This document shows positions 1 to 64,000 of a stretch of 64,000 bases of DNA, one piece after another. The stretch's first letter is position 1; every line of letters begins with the position of its first letter. The notes beneath the pieces are model-generated. The model was not told the origin of the DNA, made no database searches, and was given only the letters and a program-made list of their open reading frames with translations. A program made the translations under genes and the position numbers. Where the stretch lies: positions 372,001 through 436,000 of the forward strand of contig QPGO01000026.1 of assembly GCA_008632985.1 (NCBI GenBank). Reading direction: 5' to 3'. This stretch comes from Psammoneis japonica (Eukaryota).

Positions 1-19
1 TCCAAAAAAAAGTGCATGA

Positions 20-627
20 GTGACAAACCTGGCTTTGACTGCTGCTGCATCTAAGCCAGTCCATCAAGTGGAAAGACAACCCTGCATTGCATTCGTGGCA
101 TGTCACAACTGGAGGGCTTTCACAAGCACCTCAAAGAGGCTCTGGTGGCACGCCATTTGTCCCCCTTGCCAGCAGTTTGCCTTCTGGCAAAATTTGTGCA
201 CCGATGGAATCATGATCAAGCAGCAGAAAGGGGGCTTGCACCTTCCCAGTGCACACAATTCTACAATCACAAAACAGCCCACAACATGCAAACTGCAAAC
301 TGTGAGCATGGAGCGCATCAGTGCCAAGGCAACCTTGCAAACAAGAGCGACTTTGGACATGCTAGAGGAGGTGCCTGTGCACACCAATTGAGGCCGGTGC
401 ATGGCAATGACCAAAATGAAAAGGATTCTGAATCACCTGTCACAACAGTGGAGAGCACCATGTCTGAAGCTTTGGAGTTCCTTGTGGAGCAAGACGGAAG
501 GGATGGCATCCCTGTCACTCAAGTCACCAGCCATGAAGTTGAATTGTTTCAGGAGGTGCTTCTAAGATTTGCAAAAGCATGCCAAAACAACAGAGGCAGC
601 ATGGTTTGCATGACTTTGCACACATGA
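20..627 (+). pseudogene. Degenerate Zisupton-like transposase C-terminal fragment
   Basis: RG(M)SQLEGFHKHL...LLAKFVHRWNHDQ resembles the RG.SSLESFHLHL...RWN.DR region of Zisupton-type transposases. TA/CG-depleted and frameshifted. Recognised from memory of the motif only. Confidence 0.45.
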
Positions 628-1664
628 ACACATGTTGGGATGATCTGGCAGGCACAAATGGCAAAAACCACTTGGCAAGCATTGTCAGATGTTCCAGAGG
701 ACAGCACCCATTCTCTTGGCACATTGCAAAAAGGTTGAAAGACAGAAAATCAAAGCTCGCACTGTGCAGCAAACCACCGCCACTTGTGACTGCACTGGTG
801 CAGTGAGAACACAATCATTGTGAACAGGGAGACAGAAAGAAACCAAGAAGACATGCAAGAAAGAGCTTGTGGACAATCCTTCCATGCCCTCTTTCAAACC
901 CACCAGATGGGTCTGAGCCATTTGGAGTTGCAGGAGAGTGCCAACCTGTGAATTTGCCACTGGCAAATGTGAGCAGACTGGCTCAAAATGCAGCCATGTT
1001 GGAATTGGCAGCTGACAGGTGACACTTCCAAATGCCTGATCCTCCACACTGCAAATGAGATTCACTCTGAACAAGCATTCATTGCTCTGAACAAAAAACA
1101 AACACAGCATTTTGCTTCATTTGCAAGTGCAGAAAAATTGGTCAGAGCATCGCTCTGTTCAAGCCAGAGTCAGAGTGACATGCTTTGTTTCAAGACAATC
1201 ACAGCAACATAAAAAGTGTTGCTCTGTTTGACTGAAATCAGAGGATGCCTCTGACCAAGTCCCTTTTTTCAGAGCCAATGCTCCAAGTGATTTCAGCCTC
1301 ATGGGACCTTGATGAAAATGCAATGTGCAAATTGTCATTGGCACACCAACACAACACACATGCACATGCACTCATCCACATCATGTGTGACATGGGCATT
1401 TGCATTGCAACATGCAGAAAGGCACCAAAATTGCAACGTTCAAGATTTGCAGAGCTGTGCCAAATGACGAGTGCATGAAAACACATTGTTTCTCCCCACA
1501 AACAAGTCAAGGGGAGCGCAAATGAGTGCTCCAAACACTTTTTTGTGTGAAATGTTCAAGTTTCCATCATCTGGGAGAGGGTTCAAGTTGGCAAGGTGAT
1601 TTTGGCAATTTGTGCAGAAAACACACCAAGTTCCACACAACACAAAATCTGGCCCAAATTTGCA

Positions 1665-1852
1665 CCTGCACCACCTTGAGAATGGCGCAGGGTGGGTGGA
1701 TGTTCAAAAACTTCGAGCGCGGACAGATGCAAATGTGCTACAAACTTGGTCATTCATTTGACATTGTGACAAATGCATCCATTGATCAAACTCTTGTGCT
1801 GCGGAGCTCCCACGCAGAACTGTGCGGGCCCAACATCACATGGAGTCCCACC
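1665..1852. mobile_element. Degenerate MITE relative (right end) of the GGTGGGAC-TIR family
   Basis: Aligns with the right halves of 13535-13897 and 34327-34682. Ends GTCCCACC followed by TG. Left end uncertain, possibly near 1300 (atgggacct). Confidence 0.65.
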
Positions 1853-2039
1853 TGTTGCTGGAGAGCATGTTCCCACCAAAGAGTTTGAATGAAAAACAAT
1901 GGCAAACTCTGGCATTTAACATGGAAATCTGCTGGAGTCAGAAGTAAAACACAGTGCAATGCTCTTTTGTGCTGCAGCAAAGGTGGCCATTTCCGGGTTC
2001 CTCTCGCGAAAATGATTGCGCTATGCTGTGCGCGAATTC

Positions 2040-2205
2040 CGTGACGTCGTCGGTACTGAAAGTACGCACATCTACATAGAAGACCCGGAAGTAGGGAGAG
2101 TGACGTATGCGTGCGTCCAAGATTTTGATTTGTGGCGCAGATTGACAGCGACGTGATCCGACCACGTAGTCATCATTGCCGCTATTTTCAGCGACATCAC
2201 GTGCG
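2040..2205 (+). promoter_or_regulatory. ACGT-core (bZIP-type) motif cluster upstream of ACP
   Basis: TGACGTC (~2042), TGACGTA (~2101), GACGTG (~2150), CACGTA (~2163) and CACGTG (~2198) lie within 250 bp of the ATG. Confidence 0.35.
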
Positions 2206-2282
2206 GTTCGGATCAAAATCTTTCTCATTGCAGTTCACACTTTTCTAGTTTCAGCACTTTTTGTAACACTCCAACCATCAAA

Positions 2283-2606
2283 ATGAAGTTCGTTCTTGCC
2301 CTCATCGCCTCCTTGGCCGCCTCCACCTCTGCCTTTGTGCCTGCCTCCCCGGCCTTTGTCCGCACCAACATGGCTGTCTTTAGCACCCTCGATAAGGTCA
2401 AGGAAATCGCTGCCAGCCAGCTCGGAAAGGAAGTCGGTGATATCTCCCCTGAATCTACCTTTGAAGAACTTGGTGCTGACTCCCTTGACCAGGTCGAGCT
2501 TGTCATGGCTGTGGAAGAGGAATTCGATGTTGAGATCGACGATACCGCTGCCGGTGAACTCAGCTGTGTCCAGGACGTCATTGACTACATCGAGAAGAGC
2601 TCTTAA
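2283..2606 (+). CDS. acpP: Plastid-targeted acyl carrier protein
   Basis: Signal peptide MKFVLALIASLAASTSA|FVP (ASAFAP-like). Phosphopantetheine site LGADSLDQVELVMAVEEEF. Acidic ACP sequence. Confidence 0.96.
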   Translation: MKFVLALIASLAASTSAFVPASPAFVRTNMAVFSTLDKVKEIAASQLGKEVGDISPESTFEELGADSLDQVELVMAVEEEFDVEIDDTAAGELSCVQDVIDYIEKSS

Positions 2607-3751
2607 ATTCAATGGGCGGACCGAGATCCTCGTCGATTTAGTCCTTGCTAAAATCTTCAAGTACGCGTATGACGAGAAGACTGGGGGATTGGTTGGACGA
2701 TGCTACCATCACTCATTAAAATCCACTACTAGAGCGCACTCTCACATTTGAAAATGAACAGACTTGCGTTTTTGTTACTCTAGTAGGCAGATTCGAGTGT
2801 TTGCTGTGCTTGTCTGAAATTTGTTGTTGTTTTGTGTTAGTCGTGTGCTCTGGACGGTCCACACACTTGATCATGTGAGTTAACTCGCTGTCCGTGTTAG
2901 CCAAGAGGATTTGATACCCTTCTAGTACGCTCGTATCGAGCTTCTTTCGACGTTTGATTATTTCTGCAACACAACGCCACTGTTGTATATCTGCGTGAGT
3001 CTTGAGCTTTCACCGAGCGTCAGAGAATTTTGTTTCTGATCCGCGCCTTTACTCGTCTCGAACTCCCGGAAATGTCCACCGTTTGGACAACAACACCACT
3101 GTTGTTCGCGTGAGTCTCGAGTTCGGACGGCCTGCAATGCATAGTTTGTCATTGAGTTGCTCGCAGTTATTGTATCCCGAGAAGTAGCTTCCCTTCCATG
3201 CCGACACTGGTAGTCTCGAGCTACAAAACCTGCAACCACCACGACGTATGATTTTTGAATCTCATCCGGCGGAGGAAATAATGCATCACGACTAGTGAAG
3301 TAGTAAGAAAACCTACACACGCCTATTTTTCTTAATCTTTATGCCATTGTGAAGGTTCAGTTCATACACAGTAAAGGAAAGCAGAGAGTAACAGCAGTTA
3401 GCTCAGCACTAGAGAGAGTCAAAAACTTACTAGACAAAGAATAGTACTCTGTGGAGCATAGCTGCTGGTCGTCCAGTATCGAACGAAGAGAATGAAGATA
3501 ACCTCCGAATGTACAGTAGATCAGTGAGCTAGCTAATATTGTTTCTAATATCGACAATTCCTAACGTCAGTGATCTTGTGCAAGCTCATTCAGCCGTCTA
3601 GAGCAAAGCTCCCCATTGTTCCATCATAACCAAGTAACAGCTCAGTAGAAATCGGAGACAATGCTTTCCTCTCGAGCATGCCAAAGTTCCCACCATAAAA
3701 CCCAGTCAGCAACAAGATATTCATCAAACATGCTGTAGTATTTGCTACTAG

Positions 3752-5647
3752 CTAGCAAGCAGCTTCATGCTTTTTGGCATCCTCCACAAGACTCTCATGC
3801 CACACATCAAACGACCACAGCTTGGCATGTTGCTCCGTCATGGCCATGATTTGCAAGGGTTGTCCGTCAAGCGCTTCACAAAGCGGAACAGAACCAAAGA
3901 TGCTACCCAGTTCCACTGAAAACTCGGTAAAGGACAGCATGTGCTGCAAGAATTCAAACGTGTACACGGACCGTGAATTGGTTGCAATGGGTTGCTTGTC
4001 CACCACCATTTTGTCGACTTGACGTTTCCGGTATCGAGCACGCTGTAGCGAATGGGATGCGTCACTGGCAACGCCCAAGAGCGTTTTGGATACGTCGACT
4101 GGCTCCTCTTGAACGCCCTCTATAGATTCGGGCGCTCGATAATACTCGTCATGATTATTCTCATTGGCAGGATCACAAGATTCCACTCGCAAAACTTGCG
4201 GTGTGCTACCCAAGGGAGTGACAGAGCTAGGATGCGGTCCCGTCATTTGCACTTGGAGTTGCGGAGCAAAGAACATCACAACCTTGAGACCACCCTTGAC
4301 AATCCACTTGGGAGGCAGCTTCCCCAATGGCCTGTCCATGACCAATCCAGCAGAGCACGTGGACATGTCAATGTCATCTTTGAGAAATTTTCCAGACATG
4401 ACGACTTGATAGCGACGATTCATGCCATCAAAATAGCCAACGGCTCGTTCGGTTGACTTGTGGGACGTGCCGTGCGTGTCTCGAATACGAATCAGCATGG
4501 TCCCGCAAAACACCTGCGACACAAAGTCAATCACCAATGATTCTCCCTCTGGCTCCTTGCCATTGTTAATAGGCAGCACCATGCACTCTTCACACATTAT
4601 GCTGGAAAAATCACACGCTTTACTCTTTGGTGAAGAAGTTGTATTCCAATGTTCCTGCAATGCCTGTGGCCACGGGGTCTCGGGATTGTCGTCGGGGGAC
4701 CAGAGGTATTGCGTTGAATTTGCAAATCGAATTCCTCGGACACGAGTACCACTGTTGGGCGTTGGACGAAGCAAAAGCGGTGCTTGGGGCCAATCGCACG
4801 GTTCCAAAATTGGTGTCTTTTGAGACTTGCAGCAGCAACCAGTAGTAGTAGTAGTAGTTGATATGGTAGTAGGAGAAGAAGGTTCGTCGACAACAACTGC
4901 TGGCCAAGATGGCTGTGGCTCGTCGGGCTTTATCAGTCGCAGCGACGTATCCGATTCTTCTGTATCGTTATGAGAAATGTTCGGATCAAAAGTACCAACA
5001 TGAACTAGCGTACTAGAGCTCTGCCGCTGCAAGACTGCACGAGCATGCGCCTCATTGTGCTCATTATCCACGTCCCCAAACTCCAGTCCCGCCTTTAATT
5101 GATTTGCAAAGATACACTCGATCGATTCTTCCACAGTTGGGTCTTCGGGTAAGAGGTTCTGACGAGCCAACAATTTTAATTCGGTTGCTGGTATTTCAAT
5201 GGAATCGTCTTCTTGTACTTCCGAATAAGGTGTGCTACTACCACAGAAAAATGTTCTCCAAAACGTGGAGGATGATTCCGAGTCGAGAGGAGCCGTTGTA
5301 TCGGTACTTTTGCTGACAAGCGTCCTGGGAGTTTCTTCTTTGTTGGGCTCTGAATACGAATTATGGACCTTGCTTATGGTTGTTATAGATGATAAGATTT
5401 CCGTCTTGATGCTGCTACTCATAATGGTTTCATCGCGTTCGTCTTCGTTTTCATGAGCACTAGTTTGCTTGTTTCTGGATCGTTTGTGAGGCGAAGCAGA
5501 TCGAATACCGCTTCCTAAGCGACGAAAGAGGGGAGTCGTTTTCTTTTTAGGCTTTTTTTTTGTTGGCTTTCTTGTTGCTTGCTCGAGGCTTACGCTATTC
5601 ATGGCTCCGTTCTGAACCGAAGACGAAGAGGAGGAGGACGGCGGCAT
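3752..5647 (-). CDS. DUF1769-domain protein with low-complexity N-terminus
   Basis: 631-aa ORF. C-terminal motifs YFDGMNRRYQVVMSGKF, VYTFEFLQHML and LDGQPLQIMA...LWSFDVWHESL are typical of DUF1769. Confidence 0.8.
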   Translation of the reverse strand: MPPSSSSSSSVQNGAMNSVSLEQATRKPTKKKPKKKTTPLFRRLGSGIRSASPHKRSRNKQTSAHENEDERDETIMSSSIKTEILSSITTISKVHNSYSEPNKEETPRTLVSKSTDTTAPLDSESSSTFWRTFFCGSSTPYSEVQEDDSIEIPATELKLLARQNLLPEDPTVEESIECIFANQLKAGLEFGDVDNEHNEAHARAVLQRQSSSTLVHVGTFDPNISHNDTEESDTSLRLIKPDEPQPSWPAVVVDEPSSPTTISTTTTTTGCCCKSQKTPILEPCDWPQAPLLLRPTPNSGTRVRGIRFANSTQYLWSPDDNPETPWPQALQEHWNTTSSPKSKACDFSSIMCEECMVLPINNGKEPEGESLVIDFVSQVFCGTMLIRIRDTHGTSHKSTERAVGYFDGMNRRYQVVMSGKFLKDDIDMSTCSAGLVMDRPLGKLPPKWIVKGGLKVVMFFAPQLQVQMTGPHPSSVTPLGSTPQVLRVESCDPANENNHDEYYRAPESIEGVQEEPVDVSKTLLGVASDASHSLQRARYRKRQVDKMVVDKQPIATNSRSVYTFEFLQHMLSFTEFSVELGSIFGSVPLCEALDGQPLQIMAMTEQHAKLWSFDVWHESLVEDAKKHEAAC

Positions 5648-5877
5648 TGCTGTGATCGCTCTATCTGCGTGTCATGAGCAAACGATGTGCCATGTGTGCG
5701 ATCACCCCTTCGTCTCGCTCTTCGTTCGCTGTCCGTTTCTTTTGGTCTCACATTCATTTCAACGGAAAAAATCGGAACTCCGCTGGTTCTTCAAACTCGA
5801 CCTATTAAAATCTAATTATAAATTTTTGAACGATACAGTGAATTATACATTTATATGCTATGAATATTAACTTTTCT

Positions 5878-6199
5878 TTCCCGGCATTTTTTGCTCACAT
5901 TTTGGTCTCTTTGCGAGATTGGCGATGTCGGATTGCCTTTGGCCCAATGGAAGGCTTGTTGAATTATCCAAATGGTAGAGACTGTAGCTGAAAAGCTGCT
6001 CTATGTTGTCTTGACCATGCAAAGACAGACCTTGTCCATTCCCAGCATTTTTCCGTTCACATTTTGCTCTCTTTGCGAGACAACTGATGGCGATGGCGGA
6101 TTGCCTCCGGCCCGATGGAAGGCTTGTTTTAAATTGTCCAAATGGCAGAGACTCTCTGTAGATGAAAAGCTGCTCTGTACAGTCTTGACCATGCAAAGA
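5878..6199. repeat. Diverged tandem duplication, about 160-bp unit x2
   Basis: cattttt...ctctttgcgaga...ggaaggcttgtt...aaaagctgctct...gtcttgaccatgcaaaga occurs twice (ending ~6025 and ~6199). Confidence 0.85.
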
Positions 6200-6886
6200 T
6201 GAACCTCATCGAAGAAGAGAGAGAGAGAGAGAGCTCAGAGTGCTCGACAAATCGCTGCGCAAGAGAGAAGCGGCACCTCTCCAGCACCATCATGCCAAGG
6301 GCTTGCAGCCAGGAGTCAATGTGAAGATTTGGACTTTTGCTCTTCCTATGGTTTAGACAACTGATCAAGTTGCACTGCAGCTCCTCCCTCCAGCAAATGG
6401 GAAGGCATTTCATCAACCAAAATTTGTGCACTGTTGTGCGACAGAGCTGCTCGGGGCTGTGCATTTTTCTGGAAACACCACAAAAGCACGAGACTTGGTT
6501 TTCCCCACCAGAGGCCCTGGCCTGTGATGGTTTATGTCTGGATGCTGGGTGCACTTGTGTGTGTGTTTTTGCATGCTACACTCTTGTTGCAGCTGCAAAA
6601 CAGAATTGTGCTTCCTGGTGCTTTGTTGCTCTGACCACCAGCCACCCCCATCGCATCTCATCATTGCATTTCAAGCATGCCCTGAGAATCTTTAGCACCA
6701 CAAAAAAAGAAGCACAAGAGGAAGAACAATGCTGAAACACTGGCAGCTGCAAAAAAAAAAAAACATCCAGACAGCAGAGGTTTGGCACACCTCAGCATCA
6801 GCTCATTGCTCTGCTGCACAAGGCCTGTTGGGAACAGGGGTCAGTGGCACGCGCGTCTTTTGCCAGTTTGTGCAGTCACAGGTTTG

Positions 6887-9800
6887 CTGCAAAATCAGCA
6901 ACAATTGCCAAATTTCTTGTTTGTCAAAGCTTTGTCAGAGCTGTCCAACCTTCAACAAGAGCTGTCCAATGCTTGTGAGAGCTGTCGGGGAAATTGTGCA
7001 CAATTCTGCATGTCTCCAGTGCAAACTCATGTGATGCGCCAGACACAGACAGCCGACAGCAGCAGACCCAAGACTCCAGACTTCAGCACCATGAGCAAGT
7101 GCTCATCCTGTTACACTGGCCAACTGGCCAAGACCCAGAGTGCAGCAACTGCCAGGGCTTCTCTGTTCCTGCTGCAGCTCAACTTCCATTCAGTCTTGGG
7201 GGAAGAAAGGCTGGTGACAAGCTTGCAACAGAGTCTCAGCTTGCATCAAAACAGTGCAACCGTGGTGGTGCAAGCAAGCTTCAGAAGTGTCGCTTTCTGA
7301 CTTGGTCTCAGACTCGGGCTGCAATGAAGAGTCGTTGCATGACTCCCTCTTGGAATGAGCTGATGTGATGCCAGCTTGTTCCACTGCAAAAGCTGCAACA
7401 AAGAGTGCCGCCCAACTTGATGCTGCTGCACCTGACCTGCTCTCACCAGCCCTTGGCTCTGTTGCGAATGCCACTTGATCAACCGCTCCAACACAAGGCA
7501 AGGCAATTGTGTCAGATGATGAGGACGCACCAGAAGAAACTGCCAAAACGAAACTGCGAAACAAAACCATCAATGTGATGGGTGGAAGGAAGCTTCCTCA
7601 AGCTCACCCTGCTGTGCACAAGCAACAGGTGCTCAAAAGCATGTTGCAGATGGACAAGAAGCAGCTTGTCAGCAATCAATTGCAGATTGATGCCATTGCT
7701 CCGGCATGGGTTGCCTGTGAAAGTTGTGCAAATAAATGTGAACATTGGAAAGTGAAGGTCATTGCACCGCTGCTGCATGATGTGTTGGAAAGGTGCTGTT
7801 TGAGGAGCACAAGGAGGGAAACTCAGGAGTGCGAAGGTGCCGGGCCATGAGGGACTTAGTGGAAATGCACAAGGCACACCTTGAAGAGGCCAGGTCCAAA
7901 ATGGCTCAAGAAAGTGCAGCTGAAGAGTCCAGGGCAGCACAGAGGGAAAACAGGGCGGCATCTGGCTTGGGCATGGTCACAAACCATCCGCAAGGATTCA
8001 GATGCCAAGAACAAATGGCACGCATGGTGTTGTTGACACATGCCTCAGTTTGCTGGGTGCTCTCATGCTCTTTTGCTTTGCATTCATCCATGGGTTGATT
8101 CACAGTGCTGCCCAAGCTGGCACATGCGAACATGGCAGCAAATCATGATCACCAAAAATGGCTCGCTGAATGGCAGAGAACACCAAAGCCTCTCTGCCCA
8201 CATCTGTTGTAGCTGCAGCTCTGTCTGTTGCAGCTGCTCCCCCCACCATGGCTGCTCCCTCTGTTGCCACCAGTGTTGCTCCCGCCGCTCCTTCTCAAAC
8301 CATGGCAAAATGCATGTGCAAGCAAATGAAAGCTGGCCGGAAGCACACGTCACCCGCCATGAAGGCAGCTGACTCAGAGATTCTCCAGGACATGAATGTT
8401 TCCTCTCCAAAAGCAGTCAAAATGATCATTGAAGATGGAGATGAAAATGAAGAAGAGTCTCAAGATGTTCTTGATTGTGCTCATCAAACAAAGAAGGTAG
8501 AAATGGCAAAGAGAGACTCAAACTGAGCTGTGCTTTTTGCTTGTGTGACAAACAATGTGGGGCAGGGAAAATCGTCAATGCACGCGGTGGCATTGTGGAA
8601 CTCTGTGGCTCTCTTGTCTGGGATGTGAGCTGGAGCAGAGGTTGTTTCTCTGCAGTGCGGCAGTCATGGGACTTTCAACATCAATTGGGGAATGGAGTTT
8701 TTGCATGCTGCGCCCAACAGTTGAAATGAGTCTACGCTCCAGCTGGGGGGTTGACACCTTTTTGATTGCTGCATCAGTCTGCAGCAGTCAAAGCCATTTG
8801 GAGAATGATTTCATTCTAAACATGTGCAGTGCCATTCTAGATCTGTTGGCATCCACACTTCTCAAAGAGAGCATGGAAGCCATGCAGACTTGGAACAGCA
8901 GTGTGAACATTTTGAATCAAATCCTGCTCATTTGTGGATGACGGACCAGCACAAGCAGATCTTGCAGGCCAGCGTGTCAAAGGCCCACTCAATGGGCCCA
9001 TCATGATGCCTGTGTGTGGGGCCCTGGGTGGGAAGAACTCCGTGGCCTGCATGGTGGGCTTGGCAGACAATCTCTTCCTCCTTGTGTGCTGTTAGATTGT
9101 CATGCATGACAGTTTGTTGTGGCTCATTGGGGCAGAAGTTCCCAACAACATCAAACTCAAGAAAGTCTCCACAGATTTTAGCTGCAGCTCCAATGTCACT
9201 TGACACTCTGTGCCATCTCCTTGATGCTGAACAGAACCTTGGACATGCAGCGGCAGGTTTGGGTTGCCCAGCTCAACAGCCATGATGACCAACATCTTTC
9301 CAGATCCTCTGCCACAGTTTCCAACTCTTCTCCTTTCCAAGCCTTGGACTGCGTGTCCACAGTGTGGATTTGCACTGTCAATCAAAAGTGACATTTCATC
9401 AGCATCAATCAATGGATTCATTGGGGCATCAGCAACCCCTCCTTGATGCAGAAGGTGCCAAAAGCAGCAGTGCTTCAAAATGTTGGCTTTGGTGAATGCC
9501 TGGTTTGCAACAGTGGAACATCTTTTCCTCGTGTGCGCAAGATCTTTCAAAGCCACACTGGTGTCACTCTCTGAAAACACACAGCCATCATCAGAATTCA
9601 ATGTGAGGTGAACAATGCACATGTTCACTGACGCTTCTGGGCAGGCGAGTTTGAAAAGTGCCAAAATGATGAGTCGGGTGGTGACTGTTCAGTTTTCTTG
9701 TGCCTGTGTTGCCAGTCATTCAGAGTGGCACAATCTGCTCCTCATTCCATCACCTGATGCTTTGAATCACACTTGCTGGGATGGGCAAGTCATTGTTGCA

Positions 9801-10207
9801 GTGTTCCACCAGCAACTGCCGCTCACTCAGCGGATGTCATCGAGATCCACCACGGCTCGGATGAGTGCATTGGTTCGTGTGCCCCTGGGAACCTGCTCCA
9901 TGTGTTGGACTCCATGTTGATGCCTCCATTCTGCAATGGCATCTTCAAAAAAGTTCACAGTGCAGTGGGTTCAGCAGCATGAGCAGTGGGACGCATCTGC
10001 GATCACCACTGTAACTGATTTGTGATGTTTTTTGACGCTTGACACGGTGGAATGGTGCGCTGCAGCTTCAGCGAGTTTGCACTGGAGACACGTAGAATTG
10101 CACACAATTTCCCCAACAGACAAGCGCAAGACAGCTCTTGTCAAAGGTCAAATGGCTCCAAACAAAGCTTTGACAAAGAAATTGGGCAATTGTTGTTAAT
10201 TTCGTAG
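6887..10207 (-). mobile_element. Degenerate IS630/Tc1-mariner-like DNA transposon with ~140-bp TIRs
   Basis: 6887-~7030 is an inverted copy of ~10075-10207 (ctgcaaaatcagcaacaattgcc vs ctacgaaattaacaacaattgcc). Both ends are flanked by TG, consistent with a converted TA TSD. DDE remnants lie inside. Confidence 0.8.
8830..9920 (-). pseudogene. IS630/Tc1-like DDE transposase relic
   Basis: VMHDNLTAHK...AGHGVL..QGPTHRHHDGPIEWAF matches the DNxxxHK...PPYSPDxNPIExAF second-D/E region. Frameshifted. Confidence 0.65.
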
Positions 10208-10330
10208 TGCCGGCAGGCCGGGGTTAGAGCGCCCCAGCGCCGTGCACGCCGCGACAACAGAAAAGGGAGTTTTCACATCATCAAAATCACACTGTCTCCA
10301 CGAAGCCTCGCACTCCTGCCCCCCTGATCA

Positions 10331-12007
10331 GCGGCGTGCCGCAACATCCATGATGGAGGTTGACGATGATGCCGTGTTGCCAGCAGCACCTGCTGCAGAT
10401 CTGTCAACGTTTGAACTCCATTGGGAAGCGGCCTTGGGAGGTCCAGAATCGGACGAAATGGCGGATTTCCGAACAAGCGGGCTGTTGTTGGCTCTGTTTG
10501 GAAAAAAAATCAGTCATCAGTGCAAAAGGCTCAAGGATGCAGAACTCACCAATTTTTCTGTGCCACAGGGAATGGGCTTTCTGGATGTCTGCACTGACGT
10601 AGAGTCAAAGTTCCTTTCGCTGGAAAAGAATGGCAAATGCATGCTCATTTGACCATGCCACAAATCGCTTTGCCAAGCAGTTGTGGAGAAGTGGTCAACG
10701 GCGGGCCAAGATTGTCCTCATGTCCGGCAATGCTGGGACTGGCAAGAGCTGGTTTCAGCCGCATGTTTTGCGACGGCTTGTGGAGGGCTTTGGAAACAAA
10801 CACGGATGTCTCTTTGTGATTCGACAAATTCGAAAAGAGTTCTTTCTGATTGATTTGTTGACTGCTGATGTGCAGGAATTCACAGTGGAGGAAAGAAATG
10901 TGGTCACTTGCTTGGACCCAGCTGTTCAAACATGAACGTGTGCTCTATTTTTTCGAACCTTTGGATGACAGGGCGATCCTCCCTCTGCCCCTGCAGCTGT
11001 CATCTTTGACTGCACTGTCGCCGTTTGAGGAGAGGACCCACGAGCACTCAAAGATTCGACTGTCAAAGTTCATTTTCCCTTGCTGGACCCTTGGCCATCT
11101 TTCCAGTGTGGCCGAGAACAATCCAGGTGCATCCCTGGCGGTGGAAGAGGTCGCAAAACGATTCAGTCACTTTGGTGTGGATCATCCGTCATGTGCTGGC
11201 ACCTGATGCCAAAGAGCATGAAGAAAAACAGACAGAAAGAATCAAGGATGCTGACCTCACTGTCCTTCATGCCCAAACTGCAGGCATTGACTCTGATCCA
11301 AAGGCGCCAGGGAAGAATGTCAGCGGACACCTCCTTTCCCACTGCAACATTGCAACGGAAGGTCCTGCGCGATTCAAGCATGCTGGGATGGATTTCACAA
11401 GTGAGGGGTGAAATCCGTGAATGAATGAAAGACTGCTCCATCCAGGACTGCGTTCAAGCTGTGGCAGAACATTTGAATGGCAAACAAGCAGACCGTGGTG
11501 GTTTGCACTTGCAGGAGGCAGTCAGCTTCTCACTGGCCAAAGGAAGCGGTGTCTCATGGTGATTTAAGGGTGTCGCTGATGTTGATGCCAATGGTGGAGG
11601 TGCCAAGTGGTGTTCATTTAAAACTCGTGCAAGAGAAGTGGTCAGTGACTGCAACATTTCTGAGAATTTTACGGCTGTTGACAAGGTCCTGGTGTCGACA
11701 AATCCAAACTTCCCACTCGCCGACACAGTTTTTTCGTGTCCCACCCCCGGTCACCGTGCTGCAGTTGTTTAAAGTGACCTGGCATTCATCTCACCCATTC
11801 ACCATGAGAGCACTCTACATGCCACGTGTGGTTTCCTTGAATGTTCCAGACATGGTGCGAATGCAGGTTTTCTTTGTTTCACCAGGACAAGAAGATGTTC
11901 ATGCCGCCAAACCCAAACAGACGTTTCTCGAGGGAAACGTTGACAATGATCTCCAACATGCCAAAAACACCAGGATCAGTTCTTCCCAGTTGAAAGAAAT
12001 GTGGTGA
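10331..12007 (+). pseudogene. Crinkler (CRN)-like P-loop NTPase/REase relic
   Basis: Successive frames give VLMSGNAGTGKSWF..VLRRL, YFFEP, FIFPCWTLGHL, RFSHFG.IIRHVL and LQLFKVT..SSHP, the motif order of CRN CR-NTPase plus REase proteins. Several frameshifts. Confidence 0.6.
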
Positions 12008-12759
12008 AATGCCCAAATCTGTGTGCTCAAGCCTGCAGAGTCTTGGATTGACACTCTTCACCCATGCCGTTAGAAGGCCACCAAAGTGGCTGGCAGTCCA
12101 GCCTGCAAAGATCAAAGCGACTTGCTTGGCTTGTTGATGCAAACATTTTGTTTCATGTTTGGCAAGAGCCTTCTTCACTTGCTCCACCTGCTTTGCCATC
12201 AACCACCCCATCCACGGTGTCCAGTGCACCGCCAAGCAACGTGCTTCAGCAGACAAATGAGGTTCACATTGTGACATCTCTCCTCTCCTCTTGCAGCAGT
12301 GGTGCCAATCAACAATTGCCACCTCAAGCAAGCACAGCACGTGTTGTGTCAAACAGGGTGTTGTTGCATTGACTGGCATGGTGCTTTTGTGGTTGTCTTG
12401 ACATTTTTCATGTTTTCACCTGTCTCGTCATCTTTGTGTCTGGGTGTCATTTTTTGCATGCCCCAAACCGCTCAGGGTTTCTGGGCAAGAGCCATGCACA
12501 CACAATGTGGTTTCATGCACTGAGTTGCCAGAGGTGAGCTCACAGCAGGTGTGAGAACCATGCACTGCACCCAGAGCACAGCAGGGGCAAAAAACAAAAA
12601 AAAAAGAGCTGCAACAAAGATTTTGAGATTGAGAAGAGGAGAACATGGTGCACTCACAGCTGATGATTTGGTTTCATCATGTGGGCAAGATTGCACAAAA
12701 AACTTTCTTTTCTGAGCTCACAATCTCACCAAGCAGCATGGCAATCTCTGGACTGCAGT

Positions 12760-13260
12760 TGCCATCATGCTCAACAGGGCTCATGGTGATGTTGTGACAG
12801 CAGCAACTTCAAGACAGTGCATCCCTTGCATCATGATGTGCCGGGTCTGCACACCCAACAGTTTCAGAACACCTGTTGGTTCAACTTGCTGTGGCAAAAT
12901 CATCATGTGCAATGCATGCTTTGACATGCACTGTGCTTCCAAGGCTGGAGCAGGAGAAAGATGACCCCTCTTGTGTGTGTGCATTGTTTTGTGACAAGCC
13001 ACACCACCACACGGTGGGAGAACCACATGTGTCCATGCTGCACACTTGGGGGCAAATTTTCATGGATCCTCAGGAGTGCCAGGGGGAGCTCATGAAAAGA
13101 GGCAAATGAAAAGAGTGGCAGCAGAGGCAAGTCCAATCATGCAACAAACAAGCACAGCTCTGGAGGCAATGGCAACAACTGTGGCATTGTGCCAGAGGGT
13201 GACAGCTGCAGCAAAGTTGGTGCAGCTTGCATTTGTCAAACTGGTGTTTTGAGTCTGATG
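12760..13260 (+). pseudogene. Possible RING-like zinc-finger gene relic
   Basis: CIPCIM...STCCGKIIMCNACF...CVCALFC resembles the CCGKxICxGC...CPFC RING of a common diatom family. Weak, because Cys is inflated by the local mutation bias. Confidence 0.25.
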
Positions 13261-13534
13261 CTGACATGGTGGTTCATTTGTGTGGCAGCACTTTGGCAAA
13301 AGGCACCAGCTCTGCACGTGTGGGTGGCATTTGCAAATGTTTTGGCCAGCTTTCTTTCAAGGCACATCATCAAAGCATGCCACACCACAGGTGGTTGGGA
13401 GGGGTGCAACGCAATTTTTCATGTGTTTCACTGTGCCACAAAGTGACAAAATCACACAAATGGCACATTTCTGTTGTGCCAAGTGGCTCATTGTGGCAAG
13501 TGGCCAATGTGGGCACAGACGAGTTCTAGCTCCA

Positions 13535-13897
13535 GGTGGGACCTCGCACTGCTGAACTGCGACATCAACAGTTTTTTGGATCATGCTGCAGGTTGTGCAC
13601 ACAGACAGGTGTGTGACTTTGTTTTATGAAATTTTGTGTCATTTTGTGGTGCACTCTTCATTGAGCCATCTGTCCAACAACTTTTGACATTTTTTGCCAG
13701 AGCTCGATTCTACAATGTGTTGAGAATCATGCAGGGCAGGCACATTTGCAAAAACGTTGAGTGCCAAGAGGCACAAATGCACCACAAACTTGGTCATTTG
13801 TTTGATGTTGAAGACAAATTCATCCATCAATTAAATTCTTGCACTGTGGAGGTCGCACGCAGAGTTCTGCGGGCCCAATGTCACATGGAGTTCCACC
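13535..13897. mobile_element. MITE (GGTGGGAC TIR), mutated copy
   Basis: GGTGGGAC...GTTCCACC flanked by CA/CA. Colinear with the fresh copy at 34327-34682. Confidence 0.85.
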
Positions 13898-14843
13898 CAG
13901 GAACTGGAGGAGCCCATCAACACAAACTTTTGCTCTTCCCCAGTTCAGACACCCAATGACCATGTCACCCTTCAGCTCCTCCTTCCAGTGGATGGGAGGA
14001 CATTGGAGTTGGAGCAAGCTTGGCTCAAAAATCATGCAACAGGACATTCTCTTGGTGGCCGCAAAAACGTTGGGGGTCAGCAAGACAGGTGTCACACCAG
14101 TGTCTGAGATTTTTTCCATGCACCATTTCATCATTGTGCCTGCTCTGTGTTCTGACTTCAGCTGTGGGTTCTTGCGCTGAACCTCTTCCTTTTGCTGGCA
14201 GTCAACCACCGGGATCGACTTGTTGCAAACCGACTCTCCTCCCTCCATTCTCAACAGAAGCTTGTTTGTTTTTTTTTTTGCCTTGCTTCACCTGTGCCAC
14301 TCACCATGCAGTTTGACCATTTTGACCTTGTCAATCATTTCTTTCTGATGCCAAAACTCTGCAACTGTTTGTCAAACCAGTGTTGACAAGTTTGTTGGCT
14401 CGCTGACACTTTTTGCAGCATTCTCAACCTTCAAGCACTCATGTCAACATCTGGCAGTGTTGAGCATTGGGAAGTTGATTGTTCTTCCAAAGAAAACAAA
14501 ACTCCACATCGCCCAACATTGTTGGGAGCTCCAGAGTGTGCAGTGTGCCAACAAGCTCTCCACACCACAGCGGCCAGCAGGCCCTCTTCTTCATGAGGCA
14601 GGCAAGAGCTTGTTTGCTTTTTGTCTTGCTGCGTTTCATCAGTCAACATCATTTGTGTGCCATAACTGCACTGATGTGCATTGCTGGCAGAGACCAGGTG
14701 TGACTTGTGTCATGGTCTCCACGTCTGTGGCCCACTGTGGATTGTCGGTTTGTTGATGCCGCTGCAAGATACAGTAATAAATTGTGCCTTTTTGGATTGA
14801 TTTGCCCCACTGTAATCGTAAGCCCATCGCGTCTAATCATTGT

Positions 14844-16085
14844 ATGACAAACATGCCTGAGAACCTCCGGCACCGTAAAAAGAAGCAGAAGAGAAAGAAC
14901 AATGCTGAAACGACAGCAACTACTGCAAAAATAGATACTCGGACACTGCCGACCCAAAGCAGCAGATCCTCTCTCCATCAATTGCTCTACTATGTCGTTG
15001 GTGCGGTGTGTTTGTTTTGTTTGAGACGAGTCACTCATTACATTACTCTGAAACGTCCCGATTTGGTCAATCAAATCTTTCCGGGTCTTCTTCGACCGGC
15101 TGTTGATTTTATGGATCCTCGTCAAGTGTTGATTGTCGGAACCATGTCGAGCGGAACGTCTCAAGTGGCGTTTGATTTGACAACCAAGTTGGGTCTCGAG
15201 ATTGGTCACGAATTGACGGATGCACTCGATGCACACGTACGAGACGGAAGCTCCAGCTGGTTTCATGGGATACGGTTCTTTCCAGTCGAAAAGAAGCAGC
15301 ATATTATTCACGAACTGTGTTTTAACTTTACCGAGAAAATGGGATTTCATCCTCGACAGTACCACGCCACGTCTTGTTCGGAAAAGAAACCGTGGTATCC
15401 ACTCAGCGAGTGCTGGAGAAACGACTGTATTGATATTTTAAACAAGGAATGGGGCTGTGTAGCTGAAAACGGGTGCAGCGATACTCAGCCCTTTCAAAGG
15501 ACGCTGCTTCAAGTGCGAGACCCGAGAGCGACTGTCGAAAGTCTAGTTGCAAAGTTTTGCAAGGATGAAAACGAAGAGACATCGCTCTATGGAACAATGG
15601 ATGCCGACTGGCTGAAATTTCATAGCATTCTCTTTCAGCATGATTTTCAACAATACAATTGCATCGAGGCTGCCAGCTATTACGTGATGGAGTACAACAA
15701 GATTATGATTCAAGCCTATGAACAAGCCAAGGTAGGAGAAAATGATGAATTTACCAGTTCCATTGATGGCATGTACAAGGTGGAAACAACGCCGCCCTGT
15801 ACAGTTTCCAAGATGGCTGGTTTCATGGATCCCGATGCTGTCGTGTACAAGCCAAATTATGCAAAGATTCGATCCAACTGCGCTCCCGGAAGCGTTGGGA
15901 CACAGCCCATGGGATCCAGTACCAATCAAGTCAACAAGGGACGAGTGCGATTAAATTGGTCGGATTATCATGGTGGAAAATACGGCAGTACGAGGCAAGC
16001 CGGCGACGACTCGTTGGAAAAAGAAATGAGAACGTTTGTGGCGTCCCTTGGCTATGATCCAGATAGTCGGCCACCTCCCAAGTAG
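14844..16085 (+). CDS. Type II membrane sulfotransferase-like protein
   Basis: Long ORF of normal composition with one N-terminal TM helix (LLYYVVGAVCLFCL). LIVGTMSSGT resembles a 5'-PSB loop and LLQVRDP a 3'-PB motif. First ATG taken as start. Confidence 0.65.
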   Translation: MTNMPENLRHRKKKQKRKNNAETTATTAKIDTRTLPTQSSRSSLHQLLYYVVGAVCLFCLRRVTHYITLKRPDLVNQIFPGLLRPAVDFMDPRQVLIVGTMSSGTSQVAFDLTTKLGLEIGHELTDALDAHVRDGSSSWFHGIRFFPVEKKQHIIHELCFNFTEKMGFHPRQYHATSCSEKKPWYPLSECWRNDCIDILNKEWGCVAENGCSDTQPFQRTLLQVRDPRATVESLVAKFCKDENEETSLYGTMDADWLKFHSILFQHDFQQYNCIEAASYYVMEYNKIMIQAYEQAKVGENDEFTSSIDGMYKVETTPPCTVSKMAGFMDPDAVVYKPNYAKIRSNCAPGSVGTQPMGSSTNQVNKGRVRLNWSDYHGGKYGSTRQAGDDSLEKEMRTFVASLGYDPDSRPPPK

Positions 16086-16626
16086 TACGTAGAGTAAAGG
16101 CCACCAATAGAAAGAAGTGTTGTAGCAGCATGACGCTTGATAAGAAAATGCAGATGCCCCAAACCTTCAGTGCCTCTTGAGCATAGCAGTATCTTCAGCT
16201 TCTTGTCATTTCGAGGACACGTCAGTTCCAGACCAAAGCATAAGTCATGCAGTACCCCTTTTGCTTTCCCCGCAAGATGGGTCTACAACTTCTTTGTCAA
16301 TCTGAAACTTTACATAGACACAATAAGGAATTTGGTGCTAGTGCAAGGATATCAGAACGGCGCGTCAGTCTCCGTTGTCAATTTAGCCGCTACTGTACCG
16401 TGCAAATGCATGAGCAGGAAGCATCAGTCCCAAAATCAAAAATTTTCTTCGTTACTACTACTCTTTAAAGACAGCTGTACCAGTATATGGCTTGGTACTG
16501 CTGCGACAAAGTATGAAGGTTACTCCGAGAGCTGCCCATGGTGTAAGTCAAGACGGGATCGCCAGAACGAGCCTCAAAATGATTGAGAAGATCCGCTCCA
16601 GTCTTGGTCTGCTGCCGCAGCAGTCA

Positions 16627-17748
16627 TCAATTCGAACCAATCTTGATATCACAACTCATGGGGTAATGATCGCTGAGATCATTCCCACCAGCATCTGTCG
16701 GTGTCAGATACTCACAGATGGAACCTGATCCCGGTGGCACCGCATTGTCACTCGTATCATACAAGACATGATCCAAGGCACGTTGAGCATCGGTCCCCCC
16801 CGGAATGTCTGGGATAATTAGATTGTTGAGGAGTGGGTCCATGGAATATTTTGTACTGGTGGACTGTAGCTCAATATCGTCTGCACTGAGATCACTCAGC
16901 ATAATCTCATAGAGATCGGGAGTGTTGACCTTGTCCTCGTTGAAATCTCCAACCATGAGAACGAGTTCCTTCTCAATGTTCTGCTCATCCATGAAATTAC
17001 GCATTACCTCAAACTGACGCCGGCGAACGTCGTGATTTTGCACAAAGAACATCGTATGGATATTAAACACGTTGATCATGACCCCATCCTTGTCAATTCG
17101 GGCGTACGACACACCCTTGTCTACAAGACACTCGACCGGACCACAAGCGTCCCTAAAGGCCCGAAACTCATGCTTGACAATGGAATATTTGGAAAAAAGT
17201 GCCAAACCCGATCCAAACGATCCACGGTCGTCGTAAATGTAGTGACAGTATCCCGCTGCAATCATGCCATTACGGATGGCATCTTGTTGGGTCCACACTT
17301 CCTGCAGAGCCACAATGTCGTAGGAATTACCGGGTGATTGGACAAACCAATCTCCGATCCGATCGGCTCGATCTCCTAGTGCCGGAATACCGTCCGCTGC
17401 AATCAAGAGTAAAAAGAGGTTGTAGCTCAATACGAGTACAGCAGATGCATCCTTTAGAGCAGCAGCAGCAGCAGCAGCAGCAGCGCAGTTGGATAGTGAT
17501 GTGCCCTGTTGAAAGGTATAATCCTCGTCGTCGTTGTCCACACACACGCGGAGCCACGTATTGTTGTTGCATACATTATTGGAAAAGAGTCGCTGAACAC
17601 AACAACTGCTTTCACATTGGTTGCTCTTGGTGCATTCACTGCCGTTGGGAAGCAGTGTTTGAGCAGTAGCGGGAATCATCGTGCCAACGAGGACAACCAT
17701 GACGGCCGTCAACATGGAGTATACTACTTGTAGCATTGAGAGCATCAT
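16627..17748 (-). CDS. Secreted sphingomyelinase C-like EEP-superfamily phosphodiesterase with Cys-rich N-terminal module
   Basis: Signal peptide. EEP motifs SYN, LQEV, GSGLALFSKY, KG, H, GDFN, LDHVL and SDHYP. N-terminal CTKSNQCESSCC. Poly-Ala from a (GCT)n run near 17458-17484. Confidence 0.85.
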   Translation of the reverse strand: MMLSMLQVVYSMLTAVMVVLVGTMIPATAQTLLPNGSECTKSNQCESSCCVQRLFSNNVCNNNTWLRVCVDNDDEDYTFQQGTSLSNCAAAAAAAAALKDASAVLVLSYNLFLLLIAADGIPALGDRADRIGDWFVQSPGNSYDIVALQEVWTQQDAIRNGMIAAGYCHYIYDDRGSFGSGLALFSKYSIVKHEFRAFRDACGPVECLVDKGVSYARIDKDGVMINVFNIHTMFFVQNHDVRRRQFEVMRNFMDEQNIEKELVLMVGDFNEDKVNTPDLYEIMLSDLSADDIELQSTSTKYSMDPLLNNLIIPDIPGGTDAQRALDHVLYDTSDNAVPPGSGSICEYLTPTDAGGNDLSDHYPMSCDIKIGSN

Positions 17749-18392
17749 ATTATCGGTGATGATTCGGTATGAATTCAGGGCTATGGTCCAAGCTCTGCAG
17801 TAAATAACACCTCAATACTGTAGTTGGGCCATCGTTGCGGTTTGCGGTTGTTTTGTGAGCGATCTTCAGCGATCGACGATTTTTTTGGCTTCATTCGTCT
17901 GGCGGGCGAAGCGCGAGTGATGACGTGGCAATCGCGCGCTCCCTATTCGTCTGTCTTTGCCGCGACTTTTCGCATGAGCCATGATCCCACCGGTAGAGCA
18001 GATGAGGTGATAATATGAATTACTCTGAGTAAGTAAGATGTGCTTTAGCTAGCAGAGGGGCAAATGATTGATGATGCAGTAGGTTAGTTTTAACGTTATT
18101 TCTGAGTTCAGTAAAGGTCACGTTGCTGTGGTGTTTCAGTGAAGCTTCTCTACCTCTTGGTCAGGTCACATGTCAGTTGTGTTAATCTTCTTCATTTTCA
18201 ATTTTATTTTTCTTCTGCATACCCTCTAGAGATTTGTATAAGATCTTCCAACGCGACAAGCTTCATTTTAAAGTCTATTGTACATGATAAAAGACAATAC
18301 ACAAACAAACCCAAGCACCGGTTTTCAAAATTCAAAATTATTACTGCAGCCAAAACACACCACTACCGCGCACGATAACGTAGTCCCGTCCC

Positions 18393-19193
18393 TTAGCCAA
18401 ACTGTCCGCTTAGTCGTTGCTTTCTCCGCAGGACCGTGACTGTAATTTCACCCGGCAAGGCTGTCAATATGGTCGCCACTTGTTCCGGCGTGACCTCGTC
18501 GCACACAATCTCGTTGATGGAAATGAGTTGATCGTTGGGTTTGAGGGCCGTCCGCTTGAATACACTTGTCTTTTCAATCGACTTGATGCAGAGATATCCA
18601 AATTTCCAAACCACCATTCCCATTTCGTCATAGGTCATTTTTGGTTTTGGTTTGATAATCGTGGCGTGAATCAGAATATCGTCTGCGAATTCCTCCTTGT
18701 TCTTGACCATGACGGACAAAACTCCCTCCTGTTTCAGACTATCCTTCATGAGTTGCTTGGCTCGTTCGGCATTATAACTCGGGCCGATTCGTTTGTCATT
18801 GACGCTCTTAAGGTAATCCCCTGGAATGATACGAGACAATTCCAAACACCCCTCGACAGAAACAACCTTGATTGTGGAGGGCGGTCGGAGTGATAATTTG
18901 GAGCTCTTATTTCTTCGAGCGTCCGGATCGTCTTGGAGCTGTATATCCCAAATCATGGGAGGAATTTTGGGATCTTGATAAAAGGTAAAGGATTTGAGAA
19001 AGGCTTCTCTGGGCATACCAACCACCGAACCGACTTCTGAGGCAAGTTCTGTTGCTGCAACGGAGCGGTCGCTCACCAACCCCACAATCAAGGACATGTC
19101 GACCGTAGGAACAGTACTCGTCGCTCCTGTCGGGAACAAGTCATCCTCCACTTCCGATATATCAATCACTGGTTCTGTGTTGTTCGTCGTCAT
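18393..19193 (-). CDS. Protein with two PDZ-like domains
   Basis: IIPGDYLKSVNDKRI and IKSIEKTSVFKRTALKPNDQLISINE...ITVTVLR match PDZ C-terminal patterns. ATG at 19193. Confidence 0.75.
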   Translation of the reverse strand: MTTNNTEPVIDISEVEDDLFPTGATSTVPTVDMSLIVGLVSDRSVAATELASEVGSVVGMPREAFLKSFTFYQDPKIPPMIWDIQLQDDPDARRNKSSKLSLRPPSTIKVVSVEGCLELSRIIPGDYLKSVNDKRIGPSYNAERAKQLMKDSLKQEGVLSVMVKNKEEFADDILIHATIIKPKPKMTYDEMGMVVWKFGYLCIKSIEKTSVFKRTALKPNDQLISINEIVCDEVTPEQVATILTALPGEITVTVLRRKQRLSGQFG

Positions 19194-19345
19194 GGTTGTT
19201 TCGTTCTCACTACAGCACACCAAACACACAAGAAAGGTGCAGCAAAGGGAAGTGCTGCGAACATGCTGCGAACACACTCGCAAAGTTCGTGTGGTTGAAA
19301 GTTGAAAACATGCAGTCGCGCGGATCGGATTTCATCATCACGACC

Positions 19346-19552
19346 TGGGGGACGTCTTCGGAAGTGAGACTGTCGAAGAAAGTTACGTAGAATTTGTACT
19401 AAAACAGTCTGTCAATCAGTGCGATTGGGTATTTGGGACCTCTGGACAGATCCTACGTGTTTTCTTGCGCGTACAAAATGTACTGGAAAAACCCCCAAAC
19501 GCACTGGCGATCAGACCGCCTTCGACGATCTCACTTCCAAAGACGCCCCCCA
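19346..19552. mobile_element. 207-bp MITE, TIR TGGGGG.., 4-bp TSD GACC
   Basis: TGGGGGACGTCTTCGGAAGTGAGA / TCTCACTTCCAAAGACGCCCCCCA, with gacc on both sides. Near-identical inverted copy at 41719-41925. Confidence 0.92.
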
Positions 19553-19799
19553 GACCGACGTCATCGCAAATGTGAGTCGTGAAACAAGACTTAAGTCGTA
19601 TGTCCATGTCCGATTGGCACTATTCGTACACAGGCGGGTGTGCCATCCACTCAAAACGAAACATCCGTCCATCCGATCCGTCCCATGCATTCTGGCTTGA
19701 GAAAGAGACCAAGCATCGAATGGATGACACTGAGACTCACCCACAATTGAACGAAGCTCAGGTGAGATAGATCAGTCACACACATCTTCTTTTGAAACC

Positions 19800-21242
19800 A
19801 CTGCTGGTGCCTCTTGGATCTTCCTGTCGCATCATCTCATTCTTCTGCCAGCACACTCAACAAGGGAGAGGTGGCCACGGCAGCAAGTTGCTCTAACCCG
19901 GCTTTTTGTCAGTTTGTGTCAGGCACACACATGCTGCAGAGAGGATCGTTTCAACAGTGCTTGGTGGACCACAAGACCACAAGAGAGATGCCTCTACAAA
20001 GAAAGAGGGAGAATCTCTGTTTTGACACCACACAGCCAGCAGCTTGCTTCCAGGAAGCAGACCATCAAGATCTGTCAAGCACCAACAGCAGTCATCCTCT
20101 GCCTGAGATGGGAAAGTTGTTTGTGGTTTTTGCCCATTGGGCCAAGCGCTGCTGCTGCTGGCCCTGTTTCTTTGTCCCCAGGCACTGCTTGTTTGTTGGC
20201 GCAGCTGGTCATGGCGGTTGCAGCCAAAGGCAGCAGATTGCAAGTTGTGAGCTGAGCAAACTGAAGAGGGTTGTTGGCATCATGACAGGAACATCATGCA
20301 TTGCATGACCAAACATCACATTTTTGGATGGCACAAAAGCACTTGCAAGAGATGTCTGTGTTTGTCAGCTTCAAAGAGCTGCACTGCTGCCAGCCAACTT
20401 GACTTGTTGTTGAGCAATGGAAAAAGACCAAACAAGACTTGCATGTGAGCACTTCCTAAAACACCAAAAACACAGGCTGGCAGCAGCAAATGAGGAGTGT
20501 CAGCAGAAAAAAGGGGCATCATGGCTGCAGCCCCCAGCACCAAGAGATGCAACAATGGCGCACACCCCAGAGTGCATTGAGAGGTTTTTTCCACCACACC
20601 AAGGTGGCAGCCATGTTGGGGAGTCAGCAGCTTGCAACCCAGTGGGCACAGAAGTGTGCACCCAAGTGTCTTGTGAACACATTTGCTTTTTTCCACGATT
20701 CTTGGCATCGTGATGAGGTTGAAAATGAGTTTCTTGCATTTCCAGCAGGTGGGGTCATCACTCCTGCTTCTCATGGCATGTCGCCCTGCAGCTGCTTTTG
20801 CAGGACCTTCCCACAGTTCTGAATGTTGCTGCGATGCAAGCTGTTTAAAAAAGCAGAGAATGATTGTGATGACTTCCGCACTGACTTCGGCAAGTTTTGC
20901 AGTGCAACTGTTGATGGCAACGTGCTTGACCAAGGCTTTAGCACAAGGCCCGCTCCACACTGGGGCTCCAATGTCTGGGAGCACAAGGATGAGAATGCCC
21001 AGTTCGAACGCTTCGGCAGGACACTGTGCAACCCAGCTTGTGTTTCAGGTCGAACAGAACATGAAATGAAAATTGGAGATCCCTCTCTAAGCAGGCCTGG
21101 ATGGTTTCGCTTCGAGTGCAGGCACTGCAGTTTGACACATTTTAAGAATTGTTCATGGAAAGGCAAAGCCAGAGAGGGAGATCCTTTCAAGATCGTGTAC
21201 ATTCTCAGGAACAAGAAAACGGGCGAGATCACCAAAGGATAA
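19800..21242 (+). pseudogene. Unidentified degenerate coding sequence
   Basis: Protein-like fragments in + frames (20417-20713, 20823-21242), Tyr-free except the terminal KIVYILRNKK. TA/CG-depleted. Family not recognised. Confidence 0.4.
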
Positions 21243-21555
21243 AAGACAATTTTTTATTCCAGGAGCAAGTTCAAGCACTAAAGTAGCTAGAGAGAGAGAG
21301 AGATAATATCTGTAGGAAAAAGTTGAGCGCTCTAACAAGTCTCCAACAAAATTTGACTGCACGATAAAACACAGTTGCGTGACAAACCCACTGCGACGGG
21401 ATCTTAATGTTGGAATTCACTCATTGGTACGGCAGCGTGCATTCTCAAGAGTACCATCATCCTCTTTCTAGCTCTTGTAGACCTGCGGGGAAGCACACGT
21501 ATGAATATTGCGAGAAACTGCGGCGAAAGGATTTGGAGCAAAGAAAAGTATGGCG

Positions 21556-22287
21556 TTATAGATTGGCTGTCGTCTGACGATCTGTTTGCTTCTCTTGTTT
21601 TTCTTCGGCCTTACGCTTTGCTTCAGCTCGTTCGGTATTTCGTTTCTCTACAGTTCTCTTGTACGCTGGTCTCGATCGGCATAATTCTACATAGTTTGAC
21701 AACATTTCCATATCTTTGCTCGTCTTGATGTCTTCGTTATCGTCTTTGCGTTGCAGATAGTCCCATCCAATCGCGTCCGCCCAGTCCAGCATGTGAACAT
21801 ACATGATGTCTACCACACTAAATTCATTTCCCAACAAATACGGCGAAAGTTGCTTGGCCAGCACTTGGTTGGCGCTTTGGAAACTTCTTTGCGCTTCTTG
21901 AATAATGTTTGGAGTTGCTTTTCCAAAGTGCTCTCCGAGAGCGTCGTGCTTGCGATGAATCCACAATCCAGCGTCCACTTCTGATATGAGCATGTGCATG
22001 GTTTGATCAAACAACGGTCGGGGTGTTGATGTTGGTAAGAAGCGCTTGTGCAAATCTCCCAAGTACGTCAGTATGGCTCCGCTTTCAAAGATGCGTATTG
22101 TGTCGTCAGGCTGATTCTTTGTTGTAGCGATCAAGACGGGCACCTTTCCAAGAGCATGGTGCTGACGAGCCAATTTCGACCAAGGATGAGCAACCACATG
22201 TTGATATTGCACTCCCAATTCTTCCAGCATCCAAATTACACGAAAAGTACGGTACGATGTAGCACCAATCACTTTGAACGAATTCAT
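21556..22287 (-). CDS. Glutathione S-transferase
   Basis: RTFRVIWMLEELG, GKVPVL, IFESGAILTYL and PYLLGNEFSVVDI are GST N- and C-domain motifs. Confidence 0.93.
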   Translation of the reverse strand: MNSFKVIGATSYRTFRVIWMLEELGVQYQHVVAHPWSKLARQHHALGKVPVLIATTKNQPDDTIRIFESGAILTYLGDLHKRFLPTSTPRPLFDQTMHMLISEVDAGLWIHRKHDALGEHFGKATPNIIQEAQRSFQSANQVLAKQLSPYLLGNEFSVVDIMYVHMLDWADAIGWDYLQRKDDNEDIKTSKDMEMLSNYVELCRSRPAYKRTVEKRNTERAEAKRKAEEKQEKQTDRQTTANL

Positions 22288-22806
22288 GGTTATCTTTCTG
22301 TTGTTGATTTCTTCAGGTATGGGTTTTTCCAGAGTAGTATACGAAACTTAGCTACAGGAGAGCTTTATCCATTCCGAACGAAAGCCTTAGTTGTTGTGCT
22401 ACTTGTAGCGTTAGTCGCTCTATTCTTTAGGAGTACAATTCTTTTACTACAGTGCCGGCAGCTGAAAGCCTTCAATCAAGTCTCGTCGGGATTGCATCCC
22501 GGTAATTTTCTTGCCATTTTTTTCGATTTTTTGATTTCCAGCGACTTCCCTGCCTCCAAACATTACCGGTATGTCGTCTGCCTGTCGTCAGTCAGATTTA
22601 AGCCTAACAAGGTGTAAAAGGTAGGCCCTATTGCTACTCTTCAATTTGATTGATTGTTTGTGAAAGATACTCTCTAAAACACTACCCCTGAAGTCTATTT
22701 ATTCTCTCTAGCGATAGGGTTATTTCGATCAGTCGTTTGCAGGTAGCCATACTCTAGTCACGCTTTGAGGTTCACCTCATCCACTCACAGACCTACATGA
22801 CAACGT

Positions 22807-23799
22807 TCAAACCAATGTAGAAGAGTTACAAGTGATCTGACTTGCAGGATATTCCCTTGGATACTTTAGATGAACTCCTTCGTCCACCCTTTCTTTCATT
22901 GTTTCCCAAGAGCTGGTGTCTCCCGGTGTCATGCATGTAAACATTGTGCGATTAAAAAATCGAACCTTTGGTCCATAGAGTCTTTCTTCATTCCATCTCA
23001 ACAAAAGCAGCCGTTCCGAGTTGGAGTATTTGTCCTGTAGAAATTCTTTGTACCGATATGGATTGGCAAGGAGTGGCGGCAATATATCGAGTGCTTTCAG
23101 AACGTACTCGGAATTTACCACCAAATGTCGATCTGTAACCCCACCATAAAATTCGCCGAGTGGTATCCACATAAAGCTGGAGTCAAGCTCGGATACATTA
23201 TGTGGACAAAGGTAGTAATGATCATTTCTTGAAATGATGAACCGGTCGTAGCGCTTTGTCAAGTTGAGTTCTTGTATTCTCTGGGAAAGAAACCATCGTA
23301 GCATAAAGACAATGGCGCCGCTTCCTCGAATGCCATCCACTCCTCCCAACAGTATACTATCATTGTGATGCAAAGGCAAGACAGTATCCCTCCAAGCATT
23401 ACCGTTGATCAAGTCAATGGCATCAGCCCAATCGTGGTAGTCGGGGACCGTCCAAACAAACTTGGCTCGTTCCAGTAATGACGCATTTTGGTATTCTTCA
23501 GATGGCTGTTGCGTCAAAAGTGCCAAGTCGGCATTATTCACATCGAGCACATTTCTATAAAGGCTTTCCCATGCCAGTTCTCCGCATCTCAAGTTTCCAG
23601 TCAAAAGTACAATTGTTCTGTTTGGCATGACATGCGTCATCCGAGCGGATGATTTATTACCCGTGCTTGTCGTCTTTTGCAGTTTGACATGTAGCGAAGC
23701 CAAAGAAGCGATATAGAGAAGCGCTACTCCAATCAGCCATCGCCGTTTCATCCACCATGGTCTGTTGCGCCGCGAGGAGGATTGAAAGGAATGACGCAT
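22807..23799 (-). CDS. Type II membrane protein, putative glycosyltransferase-like
   Basis: 330-aa ORF with N-terminal TM. Motifs IVLLTGNLR, YDRFIISRNDHYYLC and YGGVTDRH. Function uncertain. Confidence 0.7.
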   Translation of the reverse strand: MRHSFQSSSRRNRPWWMKRRWLIGVALLYIASLASLHVKLQKTTSTGNKSSARMTHVMPNRTIVLLTGNLRCGELAWESLYRNVLDVNNADLALLTQQPSEEYQNASLLERAKFVWTVPDYHDWADAIDLINGNAWRDTVLPLHHNDSILLGGVDGIRGSGAIVFMLRWFLSQRIQELNLTKRYDRFIISRNDHYYLCPHNVSELDSSFMWIPLGEFYGGVTDRHLVVNSEYVLKALDILPPLLANPYRYKEFLQDKYSNSERLLLLRWNEERLYGPKVRFFNRTMFTCMTPGDTSSWETMKERVDEGVHLKYPREYPASQITCNSSTLV

Positions 23800-23909
23800 G
23801 ACGCATCATCTTGACCATGGCCGCCACGAAAACGAGTGGCGATTCAATAGATGCGTTGGATTTCAGTGCTGTAGGCTATTCCAATTCAACGGACAAAATC
23901 TGTGTTTTC

Positions 23910-24096
23910 AGATCAAAAATTTCAAATTCAACGGTTATTTACCTTCATCGACAGAAATAACAACATAAAAAGCGTGGAGCACGTCAGCTCCCGAACCCCG
24001 TTGGCCTCATTGGACACGACACCAACAACGGCGACAATGGCGGTTCCAATTCGATGCCCACAAAGCCTCCTGCCAAAAGAGCAAGAGCAGAGACTA
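23910..24096 (+). repeat. Dispersed direct repeat, second copy at ~26218-26405
   Basis: aaaaatttcaaattcaa...ggagcacgtcagctcc.gaaccccgttggcctcattggacacgacaccaaca...gccaaaagagcaa is shared. Confidence 0.9.
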
Positions 24097-24129
24097 AGCA
24101 ATGGACTTAACAGGAGCACTAGCAGACAC

Positions 24130-24595
24130 GAGTTCGCAACAAACCTTCGCCGATTGAAGAGACTCGTGGAAGTGCAAAGACGCAGAACGTTGCAACTTGT
24201 GTGTTTTTTGCATGGTGCAGGTGGAAGCGGTAAATCAACCACAATAGACCTCGTCATGGAATATGGAAGAGAGTATTGCTTGCTTGTCAAGCAGCCACTC
24301 ACAACAAGCACAATCAGAACAACTGCACTGACCGGAGTGGCTGCGACCATTCTCAAAGGGGGCACAATCCACCGAGTTGCATGCCTCATGAGAAGAAAGC
24401 AAACAACCGAAGAGCAGATTGAAGCCAGGTCAGACACAAGACTTTGGGTGGTAGACGAGATATCTTTTGCAAGCAAGAGAGAACTGGAGAAACTCCACGA
24501 GAATTTAACAGTGTCGAAGAGCGAATTAAGCAAGCCGCACGGTGGCATCAACATCGTTTTTGCAGGTGACCTCAGGCAACTAGAACCAGTCGGAA
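24130..24595 (+). pseudogene. PIF1-family helicase fragment (Helitron-like), motifs I-III only
   Basis: FLHGAGGSGKS (Walker A), TALTGVAA, GGTIH, VVDEIS (Walker B) and FAGDLRQLEPV. Similarity stops after motif III. Confidence 0.85.
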
Positions 24596-25279
24596 ATCTG
24601 CACAAACATCACACAACGTCAAATGGATTTCAACCAACAAACAAAGAATTCATGAATGCAAATGTCACACAAAATGGAGCAACAGAGAATAAAAATGGAT
24701 TTGCAACAATAAACAAAGAAGGCAGACGAGCCAAAGCAAACTGGAGAGGACATGAAAAGGGTGCAGACAGATGCAGAACTGTTTCAGTCAGCAACTTTTT
24801 TCTGGATGTCCGGCTTGAGCTTGTGCATGCCCCTTTGAATGCCCTCCTTGTATGACATGCAATGCTTCTTGCTTAAAAATGAACATGCCACCTCCCCACA
24901 TTTTGCTTTCCGCACCAACAAACAAGTCTCGTCATGTCGTTTCTGCCGTTCCTGGTCTGGGGTTTTGCAAAAATCATAAAACAGGACAAGGATGTAGAGT
25001 TTTCAGCAAAGAAAGATGAAGTCATTGCGCTGGCATGCAACTCACATTCTTGCACATTTCCATCCAATCGTCGCGCAACATTTGAGCTCACCTCAGGAAA
25101 TTGTGATGTCTCTTCCGCACTTGTGCCAGACAACATGAGAGTGGATGGTTGTCATGTGGAAGCAACGGTCGTGCCCAGGGAGAATCCAACCATCAAGGAG
25201 ATAAAGACAGCATGTCACTGAAAATTGACATTGAGTCAAGGACGTTTCCATCTCTCCCATGTGGTGTTTTTGCTCGCAC

Positions 25280-26027
25280 AGCCTGGGACAACTGGTGGGA
25301 GATTTTTCACCAAGGAGGAGCTGGAAGAAGCGGGAGCAACAGAGCAGGAGAAGGAGCAAGCAAGGATCCTGCGGAACAAGCATGGACAGAAATGATGGAA
25401 TGGGCGCAAGTTGCAACCAACCAATTGGCAAAGACAACCGTAAAAATGCGTAAATTTTGCACACTTGGACTTTCAATTAAGCCACTGCACCTCGAATTAG
25501 ACAACATCAACATGCACAGATGAACTCATGAAACCTCACAGAAGACAGAACGGTCAGAAGGAAAACAACCAGCACCACGCACCACTCTGGCCACAATGCA
25601 AATTAGTCAGGTCGCGTGAGTTGCGCAGGAATCCAACCATCGAGGAGATGAAGGCAGCGTGGGCGGCACCACCACCACAGCCTGGGACGACTGGTGGGAG
25701 ATTTTTCACCGAGGAGGAGCTGGAAGAAGCGGGAGCAACAGAGCAGGAGAAGGAGCAAGCAAGGATCCTACGGAACAAGCATGGACAGAAATGATGGAAT
25801 GGGCGCAAGTTGCAACTAACTGTTTGGCAAAGACAACCGTAAAAATGCGTAAAGTTTGTACACTTGGACTTTCAATTAAGCCACCGCACCTTCAATTAGA
25901 CAACATCAACATGCACAGATGAACTCATGAAACCTCACAGAAGACAGAACGGTCAGAAGGAAAACAACCAGCACCACGCACTGCCCTGGCCCCAACGCAA
26001 ATTAGTCAGGTCACGTGAGTTGCGCAG
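25280..26027 (+). repeat. Tandem duplication with 400-bp period
   Basis: 25280-25628 is near-identical to 25680-26027. A partial match also links ~25182 and ~25630. Confidence 0.92.
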
Positions 26028-26217
26028 AAGTGCGCACTGCAGCACCCCAATTTGTTTCAAAAAAAAAACAACCGTTGTACAGATAAAAAATGCAGCAAAA
26101 TGATTGGTGCAAGCAATCGTCACGCCTCTATTTTCTGACAGTGGCGAGGGCGGCAATCCAAAATCTTTTGGTTTCAAACTTTGATGTAGAGAGTTCCACC
26201 TGAGAGAGGAGGAACCA

Positions 26218-27520
26218 ACAAAAAATTTCAAATTCAATGGTCATTTACCTTCATCAACATAAACAACATGTGGGTCTACAGCATGGAGCACGTCAGCTCC
26301 TGAACCCCGTTGGCCTCATTGGACACGACACCAACAATGGCGACAATGGCGGTTCTGATTCAAAGCCCACAAAGCCTCCTGCCAAAAGAGCAAAAGCAGA
26401 GACTTGAGTCCTTGCCCTTTACACTGTGAAGGAAGAACAGCTAAAGAGATTGAGACAGAAGATGTGCTGCAATTGTGCCACAGGTCAACCTGCCAAACAC
26501 ATGCACCTTGTTCATGCCACTCGCATGATCAACCATGCACCTCTTGTGCTTGCTTTCACAAATGTGAGAACAAGGAAAAACTCCCAACTTGTGGCTCAAG
26601 CAATGGGGGAGATCAGATGAGAAACTGTGGAAACTTCCAACCCCCCCCCGGAAACCAGCCCACTTTGCAGCTGAAAATTTGACAACTCATGCATCAATGA
26701 CGCCCCTGATGACTCTGACAAACAAGAACAAAACAAGGCCAATGCCAAAGCCAACAAGGAAAACACCACACCCAACAATCAAGTGAAGGATGCCATTGAG
26801 GGAAGAGATGGTGTGTGAGGAGAGGTCAAGACACTGCACATCAAAAGGGGAAGATGGCAGTTGGAGAGGACAGAGAGGGCTTGGAGAGGGAGTCATCATT
26901 CCAACACAAGACGACCCCAATGTCACACCCCACAACTTCAATTTGGACAAGTGACAAATCATGTGCAAGGCATTTGGTGAGGCAGGCATGTCATCTCAAT
27001 GAAGGCACCCATGATCTTGAGCTGGAAGTGGTGTGGCTGGGAAGTGCAAGGAATGCAGATCTGACAAATCTGGGCTCTGCCAACATCATCCCATGACAGT
27101 CGCTGGCTCAGCTTCAAGCAAAAGGACAAAACCCCAGTTGTGGCATTTCCAGCATGGGTTGTTTGTTTTGAAATCAAAGACAAACGTGCTTGTCACCTTC
27201 CAGGGGTTGAGAGAGGCCAAAGCAGCCAGCACCCGCAGCTTGCATGGTTGGGGCAATGTCAAAAAATGCAGCCACACACCAAGATCACACACAGAGGTTT
27301 TTCACAAAAATTTTTTGCTGTGCAAGATGTTGAAAATGACTCTTGTGCTGGTGACATGGTGACCAGCCCAAAGCACAGAGGCGGAGCTTTGACATCTCTT
27401 GGAAAGCACAACTTTCTTGTTTTCAGCTGCAACAAACGGACCAAAAAATTCCTTTTCTTCAAAAAGTTTATGTGGTTGTGAAGCTGGGACCCAAACAACA
27501 TTCAAGCATTTTTTTGTAAA
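26218..27520 (+). mobile_element. 5' portion of a degenerate CRE-like non-LTR retrotransposon
   Basis: N-terminal Cys cluster (CCNC..STCQT..CSC...CTSCAC..CEN), then HLNEGTH. A related diverged copy lies at ~58215-59250. Confidence 0.45.
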
Positions 27521-28477
27521 CTGCGCTGTGTCATTTGATGATCAAACCAGCCACCAGCTGGTGCTCGGCTGCAGCTTGACTTTGAGCACAAACCCCAGGC
27601 GTGACTCTGCACAGCATCGCAAAACAATGTCACACACGGGAAGTTTCTAAAGTTGACAAATGATCAAATGGAGCATCAACCAGGTTGAGCAAGCTCCATC
27701 ATGGTGGGTTGAGTGCACCATGGAAGCAGCTTGAGCATGGCATCATCGCCAAAATGTGAGCTGTTTTGTGTTTGAGTTGCGAGATGAAATCCGTTCTGCC
27801 ATCACAAAGAATTGAGGGTCAAGAACTGCACAAAACAGTTTGTGATTAACAATCAAAAGGAAGGCTTCTCAAACACACGAATGATCTTGAAACTTGGACC
27901 ATTGAGCGTTCGAATCACTTGTCAACAAGCGGTTCATTTGCCGGTGTTTGATGATCTCCTACCTAATGAGAACTCATCGGTCATAGTTCTGACCTTAAGT
28001 AAGCAAAGGTGGGATCGCCACAGTGGTGCAACCCGTTAAATGTACACAACAATTATACGGAAACTGTTTCAGAAATGCTTAAATGTTCGGAATCATTTAT
28101 CAATCAGGTCATGGCATTTGAATCAGGTCATGGCATTTGATTGCCCCCAACATGGAGAACTCCTAGCTAGCTATAGGGCCCTAATAACTCATCGGTCACA
28201 ATTTTCAAAACGCGGGCGAGGTCCCGGTTCGCATTCGATAGCTACCAGTAATGTCGTAAAAGTGGGTACGAGAGGGCCGGAGAGGACACAAAAAAAGGAG
28301 AACAGAGAACAACAACAAGAAGAAAGAAAGAAAAAACGTGAAAGCTTGCGCGCACTACTGTACTGTGCATTGAACACTATTACTCGGTTTGAATTAAAGA
28401 ATTACCGCAATCACTTCGAACATAGCGAACAAGAAGCCTGTGGATTATATTGAAGTGCTCTCTCGGAAGTCCTAACC

Positions 28478-30194
28478 ATGCATCTCCACAATACACCATC
28501 CCTATCGGCACCCTGGCGCTTGACAGCACGGTTTGCACTGTTGACAATTTCAACGCTACTGCTTTTTCAGAAGTCGTCCGCCGCATTCGAATTCGTTTGT
28601 CCGATAAATGGTCAAGAGGACTCATCCTCGGAACTCCAGGCAAAAGACGAAAATGGCCCGGATTTTTCAGGTGTCTCTGGCCTGGCCTTCTCTTCCATCC
28701 AAACAGGACCTTCAGGTCAGCCTGTCATGTACGCTAACATTGATAGAGGAAACGGTAAAAGGTTGGGTATTTTTGATTCGGGTTCCGGAGAACGGTTGCT
28801 AACGCTCCAAATTCCAAGCCTTCCTTCTGCCTTTGATTGGGAGTCTCTGGCCATTGGATCGTGCGGCATTCATTGGGAGGACGAATCGTGTATCTACATT
28901 GGTGATATCGGCGATGGCCATGCAAACCAAAACGGCGGGGCTGAATCGGGAAGACAGGGAAACCCTTATCGAATCTACAAGATAAGAGAACCAGTTCTAC
29001 ACAAGTTCGATGATAATGATGTCATTCCAGCGAATGATACGTATGAATTGGAATATGATTACCACCACCCATCATCTCCCACCGAATTCGCTGACTGCGA
29101 AGCCATGTTTTTGGACCATCAGGGTTGGGGAGAAGGAGAGAGTAAAGGCGATCTTTACTTAGTTACCAAATGGGGTGCCGCCTACAAGAAGTACTATACG
29201 AGGTTGTTTCAAATTCCCGCATCTGCCTGGGATTTGTCAGAGGTTCCCTATTCACCTGCATCTGTGGGGAATTGTCCCAATGGGGGCTACTTATATGGCA
29301 GAACGTTTACAATGGCAGACATGACATTGGACGGCACTCTGATCGCTTTTGGTGGCTCAGCTAGATGCACAGTTGTATTTCCGCGATGTCCCGGTGTCAG
29401 TGTCGCCGAAGCCCTGACGGGTGACGCCGAGGGATGCGTAAAATGGCAGCATATCCCTGGTCGAACGAAAACCTTTGCATGGAGCTGGATGGAACCGAAA
29501 TCTGATCGTATCGGAACGTGAAGCGTGCGACCCTCGAGGACCGCCCTTAGCCTGGACCACAATGGATTACGATTCCCCAAATGCAACGATCATAGGGTGC
29601 CCGGATAAAGAGGCAAATGTGCAACCTGTAAGAACCACGGAAGGGTGTCCAACTGTCGTTCCACCGACAGAAGCCCCGCTTCCATTCTCTGAAGTGTTTG
29701 GTGAACTGAAGTGCCAGTACTCAGCATGCCTCGAGGAGTACAAGACAAAGTTTGACTATGCGCCTGAAGGGTTTGCAGAATTAATCCTCTCCAGATCCGA
29801 GGAAAATGTAATGGCCATCAAGAATGTGACGGACCGTGGAGACATCATTGTGTCTGCGGAAATGATGAGAGATTCGCTAAAGTTTTTTCAGGTATATCGT
29901 GCAATAGCTCTCGACGAGGGACGGCTAAATGCTCAAACGTTTGCTGACTGTGCAGGTACATTCGGAGGCAAATGCTCGCTTGACTTTCTTCGAGGCTTGA
30001 TTGAAGCGGTGGCAAATGAGGATGAGCTCACGGATGATGTCTACCTCGTGGAAGCGGAAAAGTATTTGGAGCAAGCTAAGGATTTCCTGCGCGAGAAGAG
30101 TTGGAGGCTCGCCACCTCTAGGGCCTTGTGGGGCATTAAACTTATCCTCAGAGGACTTGATGATGATGTCGTCGGCGCTCCTCACTTGTGCTAA
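28478..30194 (+). pseudogene. Secreted beta-propeller-like protein, paralog 1 (frameshifted)
   Basis: Nearly identical to 60188-61906, but two single-base deletions (~29485, ~29495) split it into ORFs 28478-29521 and 29475-30194. Could be a sequencing error. Confidence 0.8.
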
Positions 30195-31262
30195 TAATGT
30201 CTAGAAAAGGCGGCGATGTTTACGTGCTTCACTGTTGATTTGAGAGGCCGTCAGCGACTTCAATTTGCCGGGCAGATTCATGACAGCGGTGTGCCGTGTC
30301 ATGGCCCACGCAAGTTTGAATGCCCTCTATATAATACACCAAATAGTGTCCATGATTATTTAAAAGCTTTATGTGAAAATTGGTTTGATATGGATACCTA
30401 GCAAAATTGAGGACGGATAACTAACTAGAGTAGAGGGTGCTGCAATCCAAGCAAAGAGTAGGCATCCCAACTCACCGCGGAGCCTTGATGCCGTTCCAGG
30501 CTCAGATTCATCTTGAGACAAGGATCACGCATGGCCACTTTCATCGTTCCAATATATTATAGTACTCAAGATACGTCGTGAGAAACGTAAAGAAAGATCC
30601 CAATGAAATCAAATGCCTTGTTTCGTCCTTCAAATGAAGCTTGTTGGGAAAATGTGGAGCACTAGCTTGCTCATTGATAAACATGAACGAATCACACTCA
30701 AGTCAAATAGATCCGCATAAAATGAATCGGTCCACTTGTGTGCTTCTTCCTTGAGCCTTATGTATGGTGCGTATTGGTGCGTGATGTATGGTGCGTGTTT
30801 ACTTGAAGAAAGGAGTGGTGGCATGAGCCTCTTGTCCGACGAATCAGATCAAGCAACGTCAAAGTCCTTAATCATTCCCCAAGACAGGAGTCCAAACAAT
30901 AATTCCCAAAATCACTATGTGCTCGGAGGTATTGCACAAGCCCGTTACAGTACAGTAGTCAAAACAGCGCTTCTGTCACACAGCATCCGACCCATCGAGA
31001 ATACGACGAAGGACAACCACGGATTGCGATGACTCTCGGCTGAGAGCGTTGTGATGATTCGACTATTGGTCGAATATGAGAGGTGTCACCAACAAAAGGG
31101 TCGGTGACAGCAGATGGCATTGTTGTGCTCTTGTTGTTGCTTCACCAGAGAGTTGGGAAGATCGCTTCCAAAGTGAGGGTGGGAAACTGCACGCGCAAGC
31201 ATGCATGAGCACATACACGCGAATTGTGCATGAATTTGCTCTGTGTTGACGCGGATGGTTCA

Positions 31263-32174
31263 GCCCCTCCCTTATCGTCGCACAAAAACAAAAACAAAAA
31301 CGTTTTTTGTTTTCGTGACACGCGCGACGGCCTTATCGCCGAACAAAAACAAAAACACCCCTTCCATACATTTCTACGCCAAACCACGTATGTACGGATC
31401 CACGCGCTGACAATACCGGCTCCAGACGACCGCAACAAACAGAAGGGGCAAGACACGCAATGGCGTGTTCGAATCCATTTTATGACGGCAATTGTCGATC
31501 AATCATGACACAAGGCAATACAGTCGATACTATTGATTGAATGTCATCTATAGCATAAAAGATAAGGTGAAATATGGTAGCTTATGTGCAGAATACTAGT
31601 ACAACAGATCGGTTGTCAGAAAAGCACTGTTCTTGTGTCGTGTCATCACAAATGCGAATCATAAGGCGACTAGAGTGATGGCTAAGGCAAAAGTAGAACC
31701 TTATATGGCTAATAAAAATATGGCGGATTGAATAGTCACGTTCTTTCCTCCCTTCCACGTATCTTATGTGCAGAATACAGCGGATCGTTTCATCATGCTT
31801 GTGTTGTGTGGTCACAAATACAAGCCATAAGGCATCTATAGTAAAGGCTAAGGCCACAGTAGAACCATATATGACTAATGTTAATATGGAGAATTTAATG
31901 GAAAAGCTTTTTCCTCCTAATTCTACCACAAGGGGGCGCATCGCGTCGATGTGTCGATGTATCAGCCATGGTCGTCGCAGGTAGTGGATTTGTACGTGGC
32001 GAGACACGTAGCTGCGTTTTTGTGAGCATTTTTGTTTCCACAAAAACGTGGGGTCGTTTTTGTTCACGAGTACTCGTGAACAAAAACGAAAGTCTTAGTC
32101 GAGCGAGTCAATATGCAGTCGAATGGGTCAAATGCGTTTTTGTTTTTGTTTTTGTGCGACGACAAGGGAGGGGC
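31263..32174. mobile_element. Young 912-bp non-autonomous TIR element (PIF/Harbinger-like), 3-bp TSD TCA
   Basis: TIR GCCCCTCCCTT.TCGTCGCACAAAAACAAAAACAAAAACG at both ends, with tca on both sides. Empty site ggttcaggacgg at ~62969-62980. Rich in TA and CG. Confidence 0.93.
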
Positions 32175-34326
32175 TCAGGACGGTTGGGCTGGGGGGAAAC
32201 AAGCTCATGTTTGACAACATGGCCAATTCATCCGGCTCCAAGCATCAACAATGTCTTCACCACAATTGTTCACAAATGGGGAGGGAAAGGCACCTAAAAT
32301 GGCAGAGTCGCAAGAGCATCTTGATTGAACACAAATCAATCCACTGATCAGAAGCAAGTCTCAACGCAACCCACGGCAATGGCGCCAAATGCATCAGCAT
32401 GATGTTGCCACTGTTGCAATGAGGACAGCCCCCCACAAACCCACAACTGCCATCATCTCACAGTCTTGATGGTTGGCTGGGTCTTAAAGTCCTTGTCCCT
32501 GGCAGATGATGGACCACCATGACAAAGAATGGCGGCTTTTTGGGGATGCACAAGAACGTCTCAACATGCACACCACCCAGGAAGGAAAAGGAGGCACTCT
32601 TTTTAACCCTGTTCTCATCAATCGCTTTCTGAGTAACTTTTTGGGGAACCTCTAGAGGCTTGCATTTGAAGTGAGTGTGATGTTGACACCGGCAGCCCAA
32701 GACCGATTCCAGCTCTTGCTGGTGGACAAAGACAATGACTTGTTTTTGTGCCAGGTCATTTCTGCTGTGGTGGTCTGATGCATCATTGTCTTGACCTGCT
32801 TTCTCTTTAAGGTCCATTGTGTCATTTTGCTCCATTGTCTCATCATCATGTGCAGATGGTGGGAAATCAATTTCTTGTGCAGGGAGAAGGTTGCTGTTGC
32901 CCACTGCTTTAGAGCCAAACAAAACTCTTTGAGATGAGTTGGCTCAGCCAGAGTGTCCATTGCTGGCCCACAGCTGGGTGTTCTCCCTCAGCATTTGCAG
33001 CAGCAGCAGGTTCAAGAAGATGTGCAACATTCAAGGAACTTGGGTCATTGACAGTTCTGTCTGCCACCCTGTTGGAGATGACAGGGTCTTGACCCTTTGT
33101 GCAGCAGACAACGTCCTTTGCAGAACAATTTTCTGCTTGAATTTTGAGCATGGTTGCCTTCATCCCCACCCAGTGCACTCACCATGTTCATCATCAATTT
33201 CACCACTGTGCTCAGGGGCTGGCAAATGATCTTCAAGATTGATGAGCAGTTCCATCAAATCATCATTGTGGACCTTAAAAAGGTGAGTGTGAGGAGATGC
33301 TTTGCACAGATCAACTGTGTGAGTGTCTCCTTGGCAGCACTCTCTGCAGTGTGTTGCATGTGACACAGTCAGCCCAACACTCTTGGCAGCAAAGTCAGCC
33401 ATCATGGTCACTTGACTCTTCTCCCTGTCACCCACTGGTGTGCCAGTGTGACACAAATGGATGGCAGCAGCAACAAGAAGGAACTTTGCTTGACCCGTGC
33501 CTTTGGAATTTGTCATCCAAAGTGACAAGCTGCGTGAAGAATGACTCCCTCGTGACAGTGTGCTGTGGCATTTTGTTCCTCTTGTGACAAAACCTGGACA
33601 GAAGAACAACACAAAATGCACAAAAGACTTGCCTCCAGCACTGGGTGCTGGCTTGAGGAGTGGCTGGAAATTCATGTGTTTCCAATCTCTTGTTTTGAGG
33701 GAAAGCCGGTGGTGCCAAAAAAAAAGATCTCATCCAAAACCTTTGACTCTTCCCCGTTTTGTTTTTAAGAAGCCTTTTTTCAGAGCAACGAGTTTGCCAG
33801 AGCAAAGTTTCTGCTTCTGGGCATTCTGGAGCAAGGCTGGTGCAGCAACAGCAGCGATGTGCCTTTCCTTGAGGGTGCTGTGCTTGGCTTGCAAAACAGC
33901 CCAGATGAGTGCTCCTTGTGCTGCTTTTGAAACATGCCCCATGCACCTGTCAATGAAACAAACACCAAATGAGCAATGTGGACCTGTCCAAGACAAATGG
34001 GTCAAGAGCACAAAGTGCATGATGGTGGGAAGGCTTTGGTCAGAACCTTCATCTTGAATGACAGAACCTCATCTTGCTCATCAAGAAACCAAAGATCTCC
34101 CATGATGAAAGAAGGAAGGGTGTTGTTTGCCTTCACTTGGACAGTGGCCAGGTTGGCAGGAGGTGCAGTTGTCTCCAAAGGCTTGTCCTCATGCCTTGCA
34201 AAGGAAGTCAACTTCTTCCTCTGTCACCTCCATTGTGACCACAACCACCTGCATGACTGCTTCCATCATCCTGCTGGCAAGTTTGTTCCGTGATGACAAT
34301 GATGCAAGCGACGCGTTCCAGGTCTA

Positions 34327-34682
34327 GGTGGGACCTCGTACTACTGAACTGTGACATCGATAGTTTTTTGAATCACGTCGTATGTCGCGCACGTAGATTT
34401 CTACGTGATTTTTTTGATATTTTGTGTCATTTTACGGTACACTTATTGAGCGATCCGTCCAACAACTTTTGACATTTTTTGTTACAGCGCGATTCTATAA
34501 TGTCTTAAGAATCGCGTAGGGCAGGTGCATTTGCAAAAACGTCGAGTGGTAAGAGGCATAATTGTACCACAAACTTGGCCGTTTATTTGATGTTGAAGAT
34601 AAATATATCCATTAATTAAATTCTCGTACTGCGGAGCTCGCACGTAGAATTCTACGGGCCCAATGTCACACGGAGTCCCACC
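34327..34682. mobile_element. MITE (GGTGGGAC TIR, TA TSD), largely unmutated copy
   Basis: TA|GGTGGGAC...GTCCCACC|TA. Retains TA and CG inside a depleted block. Confidence 0.9.
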
Positions 34683-34999
34683 TAGGGCTGGAACGCGTCG
34701 CCAACAACAACACAGACTGTTGTGCATGTGCACAAATGCGAGGTTGCAAAAATTGCTGACTGCACCAGCAGAAGTCCCGCACAAATGCAAGAAAGAGAGC
34801 ATGCACCTGCACAATGGTGAAAATTTCAATCTTTGCAAGAACAGCTCAATGCAGCAAAAACCTGATGTGAACCTTCTTCTCAGACACACCAGATGTGCTG
34901 TGCCTGATTCAAACAGTGCTCAACACTCAGCTCTGCCAGCTGCATGACAACTCACAAACAAAGTGTCGCACAACAATGTAGACTGACAGAGCAGCAGCT

Positions 35000-37900
35000 C
35001 ATTTGAGTCAACTCAAGCCATTGAAAGCTGCACAAACACATGTGATGCAGACAATGACAACCAGGCCAACTGGCCCAGCATTGCACCAAAAACACATTGT
35101 CGCCACCACACAAAATGACACAAAACACAGGGGATGCCCCAACAGCACCCTGCTGCATGCAATGCATTGTGGGAATGTGCCAACAAAGCCAAGGGCTTTG
35201 CACACCCAAGCAAAAATGAAAAGACATGAGAAAGGTGAGAGTGCTGAAGTGCAGTGTGAAAACAAGCAGCTTTCAGAACAAAGCAAGAATGCTGCAGTGC
35301 TTTGGCCTGTCCTTGGCACTCAGATGAATTGACATGAGTTGCTTGAGCAGGAAACGCTCCTGTGTGGCAAGGTTGCACAGAGGTGAGCAGAAACAGCATC
35401 ATTGTAAAGTGGTTGCCAAACCAAACATGCAAAACTCAAGAACTTCCCTGCTTTCTTGTGACAGGCACCAACATGGCCTCCCTTGCGTGGCAAATGATGA
35501 CACCTGCCAAAGCCAGATGTTGTTAAAAGATTAAAACAATGGGAGCCAGACACTGACCAGAGCACAGACACCAATTGGAGCATGACACACAACACCAGCA
35601 CAGCCAAGAGCAACACATGATGATGCCACACAGACAGCAGAAAGTTGACTTTGGGTCTTGCTAGAAGCCCAAATTGCAGGGTGCACAAGCCAAACTGCCC
35701 ATGATGTGCAGCCAATGAAAGAGAGAGTTGATGAGATCAACTTGCATGGTTGTTCTCAGAAATGAGCTGTGTGAGCAACGTGTTGCATGTGTGCTGTTGC
35801 CAAGGTCAAAAGCTGGCAAGCCCTGTGTTTCGTCAATGTGTGTTGTTGTCCCCTGCTTTGCCAATTGGCTCAATTGTCAACACAAACATGCCAGCTGTTG
35901 TTGTGCTGCAAATGTGCACAAAGCTTGTCTTTTTAGCATTGCATGCTCTGCAAGACCAAACTTGACTGAGCCCAGTTTCTGGCTTTGCCGACATTTGCTC
36001 AATTGTCAAATGCTCTTTGACAGTGCTCAACAAGAACTTGTTGAGAACACAGGCTTCTTGTCAAGCACAGATCAACTCTGAACAAGAGCAACAACACAAT
36101 TTTTCACCAGACACTTGACATTCTTGACAACATTGTGAGAAGAACCAATGAGAGGACACTTTGGCAAACTCACCCAATGGACATCCCAAATGCACCAGTT
36201 GATGTGCACAATTTGTCAGCGGCAAGGCAGGCACAGGGCAGGGATGTGCAGCAGGAGGGACATTTGACTTGAAGCACGAGTGACCAAATGACAGGTCTTC
36301 TCAATTGCATGTTCTTCCCAAAGAATGAGAAGAATTTGCAGCTGCAAGTTGAAGACACTCATCACTTCTTCTGTTGCTTTTGATGGAATCGGGAATTCTC
36401 TTTGTGGATTTCATGACACCACATTGTCTCAGTCACAGATGCATGCTGCAGGCACCACAGTTGAGATTGCTTGGCAGATTAAAGATGGCACCTCTTGCTC
36501 AAGTCCAAAGATTTGACACACTGTGCCATGGAGAATCCAAAAATTAAGTTGATTGGTGCTGCAAGCAACAGTGTTGGACTCATTGGCAGCGATTGGGAGC
36601 TGGACGCTAGTGTGGATTTGATGCACATGCAGCATTTGACACAGCACACAGATTGGGATTTAGGATCATCCGTTGCTGACTGGCACGACAAAACACAGTT
36701 TTGACAACAGTCTTGACACAGCTGCCACTGCAGCAGTGCCAGAGTGGCAGTTGACTTGGCAATGAACTCGGCAGCAGTGCTCATTGGCTTTTTGCTGTTG
36801 CGTGCACAACATGTGTGTGGCATGCCAGCAGTCATCACAATCATCTGCTCTCTTTCCAGCAGGGCCCTGCTCTGGCAGTGCAATGCTGCAGCTGTCTGCT
36901 GCAAGGGCTGGTGGCCTTTGTGTCAAAGAAATGCACGAAACCATGTAGAGACATTTTTTCTTGCAGCTTCCTGGACCTCCATGCACCAAGTTTCTGCTCA
37001 CATGCAAGCGGGGCTAAAAGTGGTGCAGTTGGTGAATGACCTTGACATCCAGCCCTGACATGCATGCCAAAAATTGAAAATCTGCCAAACTTCATCCAAG
37101 ATTTACAAAGACGTTGCGTTGCTGTGAGAGCACTTGCGGCGCTGCAACTTTCTTTGATGCTGCAAGGCATTCTCACAGCCCATGCTGGAGCTGTCCTCAA
37201 AGATGCAGCAGGGAAGCTCTGTCAAAACGCCTCATCAATTGACCGCATTGGCAGTGTGGAGGTGTCTGAGTTGAAAAGGGGGCAGTGGACAAAGGAGAAT
37301 TCTTTGACACCTTTGCTGTTTGCAGTGTTCCCCTCTTCTTGCCGGTTTGTCTCTTGAAGGTTGGTTCTTCTTGTTCAGAGTGCTGCCGCCACGTGGTTGG
37401 CCATCACGCATGTGAACAATGGAGTTGGCACCATTGTCCTGAGTTGGAAGGCATCAACAAAAGATGCTGCACTCAGTTTGACAGTGAGATGGTTGATGCT
37501 CTAAGCTCCAAATCCGTTGCCATGAACAAGTCAATCAATGTCATGGGACAAGAAAGTGGACCACCCTGCACTGTTCTTGGTGTGGCAAGATCCCTGGTGA
37601 CCACTGCAATGGCAATTCTCATGGGTGTTGGTGGCGTGCCTCAGTTTTTGCCCTGCTCTGTGTGCTTGGAACTAGACAGCCAGGAGAAGTGTCCATTGTT
37701 TGGTTGCTTCACTGCATCTGGAACAGGCCATGCCATTCCCAAACCTCAATGCTGGTGTGACATTGTTGGGACCAAGAACCTTGTCCTCTTCCACAAAGAT
37801 GAAGAGGTGTGCTCTTTGCAAGCTGCGAACAAGGTTGACACCACAAGAAAGCATTGTCTTGACATGGAAGTCTGGGCAATTGGCATTGCTGTCAAGCTTG

Positions 37901-39050
37901 TTGGCAATGAAAGTGTCATGGACAAAAAGGGAGCTTGACAGGCACAAATGCGCATCATGTTGTTGCTCTCATCAACTCTGGGAGCTGCATCATTCTGATG
38001 AAAGAAGCTTGTTGGCAAGGCCTCGCAGGAAATGGAGATCATGTGTGGCTGTTTGTCAGGTCATTGACCATTGTGCTGAAAACAGAAGAGCTGGAATTTG
38101 AGAAAGGATCTTGTCTGGACAGAGCAACGACAGGCATTGGTGTGCAGGAAGTGCAGGAGGATGTGTTGCTTGGATGTTCTTGTTCCAACCAGGCAAAGCA
38201 TGTTTCTCAACCAGTTCTGTGTTGTTCCGTCTCATCAACACAGGATTGGTTGCTCTTGTTGAACATTTTGGTGAATCTGATTGGTTTGGTGGGTTCATGG
38301 AGGAATTTTTAAAGCTTGGAGAGGACAAGCAAGCTTTGGAGTTCATCAATTCTTGCCAACCTTGCAACAACTCCAATGTTCCTCCACAGTCTTTCAAGAA
38401 AATAATCCAGTCAGGACCTGGCTTTGTGCACGTCACTGTCATTGCTGTGGCGTTGTCTGCATGTCAGACATCCAAGCCGGGTGTCCACTTTGATGGGGAG
38501 GGCCACTCAAGTCAGTTGTCAAAAGTTTGTTCAAAAGAATTGTGGGTCCAATCAAGATTCTGCCTGACATGTCCCCAAGCTGCTTTGGAGATGGCGTGCA
38601 TTGAGTGCAAAACCAAGTTTGTTCTTCCTTCTGAGTTGAAAGATGTCAAACTCATTTTTCAGAGCATGGCAATGGATTGAAGCTGAGTTGTGTGTGTGCC
38701 CTGCTTTTTCAGGAGAGAACAGCATCAAAGCACTTTTGCATGCAGAGCATTTTTTCAAAAAACCACAAATCAGTTGCAGTGCACTGCTGGTCCTGAGTTG
38801 TCCAACAACTTTTAAAAAATTGTTTGTGTGACATCTTGGAAGGAAAGAGGATGAACGTCATGTTGCAAGTGCTCCACAACAAGATGATCATGTAGATGAG
38901 GATTTGACAAAGCAGTCCAGGCCTTCTGCTCATGTTGTGCAAAACCTGCAGCACATGATGTCATGAAAACCTGCTTGCCTGTCTGCAAAAAGCAACATTC
39001 TGCTGAAGTGGAGCTCATGATGACCACCTGGAAATGACACTTTGTCATGC
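35000..39050 (-). mobile_element. Highly degenerate retroelement, probably non-LTR (RT remnants)
   Basis: Minus-strand remnants QDNGANSI (~37430, cf. QGNGASP), SIDE (~37235, cf. FVDD) and ALTAT (~37125) occur in RT order. Boundaries are guesses. Confidence 0.35.
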
Positions 39051-40099
39051 CAGCTGATTGCACTGGCCCTGCTCTCACAGAGCAGAAGATGAAGTGGATG
39101 GGCAGTCACCCCACATTGGAGCAGGGAAGAGCCTTGTCATGGACTTTGTGCTGGACTTGCAAACCTCCACATGAGCAATGAGAAGATCTTTGCTGATGGC
39201 CAGAATGACCCCAAGCAAGTGCAGCCATGACAGCAGGAGTGTCAGCAGCATCAGCAACAATGGAGATGGCAGCAACCACAACAAGGGCAAAGACTGCAGC
39301 AGATGTGGCAATGGCAGAGGTGAGCCCAAGCCTGATGATCTTTTCCCAGGTCCATGGTGCCAAGGACCTCATGCATGACATCGGCACTGCAACAATTTCA
39401 GCAACCCTGTCTGTCAAGGCCCACCAAATCACAGCAGTGGTGGCCAATGAGGCCAACAACTTGGTGGTCAAGGTGGCCATGATGACAATGGTGGGCATGT
39501 TTCTGAAGGCTGAGGTGGTGGTGGTGGGTGCCACAGCAGCCACAGCAGTGACCAAGGAGGCAACTGCCACTGCCACAACCCAAGTCATGGAGGTGTTGAA
39601 AGCTGAGGTGACAATCAAGGTGGTGGCAGCCATCATTGCCACAATGATCAAACCCACCAGGCTCAGAGTCAGGGCAGCTGGAGCAGTGCTGCCCAAGTGA
39701 ATGGCTGCAGCCAGGCTTGTGGAGCTCCTCACATTGAAGCATGCTGCCATTTTGGCCTCATTGGACAAAATCATCTGTGTGAAGGAGGTGTGGCAAGAAA
39801 CTCATCCAATGGACAGTGTCCTCAACACAGCTGGTTGGGAGCTGTGATTGCTCCAAAGATGAGTGCCCCAGCTGCCACATTGTTTTGAAGATTGTGCTGA
39901 ACTTCATCCATGAAAATCTGTGACTCAGGGGCTTCAGATGCTCTCCCTCATTCATTGCAGTTGTCATGTCTCCCTCATTTTTGGTTGTTTCCTCTGGAGT
40001 GAGTGCTTGCTGAAGCCTGTCAGCAGCAGTTTCAGCCTGACGGCAAGTGATGACATTGGTTTGCAAGGTTTCAACACATGTTTTCATCTCAATCTTCTC

Positions 40100-41100
40100 A
40101 TTGAGTCATGGCTGTGCATTCAAGTCTTGGACAAAGTGACACATCTCTTGCCAGCAGGACTGAGTTGGGCATTGAAATTTGAGCAAAATTGTCAAATGCC
40201 ACATGATGCTGCCCGAGGTGAGACCATGCCTGTGATGACGTTTGGGACCAAACCAACGGAGTGAGAGTGCCATGGCGATGTTCCAAGGCACAAATCAACT
40301 CAAGAACAAGAGCCCCAATTGGGCACAAACTTGTTTGACCACAGTTTGTTGTCAAGAAAGCAGGCTGGCCAAGCTGGAGGAGGAAAGTGCCAAATTTTGG
40401 GTTTTGCTGGTGCTCTTGCAAAAAGCTCAAATTGAAATTGGAGAGGCTTGTTGGGCACGGGGTGCAGTCATGCACAGTGTTTGCATGCTGACCTCTGCTG
40501 CCTTTTGCCATTGATGCTTGGCATGAATGAGTTCAGCTCATGACAAATCCTGCAAATCATGAACCCTCTTTTTGGCAGTGCAGTTTTGGAAATGAGCATT
40601 GACTCCACAAAAGGAAATTGACTGTGGCTCTCTCCTTTTTGATCACAGAGAGGTGTGCATTGTCACCAAAACACATGTCATCAGCATGGCAGCAGCAAGT
40701 GCACGTGCACTCCACAAGAGCAAGAACAGAACTCAAATGGGTGTTGGCTGCAAACAAAAGAGAAGCCACTGTGATGGTCAACAAACACATGGCTGCACAG
40801 CAGCATCTTTTTGTTGTTGCCCAGCCTTTCAACTGAGCAGCAAGGCCTGGGGTTGTTGCACCCAGCTGATTGACCAATGCATGCTGAATGGGCTCTGCCA
40901 TCTTGAACATTTTGTGTTGTTTGGTGTTGCCTTTGAAAGCAGCACATTGAGAAACACGACACTGTGCAAGCTGCCAAGGCAAATCTCCATTTTGAGCCAT
41001 GGCCTGGATCTGAGAAAATGAAAGATGACTGAGTTGGCAGTGCTGGCATGAAATTTCATTCAACAGGCTCATTGGTGTGATCAGCTCATCATCATCTGTG
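40100..41100 (-). mobile_element. Degenerate Ty1/Copia (CoDi-like) integrase fragment
   Basis: HCQLSHLSFSQIQAMAQNGDLP..LAQC...VNQLGATTPGLAAQLKGWATTKRCCCA + VFVDHHSGFSFV match HYRLGHLSF..IQ...VDQLES.TPGLIAQLKG.PT.KRY..ATVFVDH. Confidence 0.8.
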
Positions 41101-41222
41101 GCTGGAGCTTGATCAAAATGACCCATTGAGAGGTTGAAGCGGACTGCACTCATGCCAGGTGAAGGCACTGGTTGCTGCAGTCAAGCAGGTTGTTGCAAGC
41201 CAAAGCAGAAGATCTCACAAAA

Positions 41223-42088
41223 TCACCTGCTGGAGGGTTGTTCTGAACATCCAGAATGGGTTGGATGGCAGCCGACATGGCAGCAAAAAAAGTGGTGGTG
41301 CTGGCGTCTGACGTCATTTGGATGGGCACGGCGTTGCTTGGGGGCTCTGGTGGCTTCTGCAAGAATTTTGAACCAAGTCAGGTCTCTGCAGCACAGAGGA
41401 AGTGTGTGGCTTTGTTGCAGTTCATGCAGCAGAGAGTAAAACAGCAAAGCAGACAACAAAGCAGTGATCAGATTTGCGAGTTTCCAAACTGTCAGCACAA
41501 AAACCATGCTGCTCGACACCAAAAATCAAAGAAAGAAAACACAGGAAGTGACTCGTCTTTGCACTGGAACCAACATGGATGAACATGGTGTAAAAACTTG
41601 TCAGGAACGAGAAGTTCTTGAGTGCATAAAAGAAGAATAAGAAGAGAAGTGAGGCTCCATTCTCGTTTTGAACCTTTTTGGAGCTCCAATGGTGTCCGCC
41701 CGTTGCGTCACTTGATCTTGGGGGGCGACTTTGGAAGTGAGATCGTCGAAGGCGGTCTGATCGCCAGTGCGTTTTGGGGTTTTCCCAGTACATTTTGTAC
41801 GCGCAAGAAAACACGTAGGATCTGTCCAGAGGTCCCAAATACCCAATCGCACTGATTGACAGACTGTTTTAGTACAAATTCTACGTAACTTTCTTCGACA
41901 GTCTCACTTCCGAAGACGTCCCCCAATCTGTGATTGGTCTTCAGACGTTGATGGCGGTCTTTTGCCGATCTTTGTACATGGATATAGACATTGTCACCCG
42001 CGTCTAACTGCGGGCTGAAGGTTGAGATCGTTGTCGTTTGATTGTGTTGATGTTGTTGTTCTTGTGGGTATTTCAAGTTGTCGTTCAT
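41223..42088 (-). pseudogene. Probable host membrane-protein gene disrupted by a MITE
   Basis: ORF from ATG 42088 is interrupted by the 207-bp MITE and followed by hydrophobic segments (LLFLFFFYALKNF; FLCFLSLIFGV; LITALLSALLFY). It decays towards the Copia relic. Confidence 0.45.
41719..41925. mobile_element. 207-bp MITE, TIR TGGGGG.., 4-bp TSD ATCT
   Basis: Reverse-complement copy of 19346-19552, with atct on both sides. Confidence 0.92.
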
Positions 42089-42445
42089 GACTTCGCCTTT
42101 TTTGACTGTGAGTAGGCCCTCTACTCTCTAGGGCCTAGAGTAGCTAGCTCTCTACTCTAACTACAAGAGAGGGCCCTCGTAAACGCGGGAGATCGGGTTT
42201 CGAGTTCCCGGTTCGCATTCGACACCGAACATTTATTGCAAATCAGTCGTACTACAGAAGTTAGCAAAAAAAAGGAAGGAAAACAACAATAAGGAAAACA
42301 AAAAAGTGAAAGCTTGCGAGCACTATACTATGCATTGAACCTTATTTCTCTTTTCGAATCAAAAGTTACTGCAATCAGTTCCACCATCACAAAGAACAAG
42401 AGACCTTGAGGATTACATTGAATTAGTGTCTCGGAAGCCCTAACC

Positions 42446-44176
42446 ATGCTTCTCCGCAATATATCATCTCTATCATCACCATGGCGCTCGACAGCACGGT
42501 TTGCACTGTTAACAGCTTCAATGCTACTGCTTTTTCAGGAGTTGTCTGCCGCATTCGAATTCGTTTGTCCGATAAATGGTCCAGAGGACTCGTCCACGGA
42601 ACTCCAGGCGAAAGACGAAAATGGCCCGGATTTTTCGGCTATCTCCGGATTGGCCTTCTCTTCCATCCAAACAGGACCTTCAGGTCAGCCTGTCATGTAT
42701 GCCAACATTGATAGAAGAAATGGCAAAAGGTTGGGTGTTTTCGATTCGGGTTCCGGAGAACGGTTGTTAACGCTGCGCATTCCAAGCCTTCCTTCAGTCT
42801 TTGCTTGGGAGTCTCTTGCCATTGGATCGTGCGGTATTCATGGGGAGGCCGCATCGTGTATCTACATTGGTGATATCGGCGACGGCTATGCAAACCTAAG
42901 CGGCGGGGCAGTATCGGGAAGACAGGGAAACCCGTATCGAATCTACAAGATAAGAGAACCAGATATAAGAAAGTTCAATGACAATGATGCCATTCCAGCG
43001 AAAGATGCGTATGCATTGGAATATGATTACCATCACCCATCATCTCCCACCACATTTGCTGATTGTCAAGCCATGTTTTTGGACCATCAGGGTTGGGGGG
43101 AAGGAGAGAGTAAAGGCGATCTTTACTTAGTTACCAAATGGGGCGAAGATTACAAAGAATACAACACGAGGTTGTTTCAAATTCCCGCATCTGCCTGGGA
43201 TTTGTCAGATGTTCCTTATTCACCTGCTTCTGTTGGGGATTGTCCCAATGAGGGTCACTTATATGGCAAATCGTTTACAATGGCAGATATGACATTGGAC
43301 GGCACTCTGATCGCTTTTGGTGGTGCAGCTAGATGCACAGTTGTGTTTCCGCGATGTCCCGGCGTAAGTGTCGCTGAAGCCCTGACGGGTGATGCCAAGG
43401 GATGCGTAAGATGGCAGCACATCCCGGGCCGAACGGAAACCTTCGCATGGAGCTCGGATGGATCCCGAAATCTGATCATATCGGAACGCGAATCCTGCGA
43501 CCCACGAGGCCCGCCCTTAGCCTGGACCACCATGGATTACGATTCTCCAGAAGCAACGATCATAAGGTGCCCGAACAAAGAGGCAAATGTGTGGTCTGTA
43601 AGAACAACGCTAGGGTGTCCCACTCCCACTTTCTCACCCATTTCTAAATTCCCGCCTCCATTCTCTTATGTGTTTGCCGACCTGAAGTGCCAGTACTCCG
43701 CATGCCTCGAGGAGTACAAGACAAAGTTTGACTTTGCGCCTGAAGGGTTTGGAGAAGTAATGCTTTCCAGATCTGAGGAACAAGCAGAGGCCATCAAGAA
43801 TGTGACGGACCTTGGAGACATAATCCAGTCTGCGGCAATGATGAGAGCTTCGCTCAAGTATTTTCAGCATTATCGTGCAGTAGCTCTTAACAAGGGACGG
43901 CTAAATGCACAAACGTTTGCTGACTGCGCAGGTAGATTCGGGGGGAAATGCTCGGTTGACTTTCTTAAAAATGTGATTGAAGCGGTGTCAAATGAGTATG
44001 AGCTCTCGTATGAGGGGAAGCTTGTGAAAGCAGAAAACTATTTGGAGCGAGCTAAGGCTTTCCTGCGCGAGAAGAATTGGTGGCTCGCCTCCTCTAGGGC
44101 CTCGTGGGGCATTCGCCTTATCCTCGAAAGCCTTGATAATGATCTCGTCGGCGCTCCACAATTGTGCGAAGAATAA
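42446..44176 (+). CDS. Secreted beta-propeller-like protein, paralog 2 (diverged)
   Basis: 576-aa ORF with signal peptide. Motifs SGLAFS, WESLAIG, IYIGDIGD, DCQAMFLD, LYLVTK and TMADMTLDG, plus a helical C-terminal domain. Confidence 0.88.
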   Translation: MLLRNISSLSSPWRSTARFALLTASMLLLFQELSAAFEFVCPINGPEDSSTELQAKDENGPDFSAISGLAFSSIQTGPSGQPVMYANIDRRNGKRLGVFDSGSGERLLTLRIPSLPSVFAWESLAIGSCGIHGEAASCIYIGDIGDGYANLSGGAVSGRQGNPYRIYKIREPDIRKFNDNDAIPAKDAYALEYDYHHPSSPTTFADCQAMFLDHQGWGEGESKGDLYLVTKWGEDYKEYNTRLFQIPASAWDLSDVPYSPASVGDCPNEGHLYGKSFTMADMTLDGTLIAFGGAARCTVVFPRCPGVSVAEALTGDAKGCVRWQHIPGRTETFAWSSDGSRNLIISERESCDPRGPPLAWTTMDYDSPEATIIRCPNKEANVWSVRTTLGCPTPTFSPISKFPPPFSYVFADLKCQYSACLEEYKTKFDFAPEGFGEVMLSRSEEQAEAIKNVTDLGDIIQSAAMMRASLKYFQHYRAVALNKGRLNAQTFADCAGRFGGKCSVDFLKNVIEAVSNEYELSYEGKLVKAENYLERAKAFLREKNWWLASSRASWGIRLILESLDNDLVGAPQLCEE

Positions 44177-44594
44177 GTAGAGAAGACGGACATGTTTCCG
44201 TCCTTCAGTGTTGACTAGAGGCAGGCAGCGATTTCAATTTGTCGGGCGGATTCATGACAGCGGTGTGCGGTGTCATGGCCCAGTTGGAATGCTCTAACAA
44301 TGTCCATAATTGCTGTATAGACTACATGTGCAAATAATTGGTTTGCTGTTTCTACTTATAAGAGGGTGTTGCAATCCAAGCATGAGCAGGCATCCCAACT
44401 CACCGCAGAGCCTTGATGCTGTTCCAGAGGCTCAGATTTTTCTTCCTCTTATTGACCAGACAGAGCTGTTGGGAGTGCGCTCAGATTGATCTTGATGCAT
44501 GGCAAATTCCACAGTGCTCAAGATGCGTCGTGAAAATTGCAAAGAAAGATCTCAATGAATTTTGTGTTTTGTTGACACAGATTTACGTTTTTAT

Positions 44595-46500
44595 GTTTTC
44601 AGGAGTGACCCAATGCCCAGAACCCAGAGCAGAGAGTCAAGATGCAAAGTGGAACTCGGAAAGGTTCACAGTGAGTCAAATGGCAATTTGCAGCAGGGCC
44701 GCAACTTGAAAGGAGCCAAGGATGTCAGAGAACCTTGCTCACCAGGCGCATGGATGATTGGGATGCAGCTGAGCACAAGATGTTGGTTCAATCAACTGAG
44801 CTGCTGCTTGAGAGCAATCTAAAGAACATTCAATGGGAGGAGATGCCAGAGCAGTGCACCAAGACATTCAATGGAATGGGGCTGCAAGGAAAACCTCCCA
44901 GAGCAGCAGTCAGGTGCATTTTTGCTTGAATGCAAAAAAGGTGGAACACTCACCCTGGAGGACATCAATGAGAAGACCAAAGACACTGTGTTTGAGGTGC
45001 TAAAATCAAAACACCCAAACCAGACAAATCTGAAGGAAGATCAGCCCATTTTTACAAATTTGGTGATCTGCCTGAACTTCAAGATGTCATCATTGCTGAC
45101 AGCACCATCAAGACCATCATGCAAAGACCATCAGGGAGTGCAGGCCTTGGCAGATCTGATGCTGATGCAGCATCAGGGCAGCTTCTCTGACATGGAAAGG
45201 CCAGTGAATTGCTTTGAGAAGCATTGCACACATTGAAGAACTGGCTGTCAAATGAGTCACTCACATGGGCCACCTGTCGTGCACTCATGGCAAAGCCACT
45301 TTTGTTGCACTGGACAAAAATCTGGGCATCCATTCGGTCAGTGTGGGGGGAGGTGTGGCAGAGAGCAGCAAGCAGCCAAAGCCATTCTCCTGGTTGCTGG
45401 AGTGGAAGCTGAGGATGCTTGTGGCGCACAGATGAGCTGTGTGCAGGTCTGGAAGCAGGCACCAAAAGCACAATTCATGCAATGAATTTGCTTTGGCAGC
45501 AAAAAAAAAGTTCTGGATGACTGAGGATTTCTTTTTGTTGATGCCTCTGAAATTCTCTGTCAACCATGCCCTTCAGTGCAAGAAGGGTGGTCCAGTCATC
45601 TCTCACAACATGATGAGGCAGGAAGTTTGTGGTTGCCCATGTGACCTCATTGGCAAGATTTGCAAGCCTTCCTGTGTGCATGATGTGCCCCTGATCAACC
45701 CTGCTGGTCACCTCTCAGGAAGCTCAAGCACCTCTGACCATTGTCAACCAATTGCTAGAATCGGTTGCAAACAGCCTGCGATTGATTGCAATGATGGTTG
45801 CAAACTTGATTGCAATGACCTGATTGTTGGGAAAGAGCCAAGGTCGCAATCACAATCGACTGTTGCAATCATTTGCAATCAAAATTCAAGCTCTTTTTGT
45901 GGCTAAAATCAGTGAAACAGCTAGATTTCTTCACCTGCGGCGGGCTTTTCTCCTGTGCGGAGTGCAAGTCAGACCGCGCAATCGCTGTGCGATTGCAGTT
46001 GACCAATTGCTGCTCCGCAGCAATGCAATCGCATGGTTGCAATCTGATTGCTGCAGAAAACTTTGCAACCAGTTGACACTGCCTCTGACAGTCAATCAGG
46101 CAGCACAAACTCCAACATGTCTGAGGATGGAGACTGCAGAGATCTTCTGTTGATCTTCTGTTGCACAGACTTTGGGATGGAAGGACAGACACAGTCATGG
46201 ACATTTGAGCTCCAAACACTCACCCGAAGTCACACCTGTCCAAGACACCAGAACAAGTCCCAGCAAATCCCAAACATGAGAAAAAGTGCAAGCATCTCAA
46301 GCCCTGCCTTGAGAAATGTTGTCATTTTGCTCTCTTCAATGTGTCACGCGACAGGCTGATTGGCAAAGAAGAGACCAAAGTGGCACTTTGGATGATCTCC
46401 TTTCAGCCAGCCAACAAGTGGCAGAAGCCACATTTGGAGATGTGCAGCTGTGCCAATGCTGGAATGAGCATTGCAACAGTGTGAGCAACTCATTGTTGCA
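44595..46500 (+). mobile_element. Degenerate, internally deleted CRE-like non-LTR retrotransposon
   Basis: KWNSERF, LTRRMDDWD, LQGK..RAAVR, VLKSKHP, AKAILLVAGVEAEDACG..ELCAGLEAG and CKKGGPVISHN (zinc knuckle), then REL endonuclease-like DFGMEGQT. Confidence 0.75.
45739..46081. mobile_element. 343-bp hAT-type MITE, 8-bp TSD CCTCTGAC
   Basis: cctctgac|CATTGTCAAC...GTTGACACTG|cctctgac. Interior is packed with GCAATC/GATTGC/GGTTGCA subterminal motifs. Nested in the CRE-like relic. Confidence 0.88.
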
Positions 46501-47040
46501 TCAGAGGACCATGCATCCCCTCATCTCAGATCAGTTCCAGGTGGCCCCAGTGGGAAGACGGCACTGATGGTCTGTCCCTTTGCCAACACCAAAGGTCCTC
46601 ATTTGAGCCAAGCCTCACCCCACAGGATGGAAACCCAACAACCCTTTGTCATTGCACACCACCAAGAACATGCTCCCATGATCAACATGCCCATGCAAAT
46701 GCAGTGGTTGTGGCACCAGAATCTGTTTGAATTTCATGTGCATGAGTGAAGAAACTGCCCCTTGCTTGCACAACTGCACTGGTTGCACAAGTCCAAAATG
46801 ACCATTTGATCTGCTCTTGTGTTGATTGGCACCACGTGCTTGGCATTGACCTTCAATCCAATGCTCACTTGGAACTCAGATTTGGTGGCACCTGTCAGCA
46901 CCCGCCATCCTCTGACACTTGCTTGGGATGACTGGACTTGATGATGTGTGGCTGAGATGCAGAACTTGGAAGAGAATGCAGAGACATGTTGCTGAAATTG
47001 GGTTGGTTTGCAGGGGCCAACTGTCCAGGGCTGAGATGGC

Positions 47041-47241
47041 TCCACAGCAGCCTGGACAGGCTGGGACTTCTGTGTTGAAGGAGGCCACCTCCCAACCTGT
47101 GACCAGCTTGTCATGTGTGCACAGTGGTTGCAGCCATGAAGTCCAGGGCTTGGACAGCTCCACAGCAGCCCAGACAGGCTGGGAGACTTCTGTGCCAAAG
47201 GAGGCCACCTCCCAACCTGAAACCAGTTTGTTGTGTGCACA
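47041..47241. repeat. Tandem repeat, ~120-bp period x2
   Basis: ccacagcagcc...ggaggccacctcccaacctg...tgtgtgcaca occurs twice. Confidence 0.8.
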
Positions 47242-47647
47242 TGCCAGTTGTGTGAAGGGGACAATTGTTTGGAAATGTCTCCAACAACTGTCCTCAAAAT
47301 GGGTGCAGACCCTTTTGAACTAGAGAGTTGGGTGAAATGGTGCCTTGAATTTGTTGAGTTGATCAAGGCACCAAAACCTGCATCTTGCCACAAAGCCAAA
47401 GGGTTGGCATTTGACCTTGCAGCATCATGTCTGAGGCTTGGATGGCACTTCAGTTGCTAGAAAAAGCCCTGTGCCAGCCAGAGCAAAGCAACAAAGCTTT
47501 GCTTGGCTCCCCCACCTGCTGCTCCAACAGCAGCAAGGATGTTGGGCCTTGACACATGTGCCGCCCCGATTGGATCTGAATCTGCACAGACCAAATTTTG
47601 GACCTGGAACCCATGAGACAGTGAGGCAGGTGCAAAAGAGGGCTCTG

Positions 47648-47750
47648 CTCATGGCTTGAACCCCTGCCATCCACAGGACAAGCCTTCCATGCAGAGCTCC
47701 ACTCATGGCTTGAACCCCTGCCATCCACAGGAGAAGCCTTCCATGCAAGC
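47648..47750. repeat. Tandem repeat, ~54-bp unit x2
   Basis: ctcatggcttgaacccctgccatccacagga..agccttccatgca occurs twice. Confidence 0.85.
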
Positions 47751-47769
47751 CGTCTTCCAGATGGGTTGC

Positions 47770-49330
47770 TGAAATCATCAGATGGAGACACACCTGCCCA
47801 CTTCAGGCCCTGCAACATGGAGACAAAGGATGCCCAAAGGCAAGCATTCAAACATGAAACAAATGGCCACAGGTGACTCACCACAAGCTGGTGACCCTCT
47901 TTGTGATCTGTGCATTGCAGAAGAATCTGGTCATCTGCACTCTGCCCTCAAGAAGCATCAAATCTCAAGGCAAAGTTGAGATGGTTGCATCTCACACAGA
48001 CAAGCACCTCAAGAAGCAAGAATCCATTGCAATCTTGACCCCTTGCCCCATGGCACAGACAGAACCATTTGTCCCACAAGAGGTGGGTCCCAAACCATCT
48101 CTCCCTGGGTTCCCCCGCAAGCTCAGCTTTTCTGGGATCCTGAGTGAGGCAGCCTCCTTGCTGAATGAAAACGACCTTCCCAACAGCACTGGGATCACCA
48201 CCAAAAGGAGCCACTGTCCATTGCATGTCATGCATTGAGAACACAAAGAGAGCACAAGATGCTGCCAGTGCTGAAGTTGGGGTTCTTGAATGTCAACAGG
48301 CAAGTGGCCTCTCAAGATTCATCTTCCCCCCAGAATGGCCCCCCAAAAGCAGACAACCAGCATGGGACTTGAGCAGATCTCATGCAAAGCATCACTGGCT
48401 GCAGAGTGGTGGCACAGCCTTTGCAGCTGCTGACTGTGTCAGGCTCTCAAAAATTTGGATGAGTTCCTGTTTCCTGGCTGGTGTCAGAGGTGCAAAGGTC
48501 ATCTCTTGTGTCATTCACACACTCAGCTTGCTCACGAATGACACAACAATTGTCTGTTGTTGTTTGCACACATGCATTTCTACACTCAGCATGTTCACAG
48601 ATGAAACAGAGGGCATTGATTGCATGCATGGCAAAGCAATGCACAGGTAAAAACAGATGGCTGGTTTGTGCACCCCTGGTTGGCATTTGACACATGGAAA
48701 TGCCGCATGCCTTTGACTTCAAATGACTTGCTTGGTTTGACCCATGCAGCAATGATGCTGTGCCCTTCTTTGAAATTTGCACTGCTGCAGCAATGGAGCC
48801 AATTTGTGCCAACTGGCCAGATGAGTCAATGGATCCTTGAAGGGGCATTTCCCAGGAAAGCCATTTTCAAATGGGTGGTTTGCATGGTTGGTGCAAGCCA
48901 GCATGGGTTCACTCAGATTTGCTGGCATCAGAGTGCAGCTGAAGGAAAACTGCTTCCTCCTCACCTGCAAGCTGTCTCAGCACACAACGACACCACAGTT
49001 TTGGCAAATGATGACTTGGAACAGAACTTGGTTCAGTGGACCATCCTTTGGCTCAAATGCACCACATTTAAAATTGCAGTTGCACCCATTGCGGCAATGC
49101 AAAAGAATTTTGAAGAAGTTTCATTTTGCTGACATTTTGGGAATGTGTGGATCACATGCAGTGTCAGCATCAGAAAGGAGGGGTTTGTTGTGCTCACAAC
49201 ACTCATTGTGCTGAACACATGTGCTGTCACAACCAATGTTCTCCATTGACAAATCTTTGCATTCCACCTCAGGATCACATTTGAGTTTGCAGCCTGCCTC
49301 CTCATGCTGAACATGCACTCAGTTTCCATG
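47770..49330 (-). mobile_element. Possible DIRS/Ngaro-like retroelement relic
   Basis: Minus-strand DASKS (~48925) and LLHGSNQAS (cf. LLYGDN.SA) suggest a DIRS-type RNase H. Very degenerate. Confidence 0.35.
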
Positions 49331-50073
49331 GAATGATGATCAACCCTCAGTTTCCCACATCAGTCTTTTCATTGTCATGAACAAACTTGGCCATCAAGCC
49401 TTGACTTGTTCCAGACTTAGGTGGTGTGCACATGCTTTGTTCAACATTGGACACATTTCATTGTGTTGATCACATCAATTGCTTGCAAGCAAAACACAAA
49501 CAGAACAAACTCAAACAATCAAACAGCCAAACCAGCCATGGCTTTCAGTGACCATGACGGCCCACTTTTTTCAGCCTCATGGAAAATTCAATGTCATGAC
49601 GAGGACCTCCGTGTTTGATGTAGTCCATGGCATCAACAACAACAGTGGGGGTGCTTGTCACAGGCTGCAGCACGGCACAACAATGCCAAATCTGTCAGCA
49701 ACAACAATTGAGCCTCAATTCACTCACAATTTGCCTCTGGGGACCATTTCTTTGCCATCACCATGTGCATTTCCTCAATGTGTTCGACTGGTTGAAGTGT
49801 GTCAATCGTTTGTGCCTTTCAAACAGTGAAAAATGGTCCGAAGTCGACGCCATTGCGTGGGCTGAGCTGCCCTTCTTCTCACATCGTACAAAACTCATCA
49901 ATCAACGTGTGTTTCATTCGATCCATTGAACGAAACTTGCGTTCGCGCATTTTAACCAAAGATTAATTGTGTTGTGTCAGAGGGTTCATTTTCATGCAAG
50001 AGCAACATTTTGCATGTTTCTTCGCACATTTGGACATCCACAAATCGCTCCTTGGAAAACAGAGCTCTCAACT

Positions 50074-50825
50074 TAGAGCAGAACGCAATTTAAGGCCCGG
50101 CGTGAATTAAGGCCCTTGTGCTGTCAGGCTCAAATGATGGATTCGAGGTGCGAGCTCTGCAAAAACAGCACGTGAACAGCGCGCGACAAATGGTCAGCGG
50201 CCGTTTCCACCTGCAGTGCAGCTGCAAAAAACTGACTGTGCCACCACAAATGGAGGTCCCAACGAACAACACTGCACCAATCCTCATCACATTGATGCAC
50301 AAATGGATCCTGAGCAGCTTCGTTGCTGCAGTCCATGGATCCATTGACTTGCTCCTCATGGCTTTCCTCTGTTTCTCTGGTGCCTCTCATTGAACTCTTC
50401 TTGCTTTTGAAAATTACAACTGGTTTCTCCTTGTTGTGCCGACCTTCATGAAGAAAGATTGCACAGTCAACAAACATGATGGAGAGCACATTCTTCCGTC
50501 TTCAGAGGCTTCTTCGGTGGCGCCATGGTCCATCTTTTATGTCGTGTCGATGCGGTGTGGGTCCCTGCGCAGGACGTAGTGCCAATTCTACGCATGTGAC
50601 GTGGAGGGCCTTAAATCACGACCATCGCATCATCCTCGCTTGTCAGACATTTGGTTCGCGCGCTAAAACTCATCAACCACACGGATTTGAAAAAGCGGAA
50701 TAATTTTTTTCTGACAAGTTCAACGAGATCTTTCGTGTGAGCACATGAAAGTGCAAAATGCACGCGCATCATGTCTTCTTCATAGATGGAGTTCTTAGCC
50801 GGGCCTTAAATTGCGCTCCACTCTA
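50074..50825. mobile_element. ~750-bp non-autonomous TIR element
   Basis: tagagcagaacgcaatttaaggcccggc is inverted at gccgggccttaaattgcgctccactcta. Ends partly retain CG/TA. No long TSD seen. Confidence 0.75.
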
Positions 50826-51910
50826 CGGTGCAATTTAGCGACCAGTGGCTGAGTCCATCCACAGTTTCGAATGCATTGGCACACGCACAAGACCTTTCTG
50901 CATGCACCCATGACAACACATTTGAAAATTGTTGTGTTTTTACCATCAAAAATGGTGCCGCGAGTGTGGACTGTGCGTTTCATGCAAAAAGGGTCATTTT
51001 TTTGCACGTGAGCGCACCCAAGTCTGGAACAAGTCCCTTGCAATGTGACCATTTCAAATTTGGTCCTCATTTCTGATCTTCTGGTTTCCTGTTTTTTTTT
51101 CATCGCAAAACAGCTGGAGCACACAATGCTGCCAAAGTCAACCCAATTGGTTCTCTGGGCACTCTTGTCTGCAGACTTGATGCTGCAGTTCTCCACAACT
51201 TTTGCATCAAACAAAAAGCTTGGCAAGCCACTCTGCAATTGTCTTGTGCAAAGCTTTTCATTCTTTTGCTTTGAGAGCTGCGCTTGGAGCTGTTGTGGTG
51301 AACGAGCTGAAGAAGGTGTGCAATTTTTTCTTGGGAGCTGGCATTGGTTGTCATTGTGTTGCCTCACTTGACAATCTCAGCCGGTGCCAGTTTGTGATCA
51401 ATTGCATTGTTTGGGCTGTTGTGCGCCACAATGACTGGCCTGGATTTGAACAAAAACCCCTGATTGAGTCTAAAAGTGGCTTCATTTGCTCAGGAATTTG
51501 TTGACAGTTGACAGGCACCCAATTGTCAACAATGGATTCAGCAGCAGAAGGACCCACTTTACTTTCAGGAGCTGATCTTTCCACTTTGGGTCTGAGGTGG
51601 CTGTGGCAAGTGCATTCATTGCTGTCTGTTGTGCCAGCCAAACACCTTTGCTGCATGACAGCAGCAGCTGCACCACAAAGAGGGCCAAGTCAGTGGCCAA
51701 AGACAGTGTGTGGGTGAGCAGCAGCAGCACTTTCTCTGGCAGCTTTGCAGTTGGCCAGCACAAAATGCCAGGTGCGCCTGTGAACCACAGGCATGAAGGG
51801 CACAACCAACTCTGACCAAGTGCGCTGATTTGCACTTGTGCTGCAGCCATGACAATTGCACTCCAGAGAGAGAGCCAAGTCAGCAACCAAAGACATTGCA
51901 TGGGTGGGCA

Positions 51911-52144
<234 letters not shown>

Positions 52145-53015
52145 NGAAGTGTGAAAGCACCACATCCAGGAAATCTTGGATTTAAAAACAGAGCCTTCCT
52201 TTGACCTGGACTTGACAGCTTGACAGGGATCTTGGCTTGACAACTGACTTGGGTCTTCTTGACAGCGGGCGACACTTTGGGTTGCTCACAAATGGAGTTG
52301 CAAGTTAGAGCTGCTGCAAGCAAGCTCACAAAATGTGGACAATCCCCCTGGACCCAGATGACCCAATCAGATGCCTGAGAACAAGCAAACAAATGTGGGA
52401 AATGCACCTCCAAACTCCAGCAAAGGCTGTCCAATCATGGCTGCTTCCTCTCACAGCTGTCCTTTTGTGGGTCTGGCAGAGCTGCAGAAGACCAGCAGCA
52501 TGCAGTGAACATGATGGAACAGCGTCAGCACTTTAGACTCAGTGCACCTGAACAAAATGCCAACGTTCATGTGTGGGTGAAGACAGCACGCAAATGATTG
52601 GTTGGGTGGCTGCAACAAGCAAAACAACATGCATGGCACTGATTGTCACTCATGTGACAAAAACAATGGAGCATGGCAACAATGTGTGTTCTCCAAAACA
52701 ACAATGGGGTGGCATGCAAAGGAGCAAAACAAAGGAAGAACTTTGCAAAATGGGATCAGCAGCACACTGTGTTGTGCTTGGGGGCACATTGTGCACTCTG
52801 CTGTGGTTGATGGTTCTTGGACATGTGCAAGAGACAGCACTGCTTCTCTGTGCATCATGAAAAGCACCCTGCAAGTTGCCTGGCAGCTTTCTTTTGGTGA
52901 CAAAGTTGCGCTCATTGTGTGCAAATGCACGCAGTGTGGGGACATTTTCATTTGGTCATTGTGACAATCAATGATTGCCACACACCAAAAATTGTGATCT
53001 CTGGCAGGCACAAGA

Positions 53016-53523
53016 TGACAAAATTGTCTGGCACTGAAATCTGTGCAGAAAATTGTGCTTGATGAATTTTGTCTCACCTGGAGCTGGAGCCAGCCAAACT
53101 GGCAATGTGGCACACAAGCTGACAAACAGCATTTGAAGCTTCAAGCAAGCAGCTCTTGTGCCAATGATTTGTTTGCTCTTGGCACTGTTCTTGCTGTTGT
53201 CCAACCTCTTGTTGAGGTGTGAACTCTCTTTCCCATCACAGGAGCAGTGCCATTGCGCTAGCCATTCATGACAAAATTGTCTGGCACTGAAATCTGTGCA
53301 GAAAATTGTGCTTGATGAATTTTGTCTCACCTGGAGCTGGAGCCAGCCAAACTGGCAATGTGGCACACAAGCTGACAAACAGCATTTGAAGCTTCAAGCA
53401 AGCAGCTCTTGTGCCAATGATTCATTTGCTCTTGGCACTGTTCTTGCTGTTGTCCAACCTCTTGTTGAGGTGTGAACTCTCTTTCCTGTCACAGGAGCAG
53501 TGCCATTGCGCTGGCCATTCATG
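53016..53523. repeat. Tandem duplication, 253-bp period x2
   Basis: tgacaaaattgtctggcactgaaatc...gccattcatg occurs twice, near-identical. Confidence 0.92.
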
Positions 53524-54157
53524 CCCAGTTGCTTGCACATTGATGCTGGCCTCCCTGGAGAGGTTGTTGCTGCAAATGATCCATTTTTCATTTTGAAGCA
53601 AACAAAGCAAAGCTGATGTTGCTCATGCCATCTTTGCAGCGTTGATTGTCACAACTGGGGGGGTGCACCGTGCTTGAAGAATGAGTGCAAACAAAAGCAG
53701 AATGAAGTTCGAAAAGTGAAAATTATGAGAATTGTTTCCACGCAATCATTTTGGGTTTCTCCGAATGAGCTCTCAACAGCCCAAACCTTTTGCACTGCTC
53801 CCGTGGACAAAAGGCCTTTTGGAGAATGAGATCGTGACAACAGATTGTCCGGGTGCGATTGACATTGACACACAAGATGTCAACATCATCGTACGATCGC
53901 ATTTGCAATTCTCGACATCCGATCACTTCTGTGTGATTGATCTGCCCTTTGTGCGAACCCACGATTGATGTGCGATTGGAGCACAAATTCATTTAACACA
54001 CACACACACACATCATGCACATGACAACGCATGTTGCACTCGCCTCCCTAATTGCACATTAGAGTCAGTTGTTAAACGGCATTGTCTGACGAATGTTGAC
54101 AGCGTCAACAACGTCACCGCGTTTGATCTGTGCTGTGCCATCAGTGTGCACCGTTGC

Positions 54158-56081
54158 TCATTTTTGCGAGTCTTTCTTGAGCAGTGTCTTTTCTCCTGCT
54201 CTGCACGTGCAAGGAGTGCATTGAGCATTCTCTCGAGCGTCATTTTTGTTTGTGATTTCTTGTTTTTGCTGCTGGATTAATTTCCAGTCTGCAACATGTT
54301 GGACGTTAAACATCATGTCTCTGTTGAAGACCAATTGTCCTGGTGCAGCTTGCGCAGTGGCATGATGCGCAGAACGCACTGCAAATGCTGCTGCTGACAG
54401 CATTCCAGCAAAAGGATCCTCAGCATGCAGAGGTGCATGTTGCAAATCAAATGCATGGAGCATGTTTCCCAGTGCTTGATGCATGCGTTCAATGGTTGCA
54501 TTTGCTTGTGGATTTTGTGCAGTTGTGGGCTTGACTTCAATGCCATGATCATCTTGCACCATCTCTTTAAATTGGTGTCCAATGAACTCACTTCCACGGT
54601 CACATGCAATTGACGATGGCCAAGGACATCCACTCAACCACGTCCATTCTAACAGTCCAGCTGCAGTCATGGATTCCTTGTTTGGGATTTCCACAACTTC
54701 AAACCATCTGGTTGCTGGATCAATCATTGTCAAACATTTCAGGACCAGGGGTTCTTTCTTTCCCTTGCGGCGCATTTTGTGTGGTTCAATGAGATCCACA
54801 CAAAGTCATTCCCAGGGCACTGATTCTGCACACTTGGGAGGCAAATGTCCATGTTTCTTGTGTTTCTTTTTGAATTTCTGGCATGTCTCACATCTCGACA
54901 CACATTTTTGTGTGTCTTCACGCAAGGTGGACCACCATGGGTGTTGTGAGATTGTTTCTTCTGTTCGATTTGTGCCAGGGTGATGAAGGCACGCATGACA
55001 CCAATCCATCACTGCTTTTTGCAATGTCTTTGCAATGATGATTTTGTCCTTGTGACATGTGAGCAACCGGTCTCGCTCGCCTCCATGAAAAGTCTTTGCA
55101 TCAAATGTCTTGTTTGACAATTTGGAGAGGATTTGTTTGTCCTGTTTTTGTTCACAATCAAGAACTTTGCAATTCAACGGAAAGACATTGTCGTGGGATT
55201 TTGGCAGGACCTTTTCAGCTGGCTCTTCTGTGCTGAGGTTTTCCACAGGTTCCATTTTTTTCATGGTGAGTCGGCTGATTGCATCTGCAACAATGTTCAC
55301 CTTTCCCTCAAGATGTGTCATTTTAGGACTGTGTTGTTCCATCATTAGACGCCAATGCGTGACTCTGTCTGTTGTGAAATTTTTGTGTGTGAGATTTTTG
55401 TGATCTGTGTGTGTGTTCATCTGTTGGCCAAACAGCACATTTTGGAACTCTTTTGACATCTCCACTGTGGACAACAGCTCTTTTTCCGTTGCAGCATGGT
55501 GCGTCTGCACTCCATTCGCTTGCGGCTGTAGAAGGCAATTGGTCGGTTGTTCTGTGCAATGACTGCCCCTCAAGGTTTGCAGCATGACAATCTGAGTCAA
55601 GGATCTGATTGACCCTGTCATTAAGACTGATCACAGCATGAGATTCCTCAATGTGATTGGCAATCAACTTAAAAACATCGGCATCGAAGAGTGCACCAAC
55701 ATTCTTCACAGGTGCAGTTGCGTCTTCCCATTTGATCTCTTCATTCGAGAAGTCCAATGTTGTCCCAAGACTTGACATTGAGTCACGTCCCATGATCACA
55801 TCATGACAACTCGAAGAAGAAGGGGTGTTGTCAACACACACCGTTGTTTCAATCATCTCATGTTTGTCAAATTCGGGTGAGGAGAATTGGATTTTACATT
55901 GACTGTCAGTCGTAAAGAGCCCTCCTTTGGTTTCCCAGAGTTTGGTGGTGGATGCTTTGGTTCTGAGTTTCCACGTGAATTTGCGCAAAATTGTGGTTGA
56001 CGATGTGCCGCTGACAAGGAGAACATGCAGAGGCTCATTTTTTGCTTTGCCTGAGGAGGCATTCACACAAGCAATGACCAC
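54158..56081 (-). pseudogene. Gypsy pol relic (protease, RNase H, integrase; RT deleted)
   Basis: VLLVSGTS and HDVIMGRD (PR). TEKELLS, TDHKNL and ADAISRL (RNase H). HACLHHPG..CETCQK, DRGSEF and NPQANATIERMH (IN). Confidence 0.9.
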
Positions 56082-56162
56082 TGGACTAGCATGAATTGCT
56101 TTGGCCCTTTTTCCGGGCTTCCTGACATCCAGTGAGGTGCAAGACTCCTCTTGCGGTGCAAG

Positions 56163-57317
56163 TCATTCCTCAGAATCGCTGCGCATCATTTTTTCAAACT
56201 GACAATTCTCCTTGTCAAGGGTGTCAGAGTCACAATCTTTGCTCTTGCGCTTCTTGTCATTGTTCGAAGAACTTGCTTTGAGCATTTTTTGAACTGCTTG
56301 GACTGCCACAGCATTCAACTCTTCTTTGCAAGTGGCATTGTCGTCATCACGACGAGACCACGTGCGATTGCCATTTGAACGGTGCCATTTTGGATCAGGT
56401 TCATAGTTTCCATGGCATTCTTTTGCAAGTCTTTTGATCAACCAGCACTTGTCCATGTCATGAGTGGATTTCTTGCACAAAATGCACCACTTCTTGGACT
56501 GAGATTTTTTGGCACCATGTTGGTGACCATTTTTGGAACCACGTTGGGAGCCATTCTTGGCTTTTGATGCAGCACTGCCACTGCCATCAGCCTTGGCATG
56601 AACACTGTCAAATGTGTCCTCTGCGACCTCTGGGTGCTCCAAAAACTCAACCAACTTGTCGCAGGCATGTTTCAAAATTTCGAAACCCTGGACGGTCGAC
56701 TGATGCTGCCACTTTCGAGGTGCAAGATTGAAGAGGACATCCTTGAGCTCGTCCTCCTCGATCTTCTGATCCTCTCCAAAGGGAGGACAGAACTTGAGGT
56801 CTTTGTTGACTTCCTGGACCCAAGCAGCAATTTTGCATGCTTTCATTGACTCTGGCTTCTTGAGATCGCAATGCAAGTAGCGTTTCTGAACCGAAAGTGC
56901 GTTCTTGGGAAACACACGCCTCGTGAGATGCTGCAGGCATTTGTTGAAGCTTCCTTCCATGGACTCGTCTTCAATGTTCACTGCCGCATTCTCAAAAGCA
57001 CGCAGAGCGTCTCCTTGTAGCAACATGCGCATGAGACGGAATTTGTCGGCTTGCTTCTTGACATTCTGGCCCGCTGGAAGTTGATCGCAGCTTTTGTGAA
57101 ATTTGATGAACTTGGGAACACCCTGTTTCTTGTGGCACTCAACATTGATGGTGTGGGCATGGCTGTCCTTCTTCTTGGGATGAAAACACTGCTCCATCTT
57201 GAGGCACTGACTCAGTTTGAGAGTCTTTGGCTTGCAATTTGATTCCAATGGTTGAGGAACGATTTTCTCCTGCCTTGATGAAGTCTTGGCATTGGTTGCA
57301 TGAGGTGAAAGCTTCAT
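56163..57317 (-). pseudogene. Gypsy gag relic
   Basis: Open frame with LLQGDALRAF, VFPKNALSVQKRYL and zinc knuckle WCILCKKSTHDMDKC. Confidence 0.8.
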
Positions 57318-60187
57318 TTTTGACTTGTTGCCTTCTGTGGTGTGTGTGCACAATGCACTGTGCTCAAAGAACGAGTGCAAACGAAAGTAGAGTGAAGTTC
57401 GAAAAGTGAAAATTATGAGAATCATTTCTGCGCAATCATTTTGGGTTTCTCCGAATGGGTTCTCAACAGCCTAAACCTTTTGCACTGCTCCCACAGACAA
57501 AAGGCCTTTTGGAGAATGAGATTGTGACAACAGATTGTCCGGATGCGATTGATGTTGACACATGAGATGTCAACATCATTGCATGATCGCATTTGCGATT
57601 CTCGACATCCGATCACTTCTGTGTGATCGATCTGCCCTTTGTACGAACCCACGATTGACGTGCGATTGGAACACAAATTCACTCAATGTGCAGACACACA
57701 CACGTGACACTTGCATGACAACGCATGTTGCAGGGGGCACAGTCACTTGGTGCACAATCTCCTCAATGCAGTCAAGACCATGATGGAGCACAAGTGCCTG
57801 CTGCACAACCCAGCTGAGATCAAGTTTGACAATGGCTGCACACAGAACACAGCCTGACTCTGGCAACATTGCCTGCATTGAAGAAATGTGCAGCAAACTC
57901 ATGAAGAATGGTGAGTGGCCTGCACTGGCTGCTGAACTCTCAGAGGGCAATCTCTCACCTCTCTGACCTGTCCAAGAGTGGGGGTCCCAAGCTGAAAAGT
58001 GCCACAACTGTGGCCTTGAGGGGTGCATGAAATGCACTTGCTGCTGTCCCAAGTGCAGGGTGCAGGGCTGCTTGCCTGAAGAACAACCCTGCTGCAGCTT
58101 GCAGATGTGCAGCCCACTGAGGATCCACCTCAACAGCAATCCAAATGCAAGCCTCTCTCACCCCAGTGCACTGACTTTGCCAGAGAGACCATTGCTTGGC
58201 TGGGATGATGGCTTGAGCTGGAAGTGATGTGGGAGGAAGTGCAAGGAATGTGGAGATCTGAAAAATCTGGGCTCTGCCAACATTGTTCCATGACAATCGC
58301 TGGCTCAGCTTTGAGCAATCGGACAAGGAAGTGCTGTCTGGTGACCTGTCTTTTGCAAAGAACCTCAGTTGTGGCATTCCCAGCATGGGTTGTTTGTTCT
58401 GACATCAAAGACAAACACGTGCTTGTCATCTGCTGACATGAAAGCCATGGAGCTTGTGCACAGAACTCTGCATGAAAAAACCACAAAAAAACCTGCCTGG
58501 AGCTGGAGCACATCAAACCATGTTCTTGTTTTCTGTGGACATCAGAAAATGCAGCTGCTCAAACAAATGCCTGATGCTTTTAAGTGGGCGACCCAACAAC
58601 TGCAAGCTGAAACAAACCAAGCCCAAAGTCATGTGGACACATGCATGAATTTGTGCTGAGTTGTCAAAAATTGCAAAATGTTTCACTCCCCCACTGAAAG
58701 TTCTCACCCAGAGCTGAAAGTTGGCTGCAGTTGATGTGACACACATGGTTGGCTTCCTTCGCAGGGCACCAAGGACCTGGCGTGTTTCTTCATCAGATGT
58801 GCCCCATGCTCACGTGCCAAGTCACCACCACAGAAAGGCCATTGGCAACAACCATCTGTTTTGAAGTTAACAGCCTGCTGGTGCAGTTGGAAGGGCATTT
58901 GCCATGGCCCTTTGTGTGCTTTCCAGCTGCGCAAGCAACATTGCACTCAAATCCCTGCGGGGGGTTGTGAGAGAGGCCAAAGCAGCCAGCAGCATCTGCA
59001 GCTTGCATGGTTGAGGCAATGTCAAACAATGCAGTCACACACCAAGATGACGTGCAGAGGCTTTTCACAAAGAGAGTTTTTGCTGTGCAAGGTTTTGAAA
59101 ACAACTCCTCCTGTGCTGCCAACATGGGGACAAGGCACAGAGGGGGGATTTTGAAAGCACGACTTTCTTGTTTTCAGCTGCAAATGCACTGAGGGATTCC
59201 TTTCTTGAAAAAAGTTCACACAGTTGTGAAGCTGGGCTCCAAGTGACATTCAAAATCAAACCAACTGCGAGCTTGCGGATCGGGAACTCGTGTCTCGGGC
59301 TGCAGCTTGACTTTGAGCACAAACCCCCAGGCGTGACTGCTGCACAGCATCGCAACAATGTCACACACGGGAAGTTTCTAAAGTTGACAAATGATCAAAT
59401 GGAGCATCAACCAGGTTGAGCAAGCTCCATCATGGTGGGTCCAGTGTGCCATGGAAGCAGCTTGAGCATGGCATCATCGCCAAAATGTGAGCTGTTTTGT
59501 GTTTGAGTTGCGAGATGAAATCCGTTCTGCCATCAAAGAATTGAGGGTCAAGAACTGCACAAAACAGTTTGTGATTAACAATCAAAAGGAAGGCTTCTTA
59601 AACACATGAATGATCTTGAAACTTGGACCATTGAGTGTTCGAATCATTTGTCAACAAGCGGTTCATTTGCCGGTGTTTGATGATCTCCTACCTAATGAGA
59701 ACTCATCGGTCATAGTTCTGACCATAAGTAAGCAGAGGTTGGATCGCCACAGGGGTGCAACCCGTTAAATGTACACAACAATTATACGGAAACTGTTTCA
59801 GAAAAGCTTAAATGTTCGGAATCATTTATCAATCAGGTCATGGCATTTGAATCAGGTCATGGCATTTGATTGGCCCCAACATGGAGAACTAATAACTAAT
59901 CGGTCACAATTTTCAAAACGCGGGCGAGGTCCCGGTTCGCATTCGATAGCTACTGTACCAGTAATGTCGTAAAAGTGGGTACGCGAGAGGGCCGGAGAGG
60001 ACACAAAAAAAGGAGAACAACAACAAGAAGAAGGAAAGAAAAAACGTGAAAGCTTGCGCGCACTACTGTACTCTGTGCATTGAACATTATTACTCGGTTT
60101 GAATTAAAAAATTACCGCAATCACTTCGAACATAGCGAGCAATAAGCCTGTGGATTATATTGAATTGCTCTCTCGGAAGTCCTAACC

Positions 60188-61906
60188 ATGCATCTCCACA
60201 ATACACCACTCCTATCGCCACCATGGCGCTTGACGGCACGGTTTACACTGTTGACAGCTTCAACGTTACTGCTTTTTCAGGAGGTGTCCGCTGCATTCGA
60301 ATTTGTTTGTCCGGTAAATGGTCTAGAGGACTCATCCTCGGAACTCCAGGCAAAAGACGAAAATGGCCCGGATTTTTCAGGTGTCTCTGGACTGGCCTTC
60401 TCTTCCATCCAAACAGGACCTTCAGGTCAGCCTGTCATGTACGCCAACATTGATAGAGGAAACGGTAAAAGGTTGGGTATTTTTGATTCGGGTTCCGGAG
60501 AACGGTTGCTAACGCTCCAAATTCCAAGCCTTCCTTCTGCCTTTGATTGGGAGTCTCTTGCCATTGGATCGTGCGGCATTCATTGGGAGGCCGAATCGTG
60601 TATCTACATTGGTGATATCGGCGATGGCTATGCAAACCAAAACGGCGGGGCTGAATCGGGAAGACAGGGAAACCCTTATCGAATCTACAAGATAAGAGAA
60701 CCAGTTCTACACAAGTTCAATGATAATGATGTCATTCCAGCGAATGATACGTATGCATTGGAATATGATTACCGCCACCCATCATCTCCCACCGAATTCG
60801 CTGACTGCGAAGCCATGTTTTTGGACCATCAGGGTTGGGGGGAAGGAGAGAGTAAAGGCGACATTTACTTAGTTACCAAATGGGGTGCCGCCTACAAGAA
60901 GTACTATACGAGGTTGTTTCAAATTCCCGCATCTGCCTGGGATTTGTCAGAGGTTCCCTATTCACCTGCATCTGTGGGGAATTGTCCCAATGGGGGCTAC
61001 TTATATGGCAGAACGTTTACAATGGCAGACATGACATTGGACGGCACTCTGATCGCTTTTGGTGGCTCAGCTAGATGCACAGTGGTATTTCCGCGATGTC
61101 CCGGTGTCAGTGTCGCCGAAGCCCTGACGGGTGACGCCGAGGGATGCGTAAAATGGCAGCATATCCCTGGTCGAACGAAAACCTTTGCATGGAGTCTGGA
61201 TGGAACCCGAAATCTGATCGTATCGGAACGTGAAGCGTGCGACCCTCGAGGCCCGCCCTTAGCCTGGACCACCATGGATTTCGATTCCCCAAATGCAACG
61301 ATCATAGGGTGCCCGGATAAAGAGGCAAATGTGCAACCTGCAAGAACCACGGAAGGGTGTCCAACTGTCGTTCCACCGACAGAAGCCCCGCTTCCATTCT
61401 CTGAAGTGTTTGCCGAACTGAAGTGTCAGTACTCAGCATGCCTCGAGGAGTACAAGACAAAGTTTGACTATGCGCCTGAAGGGTTTGCAGAATTAATCCT
61501 CTCCAGATCCGAGGAAAATGTAATGGCCATCAAGAATGTGACGGACCGTGGAGACATCATTGTGTCTGCGGAAATGATGAGAGATTCGCTAAAGTTTTTT
61601 CAGGTATATCGTGCAATAGCTCTCGACGAGGGACGGCTAAATGCTCAAACGTTTGCTGACTGTGCAGGTACATTCGGAGGCAAATGCTCGCTTGACTTTC
61701 TTCGAGGCTTGATTGAAGCGGTGGCAAATGAGGATGAGCTCACGGATGATGTGTACCTCGTGGAAGCGGAAAAGTATTTGGAGCAAGCTAAGGATTTCCT
61801 GCGCGAGAAGAGTTGGAGGCTCGCCACCTCTAGGGCCTTGTGGGGCATTAAACTTATCCTCAGAGGACTTGATGATGATGTCGTCGGCGCTCCTCACTTG
61901 TGCTAA
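60188..61906 (+). CDS. Secreted beta-propeller-like protein, paralog 3 (intact)
   Basis: 572-aa ORF with signal peptide. Motifs DWESLAIG, IYIGDIGD, DCEAMFLD and IYLVTK. Confidence 0.9.
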   Translation: MHLHNTPLLSPPWRLTARFTLLTASTLLLFQEVSAAFEFVCPVNGLEDSSSELQAKDENGPDFSGVSGLAFSSIQTGPSGQPVMYANIDRGNGKRLGIFDSGSGERLLTLQIPSLPSAFDWESLAIGSCGIHWEAESCIYIGDIGDGYANQNGGAESGRQGNPYRIYKIREPVLHKFNDNDVIPANDTYALEYDYRHPSSPTEFADCEAMFLDHQGWGEGESKGDIYLVTKWGAAYKKYYTRLFQIPASAWDLSEVPYSPASVGNCPNGGYLYGRTFTMADMTLDGTLIAFGGSARCTVVFPRCPGVSVAEALTGDAEGCVKWQHIPGRTKTFAWSLDGTRNLIVSEREACDPRGPPLAWTTMDFDSPNATIIGCPDKEANVQPARTTEGCPTVVPPTEAPLPFSEVFAELKCQYSACLEEYKTKFDYAPEGFAELILSRSEENVMAIKNVTDRGDIIVSAEMMRDSLKFFQVYRAIALDEGRLNAQTFADCAGTFGGKCSLDFLRGLIEAVANEDELTDDVYLVEAEKYLEQAKDFLREKSWRLATSRALWGIKLILRGLDDDVVGAPHLC

Positions 61907-64000
61907 TAATGTCTAGAAAAGGCGGCGATGTTTACGTGCTTCACTGTTGATTTGAGAGGCCGTCAGCGACTTCAATTTGCCGGGCAGATTCATGACAGCG
62001 GTGTGCGGTGTCATGGCCCACGCAAGTTTGAATGCCCTCTATATAATACACCAAATAGTGTCCATGATTATTTAAAAGCTTTATGTGAAAATTGGTTTGA
62101 TATGGATACCTAGCAAAATTGAGGACGGATAACTAACTAGAGTAGAGGGTGCTGCAATCCAAGCAAAGAGTAGGCATCCCAACTCACCGCGGAGCCTTGA
62201 TGCCGTTCCAGGCTCAGATTCATCTTGAGACAAGGATCACGCATGGCCACTTTCATCGTTCCAATATATTATAGTACTCAAGATACGTCGTGAGAAACGT
62301 AAAGAAAGATCCCAATGAAATCAAATGCCTTGTTTCGTCCTTCAAATGAAGCTTGTTGGGAAAATGTGGAGCACTAGCTTGCTCATTGATAAACATGAAC
62401 GAATCACACTCAAGTCAAATAGATCCGCATAAAATGAATCGGTCCACTTGTGTGCTTCTTCCTTGAGCCTTATGTATGGTGCGTATTGGTGCGTGATGTA
62501 TGGTGCGTGTTTACTTGAAGAAAGGAGTGGTGGCATGAGCCTCTTGTCCGACGAATCAGATCAAGCAACGTCAAAGTCCTTAATCATTCCCCAAGACAGG
62601 AGTCCAAACAATAATTCCCAAAATCACTATGTGCTCGGAGGTATTGCACAAGCCCGTTACAGTACAGTAGTCAAAACAGCGCTTCTGTCACACAGCATCC
62701 GACCCATCGAGAATACGACGAAGGACAACCACGGATTGCGATGACTCTCGGCTGAGAGCGTTGTGATGATTCGACTATTGGTCGAATATGAGAGGTGTCA
62801 CCAACAAAAGGGTCGGTGACAGCAGATGGCATTGTTGTGCTCTTGTTGTTGCTTCACCAGAGAGTTGGGAAGATCGCTTCCAAAGTGAGGGTGGGAAACT
62901 GCACGCGCAAGCATGCATGAGCACATACACGCGAATTGTGCATGAATTTGCTCTGTGTTGACGCGGATGGTTCAGGACGGTTGGGCTGGGGGGAAACAAG
63001 CTCATGTTTGACAACATGGCCAATTCATCCGGCTCCAAGCATCAACAATGTCTTCACCACAATTGTTCACAAATGGGGAGGGAAAGGCACCTAAAATGGC
63101 AGAGTCGCAAGAGCATCTTGATTGAACACAAATCAATCCACCGATCAGAAGCAAGTCTCAACGCAACCCACGGCAATGGCGCCAAATGCACCAGCATGAT
63201 GTTGCCACTGTTGCAATGAGGACAGCCCCCCACAAACCCACAACTGCCATCATCTCACAGTCTTGATGGTTGGCTGGGTCTTAAAGTCCTTGTTCCTGGC
63301 AGATGATGGACCACCATGACAAAGAATGGTGGCTTTTTGGGGATGCACAAGAACGTCTCAACATGCACACCACCCAGGAAGGAAAAGGAGGCACTCTTTT
63401 TAACCCTGTTCTCATCAATCGCTCTCTGAGTAACTTTTTGGGGAACCTCTAGAGGCTTGCATTTGAAGTGAGTGTGATGTTGACACCGGCAGCCCAAGAC
63501 CGATTCCAGCTCTTGCTGGTGGACAAAGACAATGACTTGTTTTTGTGCCAGGTCATTTCTGCTGTGGTGGTCTGATGCATCATTGTCTTGACCTGCTTTC
63601 TCTTTAAGGTCCATTGTGTCATTTTGCTCCATTGTCTCATCATCATGTGCAGATGGTGGGAAATCAATTTCTTGTGCAGGGAGAAGGTTGCTGTTGCCCA
63701 CTGCTTTAGAGCCAAACAAAACTCTTTGAGATGAGTTGGCTCAGCCAGAGTGTCCATTGCTGGCCCACAGCTGGGTGCTCTCCCTCAGCATTTGCAGCAG
63801 CAGCAGGTTCAAGAAGACATGCAACATTCAAGGAACTTGGGTCATTGACAGTTCTGTCTGCCACCCTGTTGGAGATGACAGGGTCTTGGCCCTTTGTGCA
63901 GCAGACAATGTCCTTTGCAGAACACTTTTCTGCTTGAATTTCGAGCATGGATGCCTTCATCCCCACCCAGTGCACTCACCATGTTCATCATCAATTTCAC

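Follow-up and report, generated by a model that had tools for sequence, protein, structure and literature searches.

Results

Two kinds of block in one stretch of DNA

Which process removes TpA, together with CpG, from the DNA of a diatom, and what does it strike? The question was raised by two copies of a MITE, and we have addressed it in one 64-kb stretch of DNA (hereafter the window) from Psammoneis japonica, a pennate diatom without a close sequenced relative. The loss of TA and CG to CA and TG, which the original prediction had reported from the two MITE copies, is confirmed, and its extent is much larger. Across the window, the observed/expected ratio (O/E) is 0.27 for TA, 0.51 for CG and 1.57 for both CA and TG; TA O/E falls below 0.2 in 75 of 128 windows of 500 bp, whereas a mononucleotide shuffle gives a mean of 1.00 (sd 0.14) and a minimum of 0.64. 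The composition is bimodal, with 38.3 kb depleted and 25.7 kb normal, and the edges between blocks are about 100–300 bp wide. Gene blocks have an ordinary dinucleotide content (TpA O/E about 0.6, CpG about 0.95), while in the non-genic, transposon-rich blocks TpA stands at 0.04–0.17, CpG at 0.15–0.49 and CpA/TpG at 1.5–2.0. Expressed as frequency ratios of depleted to normal blocks, this amounts to 0.10 for TA, 0.28 for CG, 1.53 for CA/TG and 1.02 for AA. Any Pfam match was found for 3 of the 298 ORFs in depleted blocks. Within the window, the nuclear DNA of this diatom is divided into spared blocks, where genes lie with flanks of a few hundred bases, and depleted intergenic blocks of mostly decayed transposons (values are O/E):

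1–1950, depleted block: TA 0.06, CG 0.19, CA 1.76, TG 2.02
1951–6250, spared gene block: TA 0.58, CG 0.96
3752–5671, minus strand, Duc1-domain gene (Pfam) within the preceding block, with diatom homologues
6251–14750, depleted block: TA 0.05–0.07, CG 0.27–0.34, with a less depleted 300-bp patch at 10101–10400
14751–19750, spared gene block with Exo_endo_phos and PDZ genes (Pfam): TA 0.59, CG 0.98
19751–21100, depleted block of single-copy depth (contig depth 63): TA 0.08, CG 0.25
21101–24650, spared gene block with a GST gene (Pfam): TA 0.56, CG 0.91
24651–27900, partly to fully depleted block: TA 0.08–0.36
27901–32250, spared gene block with one copy of a diatom-specific gene family: TA 0.60–0.64, CG 0.89–0.96
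32251–41600, depleted block containing the young MITE (34310–34722): TA 0.05–0.07, CG 0.15
44401–59650, depleted block containing a gypsy element: TA 0.04–0.08, CG 0.15–0.49
62901–64000, depleted block, twin of 32172–33203: TA 0.11, CG 0.27

The three copies of the diatom-specific gene family (in 27901–32250, 41601–44400 and 59651–62900) are 83.5–94.6% identical and have homologues in Attheya and Cylindrotheca. The block at 62901–64000 is 98.6% identical to its twin, from which it differs by 12 transitions and 2 transversions. A partly depleted fragment of a PIF1-like helicase lies at the right edge of the gene block 21101–24650, the block that follows ends on the right with one depleted portion (27203–27900) of a segmental duplication, and small CG-keeping patches occur at about 49901–50950 within the block 44401–59650.

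The letters of the assembly are reproduced in contigs of a public run, a comparison made at contig level with three public runs of one sample and one study that are possibly the assembly's own source. Contigs of run X1 differ from the window at 2 positions over 19525–24022 (a 4.5-kb contig spanning the depleted block 19751–21100), 2 over 26308–27652, 5 over 32175–33091 and 8 over 33155–34270.

Young and old MITE copies

The MITE copies were found where the original prediction had placed them, and the six pairs of short strings that it quoted are all present in the pairwise alignment of the young and old copies.

34310–34722, plus strand, young unmutated MITE (the 34327–34682 of the original prediction, extended at either end by about 17 bp of flank that the copies share): TA O/E 0.90, CG 1.56
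13518–13932, plus strand, old hypermutated copy 1: TA 0.11, CG 0.38, CA 2.2, TG 1.65
1675–1862, plus strand, old hypermutated partial copy 2, about 76% identical to the young copy: TA 0.09

By BLAST, the young copy and old copy 1 are 80.4% identical over 363 columns, and the third, partial copy is detected at 1675–1852. The young copy has 27 TA and 24 CG and old copy 1 has 3 and 7, while CA plus TG rises from 45 to 85. With the young copy taken as the ancestor, A>G is found at 23 of 54 TpA adenines and at 7 of 151 elsewhere (AA 3/66, CA 2/45, GA 2/40; Fisher p 4e-10), about 9-fold higher in the TA context than in the others, and C>T at 16 of 48 CpG and 3 of 97 other sites (p 1e-6). The original prediction would have fallen had A>G been no more frequent at TA than in the other three contexts, which is not what the counts show. 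The young copy's TA sites read CA or TG in old copy 1 at 25 of 29 (2 TA, 2 other) and, when both old copies are scored, at 39 of 44 (2 TA, 3 other), although the two may have a partly common history and the sites are then not fully independent; at at least five of the young copy's TA sites one old copy has CA and the other TG. The original prediction had also read the terminal TA as target-site duplications turned into CA or TG in old copies. The CA and TG are there, but the call as duplications is insecure because homology between the copies (34310–34722 with 13518–13932 in the flank alignments) extends about 17 bp past this TA, which may instead be internal to the MITE.

The MITE family is very abundant, with a summed contig depth of 144,535 (bin 34043–34699) against about 60 for single-copy DNA. 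The young copy is unmutated though it lies inside the depleted block 32251–41600, which implies that the process is slower than the most recent burst of transposition, comes in episodes or depends on some further trigger.

A degraded gypsy element and the direction of change

The block 44401–59650 holds a degraded Ty3/gypsy element, in a part (54051–56850) with TA at 0.08 and CG at 0.49:

53664–54038, minus strand, LTR, 88% identical to 57354–57732
54161–55630, minus strand, pol remnant with RNase H, integrase zinc finger and integrase core (Pfam PF17917, PF17921, PF00665)
57354–57732, minus strand, second LTR, pairing with 53664–54038

Transitions account for 33 of the 35 substitutions between the LTRs (41 of 43 with another aligner) and 27 (33) lie in Y-R steps; CA in one LTR faces TG in the other at 6 sites (9). 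The pol remnant has one in-frame TGA and no Tyr in 490 residues, whereas Tyr content is at least 3.1% in 120 of the 120 homologues listed. Of 15 columns with at least 70% Tyr in 60 homologues none has kept it (His 7, Cys 4, others 4), while 198 of 310 other conserved residues are kept. Moreover, Ile has become Thr or Met at 12 of 24 positions, Arg has become His, Gln or Cys at 7 of 23, and Thr has become Ala at 7. The sole outside relative of the element that was found has a TA O/E of 0.95.

CA in one copy and TG in the other implies an ancestral TA or CG. Depleted pairs have 23 such discordant sites over 2,655 aligned bp, gene-block pairs 2 over 7,659 bp. Three independent polarisations, namely the MITE comparison, this discordance and the loss of Tyr from gypsy pol, thus show that TpA is ancestral, as was originally supposed of the TA-rich MITE copy. 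The segmental duplication diverged by 64 of 640 positions (10%) in its depleted part, where 27203–27900 and its twin 58961–59650 have 9 CA/TG discordant sites, and by 52 of 3,335 (1.6%) in its genic part, with 4 TA-type and 8 CG-type differences. Because the LTRs of one element differ and the duplication diverged mainly in its depleted part, sequence comparison shows that the changes arose in situ, on DNA.

Two processes and their contexts

Two processes are seen, each nearly complete in depleted blocks: TpA becomes TpG or CpA, through an A:T to G:C transition that can affect the adenine of either strand, and CpG becomes TpG or CpA. Survival of xTAy, measured against gene-rich DNA in place of the actual ancestral repeats, fits additive rates (T 2.9, C 1.9, G 0.9, A 0.4); the mutated adenine prefers 5'-T-A-Y, in the order 5'-TAT > TAC > TAG > TAA. 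For 22 asymmetric MITE sites, the flank rates give the mutated strand correctly in 18 cases (p 0.004). TpA and CpG loss co-occur (r = 0.83, 128 windows), the TpA process being the faster of the two: its loss runs ahead, some blocks being TpA-poor yet retaining much of their CpG, and the reverse is never seen (five of the 128 windows combine TA below 0.2 with CG of at least 0.6, and none the opposite). The gain of G+C through TpA changes is offset by its loss through CpG changes, so that overall G+C stays near 48%. Simulating the two processes on gene-block sequence gives the depleted composition (trinucleotide log-ratio correlation 0.986; G+C 0.469 against 0.482 observed). GpC rises less in the simulation (1.10) than is observed (1.30), as do AGC/GCC, so that some additional minor process may contribute or the blocks may have started from another composition.

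Discussion

What is targeted

Largely silent sites of gene-block ORFs (codon position 3|1: TA O/E 0.64, CG 0.88) are undepleted, as are the 8.8 kb of gene-block DNA outside ORFs (TA 0.65, CG 0.96) and an abundant 207-bp repeat. Conversely, depleted stretches include DNA of single-copy depth without a recognisable transposon protein. The sparing of genes, of their non-coding flanks and of duplicated host genes means that targeting works by whole blocks, unlike RIP. The original prediction described the mutation as transposon-targeted, which does not hold: the target is whole non-genic blocks, and the young MITE, the 207-bp repeat and the duplicated host gene family are unmutated. Its core, a second process, distinct from CpG decay, that converts the A of 5'-TA to G in silenced DNA whichever strand carries it, stands, with repeats and transposons as such dropped as the target.

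Precedent and mechanism

A 2026 preprint describes TpA-only hypermutation in the chlorarachniophyte Bigelowiella natans, directly seen in mutation-accumulation lines and accompanied by almost no G:C>A:T changes (bioRxiv 10.64898/2026.01.13.699255). As reported there, B. natans has the TpA part alone, whereas TpA loss and CpG decay are found together in the diatom window. No report of TpA hypermutation in diatoms was found in the literature, and the original prediction knew of none; a description does exist for B. natans. Our overall reading, which we consider probable, is that two context-specific transition processes act in silent blocks, including a targeted TpA hypermutation that serves genome defence. 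The CpG part would be ordinary deamination of 5-methylcytosine in methylated repeats, and the TpA part, by analogy, the same kind of targeted hypermutation as in B. natans. The TpA process would be aimed by a silent, methylated chromatin state and not by sequence duplication. As the leading candidate enzyme we tentatively suggest a TadA/ADAT-like adenine deaminase that acts on DNA, a suggestion still more likely wrong than right.

A modified thymine is the strongest competitor, if an unlikely one: a TET/JBP-type dioxygenase would make 5hmU or 5fU at TpA in silent chromatin, and mispairing with G would give T>C. A>G on one strand and T>C on the other are indistinguishable in sequence, the flanking preference can be written just as well as R-T-A, with A or G 5' of T, and 5hmU is enriched at TpA in dinoflagellate DNA. 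However, the authors of the B. natans preprint favour adenine deamination, as a proposal (bioRxiv 10.64898/2026.01.13.699255).

Two further mechanisms, both improbable and to about the same degree, would tie the TpA and CpG losses together and draw on their occurrence in the same blocks. In one, T:G mismatch patches arising from 5-methylcytosine deamination are resynthesised by a Pol-eta-like polymerase that mutates WA. This candidate of the original prediction is disfavoured: ApA is no target, A>G at AA (3/66) being close to that at CA and GA and AA frequency being unchanged (1.02). Moreover, TpA loss is more complete and precedes CpG loss, as in the five windows mentioned and in 54051–56850, and the B. 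natans process shows almost no G:C>A:T (bioRxiv 10.64898/2026.01.13.699255). In the other, a single deaminase active on A and C alike would attack TpA and CpG, the self-complementary Y-R steps; the same preprint cites reports of ADAT2-type enzymes that act on A as well as C in DNA. However, the degree of one loss is not tied to that of the other, CpG decay is already explained by the CG methylation described for diatom transposons (PMC9998398), and B. natans is reported to show the TpA part alone. In addition, when TA and CG changes are compared by strand, MITE copy 1 (TA>CA 16, TA>TG 7; CG>TG 13, CG>CA 4) and gypsy pol (Tyr>His 7, Tyr>Cys 4; Arg>His/Gln 6, Arg>Cys 1) disagree.

Still less probable is that nothing is targeted, and that purifying selection keeps genes normal under a genome-wide TpA/CpG mutation bias. 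Normal blocks do coincide with genes, and depleted blocks are nearly without recognisable coding capacity. Against this stand the undepleted silent sites and non-ORF DNA of gene blocks, the sharp block edges, the normal composition of the young MITE and the 207-bp repeat, and the duplication, in which the few TA- and CG-type differences of the genic part adjoin a part that is 10% diverged.

An artefact, in which methylated CpG and modified TpA are read as TG or CA through miscalls or polishing, is very improbable. Modified bases do cause systematic miscalls in some long-read data, and the supporting runs come from one sample, perhaps the assembly's own source. However, the separate assembly of run X1 has the same letters across depleted single-copy DNA, with 2 to 8 differences. 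Nor would miscalls yield copy-specific CA-versus-TG choices, indels and graded ages, or the coherent Tyr>His/Cys and Ile>Thr/Met pattern of the decayed pol, or spare a young copy inside a depleted block.

Least probable of all is an RNA route, ADAR-like A-to-I hyperediting of transposon transcripts fixed via reverse transcription and insertion: ADARs like a 3' G, which is disfavoured in the window, and this candidate was rejected as contradicted by the LTRs of a single insertion, which differ at affected sites, and by the in-place change of MITE copies (a DNA transposon), tandem duplicates, the segmental duplication and single-copy non-coding DNA. It has in its favour that ADARs prefer U 5' of the edited A, as stated in the Discussion of the preprint (bioRxiv 10.64898/2026.01.13.699255).

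Returning to targeted TpA hypermutation alongside CpG decay, its role would be genome defence: DNA that invades the genome would irreversibly lose its reading frames and motifs. The footprint in P. japonica would then be that of a targeted, DNA-mutating defence that has so far been reported once only, in the unrelated alga of the preprint.

Two states of dinucleotide composition

Taken whole, the 64 kb have an observed/expected ratio (O/E) of 0.27 for TpA, of 0.51 for CpG and of 1.57 for both CpA and TpG. By sliding window, the gene-bearing blocks (25.7 kb in total; termed normal here) have a TpA O/E of about 0.6 and a CpG O/E of about 0.9–1.0, whereas the non-genic, depleted blocks (38.3 kb in total) have values of 0.04–0.17 for TpA, 0.15–0.49 for CpG and 1.5–2.0 for CpA/TpG. 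TpA O/E is below 0.2 in 75 of the 128 windows of 500 bp; the null, a mononucleotide shuffle, has a mean of 1.00, a standard deviation of 0.14 and a minimum of 0.64. Expressed as frequency in depleted relative to normal DNA, TpA stands at 0.10 and CG at 0.28, while AA is unchanged (1.02) and the G+C content is about 0.48 in blocks of both kinds. The boundaries between the blocks are sharp, only 100–300 bp wide. The loss of TpA and CpG, which the original prediction had claimed from a pair of MITE copies, is thus borne out, and the sliding O/E scan extends it across the window, beyond the MITE copies.

Small patches at 49901–50950, within a depleted block, have normal CpG (1.06–1.14) and reduced TpA (0.23–0.39), and could be recent insertions caught early in the TpA process. 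Separately, a short tandem array at 51914–52144, its copies 100% identical at offsets of 50 and 100 bp, stops exactly at the sole N of the window (52145), a possible sign of an assembly gap or of repeat collapse.

Features of the window
1675–1862: old, partial MITE copy
13518–13932: old MITE copy
34310–34722: young MITE copy
19346–19552 and 41719–41925: 207-bp repeat, copies on opposite strands, 98.5% identical
23875–24855 (+): PIF1-like helicase fragment at the edge of a gene block, possibly a Helitron remnant
27203–33203 and 58961–64000: segmental duplication of about 5–6 kb, carrying a gene of about 580 aa
32054–32089: 36-bp palindrome without mismatches, at the right-hand border of a gene block; adjoining it, 41 bp of 31262–31302 are repeated inverted at 32135–32175
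42265–44444: third paralogue of the gene of about 580 aa, 83.5% identical
53664–54038 (−) and 57354–57732 (−): LTRs of a degraded Ty3/gypsy element
54161–55630 (−): pol remnant of the same element

Gene content of the blocks

The normal blocks carry a Duc1-domain gene whose best relatives, none above about 50% identity, come from raphid pennate diatoms (Epithemia, Fistulifera, Nitzschia, Cylindrotheca and Seminavis); the organism is thus a diatom without a close relative in the protein collection. They also carry genes for an endonuclease/exonuclease/phosphatase, a PDZ protein and a GST, as well as three copies of the family of about 580 aa, with homologues in Attheya and Cylindrotheca. This family is diatom-specific and has no Pfam domain, and contig depth across the gene is 4–7 times that of single-copy DNA. 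A search of the ESM Atlas with a 584-aa ORF gave no match at 0.9 or above, and a tRNA scan of the window found none.

Besides the degraded Ty3/gypsy element and the old MITE copies, the depleted blocks contain much unrecognisable DNA. Many long open frames run through this DNA because the TAA and TAG stop codons have been lost; among the 298 stop-to-stop frames of at least 70 aa that lie mostly within it, three match Pfam (E ≤ 0.001), namely two pieces of gypsy pol and one weak zinc finger. The 1-kb window at 24001–25000, over the PIF1-like fragment, has TA at 0.27 and CG at 0.61; as it is only partly depleted, the fragment seems to be midway through the process.

Direction and context of the changes

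The two MITE copies lie where the original prediction had placed them, and all six of the string pairs that it quoted are found in their alignment. Aligned to the window by BLAST, the young copy matched the old copy (80.4% identity) and the partial one at 1675–1852. With the young copy taken as ancestor, A>G has struck 23 of 54 adenines in TpA, compared with 3/66 in ApA, 2/45 in CpA and 2/40 in GpA (Fisher p = 4e-10), an excess at TpA for which the comparison had been set beforehand. C>T has struck 16 of 48 cytosines in CpG and 3 of 97 in other contexts (Fisher p = 1e-6). Compared with the two old copies, the 44 TpA sites of the young copy read CA in 25 cases, TG in 14, TA in 2 and otherwise in 3.

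Were the TA-rich copy the derived one, the old copies would be expected to agree with each other; instead, they are discordant (CA in one, TG in the other) at no fewer than five sites where the young copy reads TA, and by single steps such discordance can arise from a TA (or CG) ancestor only. When every repeat pair of the window is counted, the pairs in depleted DNA show CA/TG discordance at 23 sites in 2,655 aligned bp, and those in gene blocks at 2 sites in 7,659 bp. A 27-letter degenerate pattern for further MITE copies had 0 matches in metagenomes.

The gypsy pol protein provides a polarisation that is independent of any DNA copy, for which 60 of the 120 homologues listed were aligned. 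The remnant has no tyrosine in 490 residues (one in-frame TGA being read as X), whereas the 120 homologues listed contain at least 3.1% (median 4.0%), and none of them is Tyr-poor. At the 15 columns with Tyr in at least 70% of the aligned homologues the element reads His at seven and Cys at four, the other four being single cases of Leu, Phe, Ile and Pro; TAY was turned into CAY or TGY. By comparison, 198 of 310 other conserved positions retain their residue (among them Phe at 9/10, Trp at 9/10 and His at 8/9; p = 4e-7 versus Tyr). Conserved Ile is kept at 6 of 24 positions, with Thr at 6 and Met at 6, consistent with ATA>ACA/ATG; seven Thr>Ala replacements are consistent with T|AC>T|GC over the codon boundary, and the change of Arg to His, Gln or Cys at 7 of 23 positions with CGN>CAN/TGN. 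The protein therefore agrees with the discordant MITE copies that the TA-rich state is ancestral. The metagenome contigs searched for relatives of this pol yielded one locus, of 41% identity and normal composition, and no second organism with the signature.

Two separable processes and a flanking preference

Although the losses of TpA and CpG are correlated across windows (r = 0.83), five windows of 500 bp have TpA below 0.2 with CpG of at least 0.6, none has CpG below 0.4 with TpA of at least 0.4, and the gypsy pol block (54051–56850) has TpA at 0.08 with CpG at 0.49. It follows that TpA is lost faster or earlier than CpG, and we read the change of CpG to TpG/CpA as a second, separable process.

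Among the ten xTAy tetranucleotides, survival (depleted/normal) runs from 0.000 for ATAT and 0.008 for ATAC/GTAT to 0.298 for CTAA/TTAG and 0.446 for TTAA. An additive model, calculated by hand, gives adenine rates of about 2.9, 1.9, 0.9 and 0.4 with T, C, G and A, respectively, as the 3' neighbour; viewed from the opposite strand, the preference is for a purine before T. These rates foretell the strand hit at 18 of 22 asymmetric polarised MITE sites (binomial p = 0.004). CpG survival (0.16–0.56) is less variable than that of TpA and is lowest beside T/A. Coupling of the CpG and TpA changes by strand would distinguish a pair of lesions that both fall on pyrimidines from a pair of deaminations on the same strand; here, the two polarised data sets (MITE copy and gypsy pol) point in opposite ways.

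When the TpA and CpG processes alone were imposed on gene-block sequence, the simulation gave a CA/TG ratio of 1.51 (observed, 1.53) and an AT ratio of 0.90 (observed, 0.81), with a trinucleotide log-ratio correlation of 0.986. The observed G+C of 0.482 compares with simulated values of 0.469 for the two processes combined, 0.507 when only TpA is lost and 0.430 when only CpG is lost. The misfit lies in GpC, which rises to 1.10 in the simulation and to 1.30 in the depleted DNA.

Error-prone repair of the Pol-eta kind, similar to the WA mutagenesis of somatic hypermutation and among the candidates originally put forward, predicts A>G to be raised at TpA and at ApA alike. The first is observed, but in this small sample ApA (3/66) is no higher than CpA (2/45) or GpA (2/40), and the loss of TpA outruns that of CpG; taken together, these two points disfavour the Pol-eta mechanism.

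Presence of the changes in sequencing data

Another possibility is that the TG and CA bases are an artefact. The stretch is present in three public runs, all from one sample of one study that may be the assembly's own source, and the evidence from them consists of contigs, which show presence and not allele frequencies; no RNA run carrying the stretch is listed. However, the changes have an internal evolutionary consistency that speaks against an artefact, and in single-copy depleted DNA the independently assembled contigs of one of these runs (X1) carry the same letters and are near-identical to the window.

Differences between X1 contigs and the window
19525–24022: 2 letters differ
26308–27652: 2 letters differ
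32175–33091: 5 letters differ
33155–34270: 8 letters differ

Both of the differences in the first contig are of the expected kinds, ggCgc>ggTgc (CpG>TpG) and aaTat>aaCat (TpA>CpA). At the contig level, the TG and CA bases are thus present in the sequencing data.

Confinement to non-genic DNA

A genome-wide mutation bias filtered by selection does not fit the distribution of the changes. The codon 3|1 dinucleotide in gene-block ORFs, where T>C is mostly silent, keeps TpA at 0.64 and CpG at 0.88; non-ORF DNA of the gene blocks (8.8 kb) keeps them at 0.65 and 0.96; and the block edges are too abrupt (100–300 bp). Genes, gene flanks and silent codon sites are all spared.

Duplication was considered as the trigger and rejected: the three copies of the host gene, 83.5–94.6% identical, are normal in composition, and the block at 19751–21100 is depleted at single-copy contig depth. 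The youngest repeats, that is, the MITE at 34310–34722 and the 207-bp repeat, are unmutated. The MITE occurs in very many copies, with contig depths that sum to 144,535, versus about 60 for single-copy DNA. The copies of the 207-bp repeat have normal TA and CG and lie at gene-block edges; its bin depth of about 4,900, against the same single-copy value of about 60, makes it a second very abundant young element. Since duplication is not the trigger and both genes and the youngest repeats are spared, we infer that the target is the chromatin state of non-genic DNA. Although the depleted blocks include transposon remnants, transposons as such are not the target: the young MITE is spared and a single-copy block is hit. 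The core of the original interpretation, A>G in the 5'-TA context on both strands alongside CpG decay, stands, while its target, its supposed target-site duplications and its view of the literature are corrected.

Changes made in place, on DNA

The LTRs of one element are identical at insertion. Those of the gypsy element have since accumulated 35 substitutions between them, of which 33 are transitions (43 and 41 with MAFFT, which aligns the microsatellite end otherwise), so that transversions account for 2 among 35–43 differences; 27 of the 35 (MAFFT, 33 of 43) lie in pyrimidine-purine (Y-R) steps, and 6 sites (MAFFT, 9) are CA/TG discordant. In the segmental duplication (27203–31263 versus 58961–62975), the depleted part has diverged at 64 of 640 positions (10%; 49 transitions, 15 transversions and 9 discordant sites) and the genic part at 52 of 3,335 (1.6%; 28 transitions, 24 transversions and no discordant site). 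The adjoining duplicated stretch (32172–33203) and its twin (62969–64000), both strongly depleted, differ at 14 of 1,032 positions, a low divergence that fits a target-limited process if the stretch was already depleted when copied.

ADAR-type RNA editing fixed by retrotransposition is ruled out by these differences, as it predicts that both LTRs are alike and that retro-copies alone are hit, whereas the LTRs differ at 27–33 Y-R-step positions and MITEs, tandem duplicates and a segmental duplication have all been altered in place. The transitions at TpA, on either strand, and at CpG are made at the DNA level, in place and within confined blocks.

Relation to known systems

Repeat-induced point mutation (RIP) of ascomycete fungi makes TpA from CpA/TpG, lowers G+C and is triggered by duplication. 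The process described here is, like RIP, irreversible, transition-only and dinucleotide-specific, and it too destroys transposons, with a strong skew, and leaves a mosaic of mutated and normal blocks. In contrast to RIP, however, it destroys TpA (0.10 of normal), keeps G+C at 0.48, spares host-gene duplicates of 83–95% identity and hits single-copy DNA. With the direction opposite and duplication not the trigger, it is not RIP.

CpG decay by deamination of 5-methylcytosine (5mC) is known from methylated transposons of vertebrates and plants. Its hallmarks (C>T at CpG, low CpG O/E, an excess of TpG/CpA and confinement to repeats) are found here and explain one of the two processes; it cannot, however, remove TpA, the loss of which is both stronger and earlier than that of CpG. 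Diatom transposons are CG-methylated via DNMT5a, and RID-related DNMT4 genes are present in diatoms, with no mention of hypermutation in the parts of that paper drawn on here (PMC9998398).

The CpG part would then result from 5mC deamination, whereas the TpA part would be enzymatic, directed by silent chromatin, and may serve as genome defence. APOBEC3/AID edit cytosine in DNA and ADAR edits adenine in RNA, restricting foreign nucleic acids. The TpA process would have in common with these systems the use of editing as defence, and TadA-type enzymes act on A after U/T; the natural site of TadA is U-A-C-G. We know of no natural DNA adenine deaminase demonstrated as a genome defence. Of the context expected for a TadA/ADAT-type enzyme, the 5' T is found and a 3' C is good (rate 1.9), but a 3' T is better (2.9), and the TadA-like preference (U/T before A, C after) is thus matched in part only. 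One engineered variant, of the TadA-8e type, is described as preferring Y-A-C on DNA (PMC13109818). No deaminase domain was found among the window ORFs scanned. Deaminated adenine and modified thymine would have the same outcome in sequence, by which they cannot be told apart.

Literature searches found no description of TpA hypermutation in diatoms. The original view that the phenomenon had not been described thus holds for this group but not elsewhere, because a preprint reports it in the chlorarachniophyte Bigelowiella natans (Mettrop et al., bioRxiv 10.64898/2026.01.13.699255). In mutation-accumulation lines of that alga, two integrated viral regions are reported to mutate about 1000 times faster than the remaining genome, a rate visible in real time and in some lines only; nearly all the changes are A>G/T>C, and all lie at TpA. 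Among its coding sequences, those poor in TpA show an enrichment of reverse-transcriptase and DDE domains. As the agent, the authors put forward a DNA adenine deaminase similar to ADAT2. The words "diatom", "CpG", "context" and "trinucleotide" do not occur in the preprint text, the supplements of which may hold context data (bioRxiv 10.64898/2026.01.13.699255).

As far as the preprint describes them, the two cases share the restriction of A>G/T>C to TpA, with TpG/CpA as the product on either strand; long-term TpA depletion with CpA/TpG enrichment, reverse-transcriptase and DDE genes being among the depleted sequences of B. natans; and a restriction to silent or foreign DNA in an otherwise normal genome, which here is seen as confinement to blocks that are presumably silent. 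They differ in that B. natans is a rhizarian and the present organism a stramenopile, and in that the rate in B. natans was measured directly in mutation-accumulation lines whereas here the footprint alone is seen. The reported B. natans footprint is mild (TpA rho of 0.45 in the NCLDV region, 124 clusters genome-wide), while here 60% of the window has a TpA O/E of about 0.05. Moreover, CpG decay (C>T at 16 of 48 cytosines in CG; CG at 0.28 of normal) accompanies the TpA process here, unlike in B. natans, where G:C>A:T changes are almost absent, and a preference for a 3' pyrimidine is seen. The present case is a second organism for TpA-specific hypermutation, from a different supergroup branch, and adds a far larger footprint, CpG decay and a flanking preference.

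Significance

For annotators, most transposon relics in such genomes escape protein searches: in the depleted DNA 3 of 298 ORFs gave a match, and tyrosine codons are gone. Where frames stay open over long distances in such DNA, the cause is the loss of TAA/TAG stop codons. It is possible, if somewhat unlikely, that diatoms, and perhaps SAR generally, have a chromatin-guided DNA adenine-editing defence, in which a natural "adenine base editor" (5'-T-A-Y) would be recruited to methylated silent DNA and, together with 5mC deamination, would erase both self-complementary Y-R dinucleotides, most of the non-genic DNA here having been rewritten at constant G+C. The footprint predicts that an adenine editor of DNA, with a defined sequence preference, exists in nature. 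Deaminase or dioxygenase genes common to the species with the signature and absent from others would offer a comparative handle on the enzyme, and the scale of the footprint and the diatom host make it approachable by comparison and genetics. So far, TpA-specific hypermutation of silent DNA has been known from one organism, in one preprint of 2026; a diatom footprint on a far larger scale would mean that it is not peculiar to one rhizarian, and it could be a major, possibly ancient, route of genome defence in ecologically dominant algae.

Follow-up and report, generated by a model that had tools for sequence, protein, structure and literature searches.

A Ty3/gypsy-like element with diverged LTRs

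The stretch of DNA analysed here (the window, 64,000 nt) carries at 53664–57732 a 4.07-kb Ty3/gypsy-like element on the minus strand, with LTRs at both ends and its reverse transcriptase (RT) deleted. Its parts are:

53659–53663, no strand: target-site duplication GGGGG, left copy, inside a run of seven G; same five bases as 57733–57737
53664–54038, minus strand: LTR, 375 nt, TG..CA ends, the 3′ LTR in the element's orientation; 88% identity with 57354–57732
54039–54049, minus strand: purine-rich run AGGGAGGCGAG (minus strand) adjoining the 3′ LTR; polypurine-tract-like, judging by position only
54158–54805, minus strand: integrase core ORF, 215 aa, no Tyr (PF00665 rve, E 2e-7)
54806–55630, minus strand: RNase H (partial) and integrase zinc-binding ORF, 274 aa, no Tyr (PF17917, E 5e-8; PF17921, E 1.4e-12)
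55323–56162, minus strand: ORF between gag and RNase H, 279 aa, in the expected place of protease and RT; matches no Pfam family
56163–57353, minus strand: gag-like ORF with a C-x2-C-x4-H-x4-C knuckle, CILCKKSTHDMDKC, spotted by eye in the translation; no Pfam match
57354–57732, minus strand: LTR, 379 nt, the 5′ LTR in the element's orientation; direct repeat of 53664–54038
57733–57737, no strand: target-site duplication GGGGG, right copy, read directly

Both LTRs start with TGCAC and end with GTTGCA, and GGGGG stands directly before 53664 and directly after 57732. Identity is 90% over the first repeat match (53664–53963 with 57354–57653) and 88% once this is extended (53664–54038 with 57354–57732). 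Along the minus strand the order is gag-like (CCHC knuckle), RNase H, integrase zinc-binding domain, integrase core, which is that of Ty3/gypsy elements. The integrase core scores 31.6 bits against PF00665, just below the curated cut-off of 32.6; the RNase H match begins at position 39 of the PF17917 profile; and the RNase H-integrase zinc ORF aligns with 20 homologues at 31–45% identity. The RT expected of a Ty3/gypsy element was not found: a Pfam profile search returned no RVT family in any element ORF. Beside the 5′ LTR no tRNA primer site was recognisable by eye. With an internal part of only 3.3 kb, the element is read as a probable deletion derivative, a non-autonomous member of a multi-copy Ty3/gypsy-like family. 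In 4 kb, 39 ORFs reach 60 aa or more; with TAA and TAG stops lost, all six frames look open. There are only 2 Tyr among the 1168 residues of the four element ORFs.

Differences between the two LTRs

Of the 379 columns in the LTR alignment 47 are mismatched, including 43 substitutions (41 transitions and 2 transversions), which are scattered rather than grouped in tracts. Their distribution is not even. With gap-adjacent columns excluded from the context test, 33 of the 40 scored transitions are in pyrimidine-purine (YR) dinucleotides: 33 in 195 YR positions versus 7 in 174 elsewhere (odds ratio 4.9, Fisher p=7.5e-5). An earlier note on this DNA had predicted enrichment in TA and CG contexts from six quoted pairs, all of which are present: (57k/53k) aagTag/aagCag at 57388/53698, ccTaaa/ccCaaa at 57472/53782, gtAcga/gtGcga at 57643/53953 and ttcTGcg/ttcCAcg at 57429/53739, together with atCgTaCgatc/atTgCaTgatc at 53890–53894 and ccGTGgac/ccACAgac at 53803–53805. 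For the last of these the note had implied an ancestor ccgtagac; CGCG and CGTA are equally economical there, each requiring three changes.

In the clean part of the LTR (53664–53996), to which the site table was restricted, 11 sites are CG in both copies and one is TA in both; the differing sites are CG/TG 7, CG/CA 3, TA/CA 4, TA/TG 1, and TG/CA 6. TA is retained at two sites in the 53k LTR and three in the 57k LTR, and CG at five in each, so that each LTR does keep TA, as had been claimed, and likewise CG, where the other has CA or TG. The claim that the process is two-stranded rather than strand-biased also agrees with the counts (TA/CA 4 vs TA/TG 1; CG/TG 7 vs CG/CA 3; binomial p=0.12). There is a weak plus-strand excess of pyrimidine changes (TA/CA and CG/TG 11, vs 4; p=0.12).

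Under a simple two-copy model TpA has changed in ~71% of cases per copy and CpG in ~31%; as -ln(1-p) these are 1.25 and 0.37, the TpA arm being ~3 times faster. The model expects 4.3 TG/CA double sites (3.1 via TA, 1.1 via CG) against the six observed (P=0.26). The TG/CA sites in the LTRs can be derived from either TA or CG.

The LTR p-distance is 43/375 (11.5%) overall, 7/174 (4.0%) at non-YR sites and 2/375 (0.5%) for transversions. LTR-based ages are thus inflated, as the earlier note anticipated; dating by LTR divergence in such genomes would be off by roughly threefold or more, and non-YR sites or transversions should be used instead.

As both LTRs are made from one shared template, differences between sisters must have arisen in the chromosome, and the 5-bp GGGGG on both sides argues that these two are sisters. 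The LTRs could conceivably be non-sister, or have received inter-copy differences by ectopic gene conversion from family members. The family is abundant (LTR depth 20,000–24,000 vs ~60 in the flanks), so donors exist, and the target-site duplication is part of a low-complexity G run; against this, the duplication is identical on both sides and the differences form no tracts. Quite unlikely in itself, gene conversion would also alter the dating rather than the process, since the imports would still be DNA-level TA and CG conversions in other copies.

Modified bases can yield systematic transition-like errors in long-read base calls, and the differences might on that account be a sequencing or assembly artefact, with CG and TA miscalled as TG and CA. 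This is extremely improbable. Short-read contigs at single-copy depth match the window with no differences at 53457–53699, 54723–54851, 57004–57153 and 57644–58095, although the run may be the assembly's own source; 419 short-read contigs are at least 99% alike; and composition in the assembly's gene islands is normal. Both LTR/flank junctions (53457–53699 and 57644–58095) are among the matched intervals, at a single-copy depth of ~60, which is independent support only if the run is not the source of the assembly.

A converted compartment and spared gene islands

In 200-bp steps the window divides into ~36.8 kb in which TA and CG make up 0.04–0.11 of all YR dinucleotides, and ~27.2 kb at 0.23–0.40, with six large blocks at 0.36–0.40 and sharp borders between compartments. 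Observed/expected ratios (o/e) in the background are TA 0.05, CG 0.19, CA 1.83 and TG 1.85, while the gene islands have TA 0.59 and CG 0.93. Over 1-kb bins TA and CG o/e are closely correlated (r=0.90).

A duplication among the islands (28290–31263 and 60004–62975) serves as a control. Its transversion divergence (19 of 2968 sites, 0.64%) is close to that of the LTRs (2/375, 0.53%). Even so, the two copies differ at only 4 of 120 TA sites and 7 of 152 CG sites. By transversions the islands are thus about as old as the LTRs, yet they have been spared, and the process is locus-specific. It is not confined to retroelements: single-copy flanks, a 253-bp tandem repeat and a three-copy repeat are also converted. 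Present-day copy number is therefore not decisive, with single-copy flanks converted and duplicated gene islands spared.

Direction of change

Direction can be read at other loci. The three-copy repeat has one compositionally normal copy (34280–34760). Its 27 TA sites read TA 2, CA 18 and TG 7 in the converted copy at 13488–13970 (25/27 changed), whereas only 1 of its 47 TG or CA sites reads TA there. Over both converted copies, CA or TG stands opposite 39 of the 41 TA sites in the normal copy, and 16 of 23 CG sites are converted in the 13k copy. Five sites show TA, CA and TG across the three copies; the simplest account is that TA was ancestral and was converted in separate events, on one strand or the other. 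The 18 to 7 split in the 13k copy is again a weak plus-strand pyrimidine excess.

Within the element, the RNase H-integrase ORF keeps none of seven conserved Tyr (five are CAY His, one TGT Cys, one Leu), while its other conserved residues remain: Q 6/6, H 5/5, W 4/4, D 3/3 and N 3/3.

Family-majority letters were taken from a short-read run, at 40 of 76 variant places, 38 of them interior to the element and none of the 40 inside the LTRs. At these 38, the window copy differs from the majority by CG>TG 11, CG>CA 4, TA>TG 3 and TA>CA 1; six places make up three double sites with family TG and window CA; the window retains CG at three and TA at one where the family has TG or CA; and the remainder are six non-YR transitions and three transversions. 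TG versus CA differences occur at these three interior sites and at two in the 253-bp tandem repeat, where little TA or CG is left, and they require two steps or an unseen intermediate. The Tyr>His/Cys changes seem to be common to the family majority, since those codons do not appear among the 40 places, which suggests that much TA loss is older than this insertion.

The LTR pair itself gives no direction, and TA is presumed to be the lost state there from the other loci and from composition; by our own arithmetic, roughly 10% of the TA/CA mismatches would be gains at compositional equilibrium. This leaves room for a reading in which methyl-CpG decay acts alone and the TA/CA and TA/TG sites are CpA>TpA gains, as in fungal RIP. 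Of the 21 YR sites that differ in the clean LTR part, 10 involve CG, and related elements of other hosts show only CG depletion. But old sequence in the window is nearly without TA (o/e 0.05), the opposite of what a TA-generating process would leave; the five three-state sites, the 25/27 against 1/47 asymmetry, and the seven lost Tyr codons all point to TA loss; and the window has TG or CA at four family-TA places versus one in reverse. Genome-wide, this reading is already contradicted, and it is very improbable.

The changes might instead precede integration, as ADAR-like A>I editing, APOBEC-like cDNA deamination or RT errors, leaving the LTRs unlike from the start. The TA loss that predates the insertion could in principle have gone through RNA, and a 5′ U is favoured by ADAR-type enzymes (bioRxiv 10.64898/2026.01.13.699255, Discussion). 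The single template for both LTRs would, however, make such changes common to both; the LTR pair is changed on both strands; non-retroelement DNA is converted as well (the flanks, the 253-bp tandem repeat and the three-copy repeat); and the lost Tyr codons are mostly sense-strand T>C, by 5 His to 1 Cys, opposite to the A>G expected of an ADAR-like enzyme, in keeping with the earlier note's argument. ADAR prefers G as the 3′ neighbour of the edited A. Here that neighbour is preferentially a pyrimidine, and a pre-integration origin is considered highly unlikely.

Sequence preference

Polarised events divide by context: RTAR sites went to CA 12 times and never to TG; YTAY sites went to CA three times and to TG six times, with one kept (Fisher p=0.0015, converted sites). 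Trinucleotides surviving in the background versus the islands are ATA 14 v 562, GTA 32 v 574, CTA 72 v 426 and TTA 98 v 456. On these sequence counts the preferred target is the T of 5′-RTA or, read from the opposite strand, the A of TAY. The rule is broken at one of two informative interior TA sites, where family gTAg became TG at 55195.

Comparison with known systems

The closest parallel is in Bigelowiella natans, where TpA hypermutation was seen in mutation-accumulation lines: of 231 de novo mutations found in integrated viral DNA, 230 were A>G or T>C, and every one of the 230 lay at TpA (bioRxiv 10.64898/2026.01.13.699255). The B. natans data include 124 clusters in ~85 Mb of callable nuclear genome and a viral region Rho of 0.45. 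De novo events at ~1e-7 to 1e-6 per site per generation, confined to certain lines, belong to the definition of this type of process. Both cases involve DNA-level TpA transitions to TpG or CpA on either strand, restricted to certain loci, with normal mutation elsewhere in the genome, and both leave TpA-poor, CpA- and TpG-rich clusters; reverse-transcriptase and transposase domains are enriched among the TpA-poor genes of B. natans. In the window, chromosomal action after integration, on both strands and at restricted loci, was found, and A:T>G:C transitions at TpA are seen at the other loci, the same direction being presumed at the LTR sites.

There are also differences. Named homologues assign the window to a diatom, so that the probable host is not a chlorarachniophyte; the process is saturating, covering ~58% of the window at a TA o/e of 0.05; timing comes from retrotransposon sister LTRs; and the changes are known from sequence comparison, whereas those in B. 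natans were observed de novo. CpG loss accompanies TpA loss here, and the preprint's main text makes no mention of CpG; nor do its Results and Discussion describe a wider motif comparable to the RTA preference.

Methyl-CpG decay resembles the CpG arm, with CG>TG and CG>CA affecting both strands and gathered in non-genic DNA, and an excess of such changes was found (11 and 4 against the family majority; 10 one-sided LTR sites). It leaves TpA untouched, and methylation is presumed here rather than read from the sequence. Decay of this kind occurs alone in related elements of other hosts: all 79 of 79 related metagenome elements have TA o/e of 0.58–1.12, none being TA-depleted, and several have CG o/e of 0.01–0.16. 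The CG-arm signature is ordinary for methyl-cytosine decay.

Fungal RIP is similar in being defence-like, ruining repeats by fixed-dinucleotide transitions, and in leaving sharp compositional blocks beside normal gene blocks. It differs in that RIP makes C>T changes, mostly CpA>TpA, and so creates TpA, which is destroyed here; it was rejected on the 1 in 47 TG or CA sites reading TA in the converted copy.

ADAR and APOBEC editing likewise gives clustered transitions in retroelements, and the T (U) 5′ of the edited A fits an ADAR-type enzyme. Such editing would be strand-specific and common to both LTRs, in contrast to LTRs that differ, changes on both strands, and conversion of non-retroelement DNA. 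Shared one-strand changes were not seen in the LTR pair, and pre-integration editing was rejected as a candidate.

Proposed mechanism and implications

What can be stated directly is the pattern, that it arose after insertion, the direction it takes at other loci, its restriction to certain loci and its trinucleotide preference. The earlier note's observation on the LTRs is confirmed, and its interpretation supported. Taken as a whole, sister LTRs that underwent TpA and CpG conversion in the chromosome after insertion, in a silenced compartment, are with good confidence the best explanation. Insertion would have produced two identical LTRs, which would then have acquired context-specific transitions independently in chromosomal DNA: TpA to CpA or TpG, and CpG to TpG or CpA, on either strand, with other changes rare. 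The process would be limited to a non-genic, presumably silenced compartment, nearly complete there and sparing the gene islands.

The TpA arm would be of the same kind as the B. natans hypermutation, and is probably enzymatic, either by adenine deamination or by a thymine modification that mispairs. The CpG arm would most simply be 5-methylcytosine deamination in the same compartment. The two arms are probably separate activities, with targeting that may follow methylated or silent chromatin. The fuller proposal, of a diatom chromatin-targeted DNA editing that turns T:A into C:G at RTA on either strand and that, alongside methyl-CpG decay, has erased nearly all non-genic TpA and most CpG while sparing gene blocks, is tentative, with a chance that we put slightly short of even.

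A natural, locus-chosen, fixed-context A:T to G:C process in chromosomal DNA has one prior report so far, the 2026 preprint, in which no enzyme is named. The window extends this signature to another eukaryotic lineage, and adds a sister-LTR clock for post-integration timing, an untouched island control of the same age, and a sharper RTA/TAY motif. If the proposal is true, then together with the chlorarachniophyte case TpA-directed DNA editing would be a recurrent, perhaps ancient, SAR genome defence; any genome could be screened for its trinucleotide signature; and a natural enzyme able to edit A:T pairs within double-stranded DNA would be expected, one that, if a DNA adenine deaminase, would be of interest for base editing. 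Converted elements will escape repeat and gene finders, since their Tyr and Ile codons are rewritten and their TAA and TAG stops gone.

The element and its LTRs

The direct repeat described in the earlier note was borne out: a repeat search and pairwise alignment place LTRs at 53664-54038 and 57354-57732 with 88% identity over 379 columns, both beginning with TGCAC and ending with GTTGCA. The element they enclose is 4069 bp long, with GGGGG immediately outside it at each end. Four ORFs lie inside it:

minus strand, gag-like ORF with a CCHC knuckle (by translation)
minus strand, ORF without a family match (Pfam search)
minus strand, ORF with partial RNase H and integrase zinc domains (PF17917, PF17921)
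minus strand, integrase core ORF (PF00665, slightly below the curated cut-off)

By translation and Pfam search, none of these contains a reverse-transcriptase (RT) domain. A purine run adjoins the 3' LTR; this run and the domain order are consistent with a Ty3/gypsy-type element whose RT was lost. Neither the element nor its LTR recurs elsewhere in the 64-kb window; a metagenome pattern scan with a conserved 27-nt LTR stretch gave no matches, and Rfam gave none in the window. The 4.2 kb from 53600 to 57800 is overlapped by 39 stop-to-stop ORFs of at least 60 aa. All six frames look open here because TAA and TAG have gone with TA, and in the TA- and CG-poor ("converted") DNA of this genome a long ORF need not be coding.

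In contigs from one public short-read run, which may be the assembly's own source, depth is ~60-150 in the flanks, 1,500-9,200 in the element interior and 20,000-24,000 in the LTRs; the family therefore has tens to hundreds of copies. Because contigs at single-copy depth are identical to the window across both LTR/flank junctions, the sequence of the LTR region is not an assembly artefact. Among the 40 listed of 76 variant places in the reads, none is inside the LTRs.

LTR mismatches: context and timing

The LTRs differ by 43 substitutions, 41 of them transitions. Classed by context, as the earlier note had proposed, the mismatches show an excess in pyrimidine-purine (YR) dinucleotides, with transitions at 33 of 195 YR positions vs 7 of 174 others (p = 7.5e-5). 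All six sequence pairs quoted in that note are present, although the ancestor it implied at 53803-53805, CGTA, is indistinguishable from CGCG. YR sites in the clean part of the alignment (53664-53996) are distributed as CG/CG 11, CG/TG 7, CG/CA 3, TA/TA 1, TA/CA 4, TA/TG 1, and TG/CA 6. Each LTR does keep TA where the other has lost it (two sites in one, three in the other), and CG is retained at five sites in each. If loss is modelled as independent in the two copies, 0.71 is lost per copy for TpA and 0.31 for CpG, and 4.3 double sites are expected (TG in one copy, CA in the other), 3.1 of them from TA and 1.1 from CG; six were seen (P = 0.26). The observation made from the sequence is thus confirmed, and its interpretation as a DNA-level, two-stranded process, not RNA editing, is supported: pre-integration editing by ADAR or APOBEC is contradicted both by the comparison of the sister LTRs and by the strands on which the changes lie.

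The p-distance between the LTRs is 11.5% overall (K2P ~0.13), 4.0% at non-YR positions, and 0.5% for transversions. Dating by total LTR divergence therefore overstates the age some threefold or more, an inflation that the earlier note had anticipated.

Direction of change

Two sequences alone cannot distinguish TA loss from TA gain, and neither the window, the metagenome scan nor the listed read variants yielded a third LTR copy, so direction was taken from four other lines of evidence. A three-copy repeat has one copy of normal composition (34280-34760) and two that are TA-poor (13488-13970, the "13k copy", and 1600-1900). The 27 TA of the normal copy appear in the 13k copy as 2 TA, 18 CA, and 7 TG, and only one of its 47 TG/CA sites is TA there. 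Five sites read TA, CA, and TG across the three copies; the simplest account is an ancestral TA that was converted in separate events, on either strand. There is also a weak plus-strand excess of pyrimidine changes in the 13k copy (TA>CA 18 vs TA>TG 7; CG>TG 12 vs CG>CA 4); the LTR pair shows a similar tendency (11 vs 4), in small numbers.

At the protein level, the RNase H-integrase ORF was aligned with 20 homologues. It keeps none of seven conserved Tyr (five are CAY His, one TGT Cys, one Leu) and retains all conserved Gln, His, Trp, Asp, and Asn; conserved Ile columns are often ACA, ATG, or GTG. Tyr accounts for 2 of the 1168 residues in the element's four ORFs. The element was also compared with the family majority, the commonest letter among element copies in the short-read run. 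At 38 listed interior places the changes are CG>TG 11, CG>CA 4, TA>TG 3, and TA>CA 1, with three TG-to-CA double sites and four places where the window copy keeps CG or TA; the remainder are six non-YR transitions and three transversions. The Tyr losses appear common to most copies of the family, which argues that much of the conversion is older than this insertion; the RT-less element evidently went on spreading despite it.

Finally, old non-genic DNA in the window has observed/expected (o/e) ratios of 0.05 for TA, 0.19 for CG, 1.83 for CA, and 1.85 for TG, a profile that no TA-making process could leave. By arithmetic on o/e and LTR site counts, an estimated nine in ten or so of the TA/CA or TA/TG LTR mismatches are losses.

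Target motif

TA survival depends on context. Counts in converted DNA vs unconverted blocks of normal composition ("islands") are 0 vs 77 for ATAT, 0 vs 83 for GTAC, and 1 vs 148 for ATAC; the best survivors are TTAA (21 vs 53), CTAA (29 vs 77), and CTAG. Polarised events at RTAR gave CA 12 times and TG never, those at YTAY CA three times and TG six (p = 0.0015). The T of 5'-RTA is thus favoured as a target; the A of TAY belongs to the same base pair. A purine precedes four of five Tyr-to-His codons; one interior site is an exception to the RTA rule.

Distribution within the window

The window is sharply bimodal: ~36.8 kb (~58%) is nearly without TA or CG, and ~27.2 kb (~42%) is normal. Some 1-kb bins have o/e of 0.00 for TA and 0.01 for CG, and the two ratios are correlated (r = 0.90). 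The islands (TA o/e 0.59, CG o/e 0.93) are mostly blocks of 2.8-5 kb, with borders sharp at 200-bp resolution, at about:

1801-6200
14801-19800
21001-24400
27801-32200
41601-44400
59401-63000

Their ORFs are long and apparently intron-free (Duc1, GST, PDZ, endonuclease/phosphatase fold, PIF1-like helicase). The sole result of a protein-atlas search was Duc1 clusters with fungal taxa. Two of the ORFs are in unconverted or partly converted DNA:

23875-24855, plus strand, PIF1-like helicase ORF
16627-17811, minus strand, endonuclease/exonuclease/phosphatase-fold ORF

These may come from mobile elements (Helitron-like and LINE-like).

A large duplication (27203-33203 / 58961-64000) is mosaic in identity, from 100% down to about 80%. 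For comparing background and island of equal age the duplication was taken as 26900-33300 / 58100-64000, and of this the island part alone entered the analysis. The duplicated island (28290-31263 / 60004-62975) has the same divergence as the LTRs by transversions (19/2968 vs 2/375 in the LTRs), yet differences fall at only 4 of 120 TA and 7 of 152 CG sites; the process therefore does not act uniformly over the genome. Its spectrum is ordinary, with 27 transitions and 16 transversions. A third copy, of 84-86% identity, lies at 42265-44444. The large duplication is unconverted though multi-copy. Gene blocks are spared even if duplicated; flanks that are now single-copy are converted. Other repeat pairs inside converted DNA have the same YR excess. 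One already converted duplicate (32172-33203 / 62969-64000) has none (6 vs 6 transitions), as expected if its substrate is exhausted.

Host and related elements

The 580-aa ORF in each copy of the large duplication matches no Pfam family; those of its homologues that are named come from diatoms. For two island ORFs, every named homologue is from a diatom, at 37-51% identity; the genera include Epithemia, Fistulifera, Nitzschia, Seminavis, Cylindrotheca, Attheya, Amphora, and Pseudo-nitzschia. An idea involving dinoflagellates, considered together with two papers on 5-hydroxymethyluracil (PMC11572971 and PMC11071213), was dropped, since the named homologues are diatoms; a spliced-leader motif had no matches. 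An idea involving diplonemids was also rejected; the passages and supplements consulted of PMC10161547 say nothing of dinucleotide bias.

Among 79 related metagenome retroelements, TA o/e is 0.58-1.12 in all; TA loss therefore belongs to the host rather than to the element clade. CG o/e is 0.01-0.16 in several of the 79, among them Ty3/gypsy loci from environmental contigs (L007, L055, L062, L066, L010, and L039) with TA o/e of 0.62-0.90; CpG loss is thus possible without TpA loss.

Possible mechanism and known systems

Conversion is post-insertion, two-stranded, context-specific, and locus-restricted. We infer an enzyme that would attack RTA at its T:A pair, in chromatin that is silent and probably methylated. 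The chemistry could be adenine deamination or a mispairing modification of thymine, which are inseparable from sequence because the same base pair is affected. Deamination of 5mC, spontaneous or assisted, would proceed in the same compartment.

In the CpG arm, the pattern is the well-known one of methyl-cytosine decay. That of the TpA arm agrees with a 2026 preprint on the chlorarachniophyte Bigelowiella natans (10.64898/2026.01.13.699255). Its mutation-accumulation lines acquired 231 new mutations in two integrated viral regions; 230 were A>G or T>C, all 230 at TpA, with rates ~1000 times background, for which its authors propose an ADAT2-like DNA adenine deaminase. Neither CpG nor LTRs figure in its main text. 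Literature searches for TpA loss in diatoms or elsewhere turned up the B. natans preprint alone, and no account of such loss in diatoms. The process is of a kind described only once before, here in a new lineage and in extreme form. Fungal RIP has a like outcome by opposite chemistry, since it makes TpA.

Other repeats in the window

One copy of the large duplication has ~900 bp absent from the other (31262-32175), bounded by 41-bp inverted repeats (31262-31302 vs 32175-32135, 97.6%); this suggests a recent insertion of a terminal-inverted-repeat transposon, and its composition is unconverted. Perfect short tandem repeats at 51914-52144 reach the only N of the window, at 52144, which probably marks a gap in the assembly within the array. 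Just upstream of the LTR is a 253-bp tandem duplication (53015-53520), 98% identical, whose copies differ by five YR transitions and nothing else; these make up two TG/CA double sites and one TA/TG site.
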